The notes beneath the pieces were generated by a model. That model worked only from the letters and a program-made list of their open reading frames with translations. It was not told the DNA's origin and made no database searches. A DNA stretch of 64,000 nt from Nannocystis bainbridge (GTDB lineage Bacteria > Myxococcota_A > Polyangia > Nannocystales > Nannocystaceae), in NCBI RefSeq assembly GCF_028368995.1, contig NZ_JAQNDL010000002.1, positions 992,001 to 1,056,000 of the forward strand, given 5' to 3'. The translations under genes and the position numbers were made by a program. The number at the start of each line of letters is the position of its first letter. Positions within the stretch are counted from its first letter, which is position 1. Of this stretch, positions 1-64,000 are shown one piece after another.

Positions 1-108
1 GAGGCGGCACCGATGGTGACCGGCGACGACGCGCTGCTGGCGATCGTGTTCGGGCTGGTCCGAGACCCTGCCCGCCAGCCGCGCGAGCTCAAGGGGCAGG
101 ACGGTTGA
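1..108 (+). CDS. 3' end of a gene running in from outside the window (unknown product)
   Basis: Frame 1 reads EAAPMVTGDDALLAIVFGLVRDPARQPRELKGQDG* with GC-rich third positions; stop TGA at 106-108. Confidence 0.5.
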   Translation, partial: EAAPMVTGDDALLAIVFGLVRDPARQPRELKGQDG

Positions 109-258
109 CGCGCTCGCGCGTAGCCTTCGCAGCAGGAATCTCGGGCCATGGACTTTCGGCCGTCTGATAGACGAGGAGAGCAGAGCGGCGGCGCGTCGAG
201 CGAGCGCGCGGGCACGACTGCGAGCGGACCCGCTGCGAGCGAGGCGCGTCGGCGGGGG

Positions 259-526
259 CGTGGCGAGCCGAGCGCGGTGGGTTCACCGGTGTCACGCGGT
301 GAGCCGAGCGCGGCGGGTTCTCAGGTGTCACGCGGCGAGCCGAGCGCGGCGGGTTCACAGGTGTCACGCGGCGAGCCGAGCGCGGCGGGTTCACAGAGGT
401 CACGCGGCGAGCTGCGCGCGGCGGGTTCACCGGTGTCACGCGGGGATCTGCGCGCGGCGGGTTCCCCGGTGTCACACGGCGAGCCGAGCGCGGCGGGTTC
501 ACAGGTGTCACGCGGCGAGCCGAGCT
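259..526. repeat. Tandem repeat of a 36-bp unit, about 7.5 imperfect copies
   Basis: Unit CGCGGCGAGCCGAGCGCGGCGGGTTCACAGGTGTCA is repeated contiguously without spacers; it translates as (RGEPSAAGSQVS)n in the frame of the downstream gene. Confidence 0.9.
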
Positions 527-599
527 TGCCGCGCTCCCCGGGGCAGTCAGGCCAGCCGCGCGAGGTCGGGGTCCGGCGGCGAGAGGGCTGGTTTAATCA

Positions 600-673
600 C
601 ATGGCCTCGAGGACATGTTCGATGCGGCATGTTTTGTGGGGCATGCTCGTCGGGACATGTCTCTTCGGACCTG
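600..673. repeat. Phased 14-bp palindrome array overlapping the 5' end of the sulfatase-like gene
   Basis: CATG/CCTG unit junctions at 600, 614, 628, 642, 656 and 670. Confidence 0.8.
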
Positions 674-2868
674 CTTGTGAGGCCAGCAAGCCCGAGCCCG
701 TCGTCGGGACGGCGGCGCCGCGGCCGGCTGCGCCGGCGCCGGTGGCCCGGATCGTCACCGCCGATCTCTGGCAGGACCTGATCGCCCAGCGGCCGGGCGC
801 GCTGACGCTGGTCGACGGGCGGCTGGTGGTCGAGCTCGGGCGGGTGCAGGCGCGGGCCAACCTCGATCTGGGGACCGGCGCGGCGCTGCGGCTCGGCGAG
901 GAGTTCGGCGAGGAGCGCGGGGCGCTGGTGTTCGGGGCCGGGGGCACGCTGACGCTGCCGCTCGACGGCGAGCTGGCGCCGAAGCTGCACCCCGACAGCG
1001 AGGGGCAGCCGGGGCTGGCGATGGCGGTGACGCTGCGGGCGCTGGCGCCGGGGCAAGCGGTCACGGCGCTGTGGAACGAGCAGCCGCTGGCGCACCTGTC
1101 GATCGGCGAGGCGTGGGAGCGGCGGACGTTCTCGCTGCCGCCGGCGCTGGTGCGCGCGGGCGAGAACCGGCTGCGGCTGCACTTCTCGCGCCCGGGTCGC
1201 GGCGGGCAGCCGAGCGCGGCGATCCAGCGGGTCGAGGTAGGTCCGCGCGCGGCGATCGTCGCCGGGCCCGCGCCCCAGGCGGGCGGGTATCAGGTCCACG
1301 CGGGCGATGGCGACGAGGTCTCGCTCGACCTGGCCCAGGGGACATCTCTGGTGTTCTACGCGTTGGCGCCGCGGCGCGGGCGGCTGCGCGTCGAGGGCCG
1401 CGGCGAGCTGGCGGTGCTGGTCAGCACCGACGCCGAGCACCGCGAGGGTCGGGCGCCGGCGCTGCTGCTCGACGGGGCGCTCGGACCGGCGGGTCGCGAC
1501 CTCGATCTGTCGGGCTACGGCGGGCAGCCGCTGCGCATCGAGGTGCGCGCGCCGGCGGGCGGCGAGGGGGCGACGCTGCGGGTGCTGCAGCTGGTGGCGG
1601 GCCGATCGCGGCCGGTCGATCGCCGCGAACGCAAGCCGCGCGACCTGATCGTGATCGCGGTCGAGGGCGCGCGCGCGGACGACCTGCTCGGGGTGCTGCT
1701 CGGCGGGCCGCGGTTCCCCGCGGTCGAGCGGCTGGCGGCCGAGTCGCTGGTGTTCGAGCGCGCCTACGCGGTGTCGCCGTGGGCGGTGCCGACCCACGCG
1801 GCGCTGCTGTCGTCGGTGCCGCCGCCGGGCCACGCGACGGTGCGCGGGACGTTCGTCGCCGACGGCCAGGTGCTGCTGCCGGAGCTGCTCGATCGGGCCG
1901 GTTATTACGGGGTCGGGATCGCGGCCAACGCCGACTTCAACGCCGAGCGCGGGCTGGTCCAGGGCCTCGATTTCGTCCGCAACATGACCGGAGGGACAGG
2001 TGCGGGCAAGGACGCGCGATCGGTGGTGCGCGCGGCGCTGGAGGCGATCGCGGGCCGGCCGGCGCCGCGGTTCGTGTACGCCGACATGACCGATCCGCAG
2101 GCGCCCTACGATCCGCCGCGCGAGCACATCGGCGGGCCGCCGCCGCCCGACGCGCCGCTGCCGCACCTGACCCATTTGTGGCTCGGACGGGTGCGCGCGG
2201 GCCGGGTAGTGGCCGAGCCGGCCCAGCGCGACTACGTGCGCCGGCTGTACCGCGGCGAGTTGCAGGTGGTCGACGCGGCGCTGGCCGACCTGCTGACGGC
2301 GATGGAGGAGCAGGGCGGGCTCGACGAGGCGGCGCTGGTGCTGGTCGGGCTGCACGGCGAGGAGTTCTTCGAGCACGGCGGGGCGCTGCACGGGTTCTCG
2401 CTGCACGAGGAGAGCCTGCGGGTGCCGCTCGTCATTCGCGCCCCGGCGCTGCTGGCCCCCGGGCGGGTGACGGCGCCGGTCGATCTGCTCGACCTGGCGC
2501 CGACGCTGGCCGACCTGCTGGGCCTGCCGTTCCCGGCGCAGTGGCAGGGCGACAGCCTGGTGCCGCTGATCGACGACCCCCAGCCGCCGCCCCGGCTGGT
2601 GGTGGCGTACCTCGGCGACGGCGCGCGGGCGGCGGTCCTCGGCGATTACAAGCTGATCGTCGGCAGCGGCCGCGACGCGCAGCGCCTGTACGACCTCGCG
2701 GCCGATCCCGGGGAGACCCGCGACCTCGAGGTCGACGGCGGGATCGCGCTGCGGCTGACCCGTACCGCGTTGGCGTGGGAGATGGCGGCCGAAGGGCGGT
2801 GGAAGCGGAGCCGCTGGGGGACCGGCGCGGACCTCAAGCCGGCCTTTGCGCTCGACCACGGGATGTAG
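601..2868 (+). CDS. Sulfatase-like (alkaline phosphatase superfamily) lipoprotein with degenerate active site
   Basis: Signal/lipobox-like segment ...LFGPAC; C-terminal domain with VIAVEGARAD, SPWAVPTHAALLS, DPQAPY, LHGEEFFEHG, VPLVIR, DLAPTL, LYDLAADPGETRDL. Start 601 or 622 is preferred over 148. Confidence 0.8.
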   Translation: MASRTCSMRHVLWGMLVGTCLFGPACEASKPEPVVGTAAPRPAAPAPVARIVTADLWQDLIAQRPGALTLVDGRLVVELGRVQARANLDLGTGAALRLGEEFGEERGALVFGAGGTLTLPLDGELAPKLHPDSEGQPGLAMAVTLRALAPGQAVTALWNEQPLAHLSIGEAWERRTFSLPPALVRAGENRLRLHFSRPGRGGQPSAAIQRVEVGPRAAIVAGPAPQAGGYQVHAGDGDEVSLDLAQGTSLVFYALAPRRGRLRVEGRGELAVLVSTDAEHREGRAPALLLDGALGPAGRDLDLSGYGGQPLRIEVRAPAGGEGATLRVLQLVAGRSRPVDRRERKPRDLIVIAVEGARADDLLGVLLGGPRFPAVERLAAESLVFERAYAVSPWAVPTHAALLSSVPPPGHATVRGTFVADGQVLLPELLDRAGYYGVGIAANADFNAERGLVQGLDFVRNMTGGTGAGKDARSVVRAALEAIAGRPAPRFVYADMTDPQAPYDPPREHIGGPPPPDAPLPHLTHLWLGRVRAGRVVAEPAQRDYVRRLYRGELQVVDAALADLLTAMEEQGGLDEAALVLVGLHGEEFFEHGGALHGFSLHEESLRVPLVIRAPALLAPGRVTAPVDLLDLAPTLADLLGLPFPAQWQGDSLVPLIDDPQPPPRLVVAYLGDGARAAVLGDYKLIVGSGRDAQRLYDLAADPGETRDLEVDGGIALRLTRTALAWEMAAEGRWKRSRWGTGADLKPAFALDHGM

Positions 2869-2880
2869 TAATCGCCGCGC

Positions 2881-3876
2881 ATGGCATCCGGCCCCTCGCT
2901 CCTCGAGTCGATCCCCAAACTCGTCGCCGCTCGTGACGCCGCGGCGCTCGTCGCCCTGCAGGACCACGACGACAAACAGGTCCGCAAGGCCGCGCGCAAG
3001 GCGATCCACACGCTGCGCAGCAAGGGCGTGACGATCCCCGAGGCCGAGACCCCGCGCGGCTGGTCCGCCGGCGACCTCAACGACCTCCGCGGCGACATGG
3101 CGGCGGTGGCCGTCGTCGACACCGAGAGCACCCCGGGCCTTTCGCGCGTGATGATCAGCGCCCCGCAAGAGGAGCGCAGCTACCTGTGGGTGGCGGCGAT
3201 CAGCGGCCGCGACCAGATCGTCGACTTCGCCACCTACGTGCAGACGGATGGCCAGCGCACGCGGATGATCCGCGACTGGGACCGCGGCAGCGAGCGCCGC
3301 GTGCCGGCCGACTGGGCCCGCGCCCGCATCCGCTGGGCCCGCGAGCAGACGCTGACCTCGGGCTTCGCGGTGCCGCGCCAGCTCGACGACATGCTGGTCC
3401 ACCTCGGCGAGGCGCCGGTGTACCGCCCGGCCAGCTTCCTCGACGGGGTGCTGCCGCCCGTCGACTTCGCGCCCGACAAGGACAACGTCATCATGTCGCT
3501 GGCCAACGCGCGCGTGAACCAGTGGCCGCCGGTGATCGACGTCGAGCCGATGATGCGCCGCGTCAACGAGAAGCACCCGGACCTCAACGACCAGAGCCCC
3601 GAGGACGACCGCTACACGGCGCTGCTCGACGGGGCCCGCGGCGACGAGACGCTGCGCGCCGACCTCAAGGCCCAGGTCGCCAACCTGCTCGAGGACGCCG
3701 CGGTCACGCTGTGGCTCGGCGGCAACGACGTCGAGGCGGCCAAGGTCCGCGTGCTGGCGTCGGAGATCCGCGCGTCGGCCGAGCCGGAGGCGCTGCCGTG
3801 GATCGGCCGCCTGCTCGGGTTCCAGATCGCCAGCACGTTCGCGTACCTGTCCCGCCAGCAGCAGCTCGGGCAGTGA
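2881..3876 (+). CDS. Hypothetical protein with an N-terminal HEAT-like helix pair
   Basis: 331-aa ORF with strong GC3 bias; ALVALQDHDDKQVRKAARKAIHTL; its stop overlaps the rsmE start (GTGA). Confidence 0.8.
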   Translation: MASGPSLLESIPKLVAARDAAALVALQDHDDKQVRKAARKAIHTLRSKGVTIPEAETPRGWSAGDLNDLRGDMAAVAVVDTESTPGLSRVMISAPQEERSYLWVAAISGRDQIVDFATYVQTDGQRTRMIRDWDRGSERRVPADWARARIRWAREQTLTSGFAVPRQLDDMLVHLGEAPVYRPASFLDGVLPPVDFAPDKDNVIMSLANARVNQWPPVIDVEPMMRRVNEKHPDLNDQSPEDDRYTALLDGARGDETLRADLKAQVANLLEDAAVTLWLGGNDVEAAKVRVLASEIRASAEPEALPWIGRLLGFQIASTFAYLSRQQQLGQ

Positions 3877-4595
3877 ACCTGATCCTGCTGCGCGCCGAGG
3901 AGCTCGCGCCGACGGGCGCGGGCTCGCAGCGGGCTGTCCTTCGGGACAGGCGGCTGCAGCACCTGCGCGAGGTCCTGCGCGCGCGCGTCGGCGACGAGGT
4001 CGGGGTCGGCGTGGAGGGCGGCGCGATCGGCAAGGCGACGATCATCAACCTCGACGCGCAAGCAGCCGAGCTCGAGCTGCGCCTCGACGAACCACCGCCG
4101 CCGCCGCTCGACGTGACGCTGGCGCTGGCGCTGCCGCGACCGCCGACGCTGCGCAAGGTGCTGCAACAGGCGACGGCGCTCGGGGTCAAGCGGTTCGCGC
4201 TGTTCCGGGCCGAGCGGGTCGAACGCAGCTACTTCTCGAGCCACGGCCTGCACGCGAGCGCGCTCGCGGAGGACCTCCAGCTCGGGCTCGAGCAAGCGCG
4301 CGACACGATCGTGCCGACGGTCGAGGTCCACCCGGAGCACTTCGGCCGATTCGTCCGCGAACGCCTGCCTGAACTCTGCGAGGGCCGCGCGCCGCTGGTG
4401 GCCCACCCGGGGGCGGCCACGCCGTGCCCGCGGGCGCCGATCGGTCCGGCGACGCTGATCGTGGGCCCGGAAGGCGGGTTCATCCCGGCCGAGGTGGCGC
4501 TGCTGAAGTCGCTGGCGCAGGCGATCGATCTCGGGCCGCGGATCTTGCGGGTCGAGACGGCCGTGGTGGCGCTGCTGGCTCGCCTGTCGCCGTGA
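3873..4595 (+). CDS. rsmE: 16S rRNA m3U1498 methyltransferase
   Basis: HLREVLR, LQQATALGV, EQARDT, LIVGPEGGF and LGPRILRVETA are SPOUT/RsmE motifs; GTG start overlaps the upstream stop. Confidence 0.93.
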   Translation: MNLILLRAEELAPTGAGSQRAVLRDRRLQHLREVLRARVGDEVGVGVEGGAIGKATIINLDAQAAELELRLDEPPPPPLDVTLALALPRPPTLRKVLQQATALGVKRFALFRAERVERSYFSSHGLHASALAEDLQLGLEQARDTIVPTVEVHPEHFGRFVRERLPELCEGRAPLVAHPGAATPCPRAPIGPATLIVGPEGGFIPAEVALLKSLAQAIDLGPRILRVETAVVALLARLSP

Positions 4596-4682
4596 GGCGC
4601 GCTGCTTCGGATGACGGGGCCGGTCGTCCGTGATCGGCGTGACCTCGACAGGCACGCGCGGCCGGTCTAGCGTGCGGGGCGG

Positions 4683-6152
4683 GTGACCGCGCTGCGCACA
4701 GGCTCCGCGACGCGCTGGCTGCTCGGCGCGGCCGCGCTGGCGATCCTGGCGCTCGGCGCCAATCCGGCCCGCAAGGCGTTCGTGCGCGCGCTCGTCGGGC
4801 GCGACGGACAGGTCCCTACGGACATGTTCCTCGGGACATCCGCGGGGCCCGGCCTGGCCCCCGCGGCGCGGGTGCGGGTGGTGCTGATCGACGGCCTCGG
4901 AGCGGCGGCGGCGAGCGAGCTGCCGGCGCTGTCGGCCGTGTGCGCGGCGGGCCAGGAGCTGCGCATCGACGTCGGCTTCCCGACGGTCTCGTTGCCGGTG
5001 CAGGCGGCGCTGTGGACCGGACGCACGCAGCAGCAGTCGGGCCTGCAGTACCGGGCCACGCAGCTGGCGGCGCCGCCACCCGGCGCGAGCCCGGCCCAGG
5101 TCGCGGACAGCGTGGCGCTGGCCGAGTCACACCCCGAGATCGTGCGCTCGTTCGGGTTCGCCGCGACGCGCCCCGATCCGTCCCGCGATCCCGAAGATCC
5201 GGAGGCGTGGCGCGCCGCGTTCCCCGAACAGGCGATCGCGGCGGTCGCTTCGCCGTCGCGCCTCGTGCACGTGCACGTGCTGCGCGTCGACGAGGCCGGC
5301 CATGCCGCGGGCGCGGCCTCGTCGGCCTATGCCGAGGCGGTCCGCGGCGCCGACGAGCTCCTGGGTAGGCTGCGCGCGGCGGGGCCGAAGGACGCGCTGT
5401 GGTTCGTGCTCGCGGACCACGGCCATCGCCCCGCGGGCGGGCACGGAGGCGAGGAGCCGGAGATCCGGATCGTGCGCGGCTGCGTGGCCGGGCCAGGGAT
5501 CGCGCCATCACCGACGAGCGCGTCGATCCACGTCGTGGACCTCGCCCGCGCTGTCGCGGATGCGCTGGGGGCCGAGCTCCCCAGCGACGCTCGTGGTCGA
5601 CCGTGGGCCGATGCGCTGGCCGATCCATCCCCCGGCGTCACGCTGCCGCGTCCGGGGCCGGTGCGCGTCGGGGTCGCCGGCCTGCTGCTCGCGCTCGGGC
5701 TCGGGCTCGGCGTGCGAGCGGACGGGACGCGCAAGCTGTGGTCGCGCGTGCCGTGGGCGCTGCTGCTGGCGCTGCTCGGCCTCGGCGTGATGTTCGGCTG
5801 GCCGTCGCTGTCGGACCCGCCGGTGTTCGCCCCGCGTGGGCTCCAGCTGTGGCTCGCGTGCGTGCCTGCAGCCGTGCTCGCGCTGGGGCTCGGGCTGGCC
5901 GGGCAGTCCCCGCGGGCCCAGCTCGCGCCGGCGCTCGGATCGCTGGCGGCGGCGCTGGTGCTGTGTCGGGCGCCCGAGGCGTGGCTGCTGCCGATGCTCG
6001 GCGTCGGCGAGGCCGGGCCTCCGCTCATGCCGCGCTGGAGCGCCACGGTCAGCGTGCTGTTCGTGGTGGTCCGCAGCCTCGCCGAGGGCGTCGCGCTGGC
6101 ATGGGTGCTCGGACCACTGCTCCGGCGGCTGCGCTCGCGGACGCGGGCATGA
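4683..6152 (+). CDS. Alkaline phosphatase superfamily enzyme with C-terminal transmembrane segments
   Basis: VVLIDGL, FPTVSLP, VDEAGH and LADHGH metal/nucleophile motifs, followed by several hydrophobic helices. Confidence 0.8.
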   Translation: MTALRTGSATRWLLGAAALAILALGANPARKAFVRALVGRDGQVPTDMFLGTSAGPGLAPAARVRVVLIDGLGAAAASELPALSAVCAAGQELRIDVGFPTVSLPVQAALWTGRTQQQSGLQYRATQLAAPPPGASPAQVADSVALAESHPEIVRSFGFAATRPDPSRDPEDPEAWRAAFPEQAIAAVASPSRLVHVHVLRVDEAGHAAGAASSAYAEAVRGADELLGRLRAAGPKDALWFVLADHGHRPAGGHGGEEPEIRIVRGCVAGPGIAPSPTSASIHVVDLARAVADALGAELPSDARGRPWADALADPSPGVTLPRPGPVRVGVAGLLLALGLGLGVRADGTRKLWSRVPWALLLALLGLGVMFGWPSLSDPPVFAPRGLQLWLACVPAAVLALGLGLAGQSPRAQLAPALGSLAAALVLCRAPEAWLLPMLGVGEAGPPLMPRWSATVSVLFVVVRSLAEGVALAWVLGPLLRRLRSRTRA

Positions 6153-6297
6153 GGACCTGACGGTGTGGCCACATCGTCCGCGATCTGGGTCCGCTTCGAA
6201 GTCTCGATCGCCGCGCGATCTTGCTTGACGCTCCTGGCGCGGTTTGGGATTGCTGGTGTGGCGGGCGACAGGCGTCGTGCGCGGAGGAACGACGGCG

Positions 6298-7068
6298 ATG
6301 CTCATCTATCGTGGTTTGCGAGTGGTGCTGTTCGGCGGGCTTGTCATGGCGACGGGCTGCGGCGACGACGACAATCAGACCGGCGGCTTCACCAGCTTTT
6401 CGACCCTCCAGCCGACCGGGGCGACCAACCCGAACACCACGCCCGGGACCACGCCGGGCACCACCCCGGGGACCAGCGAGACGACGAACGACAGCTCCGG
6501 GGACTCGGAGTCGAGCACGATGCCGGTCGACCCGAGCACCGAGCCCGACCCGACCTCGACGACGAACCCGCCGACCTCGACCACCGAGCCGCCGACGGCG
6601 ACGACGGATCCGGCGACCACCGACGAGTCGACGTCGAGCTCGTCGAGCTCGTCGAGCTCGAGCTCGAGCACCTCGAGCTCGACGACCGACGACACGAGCT
6701 CGAGCTCGAGCTCGAGCACGACGATGATGATGACGACCGACCCGCCGCCGGCCAAGGATCCGCAGCCGGCGCAGGGCCTCTACTCCAACTGCTTCCCGAG
6801 CGACATGTGCGTCGGCCTCAACGGCGGCGGCTGCCTCAGCCTGCAGGACGCCGACATGGTCGCGTTCGACGGCTTCTGCACCGTGCTGTGCCAAACCGAG
6901 GCCCAGTGCACGCCGAAGCCCAACAGCCCGGCGATCACCCGCTGCCTCGCCATCGACGCCATGCAGAAGGCGTGCTTCCTCGAGTGCGTGACCGACGCTG
7001 ACTGCCCGACCGGGATGGCGTGCGAGCTGGTCGGCCTGCCCAACGGCGACGGCAGCTACTGCTGGTGA
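6298..7068 (+). CDS. Lipoprotein with a Thr/Ser-rich stalk and Cys-rich C-terminal domain
   Basis: GGAGGA RBS; signal peptide ending MATGC; T/S/P/D low-complexity linker; 10 Cys in the last ~90 aa, ending YCW. Confidence 0.85.
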   Translation: MLIYRGLRVVLFGGLVMATGCGDDDNQTGGFTSFSTLQPTGATNPNTTPGTTPGTTPGTSETTNDSSGDSESSTMPVDPSTEPDPTSTTNPPTSTTEPPTATTDPATTDESTSSSSSSSSSSSSTSSSTTDDTSSSSSSSTTMMMTTDPPPAKDPQPAQGLYSNCFPSDMCVGLNGGGCLSLQDADMVAFDGFCTVLCQTEAQCTPKPNSPAITRCLAIDAMQKACFLECVTDADCPTGMACELVGLPNGDGSYCW

Positions 7069-7420
7069 GCGCGCGCGGTGACATGGCCCAAGAGCCAGGT
7101 CACCCGCGCCGCCGCGCTCGCGTCTGCGCGAACGCTCCCGTGACCGCGGCGGCCACGGGCGAGTCGAGCGCATGGGGTGCGCAGTGACATGACCTGAGAG
7201 CCAGGTCGATGCTCGGGTCTGCGCGAACGCTCCCGTGACCGCCGCGGCCACGGGCGAGTCTTTCGACCTGACGGGCGCGCTGCGCCGACGCGGGTGAGCT
7301 CGCGCGGTGACATGACTCAAAAGCCAGGTCACCAGCGCCGGCCGCGTCGCTCGGCTATGCTCGAGTCTGCGTGAACGCTTCCGCAACCGCAGCTATTACG
7401 GGCGAGTCGATCGACCTCGC
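7065..7420. repeat. Threefold imperfect duplication (~105-150 bp) that includes the first codons of copA
   Basis: GTGACATGN(6-7)AGCCAGGTC near 7078, 7184 and 7307, each followed by TCTGCG(C/T)GAACGCT...ACGGGCGAGTC near 7123, 7218 and 7366. Confidence 0.8.
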
Positions 7421-9689
7421 ATTGACGGGCATGCGCTGTGCCAACTGCGCCCAGACGATCGAGCGCGCGCTGGCGCAGGTGCCCGGGGTGTCGGCGGCGC
7501 AGGTCAACTTCGCCAGCGAGACCGCCTCGGTCGCGCTCGCCACCACGACGCCGGCGAGCCGCGGGGCGCTGGTGGCGGCGGTCGAGGCCGCGGGCTTCGG
7601 GGTGATCGCCGGGGCCGACGCGACCGACCTGTCCGTCGAGACAGCCGCGCGCGCGGCTGAACTCCGGGCCAGCTGGCGCCGCTTCATGGTCGGCGCGGTG
7701 TGCACGGCCCCGCTGATGGCGATCAGCATGGCCCGCGATTTCGGGGTCATCGGCGACCGGCCATGGCTGTTGTGGCTGCTGCTGGCGCTGACGCTGCCGG
7801 TGCTGGCCTACACCGGCGGGCCGCACTTCCGCGGGGCCGCGCGGGCGCTGCGGGCCGGTCGGGCCAACATGGACGTGCTGGTGGCGCTCGGGGCCGGCGT
7901 GGCGTTCGTCGCCAGCGTGCCGGTGGTGCTGGCGCCGGCGTCCGGGCACCACGTGTACTTCGAGACAGCCGCGGCGATCGTCACGCTGGTGGCGCTCGGC
8001 CGCCTGCTCGAGGCGCGCGCCCGCGGCCGCGCCGGCGAGGCGCTGCGCTCGCTGCTCGAGCTGCGGCCGCGCAAGGCCCGGGTGATCCGCGACGAAGTCG
8101 AGGTCGAGCTGCCGGCCGAGGCGGTCAAGGTCCGCGACGTGGTGGTGGTCCGCCCCGGCGAGGCCATCCCGGTCGACGGTCGCGTGATCGCGGGCGAGTC
8201 GGCGGTCGACGAGAGCGTGCTGACCGGCGAGAGCCTGCCGGTGGCCAAGGAGGTCGGCGACGCGGTGGCCGGCGGGACGATCAACGGGCCGGGGCTGCTG
8301 CGGCTGACTGCGACGCGCGTCGGCGCCGCCACGGCGCTGTCGCAGATCGTCCGCCTGGTGCGCGCGGCCCAGGCCAGCAAGGCGCCGGTGCAGGCGCTGG
8401 TCGACAAGATCGCGGGGGTGTTCGTGCCGATCGTGGTCGGGCTGGCGCTCCTGACCTTCGGGGCGTGGCTACTGGTCTCGTCGCACGGGGCCGAGCACGC
8501 GCTGATGCGGGCGGTCGCGGTGCTGGTGATCGCGTGCCCGTGCGCGCTCGGGCTGGCGACGCCGACGGCGATCGTGGTGGCCACCGGCGCGGCCGCTCGC
8601 CGCGGGCTGCTGTTCAAGAACAGCGCGGCGCTCGAGGCGGTGCGGGCGGTCCGGGTGGTGGTGTTCGACAAGACCGGGACGCTGACGCTCGGCCGGCCGC
8701 AACTGCAGGCGATCACGCCGGCGCCGGGCGTCGATGAGGACGAGCTGCTGACGCTGGCGGCCGCGGCGGAGCAGGGCAGCGAGCACCCGCTCGGCCGCGC
8801 GATCGTGGCGGCCGCGAAGGCCCGCGGGGCCAGCCTGACGAGCCCGACCGGGGTGCGAGCGATCGGCGGGCGCGGGCTGCGGGCGCTGGTGGGCGACGCG
8901 GAGGTGTGGATCGGGACGCGGGCGTGGCTGACGGCGCAAGGGGTCGCCATGGATCTGGCCGAAGAGCCACCTGTATCTTGGGACATGTCCTCTGGCACAG
9001 GTGACAAAGAACATGTCGCTCCGGGCATGTCCGTAAAGACCGCCGATGCCGGTCACACGCGCGTGTACGTGGCGCGCGACGGGCGGTACCTGGGCGCCAT
9101 CGCGCTGGCCGACGCGCCGCGGCCGGAGGCGCGCGAGGTGGTGGCGGCGCTGCGCGGGCAGGGCTTGCGGGTGGCGCTGCTGACGGGCGACCGGCGGGGG
9201 ACGGGGCTGGCGATCGCGGCGGCGGTCGGCATCGACGCGGCGGACGTGTACGCGGAGGTGCTGCCGGCCGACAAGGTGGCGACGGTCGTGGCGCTGCAGC
9301 GGACCGGGCCGGTGGCGATGGTGGGCGACGGGGTCAACGACGCGCCGGCGCTGGTGCAGGCGGACGTCGGCGTGGCGATCGGCAGCGGCACCGACGTCGC
9401 GGTCGACGCCGCCGACGTGACGCTGCTGCGCAGCGACCTGCGCGGGCTGCTCGACGCGCTCGCCATCGGCAAGGCGACGGTCCGCACGATCCGCCGCAAC
9501 CTGTTCTGGGCCTCGGCCTACAACCTGGTGCTCATCCCGGTCGCGGCCGGCGCGCTGTACCCCCTGAGCAGCTTGCCGACGTGGCTGCGCGCGCTCGATC
9601 CGGCGCTCGCGGCCGGGGCGATGGCGCTGTCGAGCGTGACGGTGGTGGTGAGCAGCCTGGCGCTGCGGCGGGTCGCGGCCGAGCGCTGA
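7371..9689 (+). CDS. copA: Cu(I)-exporting P1B-1 ATPase
   Basis: GMRCANC metal-binding domain, [36 protein letters not shown]...P and MALSS. Confidence 0.93.
8970..9030. repeat. Phased 14-bp palindrome array inside copA (in-frame, low-GC segment)
   Basis: Junction cores at 8970, 8984, 8998, 9012 and 9026; encodes [22 protein letters not shown]. Confidence 0.85.
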
Positions 9690-9851
9690 GCTCGCAGGCT
9701 GTAGCCGCGCGTCGCGGCCCGGGGTGCGCACGGACTGGGACGCGCGCGTCGCTACGAGGCCGTCGCGGCCTTGCGGGCCCTCTTCATGCATGGTTCGCAC
9801 GGGGCTCGTGAGGGCTGCGAAACGCGCGGCGATCCGTGCTACGGATCGCGC

Positions 9852-11489
<1,638 letters not shown>

Positions 11490-11525
11490 GCGCCGCGTCG
11501 GCGCGGTCGCCGAGCGCCGCGTCGG

Positions 11526-11571
11526 CATGAGCTTCTGGGCATGTCGCATGAGACATGTCCTTTGGGGCATA
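11526..11571. repeat. Phased 14-bp palindrome array (intergenic)
   Basis: Cores at 11526, 11540, 11554 and 11568. Confidence 0.75.
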
Positions 11572-11732
11572 TCTCGGGGCGCCGCGGTCCGGGGCCGGCA
11601 GGCTTCCTCACGACCGGGCGGTGAAACCTCGGACGTCCTTCGGCGCGTCGGCGGGGTGGCCTGCTCGCTGCAGAGCGGTCCGATCGGGGAGCGAACCACC
11701 GGGCCGCGATTTCGCCTACGATCGACCTCGTG

Positions 11733-14700
11733 ATGCCGATGCGTGCCTTTCACCGACCTCGCGGTGCCGTGCTGGCCACGGCGGTGTTCGTCGGCGCGCC
11801 CGTGCTCGCGGCCCTCGTGCCGCAGACGGCGCGGGCGCTCGAGAGCGCGGGGCTCAGCGGCGCGATCAAGGACCGCCAGACGGGTGAGCCGGTGGCGGGG
11901 GTCGTCGTGCTCGCGCAGTGCAACTGCTTGCAGGGCCCGCGCGACACCCGGACCAACGCCGAGGGCGTGTACGTCTTCCGCGACCTGCCGCCCGGCGTCT
12001 ACACGGTGCAGGCGCTGTACCGCGAGAACGACCTCAGCAAGATCGTCGAGCTGGGGCCGGCGGCGAAGGTGCGGGTCGACTTTCAGCTCGCGCCGGACGA
12101 GCGGTGGGTGCAGACGATCGTGGTCGAGTCGGCGCCGATCCGGACCGACGGCGCCAGCGTGCAGAAGGTCGACGTCGAGCGCATGCGCAAGATCCCGCTC
12201 GGCGGGACCAGCCGCGACTACACCGCGGTCGTCGACATCTCGCCGACCGCGGGCCGCGACGCCGGCGGGATCCGTCTCGGCAGCGGCACCAGTGCCGAGA
12301 GCAAGTACGTCGTCGACAGCCAGAACTCGACCAGCCCGGCGTTCGGGACCGTCGGCGCCAGCATCGTCCAGGAGTTCGTCGACGAGGTCGAGGTCGTCGA
12401 GGGGGTGTTCGACGCCGAGAACGGCGGGGCCAGCGGCGGCCTGGTGCGGGCGCGCCGGATCGGCGGCAGCAACAAGTGGCGCGGGCAGGTGCTGTTCCGC
12501 TTCACGCCGCGCATCGCCTCGCCGCGCTTCATCGACGCCACCGACGAGTCGCTGCGCGTGGCCGAGATCTACAACTACGAGATGCAGGGCGTGGTCACCC
12601 TGTCGGGCCCGATCGTGCGCGACAAGCTGTTCTTCGCCATCGGCCTCGCCCCGGGCGGCAGCAACAACTCGCTGGTGCAGTCGTTCTTCCGCCGGCGCGA
12701 CAAGGACCTCTCGGGCGGCTACGAGGGTTGCCCGTACGCCAACGGCGTCAACGACTGCGCCGCCAACGGCAACTACATCGACACCGTCAAGTTCGCCGAG
12801 CAGAAGTTTCGCACCGGCCGCTTCGACCTCGGCTGGACCGCGAGCCTCGACTGGCAGATAAGCCCCCGCCACCGCCTGCGGCTGTCGGGCGGCGGCGGCC
12901 CGAACTTTCGCCGCCGCAGCTTCCGTCAGCCGACGGGGTCCGAGCCCAACGCGTTCGGCACCAACCCCAACGCGACGATCGGCGGCGCCTCGCGCGTGGC
13001 CTCGGGCGTGGTCAACGACAGCTTCGGCGTCGATTACGGCAACAGCACCGGCGTCGGCCTCGAGTACGAGGGGCGGGCGCTCAACGACAAGCTCGAGCTC
13101 GACGGCTACGTCTACTACACGCGCCTGCGCGGGCAGCAGGCGTGGAAGCTCGACCACGAAGAGAAGCGCCGGATCCCGCTGACGCAGGAGCGCGACACCC
13201 AGGGCCGCAACCTCTACGACCTGCTCGACCGCGACGACGCCGTGCGCCTGGTCCAGGGCGCCAGCGACGCCTGCAACGACTCGAACCTGCCCGGGCTGAC
13301 GTGCCCGACGCGGGTGTGGCTGTCGGGCGGCATCGGCTCGTACTCGAGCACGCAGCAGGACCGGATCGGCGGCGGCTTCGCGCTGACGCATTTCCTCTCG
13401 GCGCGGCGCGGCGGCGCTCACCAGCTCAAGTACGGGTTCGAGATCGACGGCTCGCAGATCCGCCAGCGCTCGGCCTACTCGGGCGGCAACGACCCCGACT
13501 TCTACGCCAACTGTCCTCAGGGACAGGTCGGCGGCGGCGAGTACTGCTTCGATCGGGACAGCGGCGAGTACACCCTCAACACCGCCAACCGGGTCAACAA
13601 CAACCGCGTCGTCATCGTCCAGTCGGACAACCCCGACCAGCGGCAGACGCTCGGGTTCGGCCGCGTGCGCTACGAGCAGGACGACCTGCGGGCCATCGCC
13701 ACCCCGCTCGGCGCCGGCGTGCGCGTGCCGGCCTACGCGTCGTCGCTGTCGAGCCAGAACTACGCATTCTTCGCCCAGGACAAGTGGTCGATCCTCTCCA
13801 ACCTCTACGTCTCGGCCGGCGTGCGCTGGGAGATCCAGGAGCTGCGCGACGTGTTCGGCCGGCGCGGCCTGCTGATCGCCGACAACGTGGCCCCGCGCGC
13901 GAGCCTGGTCTACGACTGGACCGACGAGGGCAAGAGCCGGCTGTACGTCAGCTACGGGTGGTTCTACGCCCAGATCCCCGCGATCCTCGGCAACCGGATC
14001 TTCGGCGGGCTCGTCAACGTCAACCGCACCTACCGCAACTCCGACTGCCAGACCCCGGTGACGATCGGCGGCGTGGCGCACGACCGGCTCGAGAGCGGCG
14101 CGCCGACCGAGTGGTGCGCCGACGGCAACCAGAGCACCAGCGGCCTGACCTTCGGCGCGGTCGCGCCTGACCTGAAGGGCATGTACGTGCAGCGCTTCAA
14201 CGCCGGCTACGAGCACGAGGTGGTCGAGGACCTGCTGATCGGGGTGCGCTGGCAGCACGACGGGCTCGGGCGGGCGATCGAGGACGTGTCGACCAACGGC
14301 GGCCTCAACTTCCTGCTGGCCAACCCCGGCGAGTCGGTATCGCGGGCCGACATCGCCCGCCAGGAGGAGCGCTGCGAGCAGCTGCAGGCCCAGGCCGACG
14401 CCACCGACGCCGACGACCCGCAGCGCCAGACCGCGGTCCGCGAGCTGAACCGCTGCGACTTCCTGGCCTCGTCGTTCCGCCAGCTCGGCGGCATGTTCTC
14501 GCGCCCGGTCCGCAACTACGACGCGTGGATCTTGCAGGTGACCAAGCGGTTCGCCAAGAACTGGGTGTTCCAGGGCAGCTACATCTACAGCCGGCTGATC
14601 GGCAACTACGACGGCTTCGTCGACCGCAACACCGGCGCGATCAACATCGGCGCCAGCACCACGTACGACATCCCCGAGCTGGTGCGCAACAGCTACGGGC

Positions 14701-15218
14701 CGCTGTGGGACAACCGGCCGCACCAGCTCAAGCTCGACGGCTACTACACCTTCGACCTGCGCCGCGGCGGTCGGCTGACGCTCGGGGTCAACTTCCGCTT
14801 CCAGTCGGGCTCGCCGATCAGCGTCTACGCCGACAACAACCGCTACGCCGGCCAGTCGCTGGTGTACGTGCTGCCGCGCGGGGCCGGCGGCCGGCTCGAG
14901 CCCAACTACTACGCCAACCTCGGCGTCTCGTACGCGTACCCGCTGCCGGGCGAGCTCGAGCTCGAGCTCGCGGCCCGCCTCGTCAACCTCACCAACTCCA
15001 AGGCGGTGCTGCGGATCGACGAGACCTACTCCTTCTCGCAGAGCCGGGCGATCGCCGGGGGCGACCTCGACGACCTCAAGCACGCCAAGGTCCAGACCGC
15101 CAACGCGCCGACGGCCTTCTTCCAGCGCAACGTGCTGCCGGCCCAGGGCAACTTCGGGGTGCAGACCCAGTTCCAGCAGCCGATCGGGGCCCAGTTCGAG
15201 GTCCGGCTGCGGTTCTGA
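11733..15218 (+). CDS. TonB-dependent outer-membrane transporter, Oar-like, with an N-terminal carboxypeptidase-regulatory-like domain
   Basis: Signal peptide; GAIKDRQTGEPVAGV...TNAEGVYVFRDLPPGVY; plug FDAENGGASGG; FAQDKW, APRASLVYD; C-terminal EVRLRF; many loop Cys. Confidence 0.9.
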   Translation: MPMRAFHRPRGAVLATAVFVGAPVLAALVPQTARALESAGLSGAIKDRQTGEPVAGVVVLAQCNCLQGPRDTRTNAEGVYVFRDLPPGVYTVQALYRENDLSKIVELGPAAKVRVDFQLAPDERWVQTIVVESAPIRTDGASVQKVDVERMRKIPLGGTSRDYTAVVDISPTAGRDAGGIRLGSGTSAESKYVVDSQNSTSPAFGTVGASIVQEFVDEVEVVEGVFDAENGGASGGLVRARRIGGSNKWRGQVLFRFTPRIASPRFIDATDESLRVAEIYNYEMQGVVTLSGPIVRDKLFFAIGLAPGGSNNSLVQSFFRRRDKDLSGGYEGCPYANGVNDCAANGNYIDTVKFAEQKFRTGRFDLGWTASLDWQISPRHRLRLSGGGGPNFRRRSFRQPTGSEPNAFGTNPNATIGGASRVASGVVNDSFGVDYGNSTGVGLEYEGRALNDKLELDGYVYYTRLRGQQAWKLDHEEKRRIPLTQERDTQGRNLYDLLDRDDAVRLVQGASDACNDSNLPGLTCPTRVWLSGGIGSYSSTQQDRIGGGFALTHFLSARRGGAHQLKYGFEIDGSQIRQRSAYSGGNDPDFYANCPQGQVGGGEYCFDRDSGEYTLNTANRVNNNRVVIVQSDNPDQRQTLGFGRVRYEQDDLRAIATPLGAGVRVPAYASSLSSQNYAFFAQDKWSILSNLYVSAGVRWEIQELRDVFGRRGLLIADNVAPRASLVYDWTDEGKSRLYVSYGWFYAQIPAILGNRIFGGLVNVNRTYRNSDCQTPVTIGGVAHDRLESGAPTEWCADGNQSTSGLTFGAVAPDLKGMYVQRFNAGYEHEVVEDLLIGVRWQHDGLGRAIEDVSTNGGLNFLLANPGESVSRADIARQEERCEQLQAQADATDADDPQRQTAVRELNRCDFLASSFRQLGGMFSRPVRNYDAWILQVTKRFAKNWVFQGSYIYSRLIGNYDGFVDRNTGAINIGASTTYDIPELVRNSYGPLWDNRPHQLKLDGYYTFDLRRGGRLTLGVNFRFQSGSPISVYADNNRYAGQSLVYVLPRGAGGRLEPNYYANLGVSYAYPLPGELELELAARLVNLTNSKAVLRIDETYSFSQSRAIAGGDLDDLKHAKVQTANAPTAFFQRNVLPAQGNFGVQTQFQQPIGAQFEVRLRF

Positions 15219-15223
15219 AGGTA

Positions 15224-15297
15224 CATGTCCGTTCGGGAATGTCCGAACGGACATGTCCCGCGCGCTAGGTCGCTTCGGACATGCCCCGGAGGACAGC
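15224..15297. repeat. Phased 14-bp palindrome array between convergent genes
   Basis: Cores at 15224, 15238, 15252, 15266, 15280 and 15294; perfect unit TGTCCGAACGGACA at 15240-15253. Confidence 0.85.
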
Positions 15298-16734
15298 CGC
15301 GAGCGCGGCGGCGTCGAGCGCGTCGAGGCGATCGCCGAGCTCGACCTGCACGCCGCCGGGCCACACGCGGGTGCGGTGGCCGGGGAACGGCGCGAGGGCC
15401 AGCAGGAGCGACTCGGGCAGGCGCTCGAGGCGGCGGGCGTCGCCGCGGGCGCGGTGGCCGGCGACCAGCGGGTGCGGCTCGTCGCCGGCGCGGCCGGGCA
15501 CGAGCTCGACGTCGGGCGCGCCGCGGCCGAGCACGCCGGCCTGCAGGACCACGTGCCAGCCGCCGCGATCCTGGCGGGCGCGCAGGTCGACGGCGACGCG
15601 CGCGACCTCGCCGCGCACGGCGATCACGGCCCCGCGCTCTTGCTCGAGCACCGTCGGCGCGGGCAGCCCGAGCAGGCCGGCGGCCTCGAGCACGATCGGC
15701 TCGATCGGGCGCGTCGGGGCGACGACCCGCGGCGCGGGAGCCGGGGCCCCGGCGAGGGTGTCGAGGCCGAGCAGCAGGCCGGCGCCGGTCATCAGCACCA
15801 GCTGCGGGGTCGACAGCCCGAGGCCGGCGCACAGCAGGATCACGAGGCACAGCCCGCGCACGTGGTCGCGGCGCGACAGCAGGGCGGTGGTCGTCAGCGC
15901 GAACACCACGAACAGGGTCAGCATGCCGCCGACGATCCGCCAGCCCGGGAGGTAACCGGGGTAGGGCAGCTCGAAGCCGAGCAGCGAGCGCGCGAGCTGA
16001 CCGACGGCCGCCTCGAGGTCGCCGAAGCGCTGGGTGTAGCCCCGGTGCAACACGAGGCAGGCGACCGCCGACATGCCGAGGGCGGCGCCGTGGAGGCCGC
16101 GCTCGGCCCGGGGGCGCATCAGCACCATGCCGACCAGCGCGGCCGCGCCGACGCTGACGAGGATCGGCGCGGCGGCCTCGGAGCCGAGCGGCATGCCCGA
16201 AAGGACAGATGCGCCGCCGAGCCCGCAGCGCACGGCGAGCGGGACCAGCAGGGCGACGGCGCCCCAGCGCAGCAGGGGCGGCTGGAGCTGCGACCACAGA
16301 GCCGCGAGCGCGAGCGGGGCGGCCAGCAGCAGGCTGACCGTTCCGACCTGTCCCAAGAGACCGATAGGCGAGTCGGGGGCGCGGTTCAGGTGCTCGGTCA
16401 GCAGCAGGCCCGCGCCGACGATCGCCGGGGCCGCGGGGACCATGCGCAGGCGCCCGAGCGCGCGGTCGCTGGCCCAGCCCAGCGCCACCGCGACGCAGGC
16501 CGCGGCGCACAGGGCGGCGAGGAAGTGATGCAGCAGCAGCTCGCCGTGGTAGGCGAGGCCGAGCAGCGAGCCGCGGAAGCGGACCAGCAGGGCGGCGATC
16601 ACCACGGCGGGCAGGCCGAGCGCGACGCACACGAGCGGCGGGCGGTGGCGCTGCCACGCGACCACGCCGCCGCCGATCGCCAGCACCGCGGCGGTGAGCA
16701 GGTAGATCGTCGGGCCCTCGCGAGCGGCGCGCAT
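15265..16734 (-). CDS. Polytopic membrane protein with a soluble C-terminal domain (unknown function)
   Basis: About 10 hydrophobic segments, then a ~140-aa soluble region; start chosen at MRAAREG (uncertain). Confidence 0.75.
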   Translation of the reverse strand: MRAAREGPTIYLLTAAVLAIGGGVVAWQRHRPPLVCVALGLPAVVIAALLVRFRGSLLGLAYHGELLLHHFLAALCAAACVAVALGWASDRALGRLRMVPAAPAIVGAGLLLTEHLNRAPDSPIGLLGQVGTVSLLLAAPLALAALWSQLQPPLLRWGAVALLVPLAVRCGLGGASVLSGMPLGSEAAAPILVSVGAAALVGMVLMRPRAERGLHGAALGMSAVACLVLHRGYTQRFGDLEAAVGQLARSLLGFELPYPGYLPGWRIVGGMLTLFVVFALTTTALLSRRDHVRGLCLVILLCAGLGLSTPQLVLMTGAGLLLGLDTLAGAPAPAPRVVAPTRPIEPIVLEAAGLLGLPAPTVLEQERGAVIAVRGEVARVAVDLRARQDRGGWHVVLQAGVLGRGAPDVELVPGRAGDEPHPLVAGHRARGDARRLERLPESLLLALAPFPGHRTRVWPGGVQVELGDRLDALDAAALAAVLRGMSEAT

Positions 16735-17071
16735 GACGGCCGCGTCGCTCGACAGCGACAGCTCGAGCGTCGCCACCAGCTGAAGGATGGCGGCGAAGGC
16801 CGCAGCTGCCGCGAGGGTGTGCGTCTTTGGCGTGCGGCCTGTCACGCGACTCTGGGCGCTGTCATGAGGTCGAGGCACGCGGCGAATTGCCGGTGTGCAG
16901 CCCGTGCAGCGTAGCACGCCGGTGGGCCGCCACGGACCGCGAGCGGGCGAGCGAGCGCGCACGACCGGGTCCGGCGGGCGCGGCGGCCGGCGACCGGCGA
17001 CGGACCCCGAAAGCTCAAGCGCCCCACGGTCCGGGTCACCGGAAGGCGTGGGGCGCAGAGCATTTACTGAG

Positions 17072-17146
17072 GGCGATTAATGGGATTTGAACCCATGACC
17101 TCTCGGACCACAACCGAGCGCTCTAACCAGCTGAGCTATAACCGCC
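17072..17146 (-). tRNA. tRNA-His (GUG), with encoded G-1; CCA not encoded
   Basis: The minus strand reads GGCGGTTATAGCTCAGCTGGTTAGAGCGCTCGGTTGTGGTCCGAGAGGTCATGGGTTCAAATCCCATTAATCGCC: cloverleaf, GTG anticodon, TTCAAAT T-loop, C73 discriminator. Confidence 0.97.
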
Positions 17147-17210
17147 GTGTGCTTGTGGAGTCCCCGGCAGGGCCGGGGAGGCGGTGTGTAACACAGGCCC
17201 GTGGGGTTGG

Positions 17211-17750
17211 CTAGCCCGATTGCGCCGGCTTGGCGTCGCGCTCCTCACGAGGAGGCGGGGGCGGGGCGAGCTGACCGGCCGCGGGGTGGTCCTTGCAGAC
17301 GCGCAGCCACAGCGGCATGACCTCGGCCAGGTCCTCGGCGACGACCCGCGGGACGACGCAGTGGGCCAGCCCGTGGTGGCTCATGTAGCCGACGATCGCC
17401 GCCCGGCCGGCGGCGATCTCGGCGTGCAGCGCGGGCTCGAGGGTGAGGCGGCCGAGCGAACCCTGGGCGGTCGGGAAATGGAACGCCTCGGCGTGCTCGC
17501 TCGGCAGGCCGCCGACCGGGTCGAGGCGGGAGCGGTCGACGACGCGGCGGAGGGTGTCGTAGATCTCGCTCTTGCCGGCCTTCTTGAGGGCGGCGACGTC
17601 GAGGCCCGACTTGGGCTTCGCCGGGGCGGCGGGCGCGGGTCGGGCGGCGGACTTGGCGGCGGGCTTGCCGGCCTTCTTGCGCTCGGCAGCGGCGAGTTGC
17701 TCCGGGGTGACGAGGCCCGCGGCGGCGAGCTTGGCCTTGAGGTCGAGCAT
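17211..17750 (-). CDS. DUF2058/YaiL-like protein
   Basis: N-terminal MLDLKAKLAAAGLV and later FHF...LTL...IAAGRAAIV...VVPRVVAE resemble the YaiL family pattern. Confidence 0.65.
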   Translation of the reverse strand: MLDLKAKLAAAGLVTPEQLAAAERKKAGKPAAKSAARPAPAAPAKPKSGLDVAALKKAGKSEIYDTLRRVVDRSRLDPVGGLPSEHAEAFHFPTAQGSLGRLTLEPALHAEIAAGRAAIVGYMSHHGLAHCVVPRVVAEDLAEVMPLWLRVCKDHPAAGQLAPPPPPREERDAKPAQSG

Positions 17751-17773
17751 GGCGGGGGATCTATAACTCAAGT

Positions 17774-18115
17774 TCAGGCGGCGCTGCGCAGCATGGCCTG
17801 CAGCAAGGTGGCCTCGAGCGCGGACAGGCCGACGAAGCGCAGGCCGAGCCCGGGGAAGCGGCCCTCGCGGGTGCCGCCGACGCGCACGACCTCGGCGTCG
17901 AGCACGAGCGGATTTTTGGCGGCGCCGCGGTCCATGGTCAGGCGCACGGACGTGCCGACGGCGACGGCGCGGGCGGTGGTGACAAAGGCGCCGCCGCCCG
18001 AGAGGTCCAGGGTTTGCCCGCGCACCGGGCCTTCGGGCGTGCTCACGAGCGCGGCGATGCGGACCCGCACGCGCGGGAAGGCCCGGCGCTCGCCACGACT
18101 GGTCAGATCTCCCAT
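17774..18115 (-). CDS. Stand-alone PilZ-domain (c-di-GMP-binding) protein
   Basis: RRAFPR (RxxxR) and DLSGGG (DxSxxG), with terminal GLGLRF; start uncertain (18115 or 18160). Confidence 0.85.
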   Translation of the reverse strand: MGDLTSRGERRAFPRVRVRIAALVSTPEGPVRGQTLDLSGGGAFVTTARAVAVGTSVRLTMDRGAAKNPLVLDAEVVRVGGTREGRFPGLGLRFVGLSALEATLLQAMLRSAA

Positions 18116-18264
18116 GGCCTGCACCTGCGCCGACCACCGGCGCCTCTTCTTCTTGTGCATCAACTCGCGGGGCGCGCCAGATGGAGTCACGGCGCGCGTG
18201 TGTCCGGTCGCACCCGTGGTCCGGCTTGACCGTGCGCGCGGGAGCGGTCCATCCTTGCCGCCGC

Positions 18265-20115
18265 TTGAAAGTCCACCTCATCGGCATCGGCGGCACCGGT
18301 ATGGGCGCGTTCGCAGGGCTTTTGCAGGAGGCCGGTCACGACGTCCGCGGCTCGGATACGCAGCTGTTTCCGCCGATGTCGACCCAGCTCGAGGCGGCCA
18401 AGATCCCCGTGTTCGAGGGCTTCCGGCCGGAGAACCTCGACTGGGGCCCCGACTTCGTGGTCGTCGGCAACGTCTGCAGCCGCGAGCACGTCGAGGTGGT
18501 CGGCGCCCAGGCCCGCGGGCTCGCGCTCGAGAGCTTCCCGTCGCTGCTCGAGAAGGTCGTGCTGCCCGAGCGGCGCGCGCTGGTGGTCGCCGGCACGCAC
18601 GGCAAGACGACCACGTCGTCGCTGCTGACGTGGATGCTGCAGGTCGCGGGCCTGCAGCCGAGCGCGCTGGTCGGCGGCGTGCCGATCAACCTCGGCCGCG
18701 GCTACCTGTTCGGCCGCGGGCCGTCGATCGTGCTCGAGGGCGACGAGTACGACACCGCGTTCTTCGACAAGGGCTCGAAGTTCTTCCACTACCGCCCGTT
18801 CCGCGCGATCGTCACGAGCGTCGAGTTCGACCACGCCGACATCTTCGCCGACCTCGACGCGGTCAAGGCGGCGTTCGTCCGCTTCGTCGAGCTCATCCCG
18901 CCGGAGGGCGACCTGGTGGTCTGCGCCGACGATGCCGGGGCGATGGAAGTGGCCCGCGCGGCCCGCTGCAAGCTCACCACCTACCGCGTGCTCGCCGACG
19001 GCGACGACCCGGGCTCGGCCGACTACACCTGCCGCGTCGAGGCCAAGCGCGGCCGCGGCCTGATGGTGTTCGAGGTGTTCGAGCGCGGCGTCAGCCTCGG
19101 CGAATTCCAGACCACGCTGGTCGGCACCTACAACCTCGGCAACGTGCTCGCGGCGCTGGCCGTGGCCCGGCAAGAGGGCGCGTCGGTCGAGGCGCTGTTC
19201 GACGCGGTGCGCCGGTTCCTCGGCGTCAAGCGGCGCCAGGAGCTGCTCGGCATCGCCAGCGGGATCCGCGTCGTCACCGACTTCGCCCACCACCCGACGG
19301 CGGTGCGCCTCACCACCACGGCGATCCGCCGCCGCTTCCCCAACGGTCGCCTGTTCGTGTGCTTCGAGCCGCGCTCGGCGTCGTCGCGGCGGTCGGTGTT
19401 CTCCGACGGCTACGCCGAGAGCTTCGCGGCCGCCTCGCGCGTCGACGTGGGCCCGCTGTTCCGCCCGGAGAAGATCCCGCTGGACCAGCGCCTCGATCCG
19501 CCGGCGCTGGCGCGGGCCATCGCCGCCAACGGCATCGAGGCGCTGGCCCACGCCGACGTCGACGAGCTGGCGCAGGCGGTGCTCGCCGAGGCCGCCCCCG
19601 GCGACACGATCCTGCTGCTCACCTCGGGCTCGTTCGGCGGGCTCGGCGACAAGATCCTCAAGGCGCTCGGCGACGCGGTCATGTTCGCCACCCCGGAGGA
19701 CCTGCCGGCCGTGCACGCGCTGTGCTCGTCGTACGGGCTGGCGCCGACGATCCCCGGCGACACCACCGAGACGCTCATCATCCGCGAGCCCGAGGGCGCG
19801 GTGGTCGGCTGCGTGTCGCTGCGCATGGTCGGCGCGCAGGCGCTGCTGTTCAACCTGGCGATCGATCGCGAGCGCCGCGGCGAGGGCCTCGGCTGGATGC
19901 TGGCCGACGGCATCCTCCGGCGCGCGCGCATGCTCGGGGTCCAGCAGGTCTACCTCGTCACCACCGACGCGACCGATTTCTTCGCCGGCAAGCTCGGCGC
20001 GACGCCGGCGTCGGTCGAGGAGATCGATCCGCAGATCCGCCGCGACCCTAACTTCGTGCTCGGCGAGCGGGCCGTGTGCATGAAGATCGATCCCAGCTAC
20101 AAGCGGGGCTCGTGA
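18265..20115 (+). CDS. mpl: UDP-MurNAc:tripeptide ligase (murein peptide ligase) fused to a C-terminal GNAT domain
   Basis: HLIGIGGTGM, PPMSTQL, AGTHGKTTTSS, EGDEYDTAFFDK, EFDHADIF, GVKRRQE, DFAHHPTA, FEPRS; the C-terminus has GNAT motif A (LAIDRERRGEGLG). Confidence 0.9.
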   Translation: MKVHLIGIGGTGMGAFAGLLQEAGHDVRGSDTQLFPPMSTQLEAAKIPVFEGFRPENLDWGPDFVVVGNVCSREHVEVVGAQARGLALESFPSLLEKVVLPERRALVVAGTHGKTTTSSLLTWMLQVAGLQPSALVGGVPINLGRGYLFGRGPSIVLEGDEYDTAFFDKGSKFFHYRPFRAIVTSVEFDHADIFADLDAVKAAFVRFVELIPPEGDLVVCADDAGAMEVARAARCKLTTYRVLADGDDPGSADYTCRVEAKRGRGLMVFEVFERGVSLGEFQTTLVGTYNLGNVLAALAVARQEGASVEALFDAVRRFLGVKRRQELLGIASGIRVVTDFAHHPTAVRLTTTAIRRRFPNGRLFVCFEPRSASSRRSVFSDGYAESFAAASRVDVGPLFRPEKIPLDQRLDPPALARAIAANGIEALAHADVDELAQAVLAEAAPGDTILLLTSGSFGGLGDKILKALGDAVMFATPEDLPAVHALCSSYGLAPTIPGDTTETLIIREPEGAVVGCVSLRMVGAQALLFNLAIDRERRGEGLGWMLADGILRRARMLGVQQVYLVTTDATDFFAGKLGATPASVEEIDPQIRRDPNFVLGERAVCMKIDPSYKRGS

Positions 20116-20603
20116 CCGTCGCCGTGTTCGTGGCGCTCGCCGCGGTCGCGCTGGCGGCCGGCGTCGCCGCGGTGTGGCGCGCGCCGGCGTGGGCGCTGCC
20201 GGTGCTGGCGTGCGCGCTCGCGGGCGTGATGCTGCTGTACCAGGCGACGGGGCTGGCGCTCGTCACGATCGCGGCGATCGTCGGGGCGGCGCTGGTGATG
20301 GCGGTGGCGCGCGGACCGGCGCGCGTGGGCGCTCCTGCCGACGTTGCGGCGCCCTCGGGGCGGCTCGGGGCGGGGCGGCTCGCGGCGGTGACGGTCGCGG
20401 TCGCGGGCCTGCTGTTCGTGCTGGTCGGCACGTGGGCGCGCCAGTTCCTGTGGACGGGCCGCGAGCTGCCGCCGGGTTCGAGCTGGGGCGAGCTGCCCGG
20501 GCTGGGGGTCGCGCTGGGCGGCGCGCCGGGGCTGCTCGGCGTCGGGTTCGTGATCGTTGTGGCGGCAGCCGCGTGCGCCGGGCCGCCGCGGCATCGGATA
20601 TAA
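20112..20603 (+). CDS. Small hydrophobic membrane protein, NuoJ-like by position and size
   Basis: GTG start overlaps the mpl stop; about 5 TM segments; lies directly upstream of NuoK/L/M/N-like genes. Confidence 0.6.
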   Translation: MTVAVFVALAAVALAAGVAAVWRAPAWALPVLACALAGVMLLYQATGLALVTIAAIVGAALVMAVARGPARVGAPADVAAPSGRLGAGRLAAVTVAVAGLLFVLVGTWARQFLWTGRELPPGSSWGELPGLGVALGGAPGLLGVGFVIVVAAAACAGPPRHRI

Positions 20604-20611
20604 GACCGCGC

Positions 20612-20875
20612 GTGCCCATCACCCACGTCTACTACCTGGCCAGCGGCTTGTGGCTGCTCGGGCTCGCGGGCGTGCTGCTGCGCCGCGAGGGCTGGGGACG
20701 GACGCTGGCGCTGGTGGTGATGCTGGTCGGCGCGGCGACGGTGCTGGTCGGGGCCGCGCGCGCGTGGGCGCTGGCCGACATCCACGGCCTGGCGGCGCTG
20801 ATGTTCGCGCTCGCCGGGGCTTACGCGGTGGTGCTGGCGACGCTGCAGCCCGAGCCGGACCGGGAAGGTCCGTGA
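20612..20875 (+). CDS. Divergent NuoK/ND4L-like subunit
   Basis: VPITHVYYLASGLWLLGLAGVLLRR resembles the NuoK N-terminus (LGLTGLVIRR); 3 TM segments; 87 aa. Confidence 0.75.
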   Translation: MPITHVYYLASGLWLLGLAGVLLRREGWGRTLALVVMLVGAATVLVGAARAWALADIHGLAALMFALAGAYAVVLATLQPEPDREGP

Positions 20876-23292
20876 TGGGCGCGCTGGCGGCGACGCTGCT
20901 CCCGGCGGCGGTCGGGCTCGCGCTCGTCGGCCTGGTCGGGCCGCTGGAGCGCCGCTGGGGCGCCGCGGCCGCCAGCGCGACGGCGGCCCGCGCGGCCCTG
21001 GTGGCGGCGGTGCTGGCCTGCCTGGTGCTGTGGCAGGCGATCCAGCGCGACCAGCTCGAGCACCGCCTGGCGTGGATCCGCGTCGGCCGCACGACCACGA
21101 TCGACTGGATCGTCCAGCTCGACGGGCTCGGGCTGGCGCTGGCGCTCGTGAGCCTGGCGGCGCTGGGGCTCGGGGTGGTGGCGATCCTGGCCTTCGGGAC
21201 AGCCGGCGGCGGACGCCCTGGCGCCCGCGTGGTCGTGGCCGCCGGCGGGGCCCTGGTGCTGGCGAGCGGCGGGACGCTGGTCCAGCTGGGGCTCGGGGTC
21301 GGGCTGTGCGTGCTGGCTCTTCGAGCATGGCCGATGGACCATGTCTCTTCAGACATGACTGTACGAGCATGGCCTGTGGACCATGTCTCCACGGACATGA
21401 CCGAGAGGGCATGGCCGTTGGGTCTGGTGGGCGCGGGCCTGTCGCTGGCGATCCTGGCCTGGCTGGCGGCCGCGGGCGACTTCGACCTGATGCGGCTCGA
21501 GCGGTCGACGCTGGCGCAAGACGGGTCGCAGCTGGTGCGCGGCGAGATCGGCGGGCCGCTGTTCGGCTGGCCGCCGGGCGTGGTAGCGACCGTCAGCGTC
21601 GGCGCGGCGGCGCTGGCGTGGATCGGGGCGTGGCCGCGGCTGGTGGCGCGAGCCTGGGCCGAGGGGCCCGGGCCGGCGCTGGTGGCCACGTGCGCGGCCG
21701 GGCCGGCGCTGACCGTGGTGCTGCTGCGCACGCAGGTGGCGCTGGCGATGGCCCCGACCGCGCTGGCGCTGGTCACGGTGGCGGCGGCGGGCACGGCGGC
21801 GTGGGCGGGGCTGCAGGCGGCCCGGGCCGGCACGAGCGCGCGGGCGGTGGCGAGCGGGACGGCGGCGACGCTGGCGATCGCGACGGCGACCATCGCCATC
21901 GGCGAGCCGATCGCGGCGACCCAGCTGCTGCTGGCGGGCAGCCTGGCGTGGGCGGCGATGATCGCGGGGCTGCAGGCGCCGCGGCGGCTGCGGGCCGGCG
22001 TCGCCGGGCTGGCGGGGCTGGGCCTGATCGCGGGGCTGGGACCGGCCGTGGCGGGGCTGTGGAACGACCTCAGCGCGTGGTCGAGCGGGATCAACGTCGT
22101 CGCGCCGGCGCTGGCGCTGGTCACGGTGACGGCGACGGCCTGCGCGATCGGACATGTCCTCACGGACAGGACCGATGCGCCAGGTTGGCGGCAGCCCGAG
22201 GCGCCGCCGCTGCTGTCCGGGGTAGCCATGCTCCTGGCGCTGGGCGCGGTGGCGGCGGGGCTGTGGCCGCTGGCGCCGCGGATCTGGCAGCAGTTCGTGG
22301 CCGGCCGCATGTTCGAGGGGGCCTACGCCCTGGGGCCGCGACCGGACGCGTGGTTCGTCGGGCCGTGGCTGGGGATGGGGCTGGTGGCGGTCGCGGTGGC
22401 GATCGGGCTGGGGCTGGCGCCGCGGATCCGCCCGGCCCCGGCGCGCACGCGCAGGCGATCCGCGGGCGCCGCGGGTCCGACGATCCCGCGGCTGCTGCGG
22501 CTCGGCGAGCGGCTGGTGGCGCGCCTGACCTTGTGGCCAGGTGACGAGCGGGTGACGGTCGCGCCCGGCCGCTTCGATGTGCGCGGGCCGCTGCTGCTGA
22601 CGAGCGCCGGGGTGCTGGCGATCCTCGGCTCGGTGTTCTGCAACCCGGACGTGGTGGTGCTGGGCCCGACGCGTGTGCACCCGGTCGACCTGGGGGGCCT
22701 CGACGCGGCGATGGCGGGGGCCCGCCGCGGGACCGGGGCGGCGACGCCGAGCCCCGCCGGGCCGGCCGGGGCGCCAGCAGGACAGGGCGAGGACATCGGC
22801 CCGGCGCCGCTCGGCGGCGTCGATCGGGCTGGCGGCGCGGACATGCTCGAAGGGGTAGGCGCTGCGCAGCGAGGCGAGACGGCTGGTGGATCGAACATGC
22901 CCGAAGGGGCAGGTTCGCAGGCGTCGTCGGGCGCGCACGGAGCTGGTGGATCGGACATGTTCGAAGGAGCAGGTTCACCGGCGCCGACAGGTGCGCGTGG
23001 AGCTGGTGGATCGGACATGCTCGAAGGGGCAGGTTCACCGACGCCGACGGGTGCGCGCGGAGCTGACGGACCGGTCATGCTCGAAGGGGCAGGCGCTCGG
23101 ACGCCGACGAGCGCGCCTGGAGCCGCCGGCGCGGGCGCGCCCGACGGGCCCGGCTCGCAGGCGCGTGGAGCTGGTGGATCGGACATGCCCGAAGGGGCAG
23201 GTTCGATGCGACATGGCGCGATGGACATGTCCGAAGGGTCAGCGAGCCCGCGCCCCGGGGATACCGGCGCGGCGGCGGGAGGGCGCCCATGA
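20875..23292 (+). CDS. Divergent NuoL/ND5-like antiporter-fold subunit with repeat-derived insertion and tail
   Basis: WIRVG...IVQLDGL, GVGLC, AWAEGPGP and LLRT resemble NuoL landmarks; coupled to both neighbours; Gly/Ala/Pro repeat tail. Confidence 0.75.
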   Translation: MGALAATLLPAAVGLALVGLVGPLERRWGAAAASATAARAALVAAVLACLVLWQAIQRDQLEHRLAWIRVGRTTTIDWIVQLDGLGLALALVSLAALGLGVVAILAFGTAGGGRPGARVVVAAGGALVLASGGTLVQLGLGVGLCVLALRAWPMDHVSSDMTVRAWPVDHVSTDMTERAWPLGLVGAGLSLAILAWLAAAGDFDLMRLERSTLAQDGSQLVRGEIGGPLFGWPPGVVATVSVGAAALAWIGAWPRLVARAWAEGPGPALVATCAAGPALTVVLLRTQVALAMAPTALALVTVAAAGTAAWAGLQAARAGTSARAVASGTAATLAIATATIAIGEPIAATQLLLAGSLAWAAMIAGLQAPRRLRAGVAGLAGLGLIAGLGPAVAGLWNDLSAWSSGINVVAPALALVTVTATACAIGHVLTDRTDAPGWRQPEAPPLLSGVAMLLALGAVAAGLWPLAPRIWQQFVAGRMFEGAYALGPRPDAWFVGPWLGMGLVAVAVAIGLGLAPRIRPAPARTRRRSAGAAGPTIPRLLRLGERLVARLTLWPGDERVTVAPGRFDVRGPLLLTSAGVLAILGSVFCNPDVVVLGPTRVHPVDLGGLDAAMAGARRGTGAATPSPAGPAGAPAGQGEDIGPAPLGGVDRAGGADMLEGVGAAQRGETAGGSNMPEGAGSQASSGAHGAGGSDMFEGAGSPAPTGARGAGGSDMLEGAGSPTPTGARGADGPVMLEGAGARTPTSAPGAAGAGAPDGPGSQARGAGGSDMPEGAGSMRHGAMDMSEGSASPRPGDTGAAAGGRP
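21326..21413. repeat. Phased 14-bp array inserted in frame in the NuoL-like gene
   Basis: CATG at 21326, 21340, 21354, 21368, 21382, 21396 and 21410; gives the 14-aa repeat RAWPMDHVSSDMTV/RAWPVDHVSTDMTE. Confidence 0.9.
22827..23240. repeat. ~60-bp tandem repeat (6-7 copies), most copies carrying one 14-bp palindrome-like unit
   Basis: GGAGCTGGTGGATCGGACATGYYCGAAGGRGCAGGTTC... is repeated; encodes (GAGGSDMLEGAGSPTPTGAR)n. Confidence 0.85.
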
Positions 23293-24830
23293 GCGTGCTG
23301 GCCGACCTGCGGCTCCTGGCGGCGCTGCCGTGGCTGGCGGCCCTGGCGGTGCTGCTGCTGCCGCGGCGGGCGGCGCGGGCCTGCGCGCTGACGGCGACGG
23401 GGCTCGGGGTGCTCGCGGCGCTGGCCTGCTCGGCGGGCGCGCCGGCGATCGAGGTGGAGTGGCTCGGCCGCGGGGTCGCGCTGCGGCTGACGTCGGGCCC
23501 GCTGGCGGCGTTCGGGCTGGTGGCGACGGCGGTCGCGGGGCTGCTGGCGGTGCTGGAAGAGGAGACGCGCGGCCGCGGTCGACTGGCCGGGCTGCTGGCG
23601 CTGCTCGGGACGGTGCTGGTCGGGCTCCTGGCCGGTGACGTGCTGGTGCTGGCGGCCGCGTGGGCGCTGGCGCCGGCGCTGGTGCTGGGGCTGCTGGCCG
23701 CGCGCGCGAGCGAGGCGGAGGGCCGGATCGCCGGGCGAGCGCTGGCGCTGCTGCTGTCCCTCGGGGCAGGTGCGGTGCTGCTGGTCGGGGCCGGGCTGGC
23801 GGTGGCGCACCGCGGGGCCAGCAGCGGCACATGGAGCGCGGCGCTGACCGGGCTGGCGAGCGTGCGCGTGCCCGAGGCGGCGGCGACGGGGCTGGCGGGG
23901 GCGCTGGCGCTGGCGTGCGCGCTGGCGATCGGGCTGTGGCCGCTGCACGCGGGGCTGGTCGAAGGGACAGCCGTGGGCTCGCGCGGGACGACCCGGCTGC
24001 TGGCCGGGCCGGTGCGCTGGCTCGGGCTCGACGCGCTGATCCGGCTGTGGGCGCCGCTGGTGCCGCTGGGCGCGGCCGCGACGGCGCCGTGGCTGGCCGG
24101 GCTGGCCACGCTGGGGGCGATCTACGCCGGACTTTCGGCGCGCGTCGAGCTCGACCCGGAGCGGCGCGCGGCCCGGATCGCGCTGGTCGGCTGGAGCGTG
24201 GCGACCGTCGGGGTGGCCACGCTGACGCACGAAGGGCTGAGCGGGGCGCTGCTGCTCGCGGTCGTGGCCGGGCTCGGGCAGCCGGGGCTGGCGCGGGCCG
24301 AACCGATCGCGCGGGTGGTGCTCGGCCTCGCCGGCGGGCTGGCGGGCGGGCTGGTGATCGTCGCGGCGCTGCGCCCGGCCGCGCTGACGCTCGGGGCGCT
24401 CGGGCCGTGGTGCGCCTGCGGGGCCGCGCTGGCGCTGGGGCTGGCGGGTTCGGCGATGGCCCGCGGGACAGGTATCAAGGGGCATGTCGCCAGGGACATG
24501 GTGAAAGCGACAGGTCCTTCAGGGCATGTCGCGCAGGACATGGCGGATACGACAGGTCGCGCGGGACATGTCCCCGGGCGCTGGTCGACGGCGGCGCTGG
24601 TGACGGTGGTGGCGGTGGCGATCGCCCGACCGAGCCTGGTGCTCGGGCGCCTCGACGAGGCCGGCGAGGCGTGGGTCCGCGCGAGCGCGCTGCAGCGCTG
24701 CCTGGCGCTGGTCGACCCACGCATCGTGGCGGTGCTGCTGCCGCCGGTGGCGCCGACCCGCTGCGAGTCGCCGCTCGCAGGGCTGCGCGCGGGCAAGGCG
24801 ATCGCGGCGGAGGCGGAGGGCCAGCGATGA
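23289..24830 (+). CDS. Divergent NuoM/ND4-like subunit
   Basis: LAIGLWPLH, LLAGP, LIRLWAPLVP, LGAIYAG and EGLSGALL align by eye with NuoM helices; ATGA coupling. Confidence 0.75.
   Translation: MSVLADLRLLAALPWLAALAVLLLPRRAARACALTATGLGVLAALACSAGAPAIEVEWLGRGVALRLTSGPLAAFGLVATAVAGLLAVLEEETRGRGRLAGLLALLGTVLVGLLAGDVLVLAAAWALAPALVLGLLAARASEAEGRIAGRALALLLSLGAGAVLLVGAGLAVAHRGASSGTWSAALTGLASVRVPEAAATGLAGALALACALAIGLWPLHAGLVEGTAVGSRGTTRLLAGPVRWLGLDALIRLWAPLVPLGAAATAPWLAGLATLGAIYAGLSARVELDPERRAARIALVGWSVATVGVATLTHEGLSGALLLAVVAGLGQPGLARAEPIARVVLGLAGGLAGGLVIVAALRPAALTLGALGPWCACGAALALGLAGSAMARGTGIKGHVARDMVKATGPSGHVAQDMADTTGRAGHVPGRWSTAALVTVVAVAIARPSLVLGRLDEAGEAWVRASALQRCLALVDPRIVAVLLPPVAPTRCESPLAGLRAGKAIAAEAEGQR
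24469..24570. repeat. Phased 14-bp array inserted in frame in the NuoM-like gene
   Basis: Cores at 24469, 24483, 24497, 24511, 24525, 24539, 24553 and 24567; encodes TGIKGHVARDMVKATGPSGHVAQDMADTTGRAGHVP. Confidence 0.9.
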
Positions 24831-25021
24831 CGGCGACTCGCTCACGGTTCGCAAGGTTGGCGAGCGCGGTGGTTTCGCTTCACGGCGAGCCGCGGCGCGC
24901 GGAGCGGACGAGTAACGGAGGGCCAGCGATGGCGGCGAGTCGCCCACGGTTCGCAGGGCTGGTGAGCGCGGTGGCTTGCATTCGCTGCGAGACGTCGCGC
25001 GTCGCGGAGGGCTGGCGATGA
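24827..25021 (+). CDS. Possible 64-aa spacer ORF produced by duplication of the RBS/start region
   Basis: ATG overlaps the NuoM-like stop and its TGA overlaps the NuoN-like ATG; made of two ~100-bp imperfect copies. Confidence 0.35.
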   Translation: MTATRSRFARLASAVVSLHGEPRRAERTSNGGPAMAASRPRFAGLVSAVACIRCETSRVAEGWR

Positions 25022-26739
25022 TCGAGGCGGTGGTGCCGTTCGGATCGGCGGCGATCGTGGGGCTGTGGGGCGTGCTCAGCTTGCTGGCGGCGCGGGCGGG
25101 GCAGCCGGCGGGGCTCGGGCGGCTGGCGCTCGGGCGGGCGGTGCCGGCGGGCGGATTGGTGCTCGCGCTGGTGACGGCGCTGGCGGGCCTGACGGCGCCC
25201 GATCTGGTCGGCGAGCTGCAGGCGCGCGGGGCCGTCGTCGTCGATCGCCTGGCGGCGCTGTTCGACGCGTTGCTGGTGACGGTGCTGCTGGCGGCGGTGA
25301 TCGCCGATCCACGGCCGGGCTCCGAGCCGCGCGCGGTGTGGGGGCGCGGGATGCTGCTGCTCACCGGCGCGGGGGCGATGCTGGCGGTGCGCGCGGCCGA
25401 CTGGGCCAGCCTGGTCGTCGGGCTCGAGCTGGCGACGCTGGCGGCCGGGCTGTGCCTGGCGGCCGGTCGTGAGGGTGAGGGCGAGGGCGCGACCGAGGCG
25501 GGGCGCGAGTCGGCGCGGACCTGGCTCTTGGGACAGGGTCTGGGCGCGGCGTCGCTGTGGCTCGGGGCCGGTCTGTTGATCGCGGCGACCGGGACGGTGC
25601 GGCTGCACGAGCTCGGGGCGCGGGTCGGCGCGGCGTTCTTGCGCTGGGGCGCCAGCACCACCCAGGCGGCGGTCGACGTGCTTCAGGCGAAGGAGGCGAT
25701 GCCGGCCGGGCTGATCGCGCACGCCCGCGACGCGGCGGTCGAGGGCATGGCCCCGGCTGCCCTGTATGTGCCGGGCGCGCTGCTGGTGCTGGCGGGGCTG
25801 CTGGTGCGCGCGGGGGTGTTCCCGCTGCTGGCCGGGCGCACGCGGGTGGCCGGGCGCGCGGGGCTGTGCGGCTGGGTCGCGACGGAGCTGGTCGTGAGGA
25901 CAGCCGCGGTGGCGGCGCTGATCCGCGTGTTCGTGGCGGCGCTGCATACCCCGCGGGTGGTCTACGCGCCGTACGGTTGGGGCACGGCGGCGGCGGTGGT
26001 CGGCGGGGTCGCGGTGGTGGTGTGCGGGCTGCGGGCGGTGCGGGCCGCCGATCTGCGGCGCCTGCTGGCGTGGGCCGGCGCGGCGCAGGTCGGGATGACG
26101 CTGCTGGCGATCGCGGCGGCGGCCAACTTCGTCGCCCACGCGGGGCTGCGCGCCGGCGGGCTCGAGGTCGCCGATCATTACGTGTGGGGCCACACCGCGG
26201 CCGAGGCCGCGGTGGCGGCGGCGGTGTTCGGCCACGCGGTGTTCGCCCTGGCGGCGATGACGGCGATGGCCGCGGCGGCGGCGGTCGAGGCCAACCGCGG
26301 GCTGGTCGACCTGACCGGCGCGGTCCGGCGCAGCCCGGTGCTGGCCGGGGCGCTGGTGGTCGCCGCGCTGACGCTGGCCGGGGCGCCGCCGACGGCCGGG
26401 CTGGCCGGGCGCTGGTGGTGGTTCACGGCTGTGCTCGAGGACAGCAACGTGTTGGTCCGGGTGATGGCAGCCGCGGCGGCGGTCGGCAGCGCGCTGGTCG
26501 GCTGGGCCTGCCTGCGGCCGCTGCTGGCGGCGCTGACCCCTGCGCCGGGCGGGACGGGGTCGACGGCGCGGCCGCGGCGCGGGGCGCTGGTAGTGGCGGC
26601 TGTGCTTTCGGGCATGCTCGTGGGGGCAGGTCTCTGGGCACATGTCGCATGGGACATGGTCCAAGAGGCATCCGCGGGGATCGCGTTCCAGGCCGGCAGC
26701 AAGGGCCGCCGCGAGTGGCTCGGCCGCGCGACGGAGTGA
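25018..26739 (+). CDS. Divergent NuoN/ND2-like subunit
   Basis: VVGLELATL, ESARTW, AATGT, LLVRAGVFP, DLRRLLAW and LAGAPPTAGLAGRW follow the NuoN motif order; GGAGG RBS. Confidence 0.8.
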   Translation: MIEAVVPFGSAAIVGLWGVLSLLAARAGQPAGLGRLALGRAVPAGGLVLALVTALAGLTAPDLVGELQARGAVVVDRLAALFDALLVTVLLAAVIADPRPGSEPRAVWGRGMLLLTGAGAMLAVRAADWASLVVGLELATLAAGLCLAAGREGEGEGATEAGRESARTWLLGQGLGAASLWLGAGLLIAATGTVRLHELGARVGAAFLRWGASTTQAAVDVLQAKEAMPAGLIAHARDAAVEGMAPAALYVPGALLVLAGLLVRAGVFPLLAGRTRVAGRAGLCGWVATELVVRTAAVAALIRVFVAALHTPRVVYAPYGWGTAAAVVGGVAVVVCGLRAVRAADLRRLLAWAGAAQVGMTLLAIAAAANFVAHAGLRAGGLEVADHYVWGHTAAEAAVAAAVFGHAVFALAAMTAMAAAAAVEANRGLVDLTGAVRRSPVLAGALVVAALTLAGAPPTAGLAGRWWWFTAVLEDSNVLVRVMAAAAAVGSALVGWACLRPLLAALTPAPGGTGSTARPRRGALVVAAVLSGMLVGAGLWAHVAWDMVQEASAGIAFQAGSKGRREWLGRATE

Positions 26740-26821
26740 CGGCCCGAGATCCAGAGGGTCATGACCGGAGGCGGTCATGACCCTTTGAACATGTCTCGAT
26801 GAGCATGTTCAAAGGGGCATG
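26613..26821. repeat. Two phased 14-bp arrays (3' end of the NuoN-like gene and the convergent intergenic region)
   Basis: Cores at 26613, 26627, 26641, 26655, 26669; and 26776, 26790, 26804, 26818. Confidence 0.8.
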
Positions 26822-26887
26822 TCGTACGCGCGAAGAGGCCCGCGGGCGCAGGGCGCCGGCGGGCCTCTCGCGGGGCGCGGGTGAGGA

Positions 26888-27811
26888 TCAGCCGCAGACG
26901 CTGCCCATCGCGCCGCCCTGGCTGATCGAGCCGGCCATGCAGGCGCCGTTCATGCAGTCGGCGTCGGTCTTGCACTCGCCGCACACGCCGAGCTTCAAGA
27001 ATCCCATCACGTCGACCTCGCCGCACTGGCCGGAGGCGCAGGCGGCGTCGGCGTCGTCCTCGCCGAGCGGGCAGAGGGCGCCGTTCTCGACGCTGCCGGG
27101 CTCGACGCACTTCTTGGCGCCGCTGAACGCCGCGATGTCGAGCTCGGGGCTGCAGATCTTGCCCATGTCGCAGTCGGCCGATTCGCTGCACTCGCCGCAG
27201 GTGTCGGGGATGATGCCGGGGATCGGGAGGTCGACCGCGGGGCCGCAGATCAGGCCGTCCTGGCAGGCGTCCTGCGACATGCACTGGTTGCCGTAGCCGC
27301 CGGCGGCGCAGGTGGCCCCGCTGGGCCCGAGCGAGCAGGAGATGCCGGTGCCGGCGCGCAAGCAGTCGGCGTCCTCGTTGCACTCCGAGCAGATGCCGCC
27401 GTCGGGGAACAGCGGGCTCGTGTAGCAGTTCATCGACTCGCAGTCGCTGTTGCCCGCGCACATCTGCCCGTTCGGCAGCGGCCCGCTCGGGCCGGTGGTG
27501 CCCTGGGTGGCCTCGGTGGTGATGAAGCCGGCCGACATGTTGGTGGTGGTCGGCGTGTCGTCGGTGGTGGTGTCGTCGAGAGTGGTCGAGCTGCCAGTGG
27601 TGGTCGTGCTGGTGGTCGGCGTGTCGGGGCCGGTCGAGGTGCTGGCGGTGCTGTCACCGGAGGTCGTGGTTTCGGTGGCGCTCTCGCCGGCCGGATCGTC
27701 GCCGCGACAGGCGGTGAGGGCGAGGGCGGCAGCGAGGGCGAGGGCGGCAGTCTTGGCGAAGTTATGCGCGAGGGTCACGGTGAAGCTCCGGGATCGGTCC
27801 GCGCGCATCAT
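26888..27811 (-). CDS. Lipoprotein with a Thr-rich stalk and multiple Cys-rich repeats
   Basis: Lipobox LTAC; T/S/D linker; repeated C-x3/4-DC and CGEC motifs. Confidence 0.85.
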   Translation of the reverse strand: MMRADRSRSFTVTLAHNFAKTAALALAAALALTACRGDDPAGESATETTTSGDSTASTSTGPDTPTTSTTTTGSSTTLDDTTTDDTPTTTNMSAGFITTEATQGTTGPSGPLPNGQMCAGNSDCESMNCYTSPLFPDGGICSECNEDADCLRAGTGISCSLGPSGATCAAGGYGNQCMSQDACQDGLICGPAVDLPIPGIIPDTCGECSESADCDMGKICSPELDIAAFSGAKKCVEPGSVENGALCPLGEDDADAACASGQCGEVDVMGFLKLGVCGECKTDADCMNGACMAGSISQGGAMGSVCG

Positions 27812-28719
27812 CCATCGCCGCGTCGCGGATTGTCCAGACGCCGGCGCAGTGCGAGATCCATGGCTGCGAACCGCTGCGCGACGCGAAACTCGCCGCGTGA
27901 GTGCGCGGGCTCCGAGACCTCGACGTCGCGCGCGGGCGGCAGCGTGGCGGTGATCGAACTCACCGGGTCGGCTCCGTACAGGAGCAGCGGCATGCCCGTG
28001 GGCGTGCACGCGAGCAGAGCCGCGACCGCAGCCGCAGGATCGACGTCACGCGCGACGAGCATGCGCTGGACCAGCAGCGCTCGTCCTTCGCGCGAGACGT
28101 GGGCCCAGGCGCCGGGCAGCGGCTCCAGCGTGGCCGCGAGCGCCGGCGGCGTGCGTGCCCACGCGCCCGCACGCCAGGCGCAGACCTCGAGTGGTTCGCT
28201 GTTCGTGGGGGCCGGGGACCACGGGAGCTTGCTGCGGTCGGCGAGCTCACGGTCCCAAAGGACATGCGAGATCGGGCATGTCCCATGGGCCAGGAGGGTG
28301 ACGCGGCGAGCGCTGACGACGAGGCCGAGGCGGGCGTAGAAGGCCTCGCTCGCGGGCTCGGCGAGCACGCGCAAGGTCGAGAAGTCGCGGGCGGCGAGGC
28401 GCGCCGCGACCTCCTCGACGAGCGCGCGACCGAGGCCGCCGCCGCGACGCGCCGCGATCACGCCGAGGCCGGCGGAGTGGGCGACCGGGTCGCCGGGCTC
28501 CTGGCCGATGAGGAAGTAACCAAGGAGCATGTCCTGAGGGACATGTCCTGAAGCACCCGCGGCGACGGCGAGCACGGAGAGCTCGGGGTCGACGGCCTCG
28601 CGCTGCAGCTTGCGCGCGAACCACCCGGGCGCCCGCTCGCCACGGCCGAAGATGTCCTCGGCGAGGCGCGTGAGCGCGTCGGTGGCGACGCCGCGCAGGC
28701 TGCGGAGCTCGAAGTCCAT
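27808..28719 (-). CDS. GNAT-family N-acetyltransferase
   Basis: LGVIAARRGGGLGRAL (motif A) and AFYARLGL (motif B); its stop overlaps the downstream start. Confidence 0.8.
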   Translation of the reverse strand: MDFELRSLRGVATDALTRLAEDIFGRGERAPGWFARKLQREAVDPELSVLAVAAGASGHVPQDMLLGYFLIGQEPGDPVAHSAGLGVIAARRGGGLGRALVEEVAARLAARDFSTLRVLAEPASEAFYARLGLVVSARRVTLLAHGTCPISHVLWDRELADRSKLPWSPAPTNSEPLEVCAWRAGAWARTPPALAATLEPLPGAWAHVSREGRALLVQRMLVARDVDPAAAVAALLACTPTGMPLLLYGADPVSSITATLPPARDVEVSEPAHSRGEFRVAQRFAAMDLALRRRLDNPRRGDG

Positions 28720-28920
28720 GGAGGCGTAGCGAGTCTGGCAGAGGGCGGCGAGGACGGCGAGGCGGTCGGGCGCGGCACCCGTCACTCGCCCTGCGGAGCC
28801 GTGGACTGCCGCTCGACGCAGGCGGTCGAGAGGGGCCGGGCTTCGAGCCGAGCTCGGCGGGCCGCGAACAGCATCCGGGGATGCTGCGCCGCGCGAGGAG
28901 CACGCCTCGAAGCGTGGCCT

Positions 28921-29042
28921 CCGCGGCGAGAGCGTCGCTTCGCGGCGAGAGCGTCGCTCCGAGGGCATCACGCAGCGCCTCGCGAGAATCACTCCCCGAA
29001 GCGTCGCCACCGCGGCGAGAGCGTCGCCGCGAAATCACTCCT
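28921..29042. repeat. Short intergenic imperfect repeats
   Basis: CGCGGCGAGAGCGTCGC occurs three times (28922, 28941, 29011) and AATCACTCC twice. Confidence 0.6.
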
Positions 29043-29105
29043 CGGTTGGCCGGCGCAGGCGGCCCAGCGTTGCCTCACCGCCGCGCCTTCGCTGCGCTCG
29101 CGGGC

Positions 29106-30122
29106 TCAGGCGAGGCCGACAGCGCGGCGGCAGCGGTCGATCGTCGCGCGGGCGATCGGGCGGGCGCGGGCGGCCGAGGCCTGGAGGACGGCTTCGACCT
29201 CCTCGGGGTGCTGCAGCAGGTGCTCGCGGCGGGCCCTGGCGGGGGCGAAGTGGGCGTCGATCTTGTCGGCCAGCAGCATCTTCGCGTGGCCGTAGCCGAA
29301 CGGCTGACCGTCGCGCGCGCCGGCGCGGTACCAGTCGGCGATCTGGGCCAGCTCGGCCTCGCCCGCGAGCAGCTTGAGCAGCGCGAACACGTTGCAGGTG
29401 TCGGGGTTGAGCGGCTGGCCGAGCGGCGTCGAGTCGGTGACGATCTGGCCGACCAGCTTGCGCAGCTTCTTGCCCGACTCGAACAGCGGCAGGGTGTTGC
29501 CGTAGCTCTTGGACATCTTGCGGCCGTCGTTGCCGGGCACGATCGGCGCGGTGCCGAGCAGCGCCTCGGGCCGGACGAGCAGCGGCGGGCCGCCGGCGGC
29601 GTAGGCCTCGTTGAGGTAGGTCGCCATGTCCTGGGCGAACTCGACGTGCTGCAGCTGATCCTTGCCGACCGGCACCAGGGTGCCGTCGTAGATCAGGATG
29701 TCGGCGGCCATCAGCAGCGGGTAGTTGAAGAGGCCGGCGTTGGGCTTGATGCCCTGGGCGAGCTTGTCCTTGTAGCTGGTGGCCCGCTCCATCAGGCCCA
29801 GGCCGGTGACGCAGGCGAGCAGCCAGGCGAGCTCGTGGACCTCGGGGATGTCGCTCTGGCGGAACAGCACCGCCTTGGCTGGATCGAGGCCGAGCGCCAG
29901 GTAGGTGACCGCCGCGTCGAACACGTTCTGCCGCAGCGCCGCCGGGTCGCGCAGGGTCGTCAGCGCGTGGTAGTCGGCGATGAAGTAATAGGCCGCGCCC
30001 GGGTAGCGGTCCTGCAGCGCGATGTGCTGGGCGATCGCGCCGAAGTAGTTGCCGAGGTGGAGCACGCCCGAGGGCTGGATGCCCGAGAGCACGCGCGGGG
30101 CAGGGGATGGCGCTTGGGACAT
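29106..30122 (-). CDS. trpS: Tryptophan--tRNA ligase
   Basis: SGIQPSG, HLGN (HIGH), ADYHA, YPLLMAADI, VPVGKDQ, KMSKS. Confidence 0.97.
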   Translation of the reverse strand: MSQAPSPAPRVLSGIQPSGVLHLGNYFGAIAQHIALQDRYPGAAYYFIADYHALTTLRDPAALRQNVFDAAVTYLALGLDPAKAVLFRQSDIPEVHELAWLLACVTGLGLMERATSYKDKLAQGIKPNAGLFNYPLLMAADILIYDGTLVPVGKDQLQHVEFAQDMATYLNEAYAAGGPPLLVRPEALLGTAPIVPGNDGRKMSKSYGNTLPLFESGKKLRKLVGQIVTDSTPLGQPLNPDTCNVFALLKLLAGEAELAQIADWYRAGARDGQPFGYGHAKMLLADKIDAHFAPARARREHLLQHPEEVEAVLQASAARARPIARATIDRCRRAVGLA

Positions 30123-30179
30123 GGCGCTTGGGACCTGTCGGAAAGGACCTGTCGGAAGGGACCTGTCGAAAAGCTCAGG
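30106..30179. repeat. Phased 14-bp array filling the serS-trpS spacer
   Basis: Cores at 30106, 30120, 30134, 30148, 30162 and 30176 (GGACCTGTCG three times). Confidence 0.85.
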
Positions 30180-31548
30180 CGCGGCGGCGGGGGCCGATCA
30201 CCGGCTTGCCGACCAGTGGCTGCAGGACCTCGGGGACGGCGACGGTGCCGTCGGCCTGCTGGTAGTTCTCGAGGATGGCGACGAGGGCCCGCGAGGTGGC
30301 GACGGCGGTGCCGTTCAGCATGTGGACGTGGCGCGGCTTGGGCTTGCCGTCGCCGGCCGGGCGGTAGCGGATCCGCAGGCGGCGGGCCTGGTAGTCGGTG
30401 CAGTTCGAGGTGCTGGTGATCTCGCCGTGGGCGCCGCGGCCGGGCATCCACGCCTCGAGGTCGAACTTGCGGAAGGCGGGGCCGCCGAGGTCGCCGCTGG
30501 CGATGTCGAGGACGCGGTAGGGGATCTTCAGGGCCTGGAAGATCTCCTCTTCGAGGGCGAGCAGGCGCTCGTGCATCGCCTCGCTCTGCTCCGGCGTGGT
30601 GAAGGCGAACAGCTCGACCTTGGTGAACTGGTGCACGCGGTAGAGGCCCTTCGACTCCTGGCCCGAGGAGCCGGCCTCGGTGCGGAAGCAGTGCGACAGG
30701 CCGGCGAGCAGCAGCGGGAGCTGCTCCTCCTCGAGGATCGCGTCGGCGAGCATGCCGCCGAGCGTGATCTCGGCGGTGCCGACCAGGCACAGGTCGCTGT
30801 CGGCGATGCTGTAGACCTGGGTCGACTCGCCGCGCGGCTGGAACCCGAGGCCGCGCAGGATCTCCTCGCGCGCGAGGTCCGGCGTGGTGTGCAGCGTGAA
30901 GCCGTGGCGGGCGGCGACGGCGAGCGCGAAGTGCTGCAGCGCGAGGTCGAGGAGCACCGCCTCGTGCTTGAGGTAGTAGAACTTCTGGCCGGCGACCCGG
31001 GCGCCCGCCTCGAAATCGACGAGGTCGAGCGACTCGGCGACCGCGAGGTGGTCGCGCGGAGCGAAGCCCTCGGCGGGGAAGTCGCGCGGGGTGCCGACGC
31101 GGCGCAGCTCGCGGTGGTCGTCGTCGGTGCGGCCGCGCGGGGTGCTCTCGTGGGTGAGGTTGGGGACGCGGGTCCAGGCCTCGTCGCGGGCGCGCAGGGC
31201 GGCCTCGGTCTGGTCGACGAGAGATCTCTCGTCGGTGCGCAGCTGCTTGCCCTGCTCGATGAGACGGGCCCGTTCGCCGGCCTGCTGGTCCTTGGGCAGC
31301 GCAGCGACCGACTTCATGGCGGCGCTGGTCTGGTTCTGCTGCTGGCGGAGCTCGTCCTGGCGGCGGAGCAGGCCGAGGTAGGCGGCGTCGAGGTCGACGA
31401 GGCGGGCGACGGTCTGCGCGGCCCAGTCGGCGCCCGCGGGGTCGGCGGCGGAGCCAGGGGCGAGGTCCTCGAACACGCGGGCGTGGCGGTCGCGCAGGTT
31501 CTGGGCGATCCGGGCGCTGTCATCGCGGAGGACGTGGATGTCGAGCAT
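30175..31548 (-). CDS. serS: Serine--tRNA ligase
   Basis: MLDI, N-terminal coiled coil, PNL, GTAE, CFRTEAG, GLYRVHQFTKVE, DLEAW, EITSTSNCTDYQARR, LNGT. Confidence 0.97.
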   Translation of the reverse strand: MLDIHVLRDDSARIAQNLRDRHARVFEDLAPGSAADPAGADWAAQTVARLVDLDAAYLGLLRRQDELRQQQNQTSAAMKSVAALPKDQQAGERARLIEQGKQLRTDERSLVDQTEAALRARDEAWTRVPNLTHESTPRGRTDDDHRELRRVGTPRDFPAEGFAPRDHLAVAESLDLVDFEAGARVAGQKFYYLKHEAVLLDLALQHFALAVAARHGFTLHTTPDLAREEILRGLGFQPRGESTQVYSIADSDLCLVGTAEITLGGMLADAILEEEQLPLLLAGLSHCFRTEAGSSGQESKGLYRVHQFTKVELFAFTTPEQSEAMHERLLALEEEIFQALKIPYRVLDIASGDLGGPAFRKFDLEAWMPGRGAHGEITSTSNCTDYQARRLRIRYRPAGDGKPKPRHVHMLNGTAVATSRALVAILENYQQADGTVAVPEVLQPLVGKPVIGPRRRA

Positions 31549-31643
31549 GGGGCGCGGACATTAGCAGGCCCGGCGCGCGGGGGAAGGGGTCGCTCGTGGG
31601 GGCCGCAGCGGGGGCGCGGGGGGCCGTCGGCGGAAATCAGCGC

Positions 31644-31672
31644 TTGACCCAACGGGGCCGCTCACGCATCCT
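31644..31672 (+). promoter_or_regulatory. Putative sigma70-type promoter for the small basic protein gene
   Basis: TTGACC-17 bp-CATCCT in the divergent intergenic region. Confidence 0.4.
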
Positions 31673-31784
31673 ACGCCGCTCCAAAGCGCCGGCCGCCGGC
31701 CGGCCCGGGACCCTCGGGTCGCCCGAATTCGGGCGAATCAGGCCCCGTAGACCAACATTTGCCGCCACAGAGGTCCTTGCCGCC

Positions 31785-31970
31785 ATGGGATACGCAGACA
31801 ACCGCCACACGCCGAAGATGCGCCAGCGCCGGAGCCGGAACAAGCTGATCGCCCGCCTCAAGCGCAAGGCGGCCGAGGTCAAGGCGACCCGCCTGGCCAA
31901 CAAGCAGAACGCCCCGGTCGAGTCCGGCAGCAAGAAGACGAAGACCAAGAAGAAGACCGACAAGGGCTAG
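31785..31970 (+). CDS. Small, extremely basic protein (61 aa)
   Basis: MGYADNRHTPKMRQRRSRNKLIARLKRKAAEVKATRLANKQNAPVESGSKKTKTKKKTDKG; optimal codon usage (AAG/CGC); GAGG upstream. Confidence 0.8.
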   Translation: MGYADNRHTPKMRQRRSRNKLIARLKRKAAEVKATRLANKQNAPVESGSKKTKTKKKTDKG

Positions 31971-31992
31971 TCGGTCGCGGAACGGAGAGGGG

Positions 31993-32113
31993 CCTGTCCC
32001 GAAAGACAGGCCGCGCTCCCTGAGCAGAAGAGAGGCGTTCGTCGGGCGATCTGGCCCGAAGGACAGCCTCTTTTCGTATGCGGCGAGGGTGATGAGCTGT
32101 CCCGAAGGACAGC
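31993..32113. repeat. Three separated 14-bp palindrome units downstream of the small basic protein
   Basis: TGTCCCGAAAGACA (31995), TGGCCCGAAGGACA (32052) and perfect TGTCCCGAAGGACA (32098-32111). Confidence 0.75.
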
Positions 32114-32301
32114 CGAGCTCCTCGGGGGCGCGACAGGCGGGGGAGGCTCGATGGCCCGAGCGACGGGCGAAAATGCGCGCGCCGGGAAGGGTCGCCGGGG
32201 CCGAGGAGCGGGGCCATTCGGGGCGCCAGGGGTCCGAACGGGCCGAAAGTCCGATTTCTTGAGCGCGGGGGGCAGGTACGCCATGGTGGGATAACCCCGC
32301 C

Positions 32302-33879
32302 GTGACCCGCTCCTTTCCTCAGCTCGCCAGCTTCGCCCTCGCCCTGATCACCGCCTACGCGGGCCTGGCGACCGCCGGTCCGCGCTCGCATGGGCAGGCA
32401 CCCGCGCCGCAGACGCTGCGCGGGGCCTTCGAGGCGGACGAGCCGGGGGTGGTGCCGCGGGCCGGAGCGCCGTTCGCGGCGCAGACCTGGCCGCAGCGGG
32501 TGGCGGCGCGCCTGGACGACGTGTCGGCGCGCGCGCAGTCGCGCGGGTGGACGGCCGACCCGGCCGACGACGCCAACCTGCGCCGCAAGCTGGCCGAGCT
32601 GGTCCGTCGCGCCGGCCCCGGGGTCGCGGTCCACGTGGCCGATCTGGACGAAGGGACATGGCTCTTCGACCAGAACGGCGCGGCCCGCCTCAACCCGGCC
32701 TCGAATCAGAAGGTGCTGACGGCCCTCGCGGCGCTCGAGCTGCTGGGCCCCGACTATCGGTTCGAGACCCGGCTGATGCGCGACGGCGACGCGCTGGTGC
32801 TGATCGGCGACGGCGATCCGAGCTTGCAGCTGCAGGGGCTGCACGCGCTGGCGAGCAAGGCGCTGGCCGCCGATGCGCTGGCCGGCGTGCGGCGGATCGT
32901 GATCGACGAGCGGGCCTTCTCGCCCGAGCGGTTCGGGCCCGGCTACGAGGAGCCGGCGGGCGCGGGTCCGAGTTATCTGGCGCCGAGCGGGGCGCTGTCG
33001 CTGAGCTTCAACACGGTCGAGACGACGGTGCGCACCGACGGCAAGACGGTCCACGTCGAGGTGTCGCCGGCGAGCGAGCACGTGACGGTGGTCGCCAGGG
33101 CGCGACCGCTCCGCGGGCGCGCGCTCGAGGTGACGAGCACGTGCGCGGGCGGGCAGACGGTGCTGACGGTGACCGGCGCGGCCAAGCGCAAGCCGATCAC
33201 GGTGCGGCGACGGATCTGCGATCCGGGCCAGTTCGCGGGCGAGGCGTTCGCGGCGGTGCTGCACGAGCTCGGCGGGCCGCTGCTGCCGGTCGAGCGCGGG
33301 GCGGCGTCGGCCCACGCGCGCGAGGTGGCGACGCGGACTTCGCCGCCGCTGGCGCAGATCCTGGCGAGCGCGCTCAAGTACTCGAACAACTTCACGAGCG
33401 AGCAGGTGCTGCGCACGCTCGGGCGCCGGATGTCCGGAGAGCCAGGTTCGTGGGACAACGGGCGCGCGGCGCTGCAGGCGTTCTGGCGCGCGGCCGGCAA
33501 CGACCCGCGCGAGCTGCAGCCGGAGAACGGCTCGGGCCTGAGCCTGCGCGGCCGCGTGAGCGCGCGCGGGCTGGTCCGCGTGCTGGCGCTGGCCCGTGAC
33601 GAGGGCGCGGCGGCGGCCAGCATCGTGCCGGCGCTGGCCGGCGCGGGCGGCGAGGGGACGCTGCGCCTGCGCATGCCGGGCGGTCGCGGCCGCGTGCGCG
33701 GGAAGACCGGGACGATCGGTGGCGTGAGCGCGCTGTCGGGGATCGCGGCGACGCCCGACGGCCGGCGAGCGCTCGGCTTCAGCGTGCTGATCAACGGCAA
33801 GAACCTGGCGATGCCGCGCAGCCGCGCGCTGCAAGACCGCATCGTCCTGGCGCTGCTCGAGCACCTCGACGCCCGCTGA
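32302..33879 (+). CDS. dacB: D-Ala-D-Ala carboxypeptidase/endopeptidase (PBP4, peptidase S13)
   Basis: PASNQK (SxxK), GDGDPSL, SNN (SxN), NGSGLS, GKTGT. Confidence 0.93.
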   Translation: MTRSFPQLASFALALITAYAGLATAGPRSHGQAPAPQTLRGAFEADEPGVVPRAGAPFAAQTWPQRVAARLDDVSARAQSRGWTADPADDANLRRKLAELVRRAGPGVAVHVADLDEGTWLFDQNGAARLNPASNQKVLTALAALELLGPDYRFETRLMRDGDALVLIGDGDPSLQLQGLHALASKALAADALAGVRRIVIDERAFSPERFGPGYEEPAGAGPSYLAPSGALSLSFNTVETTVRTDGKTVHVEVSPASEHVTVVARARPLRGRALEVTSTCAGGQTVLTVTGAAKRKPITVRRRICDPGQFAGEAFAAVLHELGGPLLPVERGAASAHAREVATRTSPPLAQILASALKYSNNFTSEQVLRTLGRRMSGEPGSWDNGRAALQAFWRAAGNDPRELQPENGSGLSLRGRVSARGLVRVLALARDEGAAAASIVPALAGAGGEGTLRLRMPGGRGRVRGKTGTIGGVSALSGIAATPDGRRALGFSVLINGKNLAMPRSRALQDRIVLALLEHLDAR

Positions 33880-33901
33880 ACGCCGCGTGAAGGCGATACT
33901 G

Positions 33902-34085
33902 GCGGTCTGAAAGGACATGTTCCGAAGGACCTGGTGCATGAGACAGGTCTGAAGAGGCATGTCCTCGAGGACAGTTGGCGTGCCCGCGGGAGACCGCGGA
34001 CAGACACGGTAGCGACAGGTGCGAAGGGCCTGTTCTCTCCCTGGTGCAGAGAGCAGGTCTGAAAGAGCAGGTCCCGAGGGTCAGG
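33902..34085. repeat. Phased 14-bp arrays between dacB and ddl
   Basis: Cores at 33916, 33930, 33944, 33958, 33972; and 34040, 34054, 34068, 34082. Confidence 0.85.
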
Positions 34086-34338
34086 TCGCTCGCATGCCGA
34101 GGGCTCGGCGGATCGGGCGGGCCTCACGGACCACGGGAGAGCCCAGGGGCGACCGGCGCGAGGCGACCTGGCGAAAGAGACAGGTCCGTGGCCGACGCGT
34201 CGTCTGCGGGCGGGCGAGGGTCCGGAGATCGGTCAGCCAGACCCGGCGGGCGACCGGGAATGACGGCCGCAGGCCCGCGCGTCGAGTCAGGGCGCCGTAT
34301 CGCCATCGCCGTCGCGCGGTGGTAGCGTCCCCCAGCCC

Positions 34339-35394
34339 ATGCCAGCTCGACGTCTCCTCATCGTCTTCGGCGGTCGCTCCTCGGAGCACGAGATCTCGCT
34401 CCGCAGCGCGGCCGAGATCCTCAAGGCCATCGATCACCAGCGGTTCACGCCGGTCTTGCTCGGGATCCGGCGCGACGGCGGCTGGTGGACGGGACCGGCG
34501 GAGTGGTCGCTGGAGGCGGTGCTCGAGAGCGGCGAGCCGGTGGGCGACCTGCGCCAGCTGGCGCCCGACCTGGTGTTCCCGGTGCTGCACGGGCCCTACG
34601 GCGAGGACGGGACGTTCCAGGGGCTGCTCGAGGTGCTGGGCCTGCCGTACGTCGGCTCGGGCGTGCTGGCCTCGGCGCTGTGCATGGACAAGGCGCTGCT
34701 CAAGCACCTGCTGGGCACGCAGGCGGCGGCCATCCCCGGCGTGCCGTGGCTCGAGGTCGACGCCCATGGGCTCGGCACGGCGGGACAGCGGCAGGAGATC
34801 TGCGACGCGATCGTCGAGGAGGTCGGGTTCCCCTGCTTCGTCAAGCCGGCCAACCAGGGCAGCTCGGTGGGCATCAGCCGCGTCGACGAGGAGGCCGGGC
34901 TGTGGCGGGCGCTGACATTGGCGGCCCGCTACGACGCCAAGCTGGTGGTCGAGAAGGGCATCGACGCCCGCGAGATCGAGCTGGCGGTGCTCGGCAACGG
35001 CGACGGGCACACGCTGGTCAGCCCGCCCGGCGAGATCGGGCTGCCGGCGGGCGAGTGGTACGACTACGAGAACAAGTACCTGAAGGACGCGGCGACCCTG
35101 CAGATCCCCGCCGACCTGCCCGAGGCGACCGCCGAACGCCTGCGCGACCTGGCCCTGCGCGCGTTCCGGGTCGCCGGCTGCAAGGGCCTGGCCCGCATCG
35201 ATTTCCTGGTCGACCGCCACACACTGCAGCCGTACCTCAACGAGATCAACACGATGCCCGGCTTCACGACGATCAGCATGTACCCCAAGCTGATCGAGCG
35301 GGCCGGCGTGCCGTACGCCGAGCTGATCAGCCAGCTTTGCGATCTGGCGCTGGCCCACCACGCGGCCCGCGGCAAGCTCAGCGTGACGCGCTGA
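34339..35394 (+). CDS. ddl: D-alanine--D-alanine ligase
   Basis: FGGRSSEHEIS, LHGPYGEDG, FVKPANQGSSVG, YDYENKY, NEINTMPG. Confidence 0.96.
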   Translation: MPARRLLIVFGGRSSEHEISLRSAAEILKAIDHQRFTPVLLGIRRDGGWWTGPAEWSLEAVLESGEPVGDLRQLAPDLVFPVLHGPYGEDGTFQGLLEVLGLPYVGSGVLASALCMDKALLKHLLGTQAAAIPGVPWLEVDAHGLGTAGQRQEICDAIVEEVGFPCFVKPANQGSSVGISRVDEEAGLWRALTLAARYDAKLVVEKGIDAREIELAVLGNGDGHTLVSPPGEIGLPAGEWYDYENKYLKDAATLQIPADLPEATAERLRDLALRAFRVAGCKGLARIDFLVDRHTLQPYLNEINTMPGFTTISMYPKLIERAGVPYAELISQLCDLALAHHAARGKLSVTR

Positions 35395-35445
35395 CGTACG
35401 GGCGGCACGCTCGCAGGAGCTTGCGCGCGTGCGGCCCACGTACGA

Positions 35446-35578
35446 CGTGCCCTGAAGGACATGTCGCCATGGACATGTCGGAATGGTCATGTTGTCGCGG
35501 CTTCAGGCTCGCCCCGGACATGTCCCTCGTGGCATGTCCGATGGACCATGCGCTTCAGAGCATGGTCCAGGGGACACG
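35446..35578. repeat. Phased 14-bp arrays between convergent genes
   Basis: Cores at 35446, 35460, 35474, 35488; and 35519, 35533, 35547, 35561, 35575. Confidence 0.85.
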
Positions 35579-35929
35579 TTCGCCCCAGCCGAAGGCGGCC
35601 ATCAGGGCGGCGAACGCCAGGATGTTGAGCAGCCAGATCAGCGCGGCGAGGGCGACGGAGCCGAGCCAGCCGGTCTGGGCGACGGCGCGGCGCGGGTGCC
35701 AGTGGACCCACCCGAGCAGGTAGACCGGCGCGAACGCCAGCCACAGCGCGCCCTGGCCGACCAGCAGCGCGGTCACCAGGGACTCGTGGGCGTCGGGGCA
35801 GGTGCGGGCGAGCAGGGCGAGGACCACCAGCGTCGCCGCGGTAGCGAGGCCCGCGGGGGCGAAGGCCAGCAGGAACACGCGATCGATCGGCCACAGCAGG
35901 TTGTCGGTGCTCGGCGCGGGATCCGGCAT
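35555..35929 (-). CDS. Small membrane protein (3 TM)
   Basis: Three hydrophobic segments; co-oriented with the TerB-like gene; its 3' end runs into the 14-bp array. Confidence 0.6.
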   Translation of the reverse strand: MPDPAPSTDNLLWPIDRVFLLAFAPAGLATAATLVVLALLARTCPDAHESLVTALLVGQGALWLAFAPVYLLGWVHWHPRRAVAQTGWLGSVALAALIWLLNILAFAALMAAFGWGERVPWTML

Positions 35930-35978
35930 GCTCTCAGTGTCCCCGCGGTCGGGCACCCGGGCAAGCCGCGGCGGCGCT

Positions 35979-36698
35979 TCAGGCGAACAGCAGGCGCAGC
36001 GCTTCGTCGCGCGGGACGGCGGCGAACGCCGCCAGCTCGAGGAAGAAATCGCGGCCGAGGTCGGCGCGGCTCGAGGCCGACACCAGCGGACCTATCGCCC
36101 GCAGCACGGCGAAGCGGCGCTCGCGCGGGAGGGCCGCGAGGCGGGCGCCGACGTGATCGAGCTCGGGCCGCTTCGCCAGGTACTCGCGCGCCAGCACCTC
36201 GCGGCGCTCGGGCGTGAGCGGCTGGCGGTCCAGCAGCGCGCGGTACTGATCGATCTCCTCGGGGTCGAGCACGCCGTCGAGGTGGATCATCACCGCCGCG
36301 AAGGCGGCGATGTGTTCGCCGAGGTCGGCGGCCTGCTCGGTCCACTGCCGGCGCCAGCGCGCCAGCTCGTTGGGCGTGACGCCGAGCTGCGCGGCGATCC
36401 GCTCCATCATCGCGACCTCGGCCGCGCTCGCTTCCCCGTCGGCGAGGGCCATCGCCCACGCGCGCTCGAGCGTGGTCTCGGTGAAGGCCGGCAGCGGCGG
36501 CGGGAGGTCCTCGAAGACGACGTGGAGCGCGTCGAGGTCGCCGAGCATCTTGAACCACCGCCGACTCTCGGCCTCGTCGAGGTGCTCATCGAGCATCGTC
36601 AGGATCAGGTCGGCCTCACCAGGCTTGATCTCGCCGTCGGCGTGGGCGATGAGGCCGCAGGCGACGAGGATCCACTCCTGCTCGGGGGTCAGGTGCAT
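35979..36698 (-). CDS. Tandem TerB-family (tellurite resistance B-like) protein
   Basis: IAHADGEIKPGE, ALADGEASAAE...IAAQLG, and a second repeat MIHLDGVLDPEE. Confidence 0.8.
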   Translation of the reverse strand: MHLTPEQEWILVACGLIAHADGEIKPGEADLILTMLDEHLDEAESRRWFKMLGDLDALHVVFEDLPPPLPAFTETTLERAWAMALADGEASAAEVAMMERIAAQLGVTPNELARWRRQWTEQAADLGEHIAAFAAVMIHLDGVLDPEEIDQYRALLDRQPLTPERREVLAREYLAKRPELDHVGARLAALPRERRFAVLRAIGPLVSASSRADLGRDFFLELAAFAAVPRDEALRLLFA

Positions 36699-36800
36699 GG
36701 CGCGTCTCCGCGGCCAGCGTACAACGGATCGACCGCGCCGGGGCCGACGCGGCCGGTTGCGCGTGGGCGTGAGATCGCGCCCGTCGAATGTGCCTCGACG

Positions 36801-38171
36801 TCAGCCCGCGGCGCCGCAGTAGCGGAGGCACTCTTCGGGCGGGTCGGCCAGTTTGTACACGTAGTACTCGCCGCAGTTCCGCACCTGGATCTGGGTCTCC
36901 CAGTCGCACTGGGTGTCCCACGTGAAGCAGACCTGACGATCGACCACGCCGTCGTCGACGACCGGGTGGACGCCGACCATCCAGCCGGGAGCGTCGGTGC
37001 CGCAGGAGAATGGCGCGGGCGGGACGGTCGGCATCTGCGTGCCGGCCGGGCCGGTGAGGCGGTACCACTTGTTCTCGAGCAGCTTGTCACACTTGGTGAC
37101 CTTGCCCGGGCCGTCGTTGAAGGTCGCGATGCGATCGGGCTCGGCGAGCGTGACGTAGCCGAGGCACTCGGCGGGCAGCTCCTTCTGGCACTGCTCGTCG
37201 CAGCCGTCGAGCGGGACGAGGTTGCCGTCGTCGCACGTCTCGAGGTCCGGCTCGATCAGGCCGTCGCCGCAGCGCGGCCCGAGCGAGGCGCAGCCGGGGG
37301 CGCAGCCGTCGTAGCTGCCGTCGTTGACGCCGTCGTCGCAGGCCTCGTCGCTGTTGTGGACGAAGCCGTCGCCGCAGCTGGCCTGCGTGCAGTCGACCAG
37401 GCAGTCGTCGTTGTTGTCGAGGTTGCCGTCGTCGCAGGCCTCCTCGCCGGTCCACAGGTAGCCGTCGCCGCAGGTGGCCGTCATGCACTCGACGCAGCCG
37501 TCGTCGGTGCTGAGGTTGGCGTCGTCGCACTCCTCGAACACCGCGTGGGTGAAGCCGTCGCCGCACGAGTCGGGCTGGCAGGTCGAGAGGCAGTTGTCGT
37601 CGTCGAGGGTGTTGCCGTCGTCGCAGGCCTCGCCGTCGTCGACCTTGCCGTTGCCGCACAGCATCACCGGGGCGACCTCGCACGCGACCGTGCAGCCGTC
37701 GTCGTCCTGCTCGTTGCCGTCGTCGCAGGCCTCGGCGCCGAGCTGGACGAAGCCGTCGCCGCAGCGGGCCTCCTGACACAGCGCGGTGCAGGTGTCGGAG
37801 TTGTCGGTGTTGCCGTCGTCGCAGGCCTCGGCGCCGGCCTGGACGAAGCCGTCGCCGCACACCGCGAGCACGCAGTTGCTGAGGCAGGCGTCGGAGTTGT
37901 CGAGGTTGCCGTCGTCGCAGGCCTCGCCGGGATCGAGCTCACCGTTGCCGCACTGCAGCTCGGCGCCGGTGCTCGGGTCGGTGGTCGTGGTCGGCTCGCT
38001 GGCGCCGGTCGAGGTGCTGCCCGAGGTGTCACCCTCGGTGACGAGCGAGCCGCTGGCGTCGGTGACGGGGGTCTGGCCGGTGTCGTCGGTGCAGCCCTGC
38101 TGCAGCGCGAGCGCGCCCGCCAGCAGCACCGTCAAACCCGCCCGTTGCCCGCCGCGTCCCGTCCAAGCCAT
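36801..38171 (-). CDS. Lipoprotein with myxobacterial Cys-rich repeats (DUF4215-like) and a C-terminal uromodulin/GP2 D8C-like domain
   Basis: Lipobox-like LQQGC; about 8 CGDG...EACDDGN...C repeats; C-terminus CDKLLENKWYRLTG...CGTDAPGWMVGVHP...VDRQVC...IQVRNCGEYYVYKL...CLRYCG. Confidence 0.9.
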   Translation of the reverse strand: MAWTGRGGQRAGLTVLLAGALALQQGCTDDTGQTPVTDASGSLVTEGDTSGSTSTGASEPTTTTDPSTGAELQCGNGELDPGEACDDGNLDNSDACLSNCVLAVCGDGFVQAGAEACDDGNTDNSDTCTALCQEARCGDGFVQLGAEACDDGNEQDDDGCTVACEVAPVMLCGNGKVDDGEACDDGNTLDDDNCLSTCQPDSCGDGFTHAVFEECDDANLSTDDGCVECMTATCGDGYLWTGEEACDDGNLDNNDDCLVDCTQASCGDGFVHNSDEACDDGVNDGSYDGCAPGCASLGPRCGDGLIEPDLETCDDGNLVPLDGCDEQCQKELPAECLGYVTLAEPDRIATFNDGPGKVTKCDKLLENKWYRLTGPAGTQMPTVPPAPFSCGTDAPGWMVGVHPVVDDGVVDRQVCFTWDTQCDWETQIQVRNCGEYYVYKLADPPEECLRYCGAAG

Positions 38172-38340
38172 GTTTTTCCACTACCACCGATCCCGGGGAC
38201 CGGCAACCGCGGGCCCGGACGTGCATGTCGCGAGCGTAACGAAAGCGCGGAGCGCTGACGTGCCCGCGCGGATCTCGATCTACTTTCTATCAACCACTCG
38301 CGCCGGCGCGCGCATGAACTGTCCCAAAGGACAGGTCACT

Positions 38341-38559
38341 TCAACGCGCGCGATAGACGATGCGACCGCGCGTCGGATCGTACGGGGTCACGCCGACGGT
38401 GACGCGATCGCCGAGCACGACCTTGATGCGAAAGCGCCGCATCTTGCCGGCGAGGTGGGCGAGGACGCGATGGTCCGGATCGATCTCCACCTTGAACAAT
38501 CCCCCTGTGAGAACCTCGGTGACTGTTCCCTCAAATTCGATCAGGTCGTCCTTACTCAT
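38341..38559 (-). CDS. infA: Translation initiation factor IF-1
   Basis: MSKDDLIEFEGTVTEVL...LAHLAGKMRRFRIKVVLGDRV...PYDPTRGRIVYR, 72 aa. Confidence 0.97.
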   Translation of the reverse strand: MSKDDLIEFEGTVTEVLTGGLFKVEIDPDHRVLAHLAGKMRRFRIKVVLGDRVTVGVTPYDPTRGRIVYRAR

Positions 38560-38736
38560 TCGCGGGGAGAGTATGGGGCCCTCCGGTGTCGCGCAACGGG
38601 GGGACGACGGGATTTCAGCGGAGCCCCGTCACGCACGCGGGCGATAGGAGGCACCGTCACGCTCGTGCGTCGGCGAAATCTCGTGCGTTTGCGCGCGACT
38701 TCGCGGCGGCCGTTCGCTCGGTCGCCGACGCCAGTC

Positions 38737-39420
38737 TCACGCGCCGGTCGGCGCGGTGAGCAGGTCACGCGCCACGAGCAGGTCGACGATCGCGGCGGCG
38801 TGCTCGTCCGGCGAGGCGCCGACAGCGACGCGCGGATCGGCCGGGCTCGCATCGGCGGCGGCGTGCTTCGAGCTCACGTCGGCGTGAAACAGCAGGTGCA
38901 AGTCCGGCGCGTCCGGCGGCTCGTAGGGGGCGTCGATGCCGCTGAAGTCGGCGATCTCGCCGGCGCGGGCGCGGCGGTAGAGGCCCTTGGGGTCGCGGGA
39001 CTCGCACACGGCGAGCGGGGCGTCGACGAACACCTCGAGGAAACAGCCGGCGGGGAAGCGCTCGCGCACGCGGGCCCGGTCGTCGCGGTAGGGGCTGATC
39101 GCGGCGACCAGGACGATGAGGCCCGCGTCCTGCAACAGGCGCGCGGCCTCGCCGAGGCGGCGCACGTTCTCGGCCCGATCTTCGGGCGAGAAGCCGAGAT
39201 CTCGACACAGACCGAAGCGCAGGTTGTCGCCGTCGAGGATGTAGCTGTGGCGCCCGCGGGCGTGGAGCTGGGCGTCGACCTGCGCGGCGATCGTGCTCTT
39301 GCCGGCGCCCGAGAGGCCGGTGAGCCAGACGACGGCGCCGCGCTGACCGAGCCGCTGGGCCCGCTCCTCGGGGCCGATCGCGGCGTGGTGCCAGCGAACG
39401 TTGCTCGCGACCTGGTTCAA
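38737..39420 (-). CDS. cysC: Adenylyl-sulfate kinase
   Basis: [47 protein letters not shown]. Confidence 0.95.
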
Positions 39421-39501
39421 GGGACCACCACTTATGACACACCGGACCCGCGGCGCCCAGGCCGATCCGCCGCGGCCGCGCCGAGAAACGGCCCGGGGTT
39501 C

Positions 39502-39529
39502 TTGACCTGGATCGCTCCGCGGGTAACCT
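39502..39529 (+). promoter_or_regulatory. Putative sigma70-type promoter for the topoisomerase operon
   Basis: TTGACC-16 bp-TAACCT, about 95 bp upstream of the start. Confidence 0.4.
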
Positions 39530-39623
39530 TCGGCCGCGCCTGAAACGCCCCCATGCGGGCGAGACGGGCGCCTTCGGCCGCGCAGGAGCAGTTTCCGGCG
39601 CGGCCAACCCTCGGGAGCGCAGG

Positions 39624-44022
<4,399 letters not shown>

Positions 44023-44050
44023 GCGGGGCAGGGCGCGCCCGGAATGGCGG

Positions 44051-44227
44051 ACAGGAACGAAGGGACATGTCCCTTCGTTCCTGTTCGACGTCCGGCCGGG
44101 TGCAGAAGCTCTGTTGCCCCAGGATCTCGCCCGTTAACGCCGAAACGGAGGGACATGTCCCTCCGTTCCTGTCTCAAAGGTACTGGTCGTCAGTACCTGG
44201 CTCTCGGCACCTGGCTCTCGGTACCTG
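44051..44227. repeat. Perfect 34-bp and 24-bp palindromes plus a phased 14-bp array between convergent genes
   Basis: ACAGGAACGAAGGGACATGTCCCTTCGTTCCTGT (44051-44084); AACGGAGGGACATGTCCCTCCGTT (44144-44167); further cores at 44168, 44182, 44196, 44210 and 44224. Confidence 0.9.
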
Positions 44228-44253
44228 GCTCTTCGCTCACGCGGGGCCGCGGC

Positions 44254-44823
44254 TCAGTCGAGGCCGCGGGTCATGCTGTGCGGGTTGGTGGCGTGGACCA
44301 GCTCGACGCGGCTGTGGACGCCGATCCGGCGGTAGATCTGGCGCACGTAGGTCCGCACGGTGCTGAACGACAGGCCGGTGCGGGTGGCGATCTGCTTGTC
44401 GGTGCAGCCCGAGATGACGAGGCGGGCGATCTTGGCGAGGCGCGGCGGGAGCTGCGGCTCGGGGGCGGAGCTCTGGGTCTCCATCGCCATGTCCGGGATC
44501 GCCAGGGTGTAGACCTGACCCTCGGCCTGGATGGTCGCACGACGCGGCCAGTCCTTCGGGTCAGCCGGGGCGGCGGGCTCCGGATCGCCCGGCTTGCGAT
44601 CGAGGGCGCGCATCGCGGGGGCGTTCATACAGAGGATGGCCCCCTGCTCGGTGAGCACGACGGCCGGACGGCGGTAACCATGGACCATCTCGGTCAGGAC
44701 CGAGACCATGGACACGGCGCGCGTCTCCTTGGCGTCGACCTCGGGTTGGCCTTTGGACCAGGAGTTGGCTGCGCCGCGCGCGGCGGTGTCCACAGTGCTT
44801 GAATGGGTGCTATCGAGCTGCAT
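44254..44823 (-). CDS. LuxR-type helix-turn-helix regulator with a PAS-like N-terminal fragment
   Basis: LPPRLAKIARLVISGCTDKQIATRTGLSFSTVRTYVRQIYRRIGVHSRVEL; start uncertain. Confidence 0.85.
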   Translation of the reverse strand: MQLDSTHSSTVDTAARGAANSWSKGQPEVDAKETRAVSMVSVLTEMVHGYRRPAVVLTEQGAILCMNAPAMRALDRKPGDPEPAAPADPKDWPRRATIQAEGQVYTLAIPDMAMETQSSAPEPQLPPRLAKIARLVISGCTDKQIATRTGLSFSTVRTYVRQIYRRIGVHSRVELVHATNPHSMTRGLD

Positions 44824-45076
44824 ACCAGGTTCCGCGTGAGTGACTCGAAGGTGAAAGACTTCGGGGCCCGCTGCCCCGTCGTTCGGCCGAGGTAGTGCAC
44901 GCGGCGATCCAGTCGATCCCACTTTCTTTTGAAAACGCCTCAGGACGCAGAACTGGCCGAAATACCTGGTGGGCACGCGTGGACCGGGTCGTTCCGGGTC
45001 GAGAACGCGGTGAACCTGCCACCTCCAACATGCCTCGTGAATCCGCCTCCGGCCGCGCCCGGAGACAGGCTCACGG

Positions 45077-45691
45077 TCACTCGCCCGACAACTGTGCCCG
45101 CAACGATCGGACCCAGCCGTCCAGGTCGCTGAAGGTGGCACGCAGCAGCTCGGGGGTCCGCGCCAGGCTGCTCATCTTGTCGGCCAGCGCTTCCTTGGCG
45201 CGGCGCAAGCGGCTGCGCACCGTGCCCTCGGGGATGGCCAACACCTGCGCGAGCTCGGGCGCGGCCATGTCCTCCCAGTAATAGAGCTCGAGCACCAATT
45301 GATAGTCGAGCGGGATCCGCCGCAGCGCCTCGAGCAACAGCCGCTGCTCCTCGTGCGCCGCGAACACGGCGCTCGGCGACGGCGTGAGCTCGTCGGTCGA
45401 TGTCTCGCTGAGGTCGGAGGCCAGGCCCTCGCGCCGCCGCTCGCGGAAGTGGGCCCGCAAGATGTTGTGGGCCACCGCGAACAAGTAGGTGCGAAAGCTC
45501 GACTGCTTCTGGAACCGGTCGCGCGCCTCGACACAGCCCAGGAAGGTCTTCTGGATCAGGTCGTCGACGCCGTGCGTGACCTTGTTGGCGAAGAAGCGAC
45601 AGACCGCGTCGAAGTGGCGCTCGAAGAGCGCATTGCCGGCCTCGCGGTCGCCGGTCCGCCAGGCATCCAGGAGCTCGAAATCCGTCGCCAC
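45077..45691 (-). CDS. ECF-type RNA polymerase sigma factor
   Basis: DFELLDAWRTGDREAGNALFERH, DDLIQKTF, SSFRTYLFAVAHN (sigma2); LELYYWEDM...ELAQVLAIPEGTVRSRLRRAK (sigma4). Confidence 0.92.
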   Translation of the reverse strand: MATDFELLDAWRTGDREAGNALFERHFDAVCRFFANKVTHGVDDLIQKTFLGCVEARDRFQKQSSFRTYLFAVAHNILRAHFRERRREGLASDLSETSTDELTPSPSAVFAAHEEQRLLLEALRRIPLDYQLVLELYYWEDMAAPELAQVLAIPEGTVRSRLRRAKEALADKMSSLARTPELLRATFSDLDGWVRSLRAQLSGE

Positions 45692-45754
45692 GTGGCCTAC
45701 GTGATCACTTCTATCACCGCCACCGCCGGAGTTGAAGCCATGGTAAGGTGAACC

Positions 45755-48208
45755 GTGCAGCGGGGTGGGTCGGGCGCAGACACGCTGGACGAGCAGATCC
45801 AAGCCGCTCGCGTGTTCGCGCCCGGGCTGGAGATCCAGCAGATCAAGTCGTCGGTGCGCGCGCGCCTGTTCGGGACCTTCGACGGCGCGCCGACCCTGGG
45901 CGGCTACACGCTGCGGCGAATGATCGGCCGCGGCGGCACGGGAGCGGTGTTCGAGGCCGTCGGACGCGACGGCGAGACGGTCGCGCTCAAGGTCCTCCGC
46001 GGCTTCGAGCCGGCCGCCCTCTACCGCTTCAAGCTCGAATTCCGGGCGCTGGCCGACATTTCGCACCCGAACCTGTCGCTGCTCCACCACCTCGTGGTCC
46101 GCGGCGATCAGGCATTCTTGACGATGGAGCTGGTCGACGGGGTCGATTTCCTGTCGTACGTGCGCCAGCACCCCGTGCGCCTGCGAGCGTGCCTCGCGCA
46201 ACTGACCGCGGGCCTCGATGCCCTGCACGCGGCCGGCAAGCTCCACCGTGACATCAAGCCGTCGAACGTGCTGGTGACGCGCGAAGGCCGGGTGGTGATC
46301 CTCGACTTCGGGCTGGTCCACGAGCTGACCGCAGGTCGCGGGCTCGAGGTGGTCGGGACGCCCGCCTACATGGCGCCCGAGCACGTGCGCGCCGCGACGC
46401 CGACGCCGGCGTGCGACTGGTACTCGGTCGGGGTGATGCTGTTCGAGGCGATGACAGGCGAGCTGCCGTTCGCGGGTCCGATGGACGAGGTCCTGCGCGA
46501 CAAGTGCGAGCGCGTGGCGCCCCCGGCGCTCGGAGCCGCGGCAGAACCGCCGCTTGCGGCGCTGTGCGCGGCGCTCCTGGAGCGTGAGCCGTTGCGTCGC
46601 GCGGGTGGGGCGGAGATCGCTGCGGTGCTCCGCGAGCCGGAAAATCCGCGGCCGTGGCGAGCGCACGCCCCGCCGCAACAGCGCGGTCCGGCGTCGATCA
46701 GCCCCGGCGGTCTGATCGGTCGCGACGTGCCGTACGCGGCCATCACCGCGGCGTTGATGGAGAGCCGCAAGCGCTCGGTGGTGACGCTGCTGCGCGGGCG
46801 ATCGGGGCTCGGCAAGTCGGCGCTGCTGCGCTCGTTCGCCGAGGCAGCGCAGGCGGGCCTGGCCGGCATCGACGCGCCGGCGATGGTGCTCGCGGGCCGC
46901 TGTTACGAGCGCGAGCAGGTGCCGTTCAACGCGTTCGACAGCGTGATCGATGCGCTCACCGGGCTGCTGCTCGGCGTGGGGTCGGCGGAGCTGGCGACGC
47001 TGGTGCCGCCCGACATCGCCGCGGTGGCCCGGCTGTTCCCGGTGCTGCGCCGCGTGACGACGATCGCCGAGGCGTGCCCGCCGGGGCCGGCGGGCGATGT
47101 CGACGCGGCGTCGCTGCGCCACGCATCGGCTGTCCTTCGGGACATGTTCCGAAGGATCGCCGATCGGATCCCGCTGGTGGTGATGGTCGACGACGTGCAG
47201 TGGGGCGACAGCGACAGCGCGTCGCTGCTGGTCGAGCTGCTGCGCGGCCCCGACGCGCCGCGCTGCCTGGTGGTGCTGGCGGCCAGCGAGGGCGAGGCGC
47301 TGCAGAGCGCGGACATGACGGCGCTGGTCGAGCGGCTGCGCGCGAACGGGCCGGTGCTCGAGCTGGGGCTCGAGCCGCTGCGCACGCACGAGGCGACGGC
47401 GCTGGCCGAGCTGCTGCTGCGCCGCGGTCCGGTCGAGCTCGAGGGCGAGGCGCTGCAGGCCCGCGCGGTCGCCATCGCGGGCGAGGCCGGCGGGGTGCCG
47501 CTGTTCGTCCGCGAGCTGGCGCACCATGTCCGAACGAACATGGTCGAAGGGACAGAGCTCGGCGACGTCCGGCTCGAGGCGGTGGTGGCCGAGCGCGTGG
47601 ACCGACTGCCGGCGGCGGCCCGCGAGATGCTGGCGGCTGTGATCGTGGCCGGGCGGCCGCTCGAGTTCGAGATCGCTACGGCGCTGTCCGGCGGCGGCCG
47701 GCGCGATCTGCAACTGCTGCGGGTGGCGCACCTGGTCCGCGTCAGCAAGGCGCCGCGCGGCGAACTGGTCGAGGCCTATCACGACCGCATCCGCCGGGCG
47801 GTGCTGGCCGGGGTGCGCGACGACAAGGCGCGGACGATCCACGGCCGGATCGCGGAGCAGCTGTTCGCCCGCGCCGGGGTGCCGCCGGAGCTGCTGGCCG
47901 ACCACCTGCGCGCCGCCGGCGACCGCGGGCGCGCGGCCGAGGTCACGCGCCTGGCCGCCCAGCACGCCGCCGAGGCGCTGGCGTTCCGCCGCGCGGCGGA
48001 GCTGTACCGCGACGCGGCGGCGCTGCTGCCGATCGAGGACGTCGGCGGTCGCAGTGAGGCGTTGGCGCGCGCCGGCGAAGCGCTGGCGGCCGCTGGGCGC
48101 GGTTCGGAGGCCGCCGAGTGTCTGCTCGCCGCCGCCGCGCTGGCGCCCGAGGTGGTGGCGCTGGCGCTGCGAGAGCGGGCCGAAGAGGCGCTCCGCTCGG
48201 GCGAGTGA
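45755..48208 (+). CDS. Ser/Thr protein kinase fused to a STAND-like AAA ATPase and helical repeats
   Basis: IGRGGTGAV, VALK, HRDIKPSN, DFG, GTPAYMAPE, DWYSVG; Walker A GRSGLGKS, Walker B VVMVDDVQWGD, GGVPLF. Confidence 0.92.
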   Translation: MQRGGSGADTLDEQIQAARVFAPGLEIQQIKSSVRARLFGTFDGAPTLGGYTLRRMIGRGGTGAVFEAVGRDGETVALKVLRGFEPAALYRFKLEFRALADISHPNLSLLHHLVVRGDQAFLTMELVDGVDFLSYVRQHPVRLRACLAQLTAGLDALHAAGKLHRDIKPSNVLVTREGRVVILDFGLVHELTAGRGLEVVGTPAYMAPEHVRAATPTPACDWYSVGVMLFEAMTGELPFAGPMDEVLRDKCERVAPPALGAAAEPPLAALCAALLEREPLRRAGGAEIAAVLREPENPRPWRAHAPPQQRGPASISPGGLIGRDVPYAAITAALMESRKRSVVTLLRGRSGLGKSALLRSFAEAAQAGLAGIDAPAMVLAGRCYEREQVPFNAFDSVIDALTGLLLGVGSAELATLVPPDIAAVARLFPVLRRVTTIAEACPPGPAGDVDAASLRHASAVLRDMFRRIADRIPLVVMVDDVQWGDSDSASLLVELLRGPDAPRCLVVLAASEGEALQSADMTALVERLRANGPVLELGLEPLRTHEATALAELLLRRGPVELEGEALQARAVAIAGEAGGVPLFVRELAHHVRTNMVEGTELGDVRLEAVVAERVDRLPAAAREMLAAVIVAGRPLEFEIATALSGGGRRDLQLLRVAHLVRVSKAPRGELVEAYHDRIRRAVLAGVRDDKARTIHGRIAEQLFARAGVPPELLADHLRAAGDRGRAAEVTRLAAQHAAEALAFRRAAELYRDAAALLPIEDVGGRSEALARAGEALAAAGRGSEAAECLLAAAALAPEVVALALRERAEEALRSGE

Positions 48209-48592
48209 GCGGCAGGTCGGTCGAAGCGGCGCGAGCAGCCTGCATCGGCGGTGTGTCGGGTCGCCGTCGCGGCGGTCCTCGTGGTGCCGACCGGTCGGCC
48301 TCGGCGGACGGGCAGCGGGTGCGAGACAGGCGAGGCTTTGGGGCGACGTGGGCGCGACGGCTGCTCGGCGAGCGACTCGCGGCGCCGGGCTGTGATGGAA
48401 GGAGAGTGCGGGGCTCGAGTGCCGCGCACGCGGTCGCGGTGAGATGGCGGTTCGGACATGTCCTGAAGGTCATGTCATCGCTGCCGCGTCGGGCTCGTCG
48501 GCGCGCGCCTGGCCGGGGCCGGCCGGGATCGGCGCGCGGCCGGGGCGGCGCGGGGTCTTGCGCGAGGGCCGGCGATCGTTCACCCTCCGCGC

Positions 48593-49024
48593 GTGATCGA
48601 AGGGCCGCTCATCGCCGAGCCTGGACTGCGGGTGCCCGTGTGGGCGCTGCGGTGGAAGGCCGTGCGCTCGGGCGGGCCCGGCGGGCAAAACGTCAACAAG
48701 GTGGCGTCCAAGGTCGAGCTGCGGGTGACGATCGCGTGCATCGAGGGGCTGACCGAACAGGCGGGGGCCCGCCTGCGCGCGCTGGCGAAGACGCGGCTGG
48801 TCGGCGACGACGAGCTCGTGATCACGTCGGAGCGCACGCGCGATCAGGGCCGCAACCTCGAGGACGCGCTGGCCAAGCTGCGGGTGCTGCTCGAGGCGGC
48901 CCAGCGCCAGCCGAGGCCGCGAAGGCCGACCCGACCGACCCGCGGGTCCGTCGAGCGCCGGCTGTCCGCGAAGCAGCGCCGCGGCGACACCAAGGCGGGC
49001 CGGCGATGGAGCGACGAGGGCTGA
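48593..49024 (+). CDS. arfB: Alternative ribosome-rescue peptidyl-tRNA hydrolase
   Basis: RSGGPGGQNVNKVASKV, R-x-Q-x2-N, basic tail RRPTRPTRGSVERRL. Confidence 0.93.
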   Translation: MIEGPLIAEPGLRVPVWALRWKAVRSGGPGGQNVNKVASKVELRVTIACIEGLTEQAGARLRALAKTRLVGDDELVITSERTRDQGRNLEDALAKLRVLLEAAQRQPRPRRPTRPTRGSVERRLSAKQRRGDTKAGRRWSDEG

Positions 49025-49431
49025 CGGGGGCGCTGGGTTTGCTGCTGGTCGCGGCCGGCTGCGAGCCGCGCATCGAGCTCAAGCCCGGCGATCCGGAGTT
49101 GGTCCGCGCGGCCCGCCAGCTGTTCGACGGCCGCTGCGCCAACTGTCACGGCCCCCGCGGACGCGGCGACGGCCCGGCCGGACGGGCGCTGTCGCCCCGC
49201 CCGCGCGACTTCGGGGACGCGGCCTGGCAGGCCAGCGTCGACGACGCGCGCCTGCGCCAGGTGATCGTCGGCGGCGGCGCGGCGGTCGGCCTCTCGTCCC
49301 ATATGCAGTCGAACCCCGATCTGGCCGACAGCCCGGTGCTGGTGGGGGAGCTGATCCGCATCGTCCGAGCCTGCGCCGAAGGACAGGGCGCGAAGGACAT
49401 GTCCCCGGAGACAGCGAAGCAGGCGCCGTAG
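49006..49431 (+). CDS. Mono-haem c-type cytochrome lipoprotein
   Basis: Lipobox AAGC, CANCHG, GDGPAG...PRPRDF, distal Met (SSHM). Confidence 0.88.
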   Translation: MERRGLTGALGLLLVAAGCEPRIELKPGDPELVRAARQLFDGRCANCHGPRGRGDGPAGRALSPRPRDFGDAAWQASVDDARLRQVIVGGGAAVGLSSHMQSNPDLADSPVLVGELIRIVRACAEGQGAKDMSPETAKQAP

Positions 49432-49536
49432 CGAGGCAAGCTCTGCCGACGAGGCGAGCCATGGAACGTGTCCCTTGCTCATGCGGGCGACATGCCGACG
49501 CGACGCGAGCACGTGTCGCCTGTCCTCCGGGACAGG
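49370..49536. repeat. Phased 14-bp units at the 3' end of the cytochrome gene and in the convergent spacer
   Basis: Cores at 49370, 49384, 49398 and 49412; perfect TGTCCTCCGGGACA at 49521-49534. Confidence 0.75.
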
Positions 49537-49539
49537 TCT

Positions 49540-51351
49540 TCAGACTTTGATCTGGGCCGCGCGGGCGGCCGCGGCGCGGGCGGCCTCGGCGACGGTGCGG
49601 GAGAAGCTGCCCGAGCGGCGCGACAGCGACAGCTCGTGCGGGTCGCTGTAGGGCAGGCGCACGGTGAACATGGTGCCGACGCCGAGCTGCGACTTGACCT
49701 CGATGTTGCCGCCGAGCATGTCGCAGAAGGCCTTGGAGATGGCGAGGCCGAGGCCGGTGCCGCCGAACCGCCGCGAGGTCGTGCTGTCGCCCTGCGAGAA
49801 CGCCTGGAACAGCTTGCCCAGCTGTTGCTGCGTCATGCCGATGCCGGTGTCGGCGACGATGAACTGGATGGCCGGCGTGCCGTCGCGCAGCGTCTTGCTG
49901 GCGGTCAGCCGGATCTCGCCGTGGTCGGTGAACTTGACGGCGTTGCTGAGGAGGTTGAGCAGGATCTGCCGCGTCTTGGTCAGGTCGGCGTGGATGAAGC
50001 CGATGGCGGTCGGGCAGACGACGACGACGCGGTTGTGGCCGCGATCGGCGAGCGGGCGGATGGTGCCGAGCACGGCCTCGACCATGTCGGCGACGTCGAA
50101 GGTCTCGAGGTGGACGTCCATGCGGCCGGCCTCGATCTTGGACAGGTCGAGGATGTCGGAGATGAGGCCGAGCAGGTGCTTGCCGGCGAACTGGATCTTG
50201 CGCAGCTCGTCGATCGAGCCGTCGAGGCCGCGCTCGTCGGACTCCTCCATGAGCATCTCGGCGTAGCCGATGACGGCGTTGAGCGGGGTCCGCAGCTCGT
50301 GCGACATGTTGGCGAGGAAGCGGCTCTTGGCGAGGTTGGCCTCCTCGGCCATCTGCTTGGCCTCGCGCAGCGAGCCCTCGGCGCGCTTGAGGTGGGTGAT
50401 GTCGGAGGCGACGCAGACGGCCCCGATCGGCCGGCCGCGCTCGTCACGCAGGTCGGAGCGGGCGTAGAGCACGGGGATCTCGCGGCCACCAGGGGACCGA
50501 TAGATGCGCTCGACGAGGCCCTGCTGCGGCTCGTGCGGCAGCGGCACCTCGGAGGCGAACTCGGGCAGGAGGATCGAGAACGGCTGGCCGAGCAATTGCT
50601 CGGGCATGGCGTCGAGCAGCTTGAGGGTGGCGCGGTTGACGGTCTGGATCCGGCCGTCGGCGTCGACGACGACCAGGGACTCGGCCATCGAGGCGAGGAT
50701 GTTGTCGGCGTACCGGCGGGCGCGCTGAGCCTCGCCCAAAATCTGCTCGGCACGCACCTCGCCGGCGCGCGCGCGCCCGAGCGCGTCCTGCAAGCTGTGG
50801 ACGGCGAGCGAGAGGAACACGCCGGCAGCGGCGAGGTGGAGCATGCGCGAGAGGTAGGCGCGCGGGCCATCCTCGAGCAGCGCGTCGGGCGGCAAGGCGC
50901 CGCCGACCTCGGCCAGGTAGAGGCCGACCAGCGAGGCGAGGCAGAGGCCGAGGATCGCCAGCAAGGTGCGCCGGCCGAACAACAACATGCCGACGATGAC
51001 GAGGAGGATGAGGCCGCCCAGCGCCGAGCTGCGCAGACCGCCGGTGTAGGCCGCGTGCGCGACCATGGTGCTGCCGGCGAGGCCGAGCAGCGCGTAGCCG
51101 GCGAAGTAGACGTAGCCGTGGTGCAGCAGCGCGAGCAGGGCGAAGCTGAGCGCCGGGAACAGCAGGTCGAGCGGCGAGAAGGCGGCGCCGCGGGTGAACA
51201 TGACGACCTGGACGACCACGCCGAGCATGCCGATCGTGGTGGCGACGACGAGCGCGAGGTGGACGATGCCGGCGACGCGCGTGCGCTCCTCGTCCGCGAA
51301 CCGCGGGCCTTCGAAGAGGCGGCGCAGCCGTTGGAGCGCGGGCGTCGTCAT
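49540..51351 (-). CDS. Membrane sensor histidine kinase (multi-TM, PAS, HisKA, HATPase); paralog 2
   Basis: FLANMSHELRTPLNA, NLLSNAVKFT, DTGIG, GGTGLGL; no receiver domain. Confidence 0.93.
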   Translation of the reverse strand: MTTPALQRLRRLFEGPRFADEERTRVAGIVHLALVVATTIGMLGVVVQVVMFTRGAAFSPLDLLFPALSFALLALLHHGYVYFAGYALLGLAGSTMVAHAAYTGGLRSSALGGLILLVIVGMLLFGRRTLLAILGLCLASLVGLYLAEVGGALPPDALLEDGPRAYLSRMLHLAAAGVFLSLAVHSLQDALGRARAGEVRAEQILGEAQRARRYADNILASMAESLVVVDADGRIQTVNRATLKLLDAMPEQLLGQPFSILLPEFASEVPLPHEPQQGLVERIYRSPGGREIPVLYARSDLRDERGRPIGAVCVASDITHLKRAEGSLREAKQMAEEANLAKSRFLANMSHELRTPLNAVIGYAEMLMEESDERGLDGSIDELRKIQFAGKHLLGLISDILDLSKIEAGRMDVHLETFDVADMVEAVLGTIRPLADRGHNRVVVVCPTAIGFIHADLTKTRQILLNLLSNAVKFTDHGEIRLTASKTLRDGTPAIQFIVADTGIGMTQQQLGKLFQAFSQGDSTTSRRFGGTGLGLAISKAFCDMLGGNIEVKSQLGVGTMFTVRLPYSDPHELSLSRRSGSFSRTVAEAARAAAARAAQIKV

Positions 51352-51419
51352 CGGCTCAAAAATCAACCTACCAGGGCCTGGCGCGCGGTCAAGCGCACGC
51401 GCGGTCGCCGGGGCGAAAA

Positions 51420-53276
51420 TCAGCGCCGGCGTGTAGCCGCATTCTCAGGGGATGGCTGATCGAGCAGGTCGGCGTTCGCAGCGTCGAGCAGGCCGGCTCG
51501 CATCGCGGCGGCCCGCGCGGCGGCGACGACCTCGGCCGGCGCGCCGCGACGACTCGACGACAGCTCGCGCGGGTCCATGTACGGCAGACGCACGGTGAAC
51601 GCCGATCCGACGCCGAGCTGGGACTTGACCTCGATGCTGCCGCCGAGCATCTCGCAGAAGGCCCTGGAGATCGCCAGCCCCAGGCCGGTGCCGCCGAACT
51701 TGCGCGCGGTGCCGCTGTCGCCCTGGGTAAAGGCCTGGAACAGCTGCGAGAGCTGCTTTTGCGTCATGCCGATGCCGGTGTCGGCGACGATGAATTGCAG
51801 CATGCGCGGCAGTTCGAGGCCGACGCGCGCGACGGTGAGACGCACGACTCCCTTGTCGGTGAACTTGGCCGCGTTGCTCAGCAGGTTGATGAGGATCTGC
51901 CGGGTCTTGGTCAGGTCGGCGTGGACGAAGCCGATGTCGCGCGGGCACACGACCTCGAGCTTGTTGCGCGACTTGTCGAGCTGCGGGCGCACGGTGTCGA
52001 GCACGGCCTCGACCATGTCGGCGACGTCGAAGGTCTCGAGGTGGATGTCCATGCGACCGGCCTCGATCTTGGACAGGTCGAGGATGTCGGAGATGAGGCC
52101 GAGCAGGTGCTTGCCGGCGAACTGGATCTTGCGCAGCTCGTCGATGCCGTCGTCGAGGCCGCGCTCGTCGGCCTCTTCCATGAGCATCTCGGCGTAGCCG
52201 ATGACGGCGTTGAGCGGGGTCCGCAGCTCGTGCGACATGTTGGCGAGGAAGCGGCTCTTGGCGAGGTTGGCCTCCTCGGCCAGCTCCTTGGCCTCGCGCA
52301 GCGACGCCTCGGCGCGCTTGAGGTGAGTGATGTCGGAGGCGACACAGACGGCGCCGAGCGGGGTGCCGTCGTCGTCGAAGAGATCGGAGCGGGCGAACAG
52401 CACCGGGATGTCGCGGCCGCCCGGGGTGTGATAGCTGCGCTCGACCAGAGCCGGGCCCTCGCGAGTGCCGCGGCCGCCGTTCTTGGCGGCGCGGAAGCTG
52501 GGGAGGATGGCGGTGAACGGCTTGCCGAGCAGCTTCTCGGGCGGGGCCTCGAGCAGCTGCAAGGTGGCACGATTGACGGTCTGCACGGTGCCCTGGGCGT
52601 CGAGCACGATCAGTGACTCGGCCATCGAGGCGAGGATGTTGTCGGCGTAGCGCCGCGCGCCCTGGGCCTCGAGCAGCAGCGAGGCCGAGCGCAGCTCGCC
52701 GGAGCGGGCCCGGTCGAGCGCGTTGCGCAGGCCCTTGACGGCCATCGAGAGGAACACGCCGCCGGCGCTGAAGTGGATGAGGTGGGCGACGAAGGCCAGC
52801 TCGGGGGTGTCGGGGGTGAGCTGCGGGACGACGACGCCGGTCTGCTCGAGCACGAGGAAGCCGGTGATCGCGGCGGCGCTGAGGCCGATGAACACGAGCA
52901 TCCACACCTGCCGGAACAGCAGGGTGGCGACGATGACGACCAGCATGTAGCCGCCGATGCTCGGGCTGCGCACGGCGCCATGGGTCAGCGAGCCGAAGGT
53001 GACGGCGAGCCACAGGAGGCCGAGGAAGATGGCGGCGGCGACCCGCAACCAGCCGCGATGGACGAGCACCAGCAGGCCGAAGCTGAGCAGGCCGAGGCCG
53101 GGGTAGATGATCAGCGCGGCGGCGCTGTCGACCAGGTACGCCACCTGGACGGCGCCGGCGACGACGCAGATAGCGATGCTGATGACGAGGATCGTGTGCA
53201 GGACACCGGCGACCCGGGCCAGCTCTTCGTCCGCGAACTTCGGCTTCTCAAGCAGTCTGCGCAGCAGCCTCGCCAT
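51420..53276 (-). CDS. Membrane sensor histidine kinase (multi-TM, PAS, HisKA, HATPase); paralog 1
   Basis: Same architecture and motifs as its neighbour; start 53276 or 53309. Confidence 0.93.
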   Translation of the reverse strand: MARLLRRLLEKPKFADEELARVAGVLHTILVISIAICVVAGAVQVAYLVDSAAALIIYPGLGLLSFGLLVLVHRGWLRVAAAIFLGLLWLAVTFGSLTHGAVRSPSIGGYMLVVIVATLLFRQVWMLVFIGLSAAAITGFLVLEQTGVVVPQLTPDTPELAFVAHLIHFSAGGVFLSMAVKGLRNALDRARSGELRSASLLLEAQGARRYADNILASMAESLIVLDAQGTVQTVNRATLQLLEAPPEKLLGKPFTAILPSFRAAKNGGRGTREGPALVERSYHTPGGRDIPVLFARSDLFDDDGTPLGAVCVASDITHLKRAEASLREAKELAEEANLAKSRFLANMSHELRTPLNAVIGYAEMLMEEADERGLDDGIDELRKIQFAGKHLLGLISDILDLSKIEAGRMDIHLETFDVADMVEAVLDTVRPQLDKSRNKLEVVCPRDIGFVHADLTKTRQILINLLSNAAKFTDKGVVRLTVARVGLELPRMLQFIVADTGIGMTQKQLSQLFQAFTQGDSGTARKFGGTGLGLAISRAFCEMLGGSIEVKSQLGVGSAFTVRLPYMDPRELSSSRRGAPAEVVAAARAAAMRAGLLDAANADLLDQPSPENAATRRR

Positions 53277-53454
53277 GTCTCTGCGACGCGCGACCCCCTC
53301 GTCATCCACGCTACGAGCGGCGCCGCAGGGCTGTCAAGGACGGCGCCTGCGGGCGTCCGGGCCCGCGGGTCCGGCGCTCGCCGGGGCGCCGAGCGCGTGG
53401 CGGAGCTGTCCCGAGAACCAGGTTCTTGCGGGCATGTGGGTCGGCGCCGTCGGC

Positions 53455-54900
53455 TCAGAAGCGCGCCCGCAGGTGGCCGGCGATGGCGGCGATGAACAGG
53501 CGGTAGGTGCCGTTGCCGAGGTCGTAGTCGGACCCCCGCACCTCGCGCGGCGCGATCCCCTGGAAGCGGGCGTCGGCGAGGAGCGAGATCCGCGGGCTCA
53601 CGTCGAGCACGCCGCCGAGAGCGCCGATGATGCGCTGGCCGTCGGGCGAGGCGGTGTCGATCGTCTTGTTCGGCGCGGCCGGCGACTGATAGCCGAGCGT
53701 GGCGCTGAGAAGCAGGCGCTCGGTGGCCCGGAAGCGGCCGCTGGCCTCGACCCAGATCGAGTCCTTCCACATGCGCGGCAGGTTGACCGCGAGCGTGTCG
53801 CCGATGCCGAGCTCCGGCTGGGCGAGGTCGGGCGAGGTCGCGGTGACGCGGAAGGCGTCGAGCTCGGAGTAGCGGACGTACTGCACGAAGCCGTCGACGC
53901 GCCAGCGCTCGCCGATGTCGTAGCCGACCCCGAGGGTGATCCGCTTGGGCAGGGTGTACTCGAGGGTGGCGTCGCCGCGGACCAGCGGCTTGAACTGCAG
54001 GCCCTGGGCGGCCAGGTCCTGGGTGAAGAACGGGTCGTTGAGGTCGACCGCGAACTTGCCGCGGTAGCGCATCGCCGTGCTGTGGAAGTAGGTGAGGGCG
54101 ATGTTGAGGCGCTTGGTCGGGTTGACGGTGACGCCGACGTTGAAGGTGACGCCGTGGGCGATCGCCCGCTTGAGCGAGAAGGGCCGCGACAGCACGTCGA
54201 GCTCGCGCACCTCGGTCGGCGCGGCGGGGCCGAACGAGTTCTTCTGGCCGAGCGTGTTGAGGCCGTCGGCGAACTCCTGCACGCCGGCGAAGTCCTGCAT
54301 CTTGCTCAGCTCGGCGAACCCGAGCACGTAGGCGACGCCGGCCCCGAGCGCGACGTAGTCGTTGATCCGCACGCCGGCGCCGAGGTGGATCTGCGAGGTG
54401 GCGATGAACGCCTGCTGGGCCTGCCACCGCTGGTCGCCGGTCTTGGGGAACTTCAGCGCGGCGGCGAACGGGACGTAGATGCCGAGGCCGAGGGTCAGCC
54501 GATCCTTGACCACCGGGTAGGCGAGGAAGAAGTTGCCGCTCGGCGCGATCGGGTTGGCCTTGACCTGACCGCTCGGGCCGGTCTTCATGCCGTCGATGTA
54601 CGACGGGTCGATCGGCGCGTTGAACTGCAGGGTGTCGGGCGTCTGATAGGCGCCGGTGCGCTCGCGGTCGTAGCGGATGTCGCCGACGATGAGGCCCACG
54701 CCCGCAAGCACCTCGCCCTTCTTGAGGTAGCCGAGGTTGGCCGGGTTCCAGTAGACCGCCGCGGCGTCGCGCGCGGTCGGGTGCGACTGCCCGCTGGTGA
54801 CGATCGGCGCGTCGAGGCCGGACGCGCGGGCGCTCCCGGGCACGGCGAGGGCGAACAGGGCGCAGGCGGGGACGAGGGCGCGGAGGGAGAGGAGACGCAT
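53455..54900 (-). CDS. FadL/OmpP1/TodX-family outer-membrane channel for hydrophobic compounds
   Basis: Signal peptide ending ARA|SG; DAAAVYWNPANL hatch motif; LGLGIYVPF; LPKRITLG; WKDS; PDGQR; C-terminal ARF. Confidence 0.88.
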   Translation of the reverse strand: MRLLSLRALVPACALFALAVPGSARASGLDAPIVTSGQSHPTARDAAAVYWNPANLGYLKKGEVLAGVGLIVGDIRYDRERTGAYQTPDTLQFNAPIDPSYIDGMKTGPSGQVKANPIAPSGNFFLAYPVVKDRLTLGLGIYVPFAAALKFPKTGDQRWQAQQAFIATSQIHLGAGVRINDYVALGAGVAYVLGFAELSKMQDFAGVQEFADGLNTLGQKNSFGPAAPTEVRELDVLSRPFSLKRAIAHGVTFNVGVTVNPTKRLNIALTYFHSTAMRYRGKFAVDLNDPFFTQDLAAQGLQFKPLVRGDATLEYTLPKRITLGVGYDIGERWRVDGFVQYVRYSELDAFRVTATSPDLAQPELGIGDTLAVNLPRMWKDSIWVEASGRFRATERLLLSATLGYQSPAAPNKTIDTASPDGQRIIGALGGVLDVSPRISLLADARFQGIAPREVRGSDYDLGNGTYRLFIAAIAGHLRARF

Positions 54901-54917
54901 GGCGGGTGGCTGGGGGG

Positions 54918-55004
54918 CAGGTGCAGAGGACAGGTGCGAAAGAGCAGGAACTCTAGGCAAGGTCCGAAGGGGCAGGTCCGAAGGGGCAGGTCCGAAAGCG
55001 CAGG
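54918..55004. repeat. Phased 14-bp array inside the operon, just upstream of the FadL-like gene
   Basis: Cores at 54931, 54945, 54959, 54973, 54987 and 55001 (GGTCCGAAGGGGCA twice). Confidence 0.85.
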
Positions 55005-55037
55005 TGCGGTCAGGCTACGCGTGGGGCGGCGAGGGCG

Positions 55038-56789
55038 TCAACGGGTGCGGGTGACCTCGAGGGCGAGGTTGTTGGCGCTCGGCTTGTCGAGGACGGCGAT
55101 CTTGTAGCGGCGGCGGTCGTCGTCCTCGAGGTAGAGCACGTCGCCGGGGGCGACGCGGACCTTCTCGTGGCTGGTGTCGCCGTCGATGTCGGCCTTCGAC
55201 GAGCGCTTGTCGGTCAGCTCGGGGTCGGCGAAGAAGCCGGGCCGCTCGTACTCGTAGGGCCGCGCGGGCAGGCCGTCGGCGTCCTTGCGCAGGTCGTCGG
55301 CGGTGACGAAGAACAGGTAGTCGCCGCTGTCGCCGGCCGACGGCTTGAAGTAGTAGAAGTCGGCGTCGCCGTCGGCGTTGTCGTTGAGCTGCTCGGTGAT
55401 GCCGATCAGGGCCTCGGGGTTGCGCTCGAGGTTGACCTTGATCTGCTTGACGATGGCCGCCTGGTCGAGCGGGATGACGATGTCGCGCAGGGTGAACTCG
55501 ACGTCGGCGTCGCCCTCGGCCAGGCCGCCGTCGTGCAGGCGGACCTGGGCGACCTCGCTGAGCATGTCCCAGAGGTAGGCCGGCGGCGGCGGGTTGCCGA
55601 CGTCGGTGAAGGTCGTCATCTCGGTCCAGCCGGTGTCGTCGACGCACGCCTCGAAGGCGACGACGTCGGTGGCGAGCTTGTACTGGTCGCAGTGCGGGCC
55701 GATGCCCTCGACGGTGCGCCGGCGGGCCATCTCGGCGATCAGGCGCTCGAACAGCCACGGCGGCAGGCCCCACGCCGGCGAGTTGCCGGTCGGCAGCGGC
55801 TCGCGGGCGTCGCCGCCGGGGACGAAGGCGTCGTCCTCGAGCACGCGCACGGTCATCTCGGAGATCGTGAGGTTCTTCGACAGGCCCTCGACGCGGATCC
55901 AGTCAGGATTGGAGAAGTCGAAGACGTCGCGGATCTGGCTGGCGGTGCTGTTGACGCTGGCGACGTAGCTGGTGGTGAGGTCGACGCCCTTGTACGGCAG
56001 CGCGTTGAGGTTGACGCGCACGTACATGGTGAAGGCGTCCTCGGTGATGCCGCTGGCGGCGAGCACGAAGCCGGGGTGGACGAGCGCGTTGGGATCGTCG
56101 GGGTCGAGCGAGGCCGGGCCGAACCGCTCGGGCAAGCTCTCGAAGGCGTAGACGATGTCGCCGAGGGTGATCGGGAGGGAGCGCGCGGCGATCGGCCACA
56201 GGCCGTCGGGGTGGTCGGCGTCGACGGCCCCCTGGCGCGACTGGGCGGCCGGGTGCGAGCCGAGCAGCTCGTCGAGGAAGGTCTCGGAGACGACCTTGGG
56301 CGGGATGGCGTCGTCGGTCACGCCGATCTGCATGAGCGCGGCCAGGGCCCGCGCCGGCGGCACGCCGACCGAGGCCGAGAGGGCGATCAGCTCCTCGAGC
56401 TGGGTGCCCTCGAGGTCGACGTTGTCGGGGTTCATGTTGAGCAGGCGGCGCAGGTTCTGGGCCGCGGGCGCGAGGGCGTCGGCCTCGGCCGGCGGCAGCG
56501 CGCGCAGCTCGTCGAGCACGACGGTGACCGACTCGGTGAGATCGAAGTCGAGCAGCCACAGGTCGTCGAGGACCTTGCGGGGCAGCTTGCGCATCTGCTC
56601 GAGGTTGACGGCCTGCTCGAAGTCGTCGACCTCGAAACGGAGCGAGCGCAGGACGACCCGCTTGGGCTGGCCGATCGCGGCCTCGATCGGGTCCTCGGCC
56701 GCGGGGACGGCGACTTCGTCGATGCAGCCGACAGGCCCGAGCAGGGCGGTGACGACGGACGTGGCGAGGGCGAGGCGGCGCGTGGGCAT
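55038..56789 (-). CDS. Lipoprotein of unknown function, paralog C
   Basis: Lipobox PVGC; shares YLWDMLSEVAQVRLHDGGLAEGDAD and PGFFADPELTDK...DGDTSHEK with its neighbours. Confidence 0.85.
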   Translation of the reverse strand: MPTRRLALATSVVTALLGPVGCIDEVAVPAAEDPIEAAIGQPKRVVLRSLRFEVDDFEQAVNLEQMRKLPRKVLDDLWLLDFDLTESVTVVLDELRALPPAEADALAPAAQNLRRLLNMNPDNVDLEGTQLEELIALSASVGVPPARALAALMQIGVTDDAIPPKVVSETFLDELLGSHPAAQSRQGAVDADHPDGLWPIAARSLPITLGDIVYAFESLPERFGPASLDPDDPNALVHPGFVLAASGITEDAFTMYVRVNLNALPYKGVDLTTSYVASVNSTASQIRDVFDFSNPDWIRVEGLSKNLTISEMTVRVLEDDAFVPGGDAREPLPTGNSPAWGLPPWLFERLIAEMARRRTVEGIGPHCDQYKLATDVVAFEACVDDTGWTEMTTFTDVGNPPPPAYLWDMLSEVAQVRLHDGGLAEGDADVEFTLRDIVIPLDQAAIVKQIKVNLERNPEALIGITEQLNDNADGDADFYYFKPSAGDSGDYLFFVTADDLRKDADGLPARPYEYERPGFFADPELTDKRSSKADIDGDTSHEKVRVAPGDVLYLEDDDRRRYKIAVLDKPSANNLALEVTRTR

Positions 56790-56815
56790 GGCGAGGCTGG
56801 CCTTCGGGACAGGTA

Positions 56816-58639
56816 TCAGCGCGAGCGCTTGACGGTGAGGGCGACGCTGTGAGGGGCGGGCTTGTCCTCGACGACCAGCTTGAACAGGCGGTTCTGATCG
56901 TCGAGCAGGTAGAGGACGTCGCCGGCGGCGATCTTGACCTTCTCGTGGCTGGTGTCGCCGTCGATCGCGACCACCTCGGAGGCCTTGTCGGTCAGCTTGG
57001 CGTCGCGGAAAAAGCCGGGCTTCTTGTAGGCGTAGGGGCGCACGGCCTCGCCGTCGTCGTCGTTCTCGATGTCGGCGGGGGTGACGAAGTACAGCCAGTC
57101 GCCCTGCAGCTCGGGCGGGTTGTCGCCCTTCGGGACGTAGTAGAAGAAGTCGGCCCGGCCCTCGGTGTTGTCGTTGAGCAGCTCGGCGATGGCGCTCAGC
57201 GCGGCCGGATTCTTCTGGATGTTGGTCTTGATCTGCGCGACGAGCTGCTCGACGGTGGTGCCGACCGGGACCTGCTTGAGCGTGAAGCTGATGTCGGCGT
57301 CGCCCTCGGCGAGGCCGCCGTCGTGGAGGCGGACCTGGGCGACCTCGAGCAGGATGTCCCAGAAGTACGAGGGCGGCGGCGGCGGCGAGTCGAGCAGGAC
57401 GCTGTCGTCGATGGCGATCGAGGTCCAGTGCTCGGGGGCGGCGGCGTCAGGGTCGAAGGCGCCGTCTTCGAAGGCGCCCTGACCGATGCACGCCTGCACG
57501 GCGATGAACGGCGGGTCGACCTGACCCTTGGGGCCGTACTCGCTGCAGTGGGTGGGAATTTCGGCGGCGCGGGCGACCGCGACCTCGGCGATCAGGCGCT
57601 CGAACAACCACCGCGGCTTCTGCCACACCTTCGAGTCGCCGAGCGGGGCCGGCTCCTGGTTGGTGCCGCTGACGATGAACTCCCTGTCCTCGTCGATGGT
57701 CATGGTCATCTCCTCGACGACCAGGGCCGGCACGAGGCCCTCGATGCTCATCCAGTCGTCGCGGGTGAAGTCGAACGCGCTCAAGATCTGGCTCTTGGTG
57801 CTGTTGACGTTGGCGACTGTCCCATCGGTCAGGTCGAGGCCCTTGTACGGGAGGGCGTTGAGGTCGACCTTGACGACCATCTTGAAGTCAGGGGTGGTGG
57901 CCTTGAACTTGAAAGCGCCGCCGATGAAGCCGGGGTGATCGGGGTCGTCGGGGTCGGCGGCCTCGGTCGGGCCGAACCGCACCGGCATCTCGGCGAAGTC
58001 GGTGACGACGTCCCACAGGCTGACCGGCAGGCTGCCGGGGCTGACGGGGTACTTGCCGTCGGGGTGGGCGGCGTCGACCGGGCCGGGGCGAAACTGGGCG
58101 TTCGGGTGGCTGCTGACGACGTTGTCGATGACGGCGCGGGTGGTCAGGTCGACGGTGATGATCGGCTCGTTGGGGTCGACGGCGATCAGGTCGGCGAGGA
58201 TGGTGGCCGCGCCGAGGCCGACGGCTTCGCCGACGCCGATGAGCGGCGCCAGCGAGGTGCCGTCGAGGCTGGTCGACTTGGCCGTCATGTTGAGCAGCTT
58301 CCACATGTTCTGGGCGCTGCGCTGGAGCTGCGGGACCTCGGCCTCGGGGGTGGCGATCAGGGTCAGCAGGGCGTTGCGGATCAGCGGCTCGAGATCCATG
58401 TCGATGAGCCACGTCTCGCGCAGGATCTTCTCGGGGAACCGCTCCTTGATGTCCGCGAGCGACAGCTCCTGCACGAAGCCCTTGGCGTCGAGGCGGAGGA
58501 ACCGCAGCTCGACCCGGCGCTCGTCGCCGAGCTCGACCTCGACCACGTCCTGCGGGTCGGCCAGGGTGACCTCCTCGACGCAGGCGGGGGCGAGCAGGGC
58601 GGCGAGGGCGAGGGTGATGGAGGAGGTATTTCGGGACAT
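56816..58639 (-). CDS. Lipoprotein of unknown function, paralog B
   Basis: Lipobox APAC; YFWDILLEVAQVRLHDGGLAEGDAD, PGFFRDAKLTDK...DGDTSHEK. Confidence 0.85.
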   Translation of the reverse strand: MSRNTSSITLALAALLAPACVEEVTLADPQDVVEVELGDERRVELRFLRLDAKGFVQELSLADIKERFPEKILRETWLIDMDLEPLIRNALLTLIATPEAEVPQLQRSAQNMWKLLNMTAKSTSLDGTSLAPLIGVGEAVGLGAATILADLIAVDPNEPIITVDLTTRAVIDNVVSSHPNAQFRPGPVDAAHPDGKYPVSPGSLPVSLWDVVTDFAEMPVRFGPTEAADPDDPDHPGFIGGAFKFKATTPDFKMVVKVDLNALPYKGLDLTDGTVANVNSTKSQILSAFDFTRDDWMSIEGLVPALVVEEMTMTIDEDREFIVSGTNQEPAPLGDSKVWQKPRWLFERLIAEVAVARAAEIPTHCSEYGPKGQVDPPFIAVQACIGQGAFEDGAFDPDAAAPEHWTSIAIDDSVLLDSPPPPPSYFWDILLEVAQVRLHDGGLAEGDADISFTLKQVPVGTTVEQLVAQIKTNIQKNPAALSAIAELLNDNTEGRADFFYYVPKGDNPPELQGDWLYFVTPADIENDDDGEAVRPYAYKKPGFFRDAKLTDKASEVVAIDGDTSHEKVKIAAGDVLYLLDDQNRLFKLVVEDKPAPHSVALTVKRSR

Positions 58640-58668
58640 GGCGAAAAGGACAGGAAAGAAGGGACAGG
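58623..58668. repeat. Phased 14-bp units over the start of lipoprotein B
   Basis: Cores at 58637, 58651 and 58665 (GGACATGG, GGACAGGA, GGACAGGA). Confidence 0.65.
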
Positions 58669-58692
58669 AGGCGGTGGGGGCCGGCCTGCTGC

Positions 58693-60732
58693 TCACAGCT
58701 TGCGGACGCGGACGACGATCTCGACGGGGTCGGCGCCGGCGGGGACGGTGAAGCGCAGCTCGTAGGTGTCGCCGGCGTCGTCCTGGATGAACAGCGTCGA
58801 CTCGCCCACGGGCAGGCGGTACTTCTCGTGCTCGGTGTCGGCGACGCCGTCGACGGCGGTCGAGGACAGCTTGTCGGTCAGCTCGGCGTCGGCGAAGAAG
58901 CCGGGCTTGGCGTAGTCCCAGGCGGCGAGGACCTTCGGGTCGTCGGCGTCGGGCCGCTTGTCGTCAGGGCCGACGAAGAACAGGTAAGGGGTGCCGCCGT
59001 CGGCGGCGCGCCGGTAGTAGAAGTCGAGCCGACCGTTGGAGGTCCAGTAGTTGCCGAGGATGACGTCGGCGATCTTGCCGGCCTGGCTCTGCAGGGTCGG
59101 CCGGATCTGGGCGATCATCTCGTCGGCCGTGAAGCCGATCGGGACGCCCTTGAGCGCGAACACCGGGCGCGCGGCGCCCTCCTCGAGGTTGTCGGCGGTG
59201 TTCTGCTCGCCGCCGACGATCTTGCCGTTCATGTCGCGCATGAAGGCGTCGTTGCCGGCGGGGTCGTGGATGATGTCCTGGGCGACGTCGAGCAGCATCT
59301 CCCACAGGTACTGCGGGGCCGGCGAGACGAGGTTGGGGACCTGGATGTCGAACTCGGCCCAGCCGGTGTCGACGGTGCCGATCGAGGCGCCGGCGAGGCA
59401 GGGCAGGCCGGGCGCGAAGCAGTAGAACGGGTAGTCGAGGTCCTTGAAGGCGAGGTAGGCGGCCTGGGCGATGATCCGCTCGAGCGACCAGGCCGGCTGC
59501 GACCACACGTAGGTGTCGCCGAGCGGGCTGTCGGGGAGGTTGGGGGCGCAGGTGGCGTGGCCGTCGGTGCACGAGGGCACCTTGGTGTCGAGCTCGGCGA
59601 TCGCCATGCGCATGTCGACGGTCGGGGCGGCGGCGATGCCCTCGATCACGACCTTGACCGGGTCGTTGAAGTCGAACGCGAGCGGGGCCTCGGCGACGCT
59701 GAGGAACATCTCGCCGGCGCCCGCGGAGGCGTCGATGCCGTCGACGCGCCGCAGGTTGCTGGCGGCGGTGGCGATCATCTTGAACTCGGGGGTCAGCGCG
59801 TCGCTGTAGGTGGTGAATTCGGCGTCGTCGGGGACGAGCAGGCCGGGGTGATCGCCGGTCGGGCCGAGCTTGTCGGACAACGGCTGCATGTCCATCAACG
59901 CGTCGTAGAGGGTGACCGGCAGCTTGCCCTCGCTGTTGGCGATGTTGGGGTGCGAGGCGAGCAGGGTCAGCTTGAGGGCGTCGCGCAGGACCTCGACCGA
60001 GATGAAGGGGCGCGTGTGGAGGTCGCCCTCGTGGACCTTGTCGAGCTTGGAGTCCTTGAGCTTCTCGGTGCACTGGAAGGCGCCGAGCTCGTGGTTGCCG
60101 CAGAACAGGCTGGCGGCGAGCACGTCGTTGAAGGTGAGGCCGTTGACGGTCTTGTTGTCGTACAGCGAGAAGAGGTACTGGAAGTCCTCCATCACCGTGG
60201 TCGCCACGTTGGCGTTGCGCGGCGTCATCGTCAGCAGGCGGACCATCGCGAACTGCGGCGAGGTCTGCCACTCGGGGCCGTAGGTCTGGCCGAGCGGGGT
60301 GGCGCTACAGTTGTGATTGGGGCTGACGGGGAGGTCGCCGTTCTTGACCGCGTCGCTGTAGACGTCCCACTGGTCGCCGCACGAGTTCTGGATGGTCGAG
60401 AGCACGTGGTCGAGCAGCGGCGCGCTGTCGAGCTCGATGAGCGTGATGTCCCTGGCCGCGACCTCGCCGAAGATCTCGAGCGCCTTGGCCTTGTCCATCT
60501 CGAGCACCACCGGCGGCGGCGGGGTGTCGTCGATGCGCAGGAAGAAGCGGTCGGTCGGCAGCGGCGGGGCGGACGGCTCGCCGGTGGTCGGCGCGGTCGG
60601 GTCAGTGTCGGTGTCGGCGGCGGTGCTGGTCTCGGTGGTGTCGTCGCCGTCGGTGTCACCCGGGTCGCCAGGACACGCGGCGAGCGCAGGGATGAGCAGC
60701 GAGAGCGAGAGCAGGGGGCGGGGATGTCTCAT
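58693..60732 (-). CDS. Lipoprotein of unknown function, paralog A (divergent, with Thr/Asp stalk and extra Cys)
   Basis: Lipobox LAAC; YLWEMLLDVAQDIIHD, LPVTLYD, PGFFADAELTDK...DTEHEK. Confidence 0.85.
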   Translation of the reverse strand: MRHPRPLLSLSLLIPALAACPGDPGDTDGDDTTETSTAADTDTDPTAPTTGEPSAPPLPTDRFFLRIDDTPPPPVVLEMDKAKALEIFGEVAARDITLIELDSAPLLDHVLSTIQNSCGDQWDVYSDAVKNGDLPVSPNHNCSATPLGQTYGPEWQTSPQFAMVRLLTMTPRNANVATTVMEDFQYLFSLYDNKTVNGLTFNDVLAASLFCGNHELGAFQCTEKLKDSKLDKVHEGDLHTRPFISVEVLRDALKLTLLASHPNIANSEGKLPVTLYDALMDMQPLSDKLGPTGDHPGLLVPDDAEFTTYSDALTPEFKMIATAASNLRRVDGIDASAGAGEMFLSVAEAPLAFDFNDPVKVVIEGIAAAPTVDMRMAIAELDTKVPSCTDGHATCAPNLPDSPLGDTYVWSQPAWSLERIIAQAAYLAFKDLDYPFYCFAPGLPCLAGASIGTVDTGWAEFDIQVPNLVSPAPQYLWEMLLDVAQDIIHDPAGNDAFMRDMNGKIVGGEQNTADNLEEGAARPVFALKGVPIGFTADEMIAQIRPTLQSQAGKIADVILGNYWTSNGRLDFYYRRAADGGTPYLFFVGPDDKRPDADDPKVLAAWDYAKPGFFADAELTDKLSSTAVDGVADTEHEKYRLPVGESTLFIQDDAGDTYELRFTVPAGADPVEIVVRVRKL

Positions 60733-60858
60733 GGCGCAGCCGTCCGAAGCCCGCAGTATCGCAGCTTCGCCGGCCCTGCGATAGGATGACGAGCGCCCGC
60801 GGCCCGCCGCCCCCGTGGCGCGCAGGGGCAAAACGAGGGGGCGGACGGGCGGCGCCGA

Positions 60859-61413
60859 TCACTTGCTGCCGGGCGCGGGTGCGTGCGCGGGCGGTCTCGC
60901 GGTCGGCGTCGGGGCGGGGTCGACGAGTGCGGGCGGGTGGGGGGCGAAGCGGCTCTCGAGTTCGACGCCGCGGACGCAAAAGGCGCCGGGCTGGCGCGGA
61001 TCGGGGTCGCGGTCGACGACGAGGAGGTACTGGTGCTGCTGGGCGAAGCCGGCCTGCAGGACGTGATAGACGCGGTCGCTGATGTCGGGGCAGCCGCGGC
61101 CCCAGTAGAGCCGCGCGGGCTTCTCGGCGGCCTCGCCGAACTGCCGCCAGAAGCCGTAGAGGTAGCCGCTGCCGTTCTCGTAGACGACCATGTTCGACAG
61201 GCTGGTCGCCCACATGCGCGGCTTGACCTCGCCGGCGCCCTTCGGCGCGCCGATCGGCGGGGCGGACGTCGGTGCGGGCGGGGTGGCGGCGGTGAGGTTC
61301 GTCGACGCGCCGCCCGGCGCGGCCGCGGCGGCGTCGAAGCCGAGCAGCGCGAGGAGGCCGAGGATCGCCGCGGCGGCGGGGGCACGGGCGGGGCGCACGG
61401 ACGTGGCGAGCAT
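60859..61413 (-). CDS. Small secreted hypothetical protein
   Basis: Hydrophobic signal-like N-terminus; compact ~90-aa domain with two Cys, flanked by Pro/Ala-rich segments. Confidence 0.7.
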   Translation of the reverse strand: MLATSVRPARAPAAAAILGLLALLGFDAAAAAPGGASTNLTAATPPAPTSAPPIGAPKGAGEVKPRMWATSLSNMVVYENGSGYLYGFWRQFGEAAEKPARLYWGRGCPDISDRVYHVLQAGFAQQHQYLLVVDRDPDPRQPGAFCVRGVELESRFAPHPPALVDPAPTPTARPPAHAPAPGSK

Positions 61414-61595
61414 GCGTGAATTGACGCAATGCTCACGCGGCTTGTAAAGCGGGGTGCCCCGATATCGCGTCCCGGCGCCCGTGGCGGGCCGCGCCCGGAG
61501 CTTCGGATGGCGCCGGCGCGGGGTGCTCGCGGGTCGTCGGCTGCGCCGCGGCGGCGGCTTCACGGCGGCGTTGGACTTTCGGTATAGTCGCGGCG

Positions 61596-62303
61596 ATGCC
61601 CGGCTCGTCGCTGCATGGGCGCGCCTTCACGCGCGTCGCCGTGACCGTCGCCCTCTCGCTGGCTCCGGCGCTGGCGCTGGCCCAGGAGCCCGCGACGTCC
61701 GAGGCGGTCGCGGAGGGGCCCGAGACGCCCGAGGCGGCGGAGGGGCCCGAGACGGTGGCAGCGCCCGCGCAGCCGCGGCCGCCGGCGGTCGAGGTCGAGA
61801 CGGCCCGGCGCGTGCGCCACAACTGGTACGCCGGGTTCGGCGTCGGCCTCGGCGTCGGCAACCTGCGCCGCACCGAGGCCGGCCGCAACGCGGTGTCGGT
61901 GGCGCTGCTGGGCCACGTGCGGGCGGGCGGACGGATCCGCGACAACCTGCTGGTCGGTGGCCTGGTGTCGACGACGCTCGGCGGGGCCCGGCGCGGGCAG
62001 GGGTTGCTGTCGATCCTGGCCGAGGTCATCGGCTATCCGGTCCGCGGCAAGGGCCTGGTGTTGCAGGGGGCGCTGGGGCTGGGGACGTTCCTGCAGGGCG
62101 ACGTGCTGCGCGACATCGAGAACCCGACAGCGGGGATCACCCGCACCGCCGTCGGGCTCGCGTTCGGCGTGGGGCTCGGCTACGAGTTCTGGCTGGCCCG
62201 CCGCTTCAACCTCGGGCTGATGGTCCGCGGCGACGGGATGGCGGCGCCGGAGCTGGGCCTGCGCGCAGCCGGGACGTTCGGGCTGACGTTCACCTGGTAC
62301 TGA
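61596..62303 (+). CDS. Small outer-membrane beta-barrel protein
   Basis: Signal peptide ALA|QE; alternating Gly/hydrophobic strands; C-terminal GLTFTWY (BAM signal-like). Confidence 0.8.
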   Translation: MPGSSLHGRAFTRVAVTVALSLAPALALAQEPATSEAVAEGPETPEAAEGPETVAAPAQPRPPAVEVETARRVRHNWYAGFGVGLGVGNLRRTEAGRNAVSVALLGHVRAGGRIRDNLLVGGLVSTTLGGARRGQGLLSILAEVIGYPVRGKGLVLQGALGLGTFLQGDVLRDIENPTAGITRTAVGLAFGVGLGYEFWLARRFNLGLMVRGDGMAAPELGLRAAGTFGLTFTWY

Positions 62304-62408
62304 GGGCAGGTCCCGGAGGACAGGTCCGAGAGGACAGGCCCGAGAGGACAGGTCCGAAGGGACAGGCCCCGCAGGACAGGCCCCGCAGGACAGGCCCCGC
62401 AGGACAGG
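62293..62408. repeat. Homogeneous tandem array of the 14-bp unit (9 junctions) between convergent genes
   Basis: (GGACAGGYCCNNNR)n with cores at 62293, 62307, 62321, 62335, 62349, 62363, 62377, 62391 and 62405. Confidence 0.95.
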
Positions 62409-62417
62409 TCCGGACGG

Positions 62418-63761
62418 TCAGCCGCCGCTGGCGCTGCGGCGCTCGCGGGCCTGCTCGATGAGCTGCTGGTAGGTGACGTCGCCGAGCACGCCGGCCTCGC
62501 CCTGATCGCAGCGCTCGAACAGCTCGGTGAGGCTGTCGTTGCGGGGCTGGTCGACGTCGGCGCGGAACAGGCGGAGGATGTCGAGCACGCGCAGCTGATC
62601 GAGCGGGCGCGCGGGCACGTAGCCGTTGTCGTCGCCGACCAGCCGCAGGACCACGCCGGCGGCCTCGAGGCGGGTGAGGACGTCGGACAGGCGGGTGGCC
62701 TCGACGCGGAACCGCGAGGCCAGGGCCTTCAGGACCAGCGGGGCGCCGCGGCGATCGTAGTGGTCGCAGATGGCGAGCACGATGCGGGCGGCCAGGCGCG
62801 CGGCGCTGACGCCCCCCTCGGGGTCGCGCCGCAAGCTGGGGTTGACGAAGCCGTCGCGGCGGACCACGGCGATGTGCTGGACGACGTAGGCGATCTCGGC
62901 GGCGAGCAGGACGATCAGCCACGAGAGGTAGGCCCACACGCAGAACACGGGGATCAGCGCGAGCGCGCCGTAGGTGCCCTCGTAGGTGCGGAAGGTGCCG
63001 AGGTAGAGGGCGAAGCCCCGCTTGCCGAACTCGAACAAGGTGGCGCCGACGACCCCGCCGACGACGGCGGCGCGCCAGCTGACGGCGGTGGCGGGCAGGA
63101 ACCGCAGCAGGACGACGAAGGCGATGTCGGTGCTGAGGTACGGGATGACGGAGAAGTTCTGGTCGGTGAAGCGGGCGACGATCGACTGGGTGATGCTGAA
63201 GAAGATCACCAGCGGGGCGAGCGTGGTGAGCGTGTAGAACATCGCGAACTTGGCCACGATCGAGCGCCGCAGCTTGGCGCGCCAGATCTGGTTCATCGCG
63301 TCCTCGAGGGTGATGAACAGCAGCATGGCGCCGCCGATCGAGCCGAGGAAGCCGATGACGCCGAGGTTCTCGACGGTGACCCGCGAGGCGAGGTCGTAGA
63401 TCTGGTTGCTGATGATCTCGGAGCGCCCGGGGTCGGGGATCAAGGCCCGCGCGACCCGGTGGATGAAGCTGCGCCCGCTGTCGGCGCCGAGCAGGCCGAG
63501 CAGGGTGAGGACGAGGCCGGCGAATGGGACCAGCGAGAGCAGGGTCTGCAGCGCTAGGCTCGAGGCGAGGGTGGTGCTGCGATCGACGAACAACCACCGC
63601 CGGACGGCGTAGACGGCGGCGAGCCAGACCTGGCGACCGGGGCTGGGATCGAAGGTGACGGTCCGCGGGAACAGGTACTCGCGCAGCCACGTCATCCGGT
63701 CGCGCCGCGCGGCGGGCACCGCTGCGGCGTGGACGTCGGGGTCGGGCTGCGGCTCGTCCAT
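62418..63761 (-). CDS. YihY/BrkB-family inner-membrane protein with a C-terminal Rrf2-like winged helix
   Basis: ASSLALQTLLSLVP, LEDAMNQIW, YEGTYGALALIPVF..WAYLSWLIVLLAAE; C-terminal VLTRLEAAGVV...GYVPARP. Confidence 0.9.
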   Translation of the reverse strand: MDEPQPDPDVHAAAVPAARRDRMTWLREYLFPRTVTFDPSPGRQVWLAAVYAVRRWLFVDRSTTLASSLALQTLLSLVPFAGLVLTLLGLLGADSGRSFIHRVARALIPDPGRSEIISNQIYDLASRVTVENLGVIGFLGSIGGAMLLFITLEDAMNQIWRAKLRRSIVAKFAMFYTLTTLAPLVIFFSITQSIVARFTDQNFSVIPYLSTDIAFVVLLRFLPATAVSWRAAVVGGVVGATLFEFGKRGFALYLGTFRTYEGTYGALALIPVFCVWAYLSWLIVLLAAEIAYVVQHIAVVRRDGFVNPSLRRDPEGGVSAARLAARIVLAICDHYDRRGAPLVLKALASRFRVEATRLSDVLTRLEAAGVVLRLVGDDNGYVPARPLDQLRVLDILRLFRADVDQPRNDSLTELFERCDQGEAGVLGDVTYQQLIEQARERRSASGG

Positions 63762-63817
63762 GGCTCCCGGGTCAGTGTGTCCGAGGACCGAGGCGCCCGG
63801 CTAGCGGGCATCGTCGT

Positions 63818-64000
63818 TCATCCGCCCTGGGCGGCCGGCAGGCGCGGCGGGGTGGCCCGCTTGGCGGCGCGGGCGACTTTCTCGCGCAGCGGCTCGGCGA
63901 GGGCCTCGATGTCGTCGCGCAGCGCGCCCAGCTCCTCCTCGAGCTTGCGCACGCGCTTCTCGGGCAGGCCCTCGAGGTCGGGCAGCAGCTCGGCGAGCTT
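63818..64000 (-). CDS. 3' end of a gene running in from beyond the window (coiled-coil-like)
   Basis: The minus frame reads KLAELLPDLEGLPEKRVRKLEEELGALRDDIEALAEPLREKVARAAKRATPPRLPAAQGG* with typical codon usage. Confidence 0.65.
   Translation of the reverse strand, partial: KLAELLPDLEGLPEKRVRKLEEELGALRDDIEALAEPLREKVARAAKRATPPRLPAAQGG

Follow-up and report, generated by a model that had tools for sequence, protein, structure and literature searches.

TGTCC-N4-GGACA, an exactly phased palindrome that gathers at gene ends in Nannocystis: candidate sites for a dimeric DNA-binding protein

The palindrome TGTCC-N4-GGACA is a real, genome-wide motif of the Nannocystis genome analyzed here, that of a soil myxobacterium whose close relatives likewise have copies by the thousand. 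With 1,987 perfect units in 11.05 Mb, it is the commonest of all 5-N4-5 palindromes. Its units, perfect and degenerate, make up 5,446 arrays with 9,835 units in total (chance would account for about 5% of the array seeds), which are distributed over all five contigs at ~0.9 units per kb and leave no 250-kb bin empty. With a probability of about 0.5, these arrays are phased binding sites of an abundant, sequence-specific dimeric DNA-binding protein of Nannocystis, a reading suggested by the form and conservation of the sites.

In the 64-kb stretch that was analyzed in full (the window), ten perfect copies start at 3935, 13512, 15240, 22155, 28530, 32098, 33960, 38320, 47131 and 49521. An earlier reading of the window, made from the sequence only, had listed these ten copies with an expectation of 0.05. 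Every start was confirmed and dinucleotide shuffles likewise gave 0.05, none of 100 shuffles reaching 10 or more perfect units. Of the 10 fixed bases, 8 or more were matched at 107 positions, compared with 24.3 ± 5.5 in 50 first-order Markov simulations. The motif is also enriched over the codon-aware null that the sequence-only reading had proposed as a check. Genome-wide, predicted CDS contain 817 perfect units (4.05 ± 2.2 in 20 codon-order shuffles) and intergenic DNA contains 1,153 (1.6 after shuffling). About 40% of the perfect units fall within predicted genes, CDS and intergenic DNA having been assigned by a crude codon-usage gene caller made for this analysis.

The extended form of the unit is R-C-M-TGTCC-YYRR-GGACA-K-G-Y. 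When the unit bases are numbered 0-13, the G at position 1 and the C at position 12 are near-invariant and together constitute the CA|TG junction. The flanks carried no information outside ±3 bp and no GTAG box, and the N4 is free. The enrichment is limited to the dyad. The half-sites alone are not enriched, GGACA occurring 11,418 times and TGTCC 12,351 times against ~10,250 by hand calculation from base composition, and among the half-site spacings only those of the N4 dyad and the N2 junction stand out as over-represented.

The phasing is exact. Genome-wide, 2,784 pairs of near-copies are separated by 14 bp, compared with 4 at 13 and 5 at 15, and there are 1,527, 977, 548 and 241 pairs at distances of 28, 42, 56 and 70. 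In the window, pairs of at least 8/10 matches number 27 at distance 14 (0.04 simulated), 0 at 13 or 15, and 18, 18, 10 and 5 at 28, 42, 56 and 70. The autocorrelation peaks at 14, 28 and 42 that the sequence-only reading had expected were found in both window and genome, and the tiled arrays it described are real. C[AC][TG]G junction cores recur in 14-bp steps at 8970/8984/8998/9012/9026, 30120-30176, 33916-33958, 54931-55001, 21326-21410 and 24469-24567, with further 14-bp recurrence at 600-670, 35446-35575, 44052-44224 and 62293-62408 (Table 1). Exact and degenerate units are mixed, and there are variants with CAGG cores (direct-type) or CCTG cores. The arrays are mutually distinct, the commonest exact 28-mer having five copies in 4,389 pairs of adjacent units, whose N4 pairs have frequencies near the independent expectation. 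Arrays lengthen and shorten through slippage, the traces of which are 42-bp duplications and between-species differences in unit number. The earlier view that slippage explains the arrays poorly stands in part: slippage does contribute, but it leaves the conservation of the cores unexplained.

Table 1. Arrays and units of the motif in the 64-kb window.
Feature	Position	Context
5-unit array	602-671	upstream of sulfatase-family gene 742-2868
perfect single unit	3935-3948	within ORF 3873-4595; same cores in 5 genomes while N4 varies
3-unit (42-bp) array	4797-4838	within phosphodiesterase-family gene 4683-6152; kept in 5 genomes
array, 14-bp core steps	8970-9029	orthologous stretch 57-372 bp in relatives, units there too
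3-unit array	11528-11569	intergenic
perfect unit	13512-13525	TonB-dependent receptor gene 11769-15218; TGT codon and cores retained in relatives
5-unit array	15226-15295	convergent junction 15218(+)/15265(-); includes 15-bp-stem palindrome
array	21326-21425	ORF 20872-23292, translated as loop; exceeds 4 relatives by exactly 42 bp
2-unit array, one perfect	22141-22168	within ORF 20872-23292
60-bp tandem modules, two units each	22882-23241	then 5-unit array 23172-23241; coding potential low
array	24457-24582	within ORF 23289-24830; exceeds 4 relatives by exactly 42 bp
4-unit array	26601-26656	close to 3' end of ORF 25018-26739
units	28251-28292	within ORF 27808-28785 (GNAT family)
2-unit array, one perfect	28530-28557	within ORF 27808-28785 (GNAT family)
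CCTG-type cores, 14-bp steps	30106-30179	tandem intergenic region
three single units, one perfect	31995-32111	intergenic region 31971-32301
array with perfect last unit	33916-33973	directly downstream of gene 32302-33879
arrays	35446-35575	fill convergent intergenic region after D-Ala-D-Ala ligase gene
perfect unit	38320-38333	7 nt past stop of minus-strand gene 38341-38559
18-bp-stem palindrome, three phased units	44048-44087	26 nt past stop of gyrB/parE-like gene
second unit-centred palindrome	44142-44173	convergent intergenic region shared with 44048-44087
degenerate 14-bp tandem repeat, CCTG cores	44195-44232	
perfect unit and neighbour	47131-47158	AAA_16 region, kinase gene 45755-48208; kept in 5 genomes
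2-unit array	47527-47554	within kinase gene 45755-48208
2-unit array	48445-48472	intergenic
3-unit array	49372-49413	3' end of ORF 49039-49431
perfect unit	49521-49534	convergent intergenic region 49432-49539; 1-3 units there in relatives
CAGG-type cores, 14-bp steps	54931-55004	tandem intergenic region
unit	56798-56811	26-bp gap between co-directional genes; at least 9/10 match in 3 of 4 relatives
8-unit direct-type (CAGG) array	62293-62420	fills convergent intergenic region 62304-62417

The sites gather at gene 3' ends and in convergent regions and avoid divergent (promoter) regions. Arrays occupy 740 of 1,318 convergent intergenic regions (56%), 961 of 3,696 tandem regions and 227 of 1,460 divergent regions (15.5%), and none of the five divergent regions of the window has a unit in any of five genomes. 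Among 8,129 predicted genes, the 150 nt that follow the stop contain an array in 2,242 and the 150 nt that precede the start in 744; predicted genes themselves contain 1,327 arrays. In co-oriented intergenic regions, the median distance of perfect units is 69 nt to the stop codon upstream and 197 nt to the start codon that follows. Avoidance of divergent regions and preference for 3' ends argue against a classical promoter regulon. The convergent-region bias could merely reflect tolerance in a 'safe harbour', without a gene-end function.

Conservation was evaluated over one 64-kb region in five related genomes, this one and four syntenic relatives. In intergenic arrays the identity was 0.843 for the cores and 0.516 for the N4; in genic arrays the values were 0.890 and 0.656. 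Position 1 (G) had an identity of 0.98 and position 12 (C) of 0.93-0.98. At third codon positions, core bases were identical in 320 of 344 comparisons and flanking bases in 1,560 of 1,888 (Fisher p = 2e-7, with species that are not independent). The comparison indicates that the cores, the CA|TG junction above all, are under purifying selection while the N4 drifts. The perfect unit at 38320-38333 is kept in all five genomes between variable flanks. Orthologous arrays keep their place across 5-6 species, and changes in length between species consist of whole units or 42-bp duplications within existing arrays. The direct-type array at 62293-62420, although non-folding, holds its place and phase in six species with 5-8 units.

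Units within genes have been written in by point substitution over conserved protein domains. Insertion of 14- or 28-bp units would shift the reading frame and no indels are seen, which argues that these units are not insertions; they also show a codon-frame preference. For example, an argC-like NAD-binding domain carries a doublet without insertion. Its ~34 nt are the same, bar 1-2 substitutions, in seven Nannocystis genomes and use the rare codons ATT and ACA, while the ortholog in another genus (G013) is of equal length and has no motif. The motif is all but restricted to Nannocystis, and few sites occur in the sister genera G011 and G013 (5 and 2 perfect 18-mers). No obvious candidate for a cognate protein was found among the genes of the window, and among ten genes adjoining sites in the sister genera the only DNA-binding domain was a zinc ribbon fused to a rhomboid protease.

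Location at 3' ends and presence in transcribed DNA would suit an RNA-level element equally well. A hairpin at the mRNA 3' end, formed in RNA or ssDNA, could stop or pause transcription or shield the mRNA from 3' exonucleases, and its stem sequence may be read by a factor, in the manner of SLBP at the histone 3' stem-loop. The excess of arrays after stop codons, the proximity of perfect units to the upstream stop and the occupancy of convergent regions given above are all consistent with this explanation. Furthermore, the palindromic arrays fold far more stably than shuffled sequence (z between -3.5 and -7.8), as at 44040-44090 (-33 kcal/mol, z = -7.8) and 15215-15300 (z = -5.6), and reverse-complementary N4 occur at lag 2 in 96 cases against 27 expected. 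However, compensatory covariation was absent in three separate tests. The X/Y pairs in X-GTCC-N4-GGAC-Y were TA 1,987, GA 156, TC 143, CG 65 and GC 55. Flank positions -1 and 14 of isolated units (n=1,051) formed 507 Watson-Crick pairs, with 499 expected. In 1,369 double-mismatch units within arrays, the mismatches fell at paired positions in 246 (246.9 expected), without the enrichment predicted under selection for pairing, and 120 cases were compensatory (111.1 expected), whereas the two mismatches shared one half-site in 684 (557 expected). The constraint is on sequence rather than pairing, and the two halves behave independently.

The transcribed strand leaves no mark on the units either: the N4 had no sense/antisense bias in 602 units of co-oriented intergenic regions, and CAGG and CCTG variants number 48 and 43 relative to the sense strand and track GC skew. 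Moreover, the stems of single units are just 5-7 bp long and AT-rich against a 72% GC genome, no T-run was found after the units, perfect units are frequent in predicted CDS, and of 102 tRNA genes only 8 are followed by an array within 150 nt. The conserved array at 62293-62420 has no folding advantage over shuffles (z = -1.95 and -1.44). A hairpin function is, on balance, unlikely. Two specific forms of it were rejected: a structured RNA family, since pairs are not maintained by compensation and no Rfam family overlaps the arrays (the sole Rfam match in the window is a tRNA), and an intrinsic (Rho-independent) terminator, given the missing T-run, the relatively AT-rich 5-bp core stem, the many arrays within predicted genes and the small number of tRNA genes followed by an array.

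The phased dyad, the independence of the half-sites and a nature unlike that of REP or MITE elements fit recognition of double-stranded DNA by a dimer on abutting sites. The sequence-only reading had proposed such a protein, with a putative role in nucleoid organization, segregation or a very large regulon; these features and the signs of purifying selection speak indirectly for the protein. Protein binding, the dimeric state and the role are what we infer. Each half-site would be read separately by the putative dimer, and the outer bases of one site would be the first bases of the next, so that neighboring sites follow on directly, at exactly 14 bp. A phased run of dimers could load onto an array of 2-9 units, three units (42 bp) spanning roughly four helical turns. 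Arrays arise by point substitutions into existing sequence and by slippage of 14, 28 or 42 bp, with selection retaining the cores and leaving the N4 free to drift. The sites would be tolerated or wanted chiefly just after genes and between convergent genes and kept out of promoters. Because the sites lie at 3' ends and are excluded from promoters, an end-marking role is favored over promoter regulation: the protein would most likely mark or insulate the places where transcription units end, acting as roadblock, as barrier to supercoils or as anchor of a nucleoid domain. Against the protein reading, the 14-bp pitch turns successive dimers by ~120 degrees, and no characterized protein is known to have this pitch.

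Phased arrays with other pitches are familiar from the 8-bp metboxes of MetJ, the 7-bp heptads of omega, the ParR/parC iterons and the 11-bp direct repeat units of PhoP/PhoB. Like these operators and centromeres, the Nannocystis arrays have an exact head-to-tail pitch, a conserved core, a variable remainder that includes the free spacer, and a variable number of units, which is the architecture expected of one dimer per unit with contacts between neighbors. The known arrays occupy one to some hundreds of loci at promoters or plasmid centromeres, whereas those of Nannocystis occupy ~5,400 loci, avoid promoter regions, have a 14-bp pitch and would be bound by a protein that is still putative.

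A more ambitious version can be put forward only tentatively, namely that gene ends are marked genome-wide by a lineage-specific protein that polymerizes on phase-locked sites and serves as roadblock or insulator of transcription units and as nucleoid-domain anchor. Sites follow about a quarter of all genes and are present in most convergent gaps. A handful of operator-like sites, of the kind still seen in the sister genera, would have grown to ~10,000 units that were eventually written into coding sequence too. Such a system, if true, would be a bacterial counterpart of eukaryotic protein-roadblock terminators and insulators.

HIP1 of cyanobacteria (GCGATCGC) is described as an over-represented palindrome that is conserved in ORFs as well as in the DNA separating them, which implies that it is selected rather than replenished, and roles in the chromosome or nucleoid were proposed for it (PMC5861425). 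It is linked to orphan methyltransferases (PMC4390886). HIP1 and the Nannocystis motif are alike in being lineage-specific, hyper-abundant palindromes, over-represented by orders of magnitude and conserved in ORFs and outside them. However, HIP1 forms a contiguous 8-mer, whereas the Nannocystis motif is split (5-N4-5), its spacer is free and it is tiled at exactly 14 bp; unlike HIP1, it has a strong preference for the 3' ends of genes and for convergent intergenic regions. A HIP1-like palindrome could be kept by modification or repair acting on CATG (an orphan methyltransferase with biased repair) or by DNA exchange, instead of by a structural protein. This is quite unlikely, even though the massive over-representation, the restriction to one lineage and the fact that CATG is the most conserved portion of the unit are in its favor. 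A process directed at a tetranucleotide leaves the GGA/TCC flanks, the fixed N4 spacer and the exact tiling unexplained, CATG is only modestly enriched overall (39,940 against ~28,700 by hand calculation from base composition), and adenine methyltransferases of the D12 class, the one class covered, are present in 34 of 41 related genomes irrespective of motif count.

REP/BIME elements are palindromic units, single or tandem, that lie downstream of genes, are enriched between convergent genes and reach hundreds to thousands of copies. The Nannocystis motif resembles those of enterobacteria, Pseudomonas and Stenotrophomonas, which are associated with RAYT, in its palindromic units, tandem arrays and extragenic, 3'-end and convergent bias; moreover, convergent intergenic lengths vary strongly between species (46 to 922 bp and 108 to 380 bp, for example). 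Nevertheless, a selfish REP/BIME- or MITE-like repeat, spread by a transposase and accumulating where harmless, is highly improbable: the Y1/RAYT profile PF01797 had 0 matches in this genome (11.05 Mb, 90.5% complete by markers) and matched 6 of 14 known genomes in a control search, the arrays are all different and stationary across 5-6 species, the units have free loops, no GTAG box and no conserved flank past ±3 bp, they abut at a fixed pitch where REP/BIME units alternate with linkers, and many copies are in genes, made there by substitution. REP/BIME was rejected on the missing RAYT, the free N4, the distinct arrays and the perfect units in predicted CDS. MITE was rejected because in-gene singles and doublets (14 or 28 bp) overlie conserved domains without an indel relative to the ortholog from another genus, and length changes are whole units or 42-bp duplications.

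The sites of ParB (parS), MatP (matS), Noc (NBS), SlmA (SBS) and RacA (ram) are 12-16-bp palindromes read by HTH dimers, those of Noc and RacA being 14 bp. They are regionally confined, untiled and number from a few to ~100 per genome, whereas the Nannocystis arrays are spread over the five contigs, each 250-kb bin containing 90-384 units; a site of this type was rejected for want of regional confinement. DNA uptake sequences (DUS/USS) are genus- or family-specific, have thousands of copies, including inverted pairs downstream of genes, and occur in genes with frame preferences. They are asymmetric words enriched alone, whereas the Nannocystis motif is enriched as a dyad only, and an uptake sequence was rejected on half-site counts that are near the composition expectation. 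The likeness extends to lineage specificity, copy numbers in the thousands and frame preference in genes.

All ten perfect copies (10/10 fixed bases) of TGTCC-N4-GGACA that the sequence-only reading had counted in the window were recovered at their positions, and its estimate of 0.05 expected copies was reproduced by dinucleotide shuffles (also 0.05), with none of 100 shuffles reaching ten. The arrays it had listed proved real as well: every 14 bp a junction core C[AC][TG]G (CATG, CAGG or CCTG, where units abut) recurs. Window positions with 8 or more of the 10 fixed bases numbered 107 (24.3 ± 5.5 in 50 Markov simulations). At a distance of 14 bp, 27 pairs were counted vs. 0.04 simulated, and none was found at 13 or 15; at distances of 28, 42, 56 and 70 the counts were 18, 18, 10 and 5 (matches of at least 8/10).

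The whole N. bainbridge genome (11.05 Mb, five contigs, 71.5% GC) contains 1,987 perfect units. Among the arms of all its 5-N4-5 palindromes, TGTCC ranks first, above GC-only arms, and no enrichment was seen for the dyad at spacings neighbouring N4 or for the half-site by itself. Genome-wide, 2,784 pairs of units (at least 8/10) were 14 bp apart vs. 4 at 13 and 5 at 15, and the harmonics extended to 70. The enrichment also held against a codon-aware null: predicted coding sequences contained 817 perfect units vs. 4.05 ± 2.2 in 20 codon-order shuffles, and intergenic DNA contained 1,153 vs. 1.6 after shuffling. For 9/10 units the corresponding counts were 1,831 vs. 245 in predicted coding sequence and 2,287 vs. 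44 in intergenic DNA. Chaining of units outward from seeds of at least 9/10 gave 5,446 arrays comprising 9,835 units; arrays of one to nine units numbered 3,264, 1,140, 495, 163, 209, 130, 33, 10 and 2, respectively.

The extended consensus of the unit is R-C-M-TGTCC-YYRR-GGACA-K-G-Y. Within arrays, information is highest on the junction CATG, and the GGR and YCC beside it are weaker. When unit positions are numbered 0 to 13, single mismatches were rare at positions 1 (G; 8) and 12 (C; 2) and frequent at positions 2 (175) and 11 (151). The variable junction bases were AT in 956 cases, CT in 192, AG in 153 and CG in 9. Over the contigs, the AG and CT forms match the sign of the GC skew and hence go with the replication strand rather than with transcriptional direction.

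Placement was evaluated with a self-trained codon-usage caller (8,129 genes, 85% coding), and all placement results share the crudeness of its calls. The intergenic 15% of the genome holds 1,163 of the 1,987 perfect units (58.5%). An array was present in 740 of 1,318 intergenic regions between convergent genes (10.8 units/kb), in 961 of 3,696 between tandem genes (3.2 units/kb) and in 227 of 1,460 between divergent genes (0.88 units/kb). In co-oriented regions the median distance was 69 nt from the upstream stop vs. 197 nt to the next start, with a split of 444 to 156. An array follows the stop within 150 nt in 2,242 of the 8,129 genes and precedes the start in 744, and only 8 of 102 tRNA genes have an array downstream. 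None of the five divergent regions of the window holds a unit across five genomes, and they hardly differ in length over five species (e.g., 203, 207, 204, 205 and 205 bp). The convergent regions of the window vary several-fold in length across five genomes, up to 20-fold; four of the five tabulated hold units of at least 9/10 in at least one genome. The motif explains this length variability, and such regions are probably hard to assemble. Individual features are collected in the table.

Features of the window, and one cluster elsewhere in the genome, with the observations made at each
Position	Strand	Feature	Observation
262-525		36-bp tandem repeat (7.3 copies, 89% matches)	directly upstream of array 602-671, with a CACAGGTGTCAC-like stretch in every copy
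15219-15264		convergent gap	~920 bp in the ortholog of relative G010 vs. 41-55 bp; an extra minus-strand ORF lies there with arrays on both sides, hence a gene gained or lost between arrays
17072-17145	minus	tRNA gene	no array in its intergenic region
20872-26739		three long ORFs	GC skew strongly positive, AT skew negative; few or no Pfam matches (partial Proton_antipo_M only); look like multi-pass membrane proteins by sequence, the arrays apparently encoding loops, e.g. RAWPxDHVSxDM
22882-23123		60-bp tandem module, ~4 copies	each copy two 14-bp units plus 32 other bases; low coding potential (~22660-23260) within a long open frame
24814-25009		102-bp tandem repeat (1.9 copies)	at the gap separating ORF 23289-24830 from ORF 25018-26739
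36801-38129	minus	gene with internal 96-bp tandem repeats	paralogous matches in all relatives; probably a repeat-domain protein
39624-44022		adjacent gyrA/parC-like and gyrB/parE-like genes (type II topoisomerase subunits)	followed by an 18-bp-stem palindrome of units within 26 nt of the stop
44023-44253		fifth convergent region	degenerate palindromic arrays
49540-60732	minus	run of six large genes	internal paralogy, cross-matches of 66-81% identity; includes a PAS histidine kinase and a FadL/TodX-type outer-membrane protein
62293-62420		eight-unit CAGG-type array, intergenic	5 to 8 units between species
62418-63761	minus	ORF with BrkB-family membrane domain and C-terminal Rrf2-type HTH	ends right beside the eight-unit array; not put forward as the cognate binder
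C3:1094530-1098272		cluster of 17 units outside the window	~3.7 kb without a predicted gene; among the densest clusters of the genome

The possibility was considered that the units act as hairpins in RNA or single-stranded DNA. Good RNA folding was predicted for the palindromic arrays (z of -3.5 to -7.8) but not for the eight-unit CAGG-type array (z = -1.95 and -1.44), whose place and phase are kept in six species. The outer pair of X-GTCC-N4-GGAC-Y was TA in 1,987 cases, GA in 156, TC in 143, GC in 55 and CG in 65, so that there is no compensatory class. Extension of the stem into N4 was absent, positions 5 and 8 forming 584 Watson-Crick pairs vs. 661 expected, and the flanks of 1,051 isolated perfect units paired independently (507 pairs vs. 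499 expected). Among 1,369 double-mismatch units within arrays, the mismatches fell at paired positions in 246 (246.9 expected), were complementary in 120 (111.1 expected) and lay within one half in 684 (557 expected). Stem covariation was rejected, the three tests being negative. Furthermore, N4 had no sense/antisense asymmetry, no T-run was found 3′ of the units, and transcription-strand bias was rejected for N4 and for the CAGG/CCTG variants, which go with GC skew. A known RNA family was also rejected, as Rfam at gathering thresholds matched a single tRNA in the window and nothing at any array. The search for RNA evidence returned nine metagenome or metatranscriptome runs, all contigs, each with at most 0.17 of the sampled words. 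A hairpin role is considered unlikely.

The preferred reading is sequence-specific recognition of double-stranded DNA by a candidate dimeric protein, for which the arrays would be phased loading platforms; its probability is put at about 0.5. It is suggested because selection acts on base identity and not on pairing, because the half-sites are independent and symmetric to transcription, and because the units abut exactly, the flank of one site being the start of the next. This reading is the core of the sequence-only proposal, an abundant dimeric DNA-binding protein. The placement at gene ends disfavours a promoter regulon. A role at transcription-unit ends (roadblock, insulation or supercoil barrier) or in nucleoid architecture is favoured; a 'safe-harbour' distribution would give the same placement pattern.

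A regulator beside the rare sites of the sister genera was sought among 10 neighbour proteins at 7 loci, and none was plausible (DUF4215, a rhomboid with zinc ribbon, CAP, a beta-lactamase, YceG, a ketoacyl synthase and four without family). When the densest unit clusters were listed for an autoregulated gene, none stood out, and the genes of the window likewise offered no obvious candidate. PadR boxes have the form ATGT-N8-ACAT, GGACATGTCC fits the p53 half-site pattern, and Myxococcus MrpC has a TGTYCY half-site; these patterns carry no evidential weight here, and the literature searched on the MrpC binding site yielded nothing relevant.

A HIP1-like palindrome linked to modification or repair appears less likely than a hairpin. 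Methyltransferases of the D12 class, the one class examined, are present in 34 of 41 relatives whatever their motif count. HIP1 is portrayed as hyper-abundant and conserved in and between ORFs, its function being given as unknown (PMC5861425). It is one of the two nearest known phenomena, and hyper-abundance and conservation in and between ORFs are common to both motifs; the other is REP/BIME, with which location and clustering are shared. Neither HIP1 nor REP/BIME shows a split dyad around a free spacer or exact 14-bp tiling and, unlike the Nannocystis motif, neither joins coding-sequence overlay with a 3′-end bias. The motif is classed among the hyper-abundant iterated palindromes. No description of it was found in the literature searched on Nannocystis palindromic repeats, myxobacterial REPs and GGACATGTCC in bacteria, nor was a described counterpart found for exact 14-bp tiling with gene-end rather than promoter placement. 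If a protein reads the arrays, a density of about one array per 2 kb would place this among the densest known bacterial systems of sequence-specific protein-DNA recognition, and it would offer a way into how a very large, high-GC genome without obvious classical terminators separates its transcription units and nucleoid domains.

The weakest rival, a selfish repeat, is improbable: REP/RAYT was rejected when a search of the genome for PF01797 (Y1/RAYT transposase) gave no hit with a positive control search, and dispersed copies of a master array were rejected on N4-pair and exact 28-mer counts near chance. The arrays are individually unique, the commonest 28-mer occurring 5 times in 4,389 adjacent pairs and N4 pairs being near independent expectation. 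Identical N4 occurred at lags 1, 2 and 3 in 128, 76 and 49 cases vs. 56, 27.5 and 14.6 expected, a modest excess that is the trace of occasional slippage. The 60-bp modules, carrying two units each, indicate that arrays were also amplified as larger blocks.

Arrays within genes (n = 1,327) were spread over gene length, had a preferred reading frame (727, 380 and 220 arrays by frame), and showed no preference for unit numbers divisible by three. An insertion of 14 or 28 bp would disrupt the reading frame, which disfavours an insertion origin of in-gene units. Doublets overlie conserved Pfam domains of model length, for example in MutS, an aminotransferase, an NtrC-like gene and an argC-like gene. 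In the last of these, about 34 nt, including the rare codons ATT and ACA, are the same bar 1-2 substitutions in seven genomes of the genus. In another genus (G013) the ortholog, 73% identical, is equally long, with a similar peptide and no motif, and the motif is also absent from the locus of G002, a more distant member of the same genus; these comparisons indicate that the motif was written in by substitution. Two in-ORF arrays differ by exactly 42 bp (three units, 14 codons) from all four relatives. The motif is a clean natural case in which selection writes a non-coding signal into coding sequence via rare codons and amino-acid changes.

The window is syntenic in four relatives, and the arrays hold their place and phase. 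In this single 64-kb region and among related genomes, identity to N. bainbridge was 0.843 for the core and 0.516 for N4 in intergenic arrays (8 arrays, 24 units), and 0.890 and 0.656, respectively, in in-gene arrays (27 arrays, 46 units). Position 1 (G) had an identity of 0.98 in both classes; for position 12 (C) it was 0.93 (intergenic) and 0.98 (in-gene). Over 18 in-gene arrays aligned without gaps, third-codon core bases were identical in 320 of 344 comparisons vs. 1,560 of 1,888 for flanking third positions (Fisher p = 2e-7, a significance overstated because the species are kin). The in-gene N4 was less conserved than the flanks even at codon positions 1 and 2 (84% vs. 93% identity), which may reflect either relaxed protein segments or a hypermutable spacer.

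Of 10 further genomes in the genus, 8 contain the 24-bp doublet; none of 14 additional genera in the family has it, nor does any of 16 genomes in the class that belong to other families. In a set of 185,579 species with one genome apiece it gave 78 stretches, all but three isolated matches being titled Nannocystis, Nannocystaceae or Myxococcales MAG. In practice, the motif is a sharp genus marker. The 18-mer CATGTCC-N4-GGACATG occurs 369 times in N. bainbridge, 180-266 times in five large relatives, 2-50 times in five further genomes of the genus, and 5 and 2 times in two sister genera; it was absent from 27 other relatives, and its reversed control pattern gave 0 in every genome. Four of the five sites in one sister genus (G011) lie in AT-richer, promoter-like DNA, which hints that a few operator-like sites may have been expanded in core Nannocystis.

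Follow-up and report, generated by a model that had tools for sequence, protein, structure and literature searches.

A hyper-abundant 14-base palindrome, TGTCC-N4-GGACA, overprinted on coding sequence in Nannocystis

Genes of Nannocystis bainbridge contain single copies of a 14-base palindrome that are spelled with rare codons, raising the question of whether these copies are mobile insertions or a DNA word written over existing coding sequence. We analyzed a 64,000-nucleotide stretch of the genome (hereafter the window) together with the genome itself and its relatives. A preliminary description of the window had cited five intragenic sites, and all five sequences were found where it had placed them, confirming the observation as a whole:

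3935..3948, no strand assigned: perfect unit TGTCCTTCGGGACA in an rsmE gene, with spacer TTCG
10363..10376, no strand assigned: one-mismatch unit TGACCGAAAGGACA (TGACC-GAAA-GGACA) in an acyl-CoA dehydrogenase gene, at the conserved WMTERTGG peptide
13512..13525, no strand assigned: perfect unit TGTCCTCAGGGACA in a TonB-dependent receptor-like gene (PF25183, PF00593)
22155..22168, no strand assigned: perfect unit TGTCCTCACGGACA in a hydrophobic ORF, read as CAT GTC CTC ACG GAC AGG
47131..47144, no strand assigned: perfect unit TGTCCTTCGGGACA in a Ser/Thr kinase gene with an AAA_16 domain, read as GTC CTT CGG GAC ATG

The gene at 3935-3948 encodes RsmE-type domains (PF04452, E 6.7e-32) and reads its unit as GC[T] GTC CTT CGG GAC A[GG]; the arms are kept in 5/5 congeners and the centre is variable (TTCG, TTTC, TTGC, TCGC). 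At the acyl-CoA dehydrogenase site the sequence and peptide are as had been claimed, but the unit carries one mismatch and is not perfect. AGG ACA is present there in the window and in 8/9 genus loci, the remaining locus having CGG ACA, and two outgroup genera have CGC ACC and CGA ACA. The TonB-receptor unit encodes C-P-Q-G-Q (TGT CCT CAG GGA CAG), and an N-C-P/A-x-G-Q peptide is common across this receptor family. This copy is weakly held, as GGA occurs in only 3/6 close genomes (the window counted) and the rest have GGG, GGC or GGT. The unit at 22155-22168 retains its arms in 4/4 relatives, again with a variable centre, but the label "NuoL-like" that had been given to its ORF (20872-23289, plus strand) was not borne out: neither this ORF nor 4 further ORFs overlapping 20.5-24.8 kb has a Pfam match at E<=0.01, and a partial Proton_antipo_M match (E 3.3e-10) is found only at 24976-26739, two genes on. 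The translation is that of a hydrophobic, membrane-like protein, and substitutions near 22155 show a 3-base period in phase with the plus-strand ORF, with which an antisense ORF sharing third positions is also compatible. The kinase unit is followed by a degenerate unit; four relatives have CGC or CGA in place of CGG, so that one synonymous base completes the motif in the window.

In Nannocystis and two related genera, TGTCC-N4-GGACA is hyper-abundant; this lineage-specific DNA word is sequence-specific and has a centre rigid at 4 bp. The window holds 10 perfect units, as compared with a mean of 0.05 and a maximum of 1 in dinucleotide-preserving shuffles (n=100), and the genome holds 1,987, when 12.8 are expected from arm frequencies. 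Reversed, permuted and N3- or N5-spacer control words have 3-16 genome copies each, spacers from N0 to N12 other than N4 have <=16 copies each, and none of the remaining 5-N4-5 palindromes in the genome exceeds expectation more than 2.8-fold. One-mismatch units number 4,258 in the genome vs 161-359 for control words, and their distribution over the arm is uneven: base 2 and its partner are almost fixed (29 and 21 variants), and base 3 and its partner are free to vary (946 and 943). Within the centre, Y is favoured at the first base and R at the last, the central RY step is symmetrically depleted (7% vs 27% in the background), and TTCG is among the commonest sequences (105 copies). Lone half-sites in genes (14,505 vs approximately 14,000 in shuffles) are not enriched; the N4 pair alone is. 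All 10 Nannocystis genomes carry the word (114-2,090 copies), as do 4/4 genomes of genus g2 (87-169) and 4/4 of genus g4 (67-295), placing Nannocystis about 10-fold above these two related genera. In all remaining genomes searched, the word is at background (0-20 copies, with 0-10 for the reversed control word).

Roughly 40% of the perfect copies (802) lie in called genes and 1,168 are intergenic, where genes are those of our own codon-statistics caller, used genome-wide and independently of annotation. Shuffling synonymous codons within genes, which holds the proteins fixed, leaves only 20-31 units in five shuffles, and in 797 genes with a verified orthologue in a relative the 88 observed units compare with 2.2 on average, and never more than 4, in 20 such shuffles. 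This supports the earlier claim that synonymous positions are driven toward the motif. All three reading frames are used, with 458, 280 and 64 units. In called genes, which have a GC3 of 0.941, codons with a share of <10% within their synonymous set account for 23.7% of codons overlapping the arms but 5.3% overall, and the suggested genome-wide check thus finds that rare codons do concentrate in the motif. The enrichment in arms is 57x for ACA, 21x for CCT, 18x for AGG, 12.5x for CAT, 12x for TGT, 12x for CTT and 6x for GGA, and perfect units contain 284 of the 3,730 ACA codons (about 7.6%). That the word is frequent simply because certain peptides are frequent, or by chance, has next to no probability. 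Amino-acid sequences do add a few-fold, as codon-order shuffles give 1-10 copies in genes and synonymous shuffles 20-31, but the excess over the latter refutes peptide-level selection or chance as a sufficient cause, and the word is found in every reading frame and also between genes.

Single intragenic copies are overprinted on pre-existing, often conserved peptides via rare synonymous codons, with no bases inserted. Orthologue alignments revealed no genus-specific indel at the RsmE, acyl-CoA dehydrogenase or TonB-receptor sites. None of 13 RsmE orthologues from other genera implies an insertion in the genus, although one of them (L084) has itself gained 2 codons, and the RsmE peptide x-V/L-L-x-D-R-R aligns with them with no gap specific to the genus, encoded there with GCG/GCC and CGC/CGG. 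The acyl-CoA dehydrogenase site is ungapped in 11/11 loci and the TonB-receptor site in 23/28 outgroup loci, the other 5 having indels of their own; outgroup orthologues use ordinary GC-ending codons at the compared sites. In a comparison with 1.3 Mb of a relative (about 92% identical), just 3/87 intragenic units overlap an indel, and the earlier argument that not all copies are mobile insertions is upheld by the other 84. Within the genome, 44/190 motif sites overlap a gap in paralogue alignments (23%) vs 12.9% of control windows, and amino-acid identity to paralogues is 0.38 at motif sites vs 0.46. Motif sites therefore lie in less conserved protein segments, and the pattern partly reflects tolerance rather than need. 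Some intragenic copies are not overprints, as in-frame repeat expansion is also at work: the window differs from relatives by two 42-bp (3 x 14) indels composed of units, and neighbouring units in one gene are spaced by a multiple of 3 in 99/116 pairs.

The two expansions and the other units of the window are as follows:

15240..15253, no strand assigned: perfect intergenic unit where two convergent genes end; its neighbours are degenerate units in 14-bp phase
21322..21421, plus strand: 42-bp tandem repeat, in frame, of three degenerate 14-bp units, encoding RAWPMDHVSSDMTV-like repeats; one 42-bp copy (mapped at 21351) is missing from 4/4 relatives
24467..24572, plus strand: another array of degenerate 14-bp units, lying within an ORF and repeating every 42 bp, with a 42-bp indel relative to two relatives
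28530..28543, no strand assigned: perfect unit in a minus-strand GNAT acetyltransferase gene, followed by a further TGTCC half-site; perfect in 3/4 relatives
32098..32111, no strand assigned: perfect intergenic unit, preceded at 46 and 103 nt by one-mismatch units; no counterpart alignable in relatives
33960..33973, no strand assigned: perfect intergenic unit; no alignable counterpart in relatives
38320..38333, no strand assigned: perfect intergenic unit just beyond the 3' end of a minus-strand gene; arms retained in 4/4 relatives although the upstream flank is unalignable
49521..49534, no strand assigned: perfect intergenic unit between convergent gene ends; of four relatives, one (G001) has it perfect and three have it degenerate

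Outside genes, units concentrate at gene 3' ends. Their density per kb is 1.58 in convergent, 0.64 in tandem and 0.21 in divergent regions, and in tandem regions 447 units are closer to the upstream 3' end and 166 to the downstream start. Units are clustered, often in head-to-tail arrays with a 14-bp period, and several arrays have units separated by repeated spacers of 36-60 bp. Chromosomal spacing is over-dispersed (CV 1.2; 2-43 copies per 100 kb), and this irregularity lends no support to a role requiring even coverage. Inside genes, density is higher in longer genes, climbing from 0.035 to 0.127 per kb.

Comparison between species indicates that the motif itself is held. Third-position A/T is conserved at 89/95 arm sites vs 63/141 sites at a distance of 4-30 nt in the flanks, the genome-wide value being 0.415; the preliminary description had proposed comparing divergence inside and outside the motif, and it is indeed lower inside. 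Third-position G/C is conserved at 229/236 arm sites and 1126/1322 flank sites, as compared with 44/60 in the centre (p 0.017, centre vs flanks). All ten arm bases are intact in 29/40 units (8.2 expected) and 33/45 units (9.4 expected) in two relatives, which are not mutually independent, and 20,000 simulations of arm retention gave maxima of 20 and 23. As arm bases outlast neighbouring synonymous sites, the constraint acts on DNA itself. Conservation in alignable intergenic units is 0.92 for arms, 0.78 for flanks and 0.64 for the centre; only 16-17/57 intergenic units can be aligned to relatives, indicating a fast turnover, for which a selfish or neutral element is no worse an explanation than a needed site. 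All three checks that had been proposed (orthologue alignment, rare-codon concentration and divergence) thus support selection, or biased repair or uptake, at the DNA level. As had been allowed from the outset, selection and a biased repair or uptake drive cannot be told apart with the present data.

We consider it probable that the motif is a duplex-DNA site which a putative dimeric factor reads and which selection, or a drive equivalent to it, maintains. The symmetry of the word and its position-specific tolerance, the sole basis for the dimeric-protein step, suggest a homodimer that would read the word as duplex DNA, with each subunit contacting one TGTCC half-site in which the G is critical. 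The centre would be loosely read, with no base-by-base recognition, a Y/R preference at its ends and avoidance of the RY step, and arrays may hold several dimers bound side by side. The persistence of copies could reflect a benefit to the cell from binding, for example in organising the chromosome or its topology at gene ends; alternatively, the reader could bias repair or recombination so that copies are favoured. A more specific version, in which the factor is a dimeric DNA enzyme acting across a 4-bp stagger, e.g. a type IIA topoisomerase such as gyrase, is a long shot. It would fit two 5-bp arms around exactly 4 loosely read, RY-avoiding base pairs, an order of densities (convergent, tandem, divergent) that is also the order of expected positive supercoiling, the rise of intragenic density with gene length, and a centre evolving somewhat faster than its flanks both at third positions and between genes. 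According to PMC6379681, gyrase cleaves E. coli REP elements (BIME-2) at gene ends and gathers downstream of transcribed units, which we count as fitting too. However, the symmetry is not specific to gyrase, and any dimeric binder would yield the same. If the gyrase version were true, Nannocystis would write a supercoil-relief map into its sequence, even through codons.

Several other explanations must be weighed against a dimeric reader. Known uptake sequences each consist of one asymmetric word, which is also found by itself, and the model proposed for USS and DUS is a molecular drive in which an uptake or recombination machine prefers the word and alleles spread by transformation without benefit to the cell. 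Such a drive is unlikely here: what is enriched is solely an obligate palindrome of two 5-base arms at a rigid 4-base distance, lone half-sites show no enrichment, and 14-bp head-to-tail arrays are not known from uptake sequences. Much nevertheless speaks for it: the thousands of lineage-specific copies, the use of the cheapest reading frames, the preference for less conserved protein segments, the intergenic units at gene 3' ends, the irregular spacing and the synonymous-site conservation all match what PMC2817400 describes for USS (Pasteurellaceae) and DUS (Neisseriaceae), including intragenic copies in the cheapest frames and less constrained segments and intergenic copies at gene ends. It is improbable that the word is a miniature mobile or REP-like palindrome that a transposase copies and inserts, the intragenic copies then being insertions. 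By definition, REPs lie outside genes; they are associated with RAYT transposases and alternate in orientation within BIMEs. The Nannocystis units resemble the REP/BIME elements of enterobacteria and pseudomonads in being palindromic and located at gene 3' ends, convergent ones especially, and the bias of tandem regions to the upstream 3' end, the clusters and arrays, the quick intergenic turnover and the three-unit 42-bp indels within ORFs also point this way. However, 802/1,987 copies are intragenic, including the 88 in the 797 orthologue-verified genes, and the arrays run head-to-tail. Moreover, a search of the genome (90.5% complete) for a Y1 (RAYT/IS200) transposase (PF01797) gave no match, although control genomes scored. 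A 14-bp unit cannot insert in frame, 84/87 intragenic units are indel-free relative to a relative, and in three deep orthologue alignments the peptide is older than the motif.

We likewise give little credence to an RNA hairpin, folding in the transcript as a terminator, stabiliser or translation pause. The 3'-end location, the energies predicted for hairpins of 20 nt (-6 to -13 kcal/mol) and cUUCGg-type loops among the commonest centres would suit it, but the units show no transcription asymmetry: the base composition of 441 units <=150 nt past a stop, oriented by transcription, is mirror-symmetric, with TTCG in 24 and CGAA in 23. One-mismatch variants that keep a G.U pair in the sense RNA are not in excess of their mirror images (232 vs 205), outer flank pairs are scarcely complementary (1,066 Watson-Crick of 1,987 vs 899 expected), most double changes do not compensate, one base of the arm is invariant and another free, and units are equally conserved inside genes. 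With few compensatory changes and no excess of G.U-compatible variants, the motif was rejected as a structured RNA element. It was also rejected as an intrinsic terminator (a G+C-rich hairpin plus U tract), there being no orientation bias and a T run (>=4 T within 12 nt, either strand) beside only 76/1,185 intergenic units. Biased mismatch correction, in which repair would restore the word after mutation and so mimic selection, is about as doubtful as the hairpin. It predicts synonymous-site conservation equally well and suits the kinase gene, in which a single base completes the motif; its model is very-short-patch repair at Dcm sites. However, the Vsr endonuclease (PF03852) was not found in the genome of the window or in the 3 other genus genomes searched, its presence in 2/41 family genomes does not extend to a motif-bearing genus, and we know of no repair system that reads a 5-N4-5 site.

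The dimeric-site reading brings to mind known genome-wide words and repeats. In Neisseria, dRS3 elements have short conserved inverted arms around a variable centre, number in the hundreds and flank the longer repeats that make up intergenic NIME arrays. The Nannocystis arrays with 36-60 bp repeated spacers between units are reminiscent of this arrangement, but the arm and centre lengths differ, and we know of no case of dRS3 as a coding-sequence overprint. HIP1 (GCGATCGC) of cyanobacteria is, according to PMC5861425, an over-represented palindrome conserved at orthologous positions above background, from which DNA-level constraint by an unknown reader is concluded. The Nannocystis motif is likewise a short palindrome, over-represented by one to two orders of magnitude, found within and between ORFs and conserved beyond matched sites. 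Unlike HIP1, it is bipartite with a 4-bp loosely read centre, forms phased 14-bp arrays and is strongly biased to gene 3' ends. Periodicity is reported for HIP1 in that paper, and the spacing here is over-dispersed, by a measure other than the test of the HIP1 paper. Cognate DNA methyltransferases are reported for HIP1 in PMC13756078. As its sequence and host phylum differ, the motif works like HIP1 without being a member. The likeness to HIP1 and DNA-uptake sequences that had been drawn thus holds for behaviour; membership in either is contradicted by sequence and phylum in the one case and by the half-site results in the other.

To our knowledge, only a handful of genome-wide DNA words constrained inside genes exist (HIP1, uptake sequences, Chi and KOPS), and the reader and purpose of HIP1 are still debated. 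The Nannocystis motif adds a clean, sharply defined case from a different phylum, and its graded phylogenetic distribution invites phyletic profiling for the putative reader. Extragenic arrays and intragenic overprints coexist in one system, which makes it useful for study. The motif accounts for a measurable share of rare codons, which matters for annotation and codon-usage work on large myxobacterial genomes. Finally, this is a DNA word that shapes proteins, placing rare codons at conserved catalytic peptides and seeding 14-residue in-frame repeats.

The five sites that the preliminary description had listed as 14-bp units, in rsmE (3935), an acyl-CoA dehydrogenase gene (10363), a TonB receptor gene (13512), a hydrophobic ORF (22155) and a kinase gene (47131), carry the sequences claimed for them, and the element that they share is the palindrome TGTCC-N4-GGACA, two 5-base arms around a 4-base centre. 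The window holds 10 perfect copies, five intragenic and five intergenic, against 0.05 expected from 100 shuffles, and 36 additional copies with one arm mismatch. Across the genome, whose 5 contigs total 11.05 Mb at 71-72% G+C and include the window as C3:992001-1056000, there are 1,987 perfect copies, or 156 times the expectation, whereas the runner-up among all 5-N4-5 palindromes compared reaches 2.8. The spacer is rigid, since any other length from 0 to 12 yields at most 16 copies. One-mismatch copies number 4,258 versus 161-359 in reversed, permuted and N3/N5 controls, and the motif family thus has well over 6,000 members. Weak symmetry continues into the flanks, where (A/G)C(A/C) precedes the left arm and the complementary bases follow the right arm. 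The genome contains 956 copies of the decamer GGACATGTCC, which is usually bordered at N4 distance by more single arms (half-sites), often degenerate, so that units form head-to-tail series that repeat every 14 bp.

Perfect copies are found in all 10 Nannocystis genomes (114-2,090) and in all genomes of two related genera (87-169 in four and 67-295 in another four), compared with 0-20 in all other genomes of a search that took in 14 further genera of the family, and 0-10 for the reversed control. Within the genome, and with genes taken from a codon-statistics caller written for this analysis rather than from an annotation (8,125 genes, 84% coding), 802 perfect units are intragenic and 1,168 intergenic, about 0.09 versus 0.66 per kb. 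Convergent intergenic regions carry 1.58 units per kb, tandem ones 0.64 and divergent ones 0.21, and in tandem regions 447 units lie closer to the 3' end of the upstream gene versus 166 closer to the downstream start. Each 100 kb holds 2-43 units with slightly over-dispersed spacing (CV 1.2); regular spacing along the chromosome was looked for and not found.

The excess within genes is lost on shuffling: within-gene shuffling of synonymous codons leaves 20-31 of the 802 intragenic units and shuffling of codon order leaves 1-10. For 797 genes a relative has an orthologue of nearly full length, and in these genes divergence falls mainly on third codon positions, the pattern expected of coding sequence. 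They contain 88 units, compared with 2.2 on average and never more than 4 in 20 shuffles. Units are unequally divided among the reading frames (458, 280 and 64), and the favoured frame is xxT GTC CNN NNG GAC Axx. Called genes have a GC3 of 0.941, and the proposal that rare codons concentrate within the motif was borne out: codons with under 10% share among their synonyms make up 23.7% of the codons overlapping arms versus 5.3% of all codons. Enrichment at the arms is 57-fold for ACA, 21-fold for CCT, 18-fold for AGG, 12.5-fold for CAT, 12-fold for both TGT and CTT and 6-fold for GGA.

The arms are also conserved between species. Two relatives at about 92% identity, which share ancestry and therefore do not provide independent tests, supplied syntenic blocks with 319 and 331 orthologue pairs. 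None of the ten arm bases has changed in 29 of 40 units in one and 33 of 45 in the other. Rates outside motifs, matched by base and codon position, predict 8.2 and 9.4, with maxima of 20 and 23 in 20,000 simulations. The proposed comparison of divergence inside and outside the motif shows it to be lower inside: in the 797 gene pairs, third-position A/T is conserved at 89 of 95 arm positions versus 63 of 141 in flanks 4-30 nt from the unit and 0.415 overall. For third-position G/C the conserved fraction is 229 of 236 in arms, 1126 of 1322 in flanks and 44 of 60 in centres, the difference between centres and flanks being statistically weak (p 0.017). Only 16-17 of 57 intergenic units can be aligned to the relatives, with identities of 0.92 in arms, 0.78 in flanks and 0.64 in centres. 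Genome-wide, and in the window units at 3935, 22155 and 38320, the centre if anything changes faster than its surroundings, a weak trend that might reflect cleavage or exposure at the dyad.

If the intragenic copies were mobile insertions, orthologues should be gapped at these sites. The window is syntenic with five congeners of similar motif density (82-93% identity), none of which has an indel at the five sites; the arms are retained and the centre varies even when the residue changes (R, S or A in rsmE). Among the 14 RsmE loci supplied for alignment, one of which (L087) fell below the tblastn threshold, the x-V/L-L-x-D-R-R segment shows no genus-specific gap in 13 orthologues from other genera, and one locus (L084) has its own 2-codon insertion. 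The Nannocystis codons GCT and AGG/AGA correspond to GCG/GCC and CGC/CGG in the outgroups. All 11 acyl-CoA dehydrogenase loci compared share the peptide WMTERTGG, which is written with AGG ACA in the window and 8 of 9 loci of the genus versus CGC ACC and CGA ACA in two other genera. At one locus of a relative (L006, G007:C2:3232474-3234107) the match to this enzyme falls into two overlapping pieces, residues 1-86 and 83-545, suggesting either a frameshift or misassembly. In the TonB receptor, N-C-P/A-x-G-Q is widespread, with 23 of 28 outgroup loci ungapped and the remaining five carrying indels of their own, but GGA is kept in only three of six close genomes, the window counted, so this copy is weakly held. 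At the kinase site a single synonymous difference, CGG in the window versus CGC or CGA in four relatives, completes the motif.

The same holds more broadly, as indels overlap only 3 of 87 intragenic units in a comparison with 1.3 Mb of a relative (G001). Against paralogues within the genome, 146 of 190 unit sites are ungapped; gaps occur at 23% of unit sites versus 12.9% of control windows and amino-acid identity is 0.38 versus 0.46, which indicates that units settle preferentially in less constrained protein segments. Overprinting thus describes the single units of the preliminary description. It does not extend to multi-unit intragenic copies: neighbouring units lie a multiple of 3 apart in 99 of 116 pairs within one gene versus 113 of 285 between genes, and this spacing, together with 42-bp indels in the window, shows that such copies arise by in-frame repeat expansion. 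One 42-bp copy in the hydrophobic ORF is absent from 4 of 4 relatives.

Repeats in the window
20872-23289: hydrophobic ORF, no Pfam hit, with a 42-bp repeat in which three degenerate units encode RAWPMDHVSSDMTV-like repeats
22882-23123: 3.5-4 copies of a 60-bp tandem repeat at the C-terminus of the hydrophobic ORF, encoding 20-residue repeats similar to GGSDMLEGAGSPTPTGARGA
About 24520: second 42-bp indel
24814-25009: between two ORFs, 1.9 copies of a 102-bp tandem repeat with 84% matches

Every copy of the 60-bp repeat contains a degenerate unit. The region 20001-28000 stands out from the rest of the window by its high G+C (0.754-0.776) and strong GC skew (0.17). The ORFs in it match no Pfam family and evolve rapidly, differing from relatives at about 11% of first and second codon positions versus 2-4% for the adjacent Mur ligase gene. 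Elsewhere in the genome, long arrays with a perfect unit every 36 or 48 bp lie in called genes (C2:1217430-1217848, C2:2323827-2324239 and C3:716746-717035) and may be unit-seeded repeat proteins or false gene calls. In blastn of the window against relatives, adjacent paralogous gene pairs at 49543-53276 and 55041-58639 appear as secondary matches between neighbouring genes (77-81% and 66-67% identity).

A palindrome of this kind might act as an RNA hairpin or in duplex DNA. G.U-compatible single variants number 232 versus 205 mirror variants, complementarity between the flanks is slight (1,066 of 1,987 units versus 899 expected), and hairpin covariation was sought among the units of the genome and not found, double changes being mostly non-compensatory. 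Units after stop codons, oriented by transcription, are mirror-symmetric (TTCG 24 versus CGAA 23). Tolerance in the arms is position-specific, with base 2 almost invariant and base 3 free to vary, and the centre tends to begin with Y and end with R and symmetrically avoids a central RY step (7% versus 27%). This symmetry, tolerance and centre preference are the mark of a word read in duplex DNA, with two-fold symmetry, rather than of an RNA hairpin. The units lack features of transcription terminators, and a T run lies beside only 76 of 1,185 intergenic units.

Known repeat systems offer partial likenesses. The motif behaves like HIP1 as summarized in the abstract of PMC5861425, like uptake sequences in proteomes as described in PMC2817400 and, in intergenic DNA, like REP/BIME elements as described in PMC6379681. 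In each case it lacks a feature that defines the class, and it is therefore assigned to none. Against an uptake sequence, single half-sites are not enriched. A REP/RAYT system was rejected because no Y1 transposase was found in the genome, and a genome search for REPtron-like genes with dense units on both sides gave 27 genes, all unremarkable. A Vsr-type repair enzyme was sought in this genome and three others of the genus and not found. We found no description of the motif in the open-access literature on myxobacterial or Nannocystis repeats and intergenic DNA, and in the pMF1 partition paper its words occur only in primers and unrelated iterons.

Taken as a whole, a specific symmetric word is constrained at the DNA level in this genome, overprinted on genes with rare codons and supplemented by an in-frame expansion mode. 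A putative homodimeric reader would bind the motif, and its sites may be kept either by a benefit, under selection, or by a drive such as biased repair or uptake.

Follow-up and report, generated by a model that had tools for sequence, protein, structure and literature searches.

How a domain known from vertebrate anti-bacterial proteins comes to stand at the end of a putative bacterial lipoprotein, and what it might do there, is the question raised by a gene of the soil myxobacterium Nannocystis bainbridge at 36801..38171 of the window (the whole 64,000-nucleotide stretch that was analysed, to which all positions refer). The gene lies on the minus strand, as do all the features given below, and from the open reading frame list and its translation it encodes a putative lipoprotein of 456 amino acids, with the stop codon at 36801..36803. 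A sequence-only reading of this DNA had likened the C-terminus of the protein to the cysteine-rich D8C/D10C domain of vertebrate uromodulin (UMOD), GP2 and OIT3; the 456-residue translation agrees exactly with the C-terminal sequence that it quoted. The new fold that PMC8930769 reported for D10C in 2022 comes from vertebrate decoy proteins directed against bacteria, human uromodulin and GP2 being decoys for those of the gut and urinary tract. The domain is of medical importance, since the glycan to which FimH binds in both proteins is attached to it and many UMOD kidney-disease mutations fall within it; the original D8C is called conserved in vertebrate proteins.

The assignment of the Nannocystis domain (residues 334-456, 123 aa; 36804..37172) is made from Pfam, PDB searches, an AF2 model and Foldseek, all of which lead to the same family. 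Pfam PF23283 (D8C_UMOD, cut-off 27 bits) matches the C-terminal 123 amino acids with 56 bits and an E-value of 4.7e-15, and the whole protein with 51.6 bits, the matched stretch being residues 377-452 (36816..37043) and profile positions 9-87 of 88. A phmmer search of the PDB returns the human proteins GP2 (E 2.3e-18) and UMOD (E 7.9e-18), and the GP2 alignment, of query residues 3-120 with chain residues 35-150, takes in the whole of D10C from C1 to C10, extending beyond the old D8C core. A profile made from 25 bacterial copies finds GP2 and UMOD at E 2.7e-33 and 4.5e-33, its positions 4-125 aligning to GP2 34-150 and UMOD 149-264; the PDB sequence matches comprise four distinct sequences, every one of them GP2 or UMOD. 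Common to UMOD/GP2 and the Nannocystis domain are the motifs WYRF, C-x-T-x-AP-x-W-x-G-x-HP and LRYC.

The predicted structure is in accord with these searches. The AF2 model of the domain has a pLDDT of 92.9, and Foldseek gives 12 matches to it at E<=1e-3, of which all 11 listed are UMOD or GP2 chains, the next match having an E-value of 1.1. Among the matches listed, the TM-score to UMOD/GP2 is 0.83-0.90, with an rmsd of 1.4-2.5 Å at 34-38% identity. Among viral structures there were 0 matches at E<=1e-3 and, therefore, no sign of a viral vector. The Nannocystis C-terminal domain is a true homologue of the UMOD/GP2/OIT3 D8C/D10C family, with the boundaries C1 to C10 of GP2 and the same predicted fold, and the similarity is far beyond chance; in other words, the homology claim of the sequence-only reading holds, as do the profile search and the comparison of an AlphaFold model with GP2 that it had proposed as checks.

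It is a general caution that cysteine-rich repeats can yield spurious matches, and it might be supposed in this regard that the likeness is accidental or convergent, or that animal DNA has contaminated the assembly. This supposition, which merits next to no credence, is already refuted. Against it stand E-values of 1e-15 to 1e-33 over the whole domain, a fold match unique to UMOD/GP2 among the Foldseek matches listed, a GC3 of 0.96 in the D10C gene, like that of its neighbours, and a second D10C copy in the same genome, this paralogue having the same plan of LVSGC lipobox, Thr-rich linker, DUF4215 repeats and D10C. Moreover, the gene order APS kinase, D10C gene, TerB, Ddl is conserved in five named Nannocystis genomes, where the orthologues at the same position are 74-84% identical; within Nannocystis, the gene would thus be an old, vertically inherited resident. 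As to whether such domains are already widespread and characterised in bacteria, the answer is divided: they are fairly common in Myxococcota and Pfam already assigns D8C_UMOD to bacterial copies automatically, whereas the literature search found no paper describing or characterising D10C in bacteria.

The cysteines place the domain more exactly within the family. There are eight (residues 336, 361, 390, 415, 422, 433, 448 and 452) of the ten of a canonical D10C, and the two absent ones, which had been noticed from the sequence as missing vertebrate cysteines, align in phmmer to C3 and C6 of GP2. According to PMC8930769, the GP2 disulfides are C1-C8, C2-C9, C3-C6, C4-C10 and C5-C7. Since the Nannocystis cysteines map onto this list, the remaining pairs are inferred by homology to be C336-C433, C361-C448, C390-C452 and C415-C422, such that four of the five disulfide positions of UMOD/GP2 are kept and one, C3-C6, is gone. 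All but one of 74 bacterial or bacterial-like rows have lost C3 and C6 jointly, and the same pair is absent from 7 of 31 animal rows; the eight-cysteine form is therefore to be regarded as a subtype of D10C and not as a ground for exclusion. This subtype is shared by a six-copy Nematostella protein, a two-copy Branchiostoma protein and the Nannocystis protein.

While the scaffold is conserved, the features by which UMOD and GP2 act as decoys for FimH are not, and this part of the vertebrate comparison does not carry over. At the positions of UMOD N275 and GP2 N65 there is no N-glycan sequon, the residues there being K440 (in K-L-A) and G338; no N-x-S/T occurs anywhere in the 123-residue domain, and a sequon at the N275 position is found in none of 25 bacterial copies. 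The disulfide-stapled β-hairpin (Cx-Cy) is likewise absent, in that alignments begin at C1 and the stretch leading up to C336 is part of the eighth DUF4215 repeat. UMOD and GP2 are ZP filament proteins, whereas the Nannocystis protein is bacterial, putatively lipid-anchored and without a filament, and the Pfam scan, which identified DUF4215 and D8C_UMOD and nothing else, contains no EGF domain or C-terminal ZP module. With glycan sites, β-hairpin and ZP polymerisation module all absent, the UMOD/GP2 decoy mechanism cannot be transferred to the Nannocystis protein, which would not be a glycan-presenting decoy.

The rest of the protein has the appearance of an anchor and a spacer. Residues 1-27 (38091..38171), read from the sequence as a signal peptide with a lipobox, end L-A-L-Q-Q-G-C, which differs from the textbook lipobox L-[AS]-[GA]-C. 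The column of Cys27 is at least 90% conserved in an alignment of 16 homologues, among which the variants LLQGC, LSAC and LAAC occur. There follows a low-complexity linker rich in Thr, Ser, Asp and Gly (residues 28-72; 37956..38090), which is poorly conserved among homologues, has a pLDDT below 50 and shows dN/dS values of 0.56-1.25 against four orthologues. The cysteine-rich region before D10C (residues 73-333; 37173..37955) consists of eight acidic DUF4215, or TIGR02232 'myxo_disulf_rpt', repeats, presumed to form a stalk. Both Pfam PF13948 (E 1.1e-35, 122 bits, cut-off 27) and TIGR02232 (E 4.5e-49, 164 bits, cut-off 20.8), the latter the only NCBIfam family found, match it in eight stretches. 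The full-length AF2 model is poor (mean pLDDT 47.7, below 50 in the DUF4215 region) and is uninformative on stalk geometry. One homologue is named 'DUF4215 domain-containing protein' by NCBI and others 'cysteine-rich repeat protein' by JGI, names which ignore the C-terminal D10C; the function of DUF4215 itself is given as unknown in bioRxiv 10.1101/2023.03.06.531300.

The distribution of the bacterial copies bears on how the domain came to be there. All 11 genomes of the genus carry D10C, as do 35 of 73 from the order, which represent 7 of 17 genera. Across the phylum it is present in 13 of 401 sampled genomes, and a search of 14 control genomes yielded no copy. A scan across 185,579 species, which relied on one narrow peptide pattern that distant bacterial copies may escape, gave 64 loci, 55 of them with myxobacterial names. 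Some organism labels are odd: two loci labelled 'uncultured Enterobacteriaceae' have 67% GC and coordinates identical to those of a genome which the genome search assigns to the Nannocystis phylum, and a locus labelled 'MAG: bacterium 6_bin.52' likewise maps to a genome of that phylum. There is one outlying MAG, and it is the only carrier among 201 genomes of its own phylum. A taxonomic survey, which the sequence-only reading had called for, thus yields a domain which is nearly confined to Myxococcota and patchy within it. The bacterial partners of D10C are SRCR, TSP_3, Dicty_CTDC, P_proprotein, MopE, Kelch, LRR and DUF7151/collagen, and the domain ends no more than two residues from the stop codon in 17 of 22 related loci. 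In animals, from corals to fish and humans, D10C is found in thousands of clusters; ZP, EGF, adhesion-GPCR, kinase, Ig and C-type lectin proteins carry it in their ectodomains.

By sequence, the nearest relatives of the bacterial copies are anthozoan/cnidarian domains, at 45-50% identity, and the trees agree. Examples among these multi-D10C proteins are Oculina patagonica KAL9961269.1, Montipora capricornis XP_068722945.1 and the Nematostella 'notch homolog' XP_048579921.1, a further invertebrate case being the Branchiostoma 'UMOD/GP2/OIT3-like D8C domain-containing protein'. Animal D10C occurs in tandem arrays of up to 17 with ZP, EGF, CUB, Ig, lectin, GPCR or kinase modules, unlike the single D10C which follows bacterial DUF4215 repeats in the Nannocystis protein. 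Two trees were considered, one of 58 rows (30 bacterial, taken as every second row, and 28 animal) and one of 85 rows (57 bacterial and 28 animal), the bootstrap of the latter being without full settling. Both left out 64 unlabelled rows, 16 rows that were classed as bacterial from their composition alone, and four rows which were long or odd (P0028_d4, P0082_d2, P0094_d2 and L081). They contain no mammalian UMOD or GP2, for which the comparisons rest on the PDB searches. An amphioxus D10C query for vertebrate sequences had returned two amphioxus proteins only, the teleost relatives being identified later.

In these trees the bacterial D10C domains fall together on one side of a single branch, whose support is 85/86 in the 58-row tree and 89/90 in the 85-row tree. 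Together with the domain of the coral Oculina and the animal-type row P0097 they make up a well-supported group (100/94 and 99/93), whose next neighbours are Montipora, Acropora and Actinostola; the copies of teleosts and amphioxus fall on the opposite side. The phylogeny therefore bears out the link between animals and myxobacteria that had been supposed from the sequence, the bacterial copies being one group which adjoins anthozoan copies. An earlier quick tree of 169 rows, in which unlabelled rows were included, was set aside, with 17 of its 166 branches well supported; it put a 32-row animal clade within a weakly supported bacterial region.

On the evidence of these sequences, D10C was probably acquired by inter-domain transfer from animal to bacterium, and the comparison points to such a transfer being old. 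The trees themselves are unrooted and their animal rows are the top matches to a bacterial query, hence biased to the most bacteria-like animals. The history may then have run the other way, with D10C originating in Myxococcota and an early animal receiving it from there, which would make the decoy scaffold of UMOD/GP2 bacterial in origin; we regard this as unlikely, albeit worth weighing. Since both groups are single clans in unrooted trees, one transfer in either direction fits, and the bacterial copies are as divergent among themselves (42-55% identity) as from cnidarian copies. They are also present in several Myxococcota families, and myxobacteria have been proposed in published work as donors of other eukaryotic genes. 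What weighs against it is that the bacterial range is almost wholly one phylum, patchy there, with the outlying MAG alone in its own, while animals have the domain from corals to humans. Moreover, a root on the bacterial branch needs several anthozoan-only paralogue lineages older than the cnidarian-chordate split, followed by chordate losses. We would accordingly entertain only tentatively the corollary that D10C might be a bacterial invention, a terminal recognition head of myxobacterial surface lipoproteins which later became a glycan-presenting decoy in animals. Under the preferred direction, a single transfer, with a cnidarian-like animal as the most likely source, would have brought D10C into Myxococcota, after which it spread patchily in the phylum, being shuffled onto DUF4215, SRCR, TSP3, Dicty repeats, P-domain and MopE motifs.

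As to function, the whole reading which we favour, with confidence somewhat better than even, is of a stalked surface lipoprotein with a distal D10C binding head, the domain having come from a cnidarian-like animal by one transfer. The N-terminus would be fixed to the membrane by the lipoprotein signal, the flexible Thr/Ser-rich linker and the eight acidic repeats would serve as a spacer, and the far C-terminal D10C may act as a ligand-binding or recognition head for contacts with other cells, prey or matrix. The most likely role of D10C would be that of a distal binding module on a putative surface lipoprotein. We know of no D10C domain for which a ligand has been described. The residues invariant in bacterial copies are largely the fold core common to UMOD/GP2, such that no binding-site marker stands out among them. 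A C-terminal secretion or sorting tag was also considered and set aside, the domain being a disulfide-locked globular fold of 120 amino acids in a protein that already has an N-terminal anchor.

This conservation of core residues would also suit a passive, very stable, disulfide-locked end-cap or spacer, without a specific ligand, on an envelope lipoprotein that faces the periplasm. Such orientation is the default for Gram-negative lipoproteins, and there is no partner gene nearby, the neighbours being Ddl, a TerB-like protein and APS kinase. The UMOD/GP2 domain, too, is known only as a scaffold for its glycan and not as a binder itself, according to PMC8930769. We nevertheless consider a passive cap rather improbable, since the domain has been repeatedly recruited to the end of extracellular-type proteins that differ in their other modules, is kept throughout the genus, and evolves in a manner more to be expected of an interaction surface than of an inert cap. 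The dN/dS of D10C is 0.50-0.66, compared with values of 0.10-0.22 in TerB and Ddl, the flanking genes, whose dS is similar; that is, its ratio of non-synonymous to synonymous rates is 3-5 times that of the flanking genes, and yet all cysteines are kept. These sequence comparisons indicate that the domain is under constraint yet fast-evolving, as is often the case in surface proteins.

Concerning expression, a scan for promoters (of sigma-70-type sites only) and terminators at the gene found nothing. In each of eight public sequencing runs no more than 12% of the sampled words occurred; four of these runs were aligned, and they gave no sign of transcription of the gene. In the sole run recorded as RNA, only parts of the repeat region are covered, with mismatches, and other DUF4215 genes are a possible source; a run which is probably DNA covers the D10C region at about 88% identity.

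A binding head on an anchored cysteine-rich stalk, as proposed here, has a precedent in TraA of Myxococcus xanthus, as described by Pathak et al. 2012 (PMC3325183). TraA is not homologous: its head is a PA14 domain, its repeats are of the TIGR04201 type and its C-terminus bears a MYXO-CTERM tag. The Nannocystis protein combines a D10C head with TIGR02232 repeats and has its lipobox at the N-terminus, so that the polarity is reversed. None of PA14, TIGR04201 and MYXO-CTERM appears in the NCBIfam and Pfam scans of the Nannocystis protein at E<=1, and the likeness is therefore architectural only. Among animal proteins, the teleost omcins (zgc:153932 family), relatives of which are present in the D10C match list, carry a variable number of D10C domains on a membrane-anchored extracellular protein, and Naruoka et al. 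2024 (PMC11415648) propose for them a role in dealing with microbes. They differ from the Nannocystis protein in being GPI-anchored fish ZP proteins of the ten-cysteine type, on the far side of the tree.

The consequences for the family are several. The annotation of proteins now called 'DUF4215 domain-containing' or 'hypothetical' can be made more precise, and D10C joins the animal-type extracellular modules of Myxococcota (EGF, SRCR, TSP3) as a clear case that can be dated. That the nearest relatives are coral-like domains is relevant to the exchange of genes between animals and predatory bacteria. With a glycan-free bacterial D10C on a simple lipoprotein, fold stability, disulfide logic and possible ligands can be examined in a small system, for which expression in bacteria may be feasible. 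Whichever the direction of transfer, the D10C domains of bacteria would be the first to act without a glycan and could reveal an intrinsic ligand-binding activity of the fold not yet known in animals.

The window has a G+C content of 68-78%, and at 36801..38171 (-) the ORF list and translation leave one credible gene of the region, encoding a protein of 456 aa; the long ORFs that overlap it in other frames are the usual high-G+C by-product. A signal peptide, as read from the sequence, occupies residues 1-27 and ends in LALQQG-C27. The column of this cysteine is at least 90% conserved in an alignment of 16 homologues, where the equivalent positions read LLQGC, LSAC or LAAC. There follow a Thr/Ser/Asp/Gly-rich linker (residues 28-72), eight Cys-rich DUF4215 repeats (residues 73-333; PF13948 at 1.1e-35, TIGR02232 at 4.5e-49) and a D10C domain of 123 aa (residues 334-456), that is, the D8C domain of uromodulin (UMOD), GP2 and OIT3, the first cysteine of which (C1, in GP2 numbering) directly adjoins the eighth repeat. 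In 17 of 22 related loci the D10C domain likewise ends no more than two residues from the stop codon.

The sequence-only reading had described the C-terminal ~118 aa as resembling the D8C of UMOD and GP2, and the stretch is indeed a true member of this family. The Pfam D8C_UMOD model scores the 123-aa piece at 56 bits (E 4.7e-15), the curated cut-off being 27 bits, and a phmmer search of all PDB sequences gives four distinct matches, all of them human GP2 or uromodulin (E 2.3e-18 to 1.9e-17), with the GP2 alignment running from the first cysteine to the last. A profile of 25 bacterial copies covers the whole domain in both GP2 (E 2.7e-33) and UMOD (E 4.5e-33) when compared with the PDB. From the same alignment and without templates, AlphaFold2 gives a D10C model with a pLDDT of 92.9 and a pTM of 0.87, for which Foldseek returns 12 PDB matches at E<=1e-3; the 11 matches listed are exclusively UMOD or GP2 chains (TM 0.83-0.90, rmsd 1.4-2.5 A, 34-38% identity), and the next match stands at E 1.1. 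Chance, convergence and contamination were considered and are ruled out by the domain and fold matches, by a second copy in the genome, by synteny and by GC3. In this regard, the GC3 of the gene is 0.96, similar to that of its neighbours, and in five named Nannocystis genomes the gene lies between an APS kinase gene and a TerB-like gene plus Ddl, with 74-84% protein identity. In one related locus (L026, Nannocystis pusilla Na p29) the tblastn matches to the D10C and APS-kinase genes each fall into two overlapping parts whose frames differ (~2881-2896 and 1085-1097), which looks like long-read assembly indel errors rather than real pseudogenes.

The disulfides of the GP2 domain are given as C1-C8, C2-C9, C3-C6, C4-C10 and C5-C7 (PMC8930769). 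In the phmmer alignment to GP2, Cys 336, 361, 390, 415, 422, 433, 448 and 452 correspond to C1, C2, C4, C5, C7, C8, C9 and C10, respectively, while the C3 position is a proline (P384) and C6 falls in an insertion of GP2 relative to the window protein. The two absent cysteines noticed in the initial reading can thus be named, and, since C3 and C6 pair with each other in GP2, exactly one disulfide is missing. This joint loss is systematic: both are absent in 73 of 74 bacterial or bacterial-like domains, the remaining one having all ten cysteines, in seven of 31 animal domains and in 34 of 64 unlabelled ones, a further unlabelled domain lacking C3 alone. Other features also set the protein apart from its vertebrate relatives. 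A separate disulfide-stapled beta-hairpin precedes D10C in GP2 (PMC8930769), whereas the window protein has a DUF4215 repeat in that place; its D10C domain contains no N-x-S/T sequon, the glycan positions GP2 N65 and UMOD N275 being G338 and K440, and at the UMOD N275 position a sequon is lacking in all 25 bacterial copies; and a Pfam scan finds no EGF or ZP module in the window protein. Because hairpin, sequons and EGF/ZP modules are all absent, the decoy mechanism of UMOD and GP2, in which a high-mannose glycan is offered to FimH, cannot be transferred to the window protein.

The D8C_UMOD model already flags bacterial proteins automatically (13 of 13 matches with PF13948 plus PF23283), but under source names that read only 'DUF4215 domain-containing protein' or 'cysteine-rich repeat protein'; NCBI lists one more bacterial carrier of D10C as 'hypothetical protein'. 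The full-text literature, in which subscription journals are mostly outside coverage, yielded among the papers retrieved no description of a bacterial D8C/D10C domain, and the structure paper of 2022 speaks of the original D8C as a feature conserved among vertebrate proteins (PMC8930769).

The D10C family at large belongs to animals. HMMER, run exhaustively over 1.84 billion representatives, gives 2979 clusters at E<=1e-3, of which 1536 reach E<=1e-10, and the top-scoring matches are tandem arrays with as many as 17 copies. Exact look-up traces these arrays to corals and anemones (Montipora, Acropora, Pocillopora, Oculina, Actinostola, Nematostella) and also to amphioxus; the fish sources are cyprinid and characiform, with names including omcin, GP2-like and uromodulin-like. 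The window domain is 45-50% identical to the cnidarian arrays and 34-38% to human UMOD/GP2. Animal partners of D10C comprise ZP, EGF, CUB, Ig, C-type lectin, SRCR, VWD, adhesion-GPCR and kinase modules. In bacteria, DUF4215 is by far the commonest partner, with SRCR plus MopE-type motifs, Kelch, LRR and DUF7151/collagen as further ones, and extra D10C copies reach at most three in tandem; a single protein of locus L011 has three, some with only six cysteines. In other Myxococcota, including a Bradymonadia-labelled MAG, D10C is joined by MopE-type Cys motifs and by SRCR domains of animal type, two or three in number, which add a second extracellular module of animal style to these proteins or open frames of >1000 aa (L018 64-3246 (-), L040 1087-5889 (+), P0087 and P0089). 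Other bacterial loci (L059 2002-3276 (+), L021 1-1743 (+), L016 1495-3249 (-)) combine it with thrombospondin type-3 repeats, in the case of a Sandaracinaceae MAG, with CTDC repeats of Dictyostelium type or with a proprotein-convertase P-domain. The largest carrier observed, P0102 from an NCBI contig (7241 aa, Asp/Ala/Gly-rich), has D10C near its C-terminus at residues 7122-7240.

Within bacteria the domain is narrowly spread. D8C_UMOD matches occur in 11 of 11 genomes of the genus, in 35 of 73 of the order (7 of 17 genera; 20 of 42 high-quality genomes), in 13 of 401 evenly sampled genomes of the phylum, across several families and 12 of them above the Pfam cut-off, and in none of 14 named control genomes. 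Outside its own family, D10C of the phylum is often part of an open frame 1000-1676 aa long. When 185,579 prokaryote species, each represented by one genome, were scanned with a single narrow peptide pattern, which may miss distant copies, 64 loci were found. Myxobacterial names attach to 55 of these, among them Nannocystis punicea (87% identity over D10C), N. exedens, N. pusilla, N. radixulma, Enhygromyxa, Paraliomyxa, Polyangium, Sandaracinaceae and Bradymonadia, and the window accordingly derives from a Nannocystis species. Four of the other nine carry old 'delta-proteobacteria' labels, while two 'Enterobacteriaceae' loci and one 'bacterium' locus map, by genome search, to genomes placed in the Nannocystis phylum. 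The last two are an unplaced 'bacterium' (L081) and a Planctomycetota-labelled MAG, the one genome with a match among 201 of that phylum.

The N. bainbridge genome itself has two D8C_UMOD copies. The second is a lipoprotein of 338 aa (G000:C1:125602-125847 (-); 1489..2505 (-) in locus L001) with an LVSGC lipobox, a long Thr/Pro/Ile-rich repeat linker (TIDPTTIDPTT...), a few DUF4215 repeats and D10C, and thus shares the plan of the window protein. Across other Nannocystis genomes, its orthologues make up a separate clade with good support. Two adjacent DUF4215/MopE plus D10C genes are present in each of Polyangium fumosum, Polyangium sp. y55x31 and one Myxococcota MAG (L071 2215-3357/3323-4537; L045 1-2184/2188-3369; L085 2080-3360/3364-5190), which are local tandem duplications.

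A quick tree of 169 domains was set aside, its resolution being too poor. In IQ-TREE runs on labelled domains only, a single branch separates the bacteria from the animals, whether the set comprises 30 bacterial plus 28 animal domains (UFboot 85/SH-aLRT 86; 81% of bootstrap trees) or 57 plus 28 (89/90; 90%, the bootstrap not fully settled). In both trees the bacteria form a well-supported group with an Oculina domain and an Ig-linked domain (100/94 and 99/93), Montipora, Acropora millepora and Actinostola are the next neighbours (89/82 and 91/86), and amphioxus and fish lie on the opposite side. One transfer between domains of life suffices to explain these trees, which are unrooted and have animal members biased to the best matches of a bacterial query. 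A search of viral structures found no D10C fold. That the gene passed from bacterium to animal seems unlikely, the bacterial copies being nested beside anthozoan paralogues and their range being narrow and patchy against a broad animal one; for these reasons passage from animal to bacterium is favoured, and is somewhat probable.

The neighbouring genes give no hint at function, and public runs supplied no usable signal of expression. Downstream, ~100 nt away, lies a gene for a 239-aa TerB-domain protein (35979-36698 (-)). It adjoins the D10C gene also in Nannocystaceae MAGs that are only distantly related (L029-L034; 51-62% identity). Comparison with four Nannocystis orthologues by the Nei-Gojobori method, the absolute values of which are rough owing to strong codon bias, gives dN/dS of 0.50-0.66 for D10C (dS 0.18-0.32), 0.68-0.81 for the DUF4215 region (dS 0.09-0.17), 0.56-1.25 for the linker (dS 0.24-0.36) and 0.10-0.22 for the flanking TerB and Ddl genes (dS 0.16-0.29). 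The dS of the DUF4215 region (37173-37955 (-)) is thus below that of the D10C part and flanking genes (0.16-0.32), a difference that could stem from gene conversion between the repeats or from additional constraint at the nucleotide level. All cysteines and core motifs are conserved among the Nannocystis orthologues.

Among myxobacterial proteins the closest analogue in function is TraA, in which a Cys-rich stalk links a PA14 head to a MYXO-CTERM anchor (PMC3325183). The two proteins are, however, non-homologous and of opposite polarity, and an NCBIfam scan finds no TraA signatures in the D10C protein. The full-length predicted model carries no information on stalk shape, and stalk shape, surface exposure and binding are inferences. 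The best-supported picture is of a lipid-anchored protein with Cys-rich repeats that would hold the D10C head off the membrane. Its gene is kept and constrained, yet changes several-fold faster than the adjacent housekeeping genes, a behaviour often seen in interaction surfaces.
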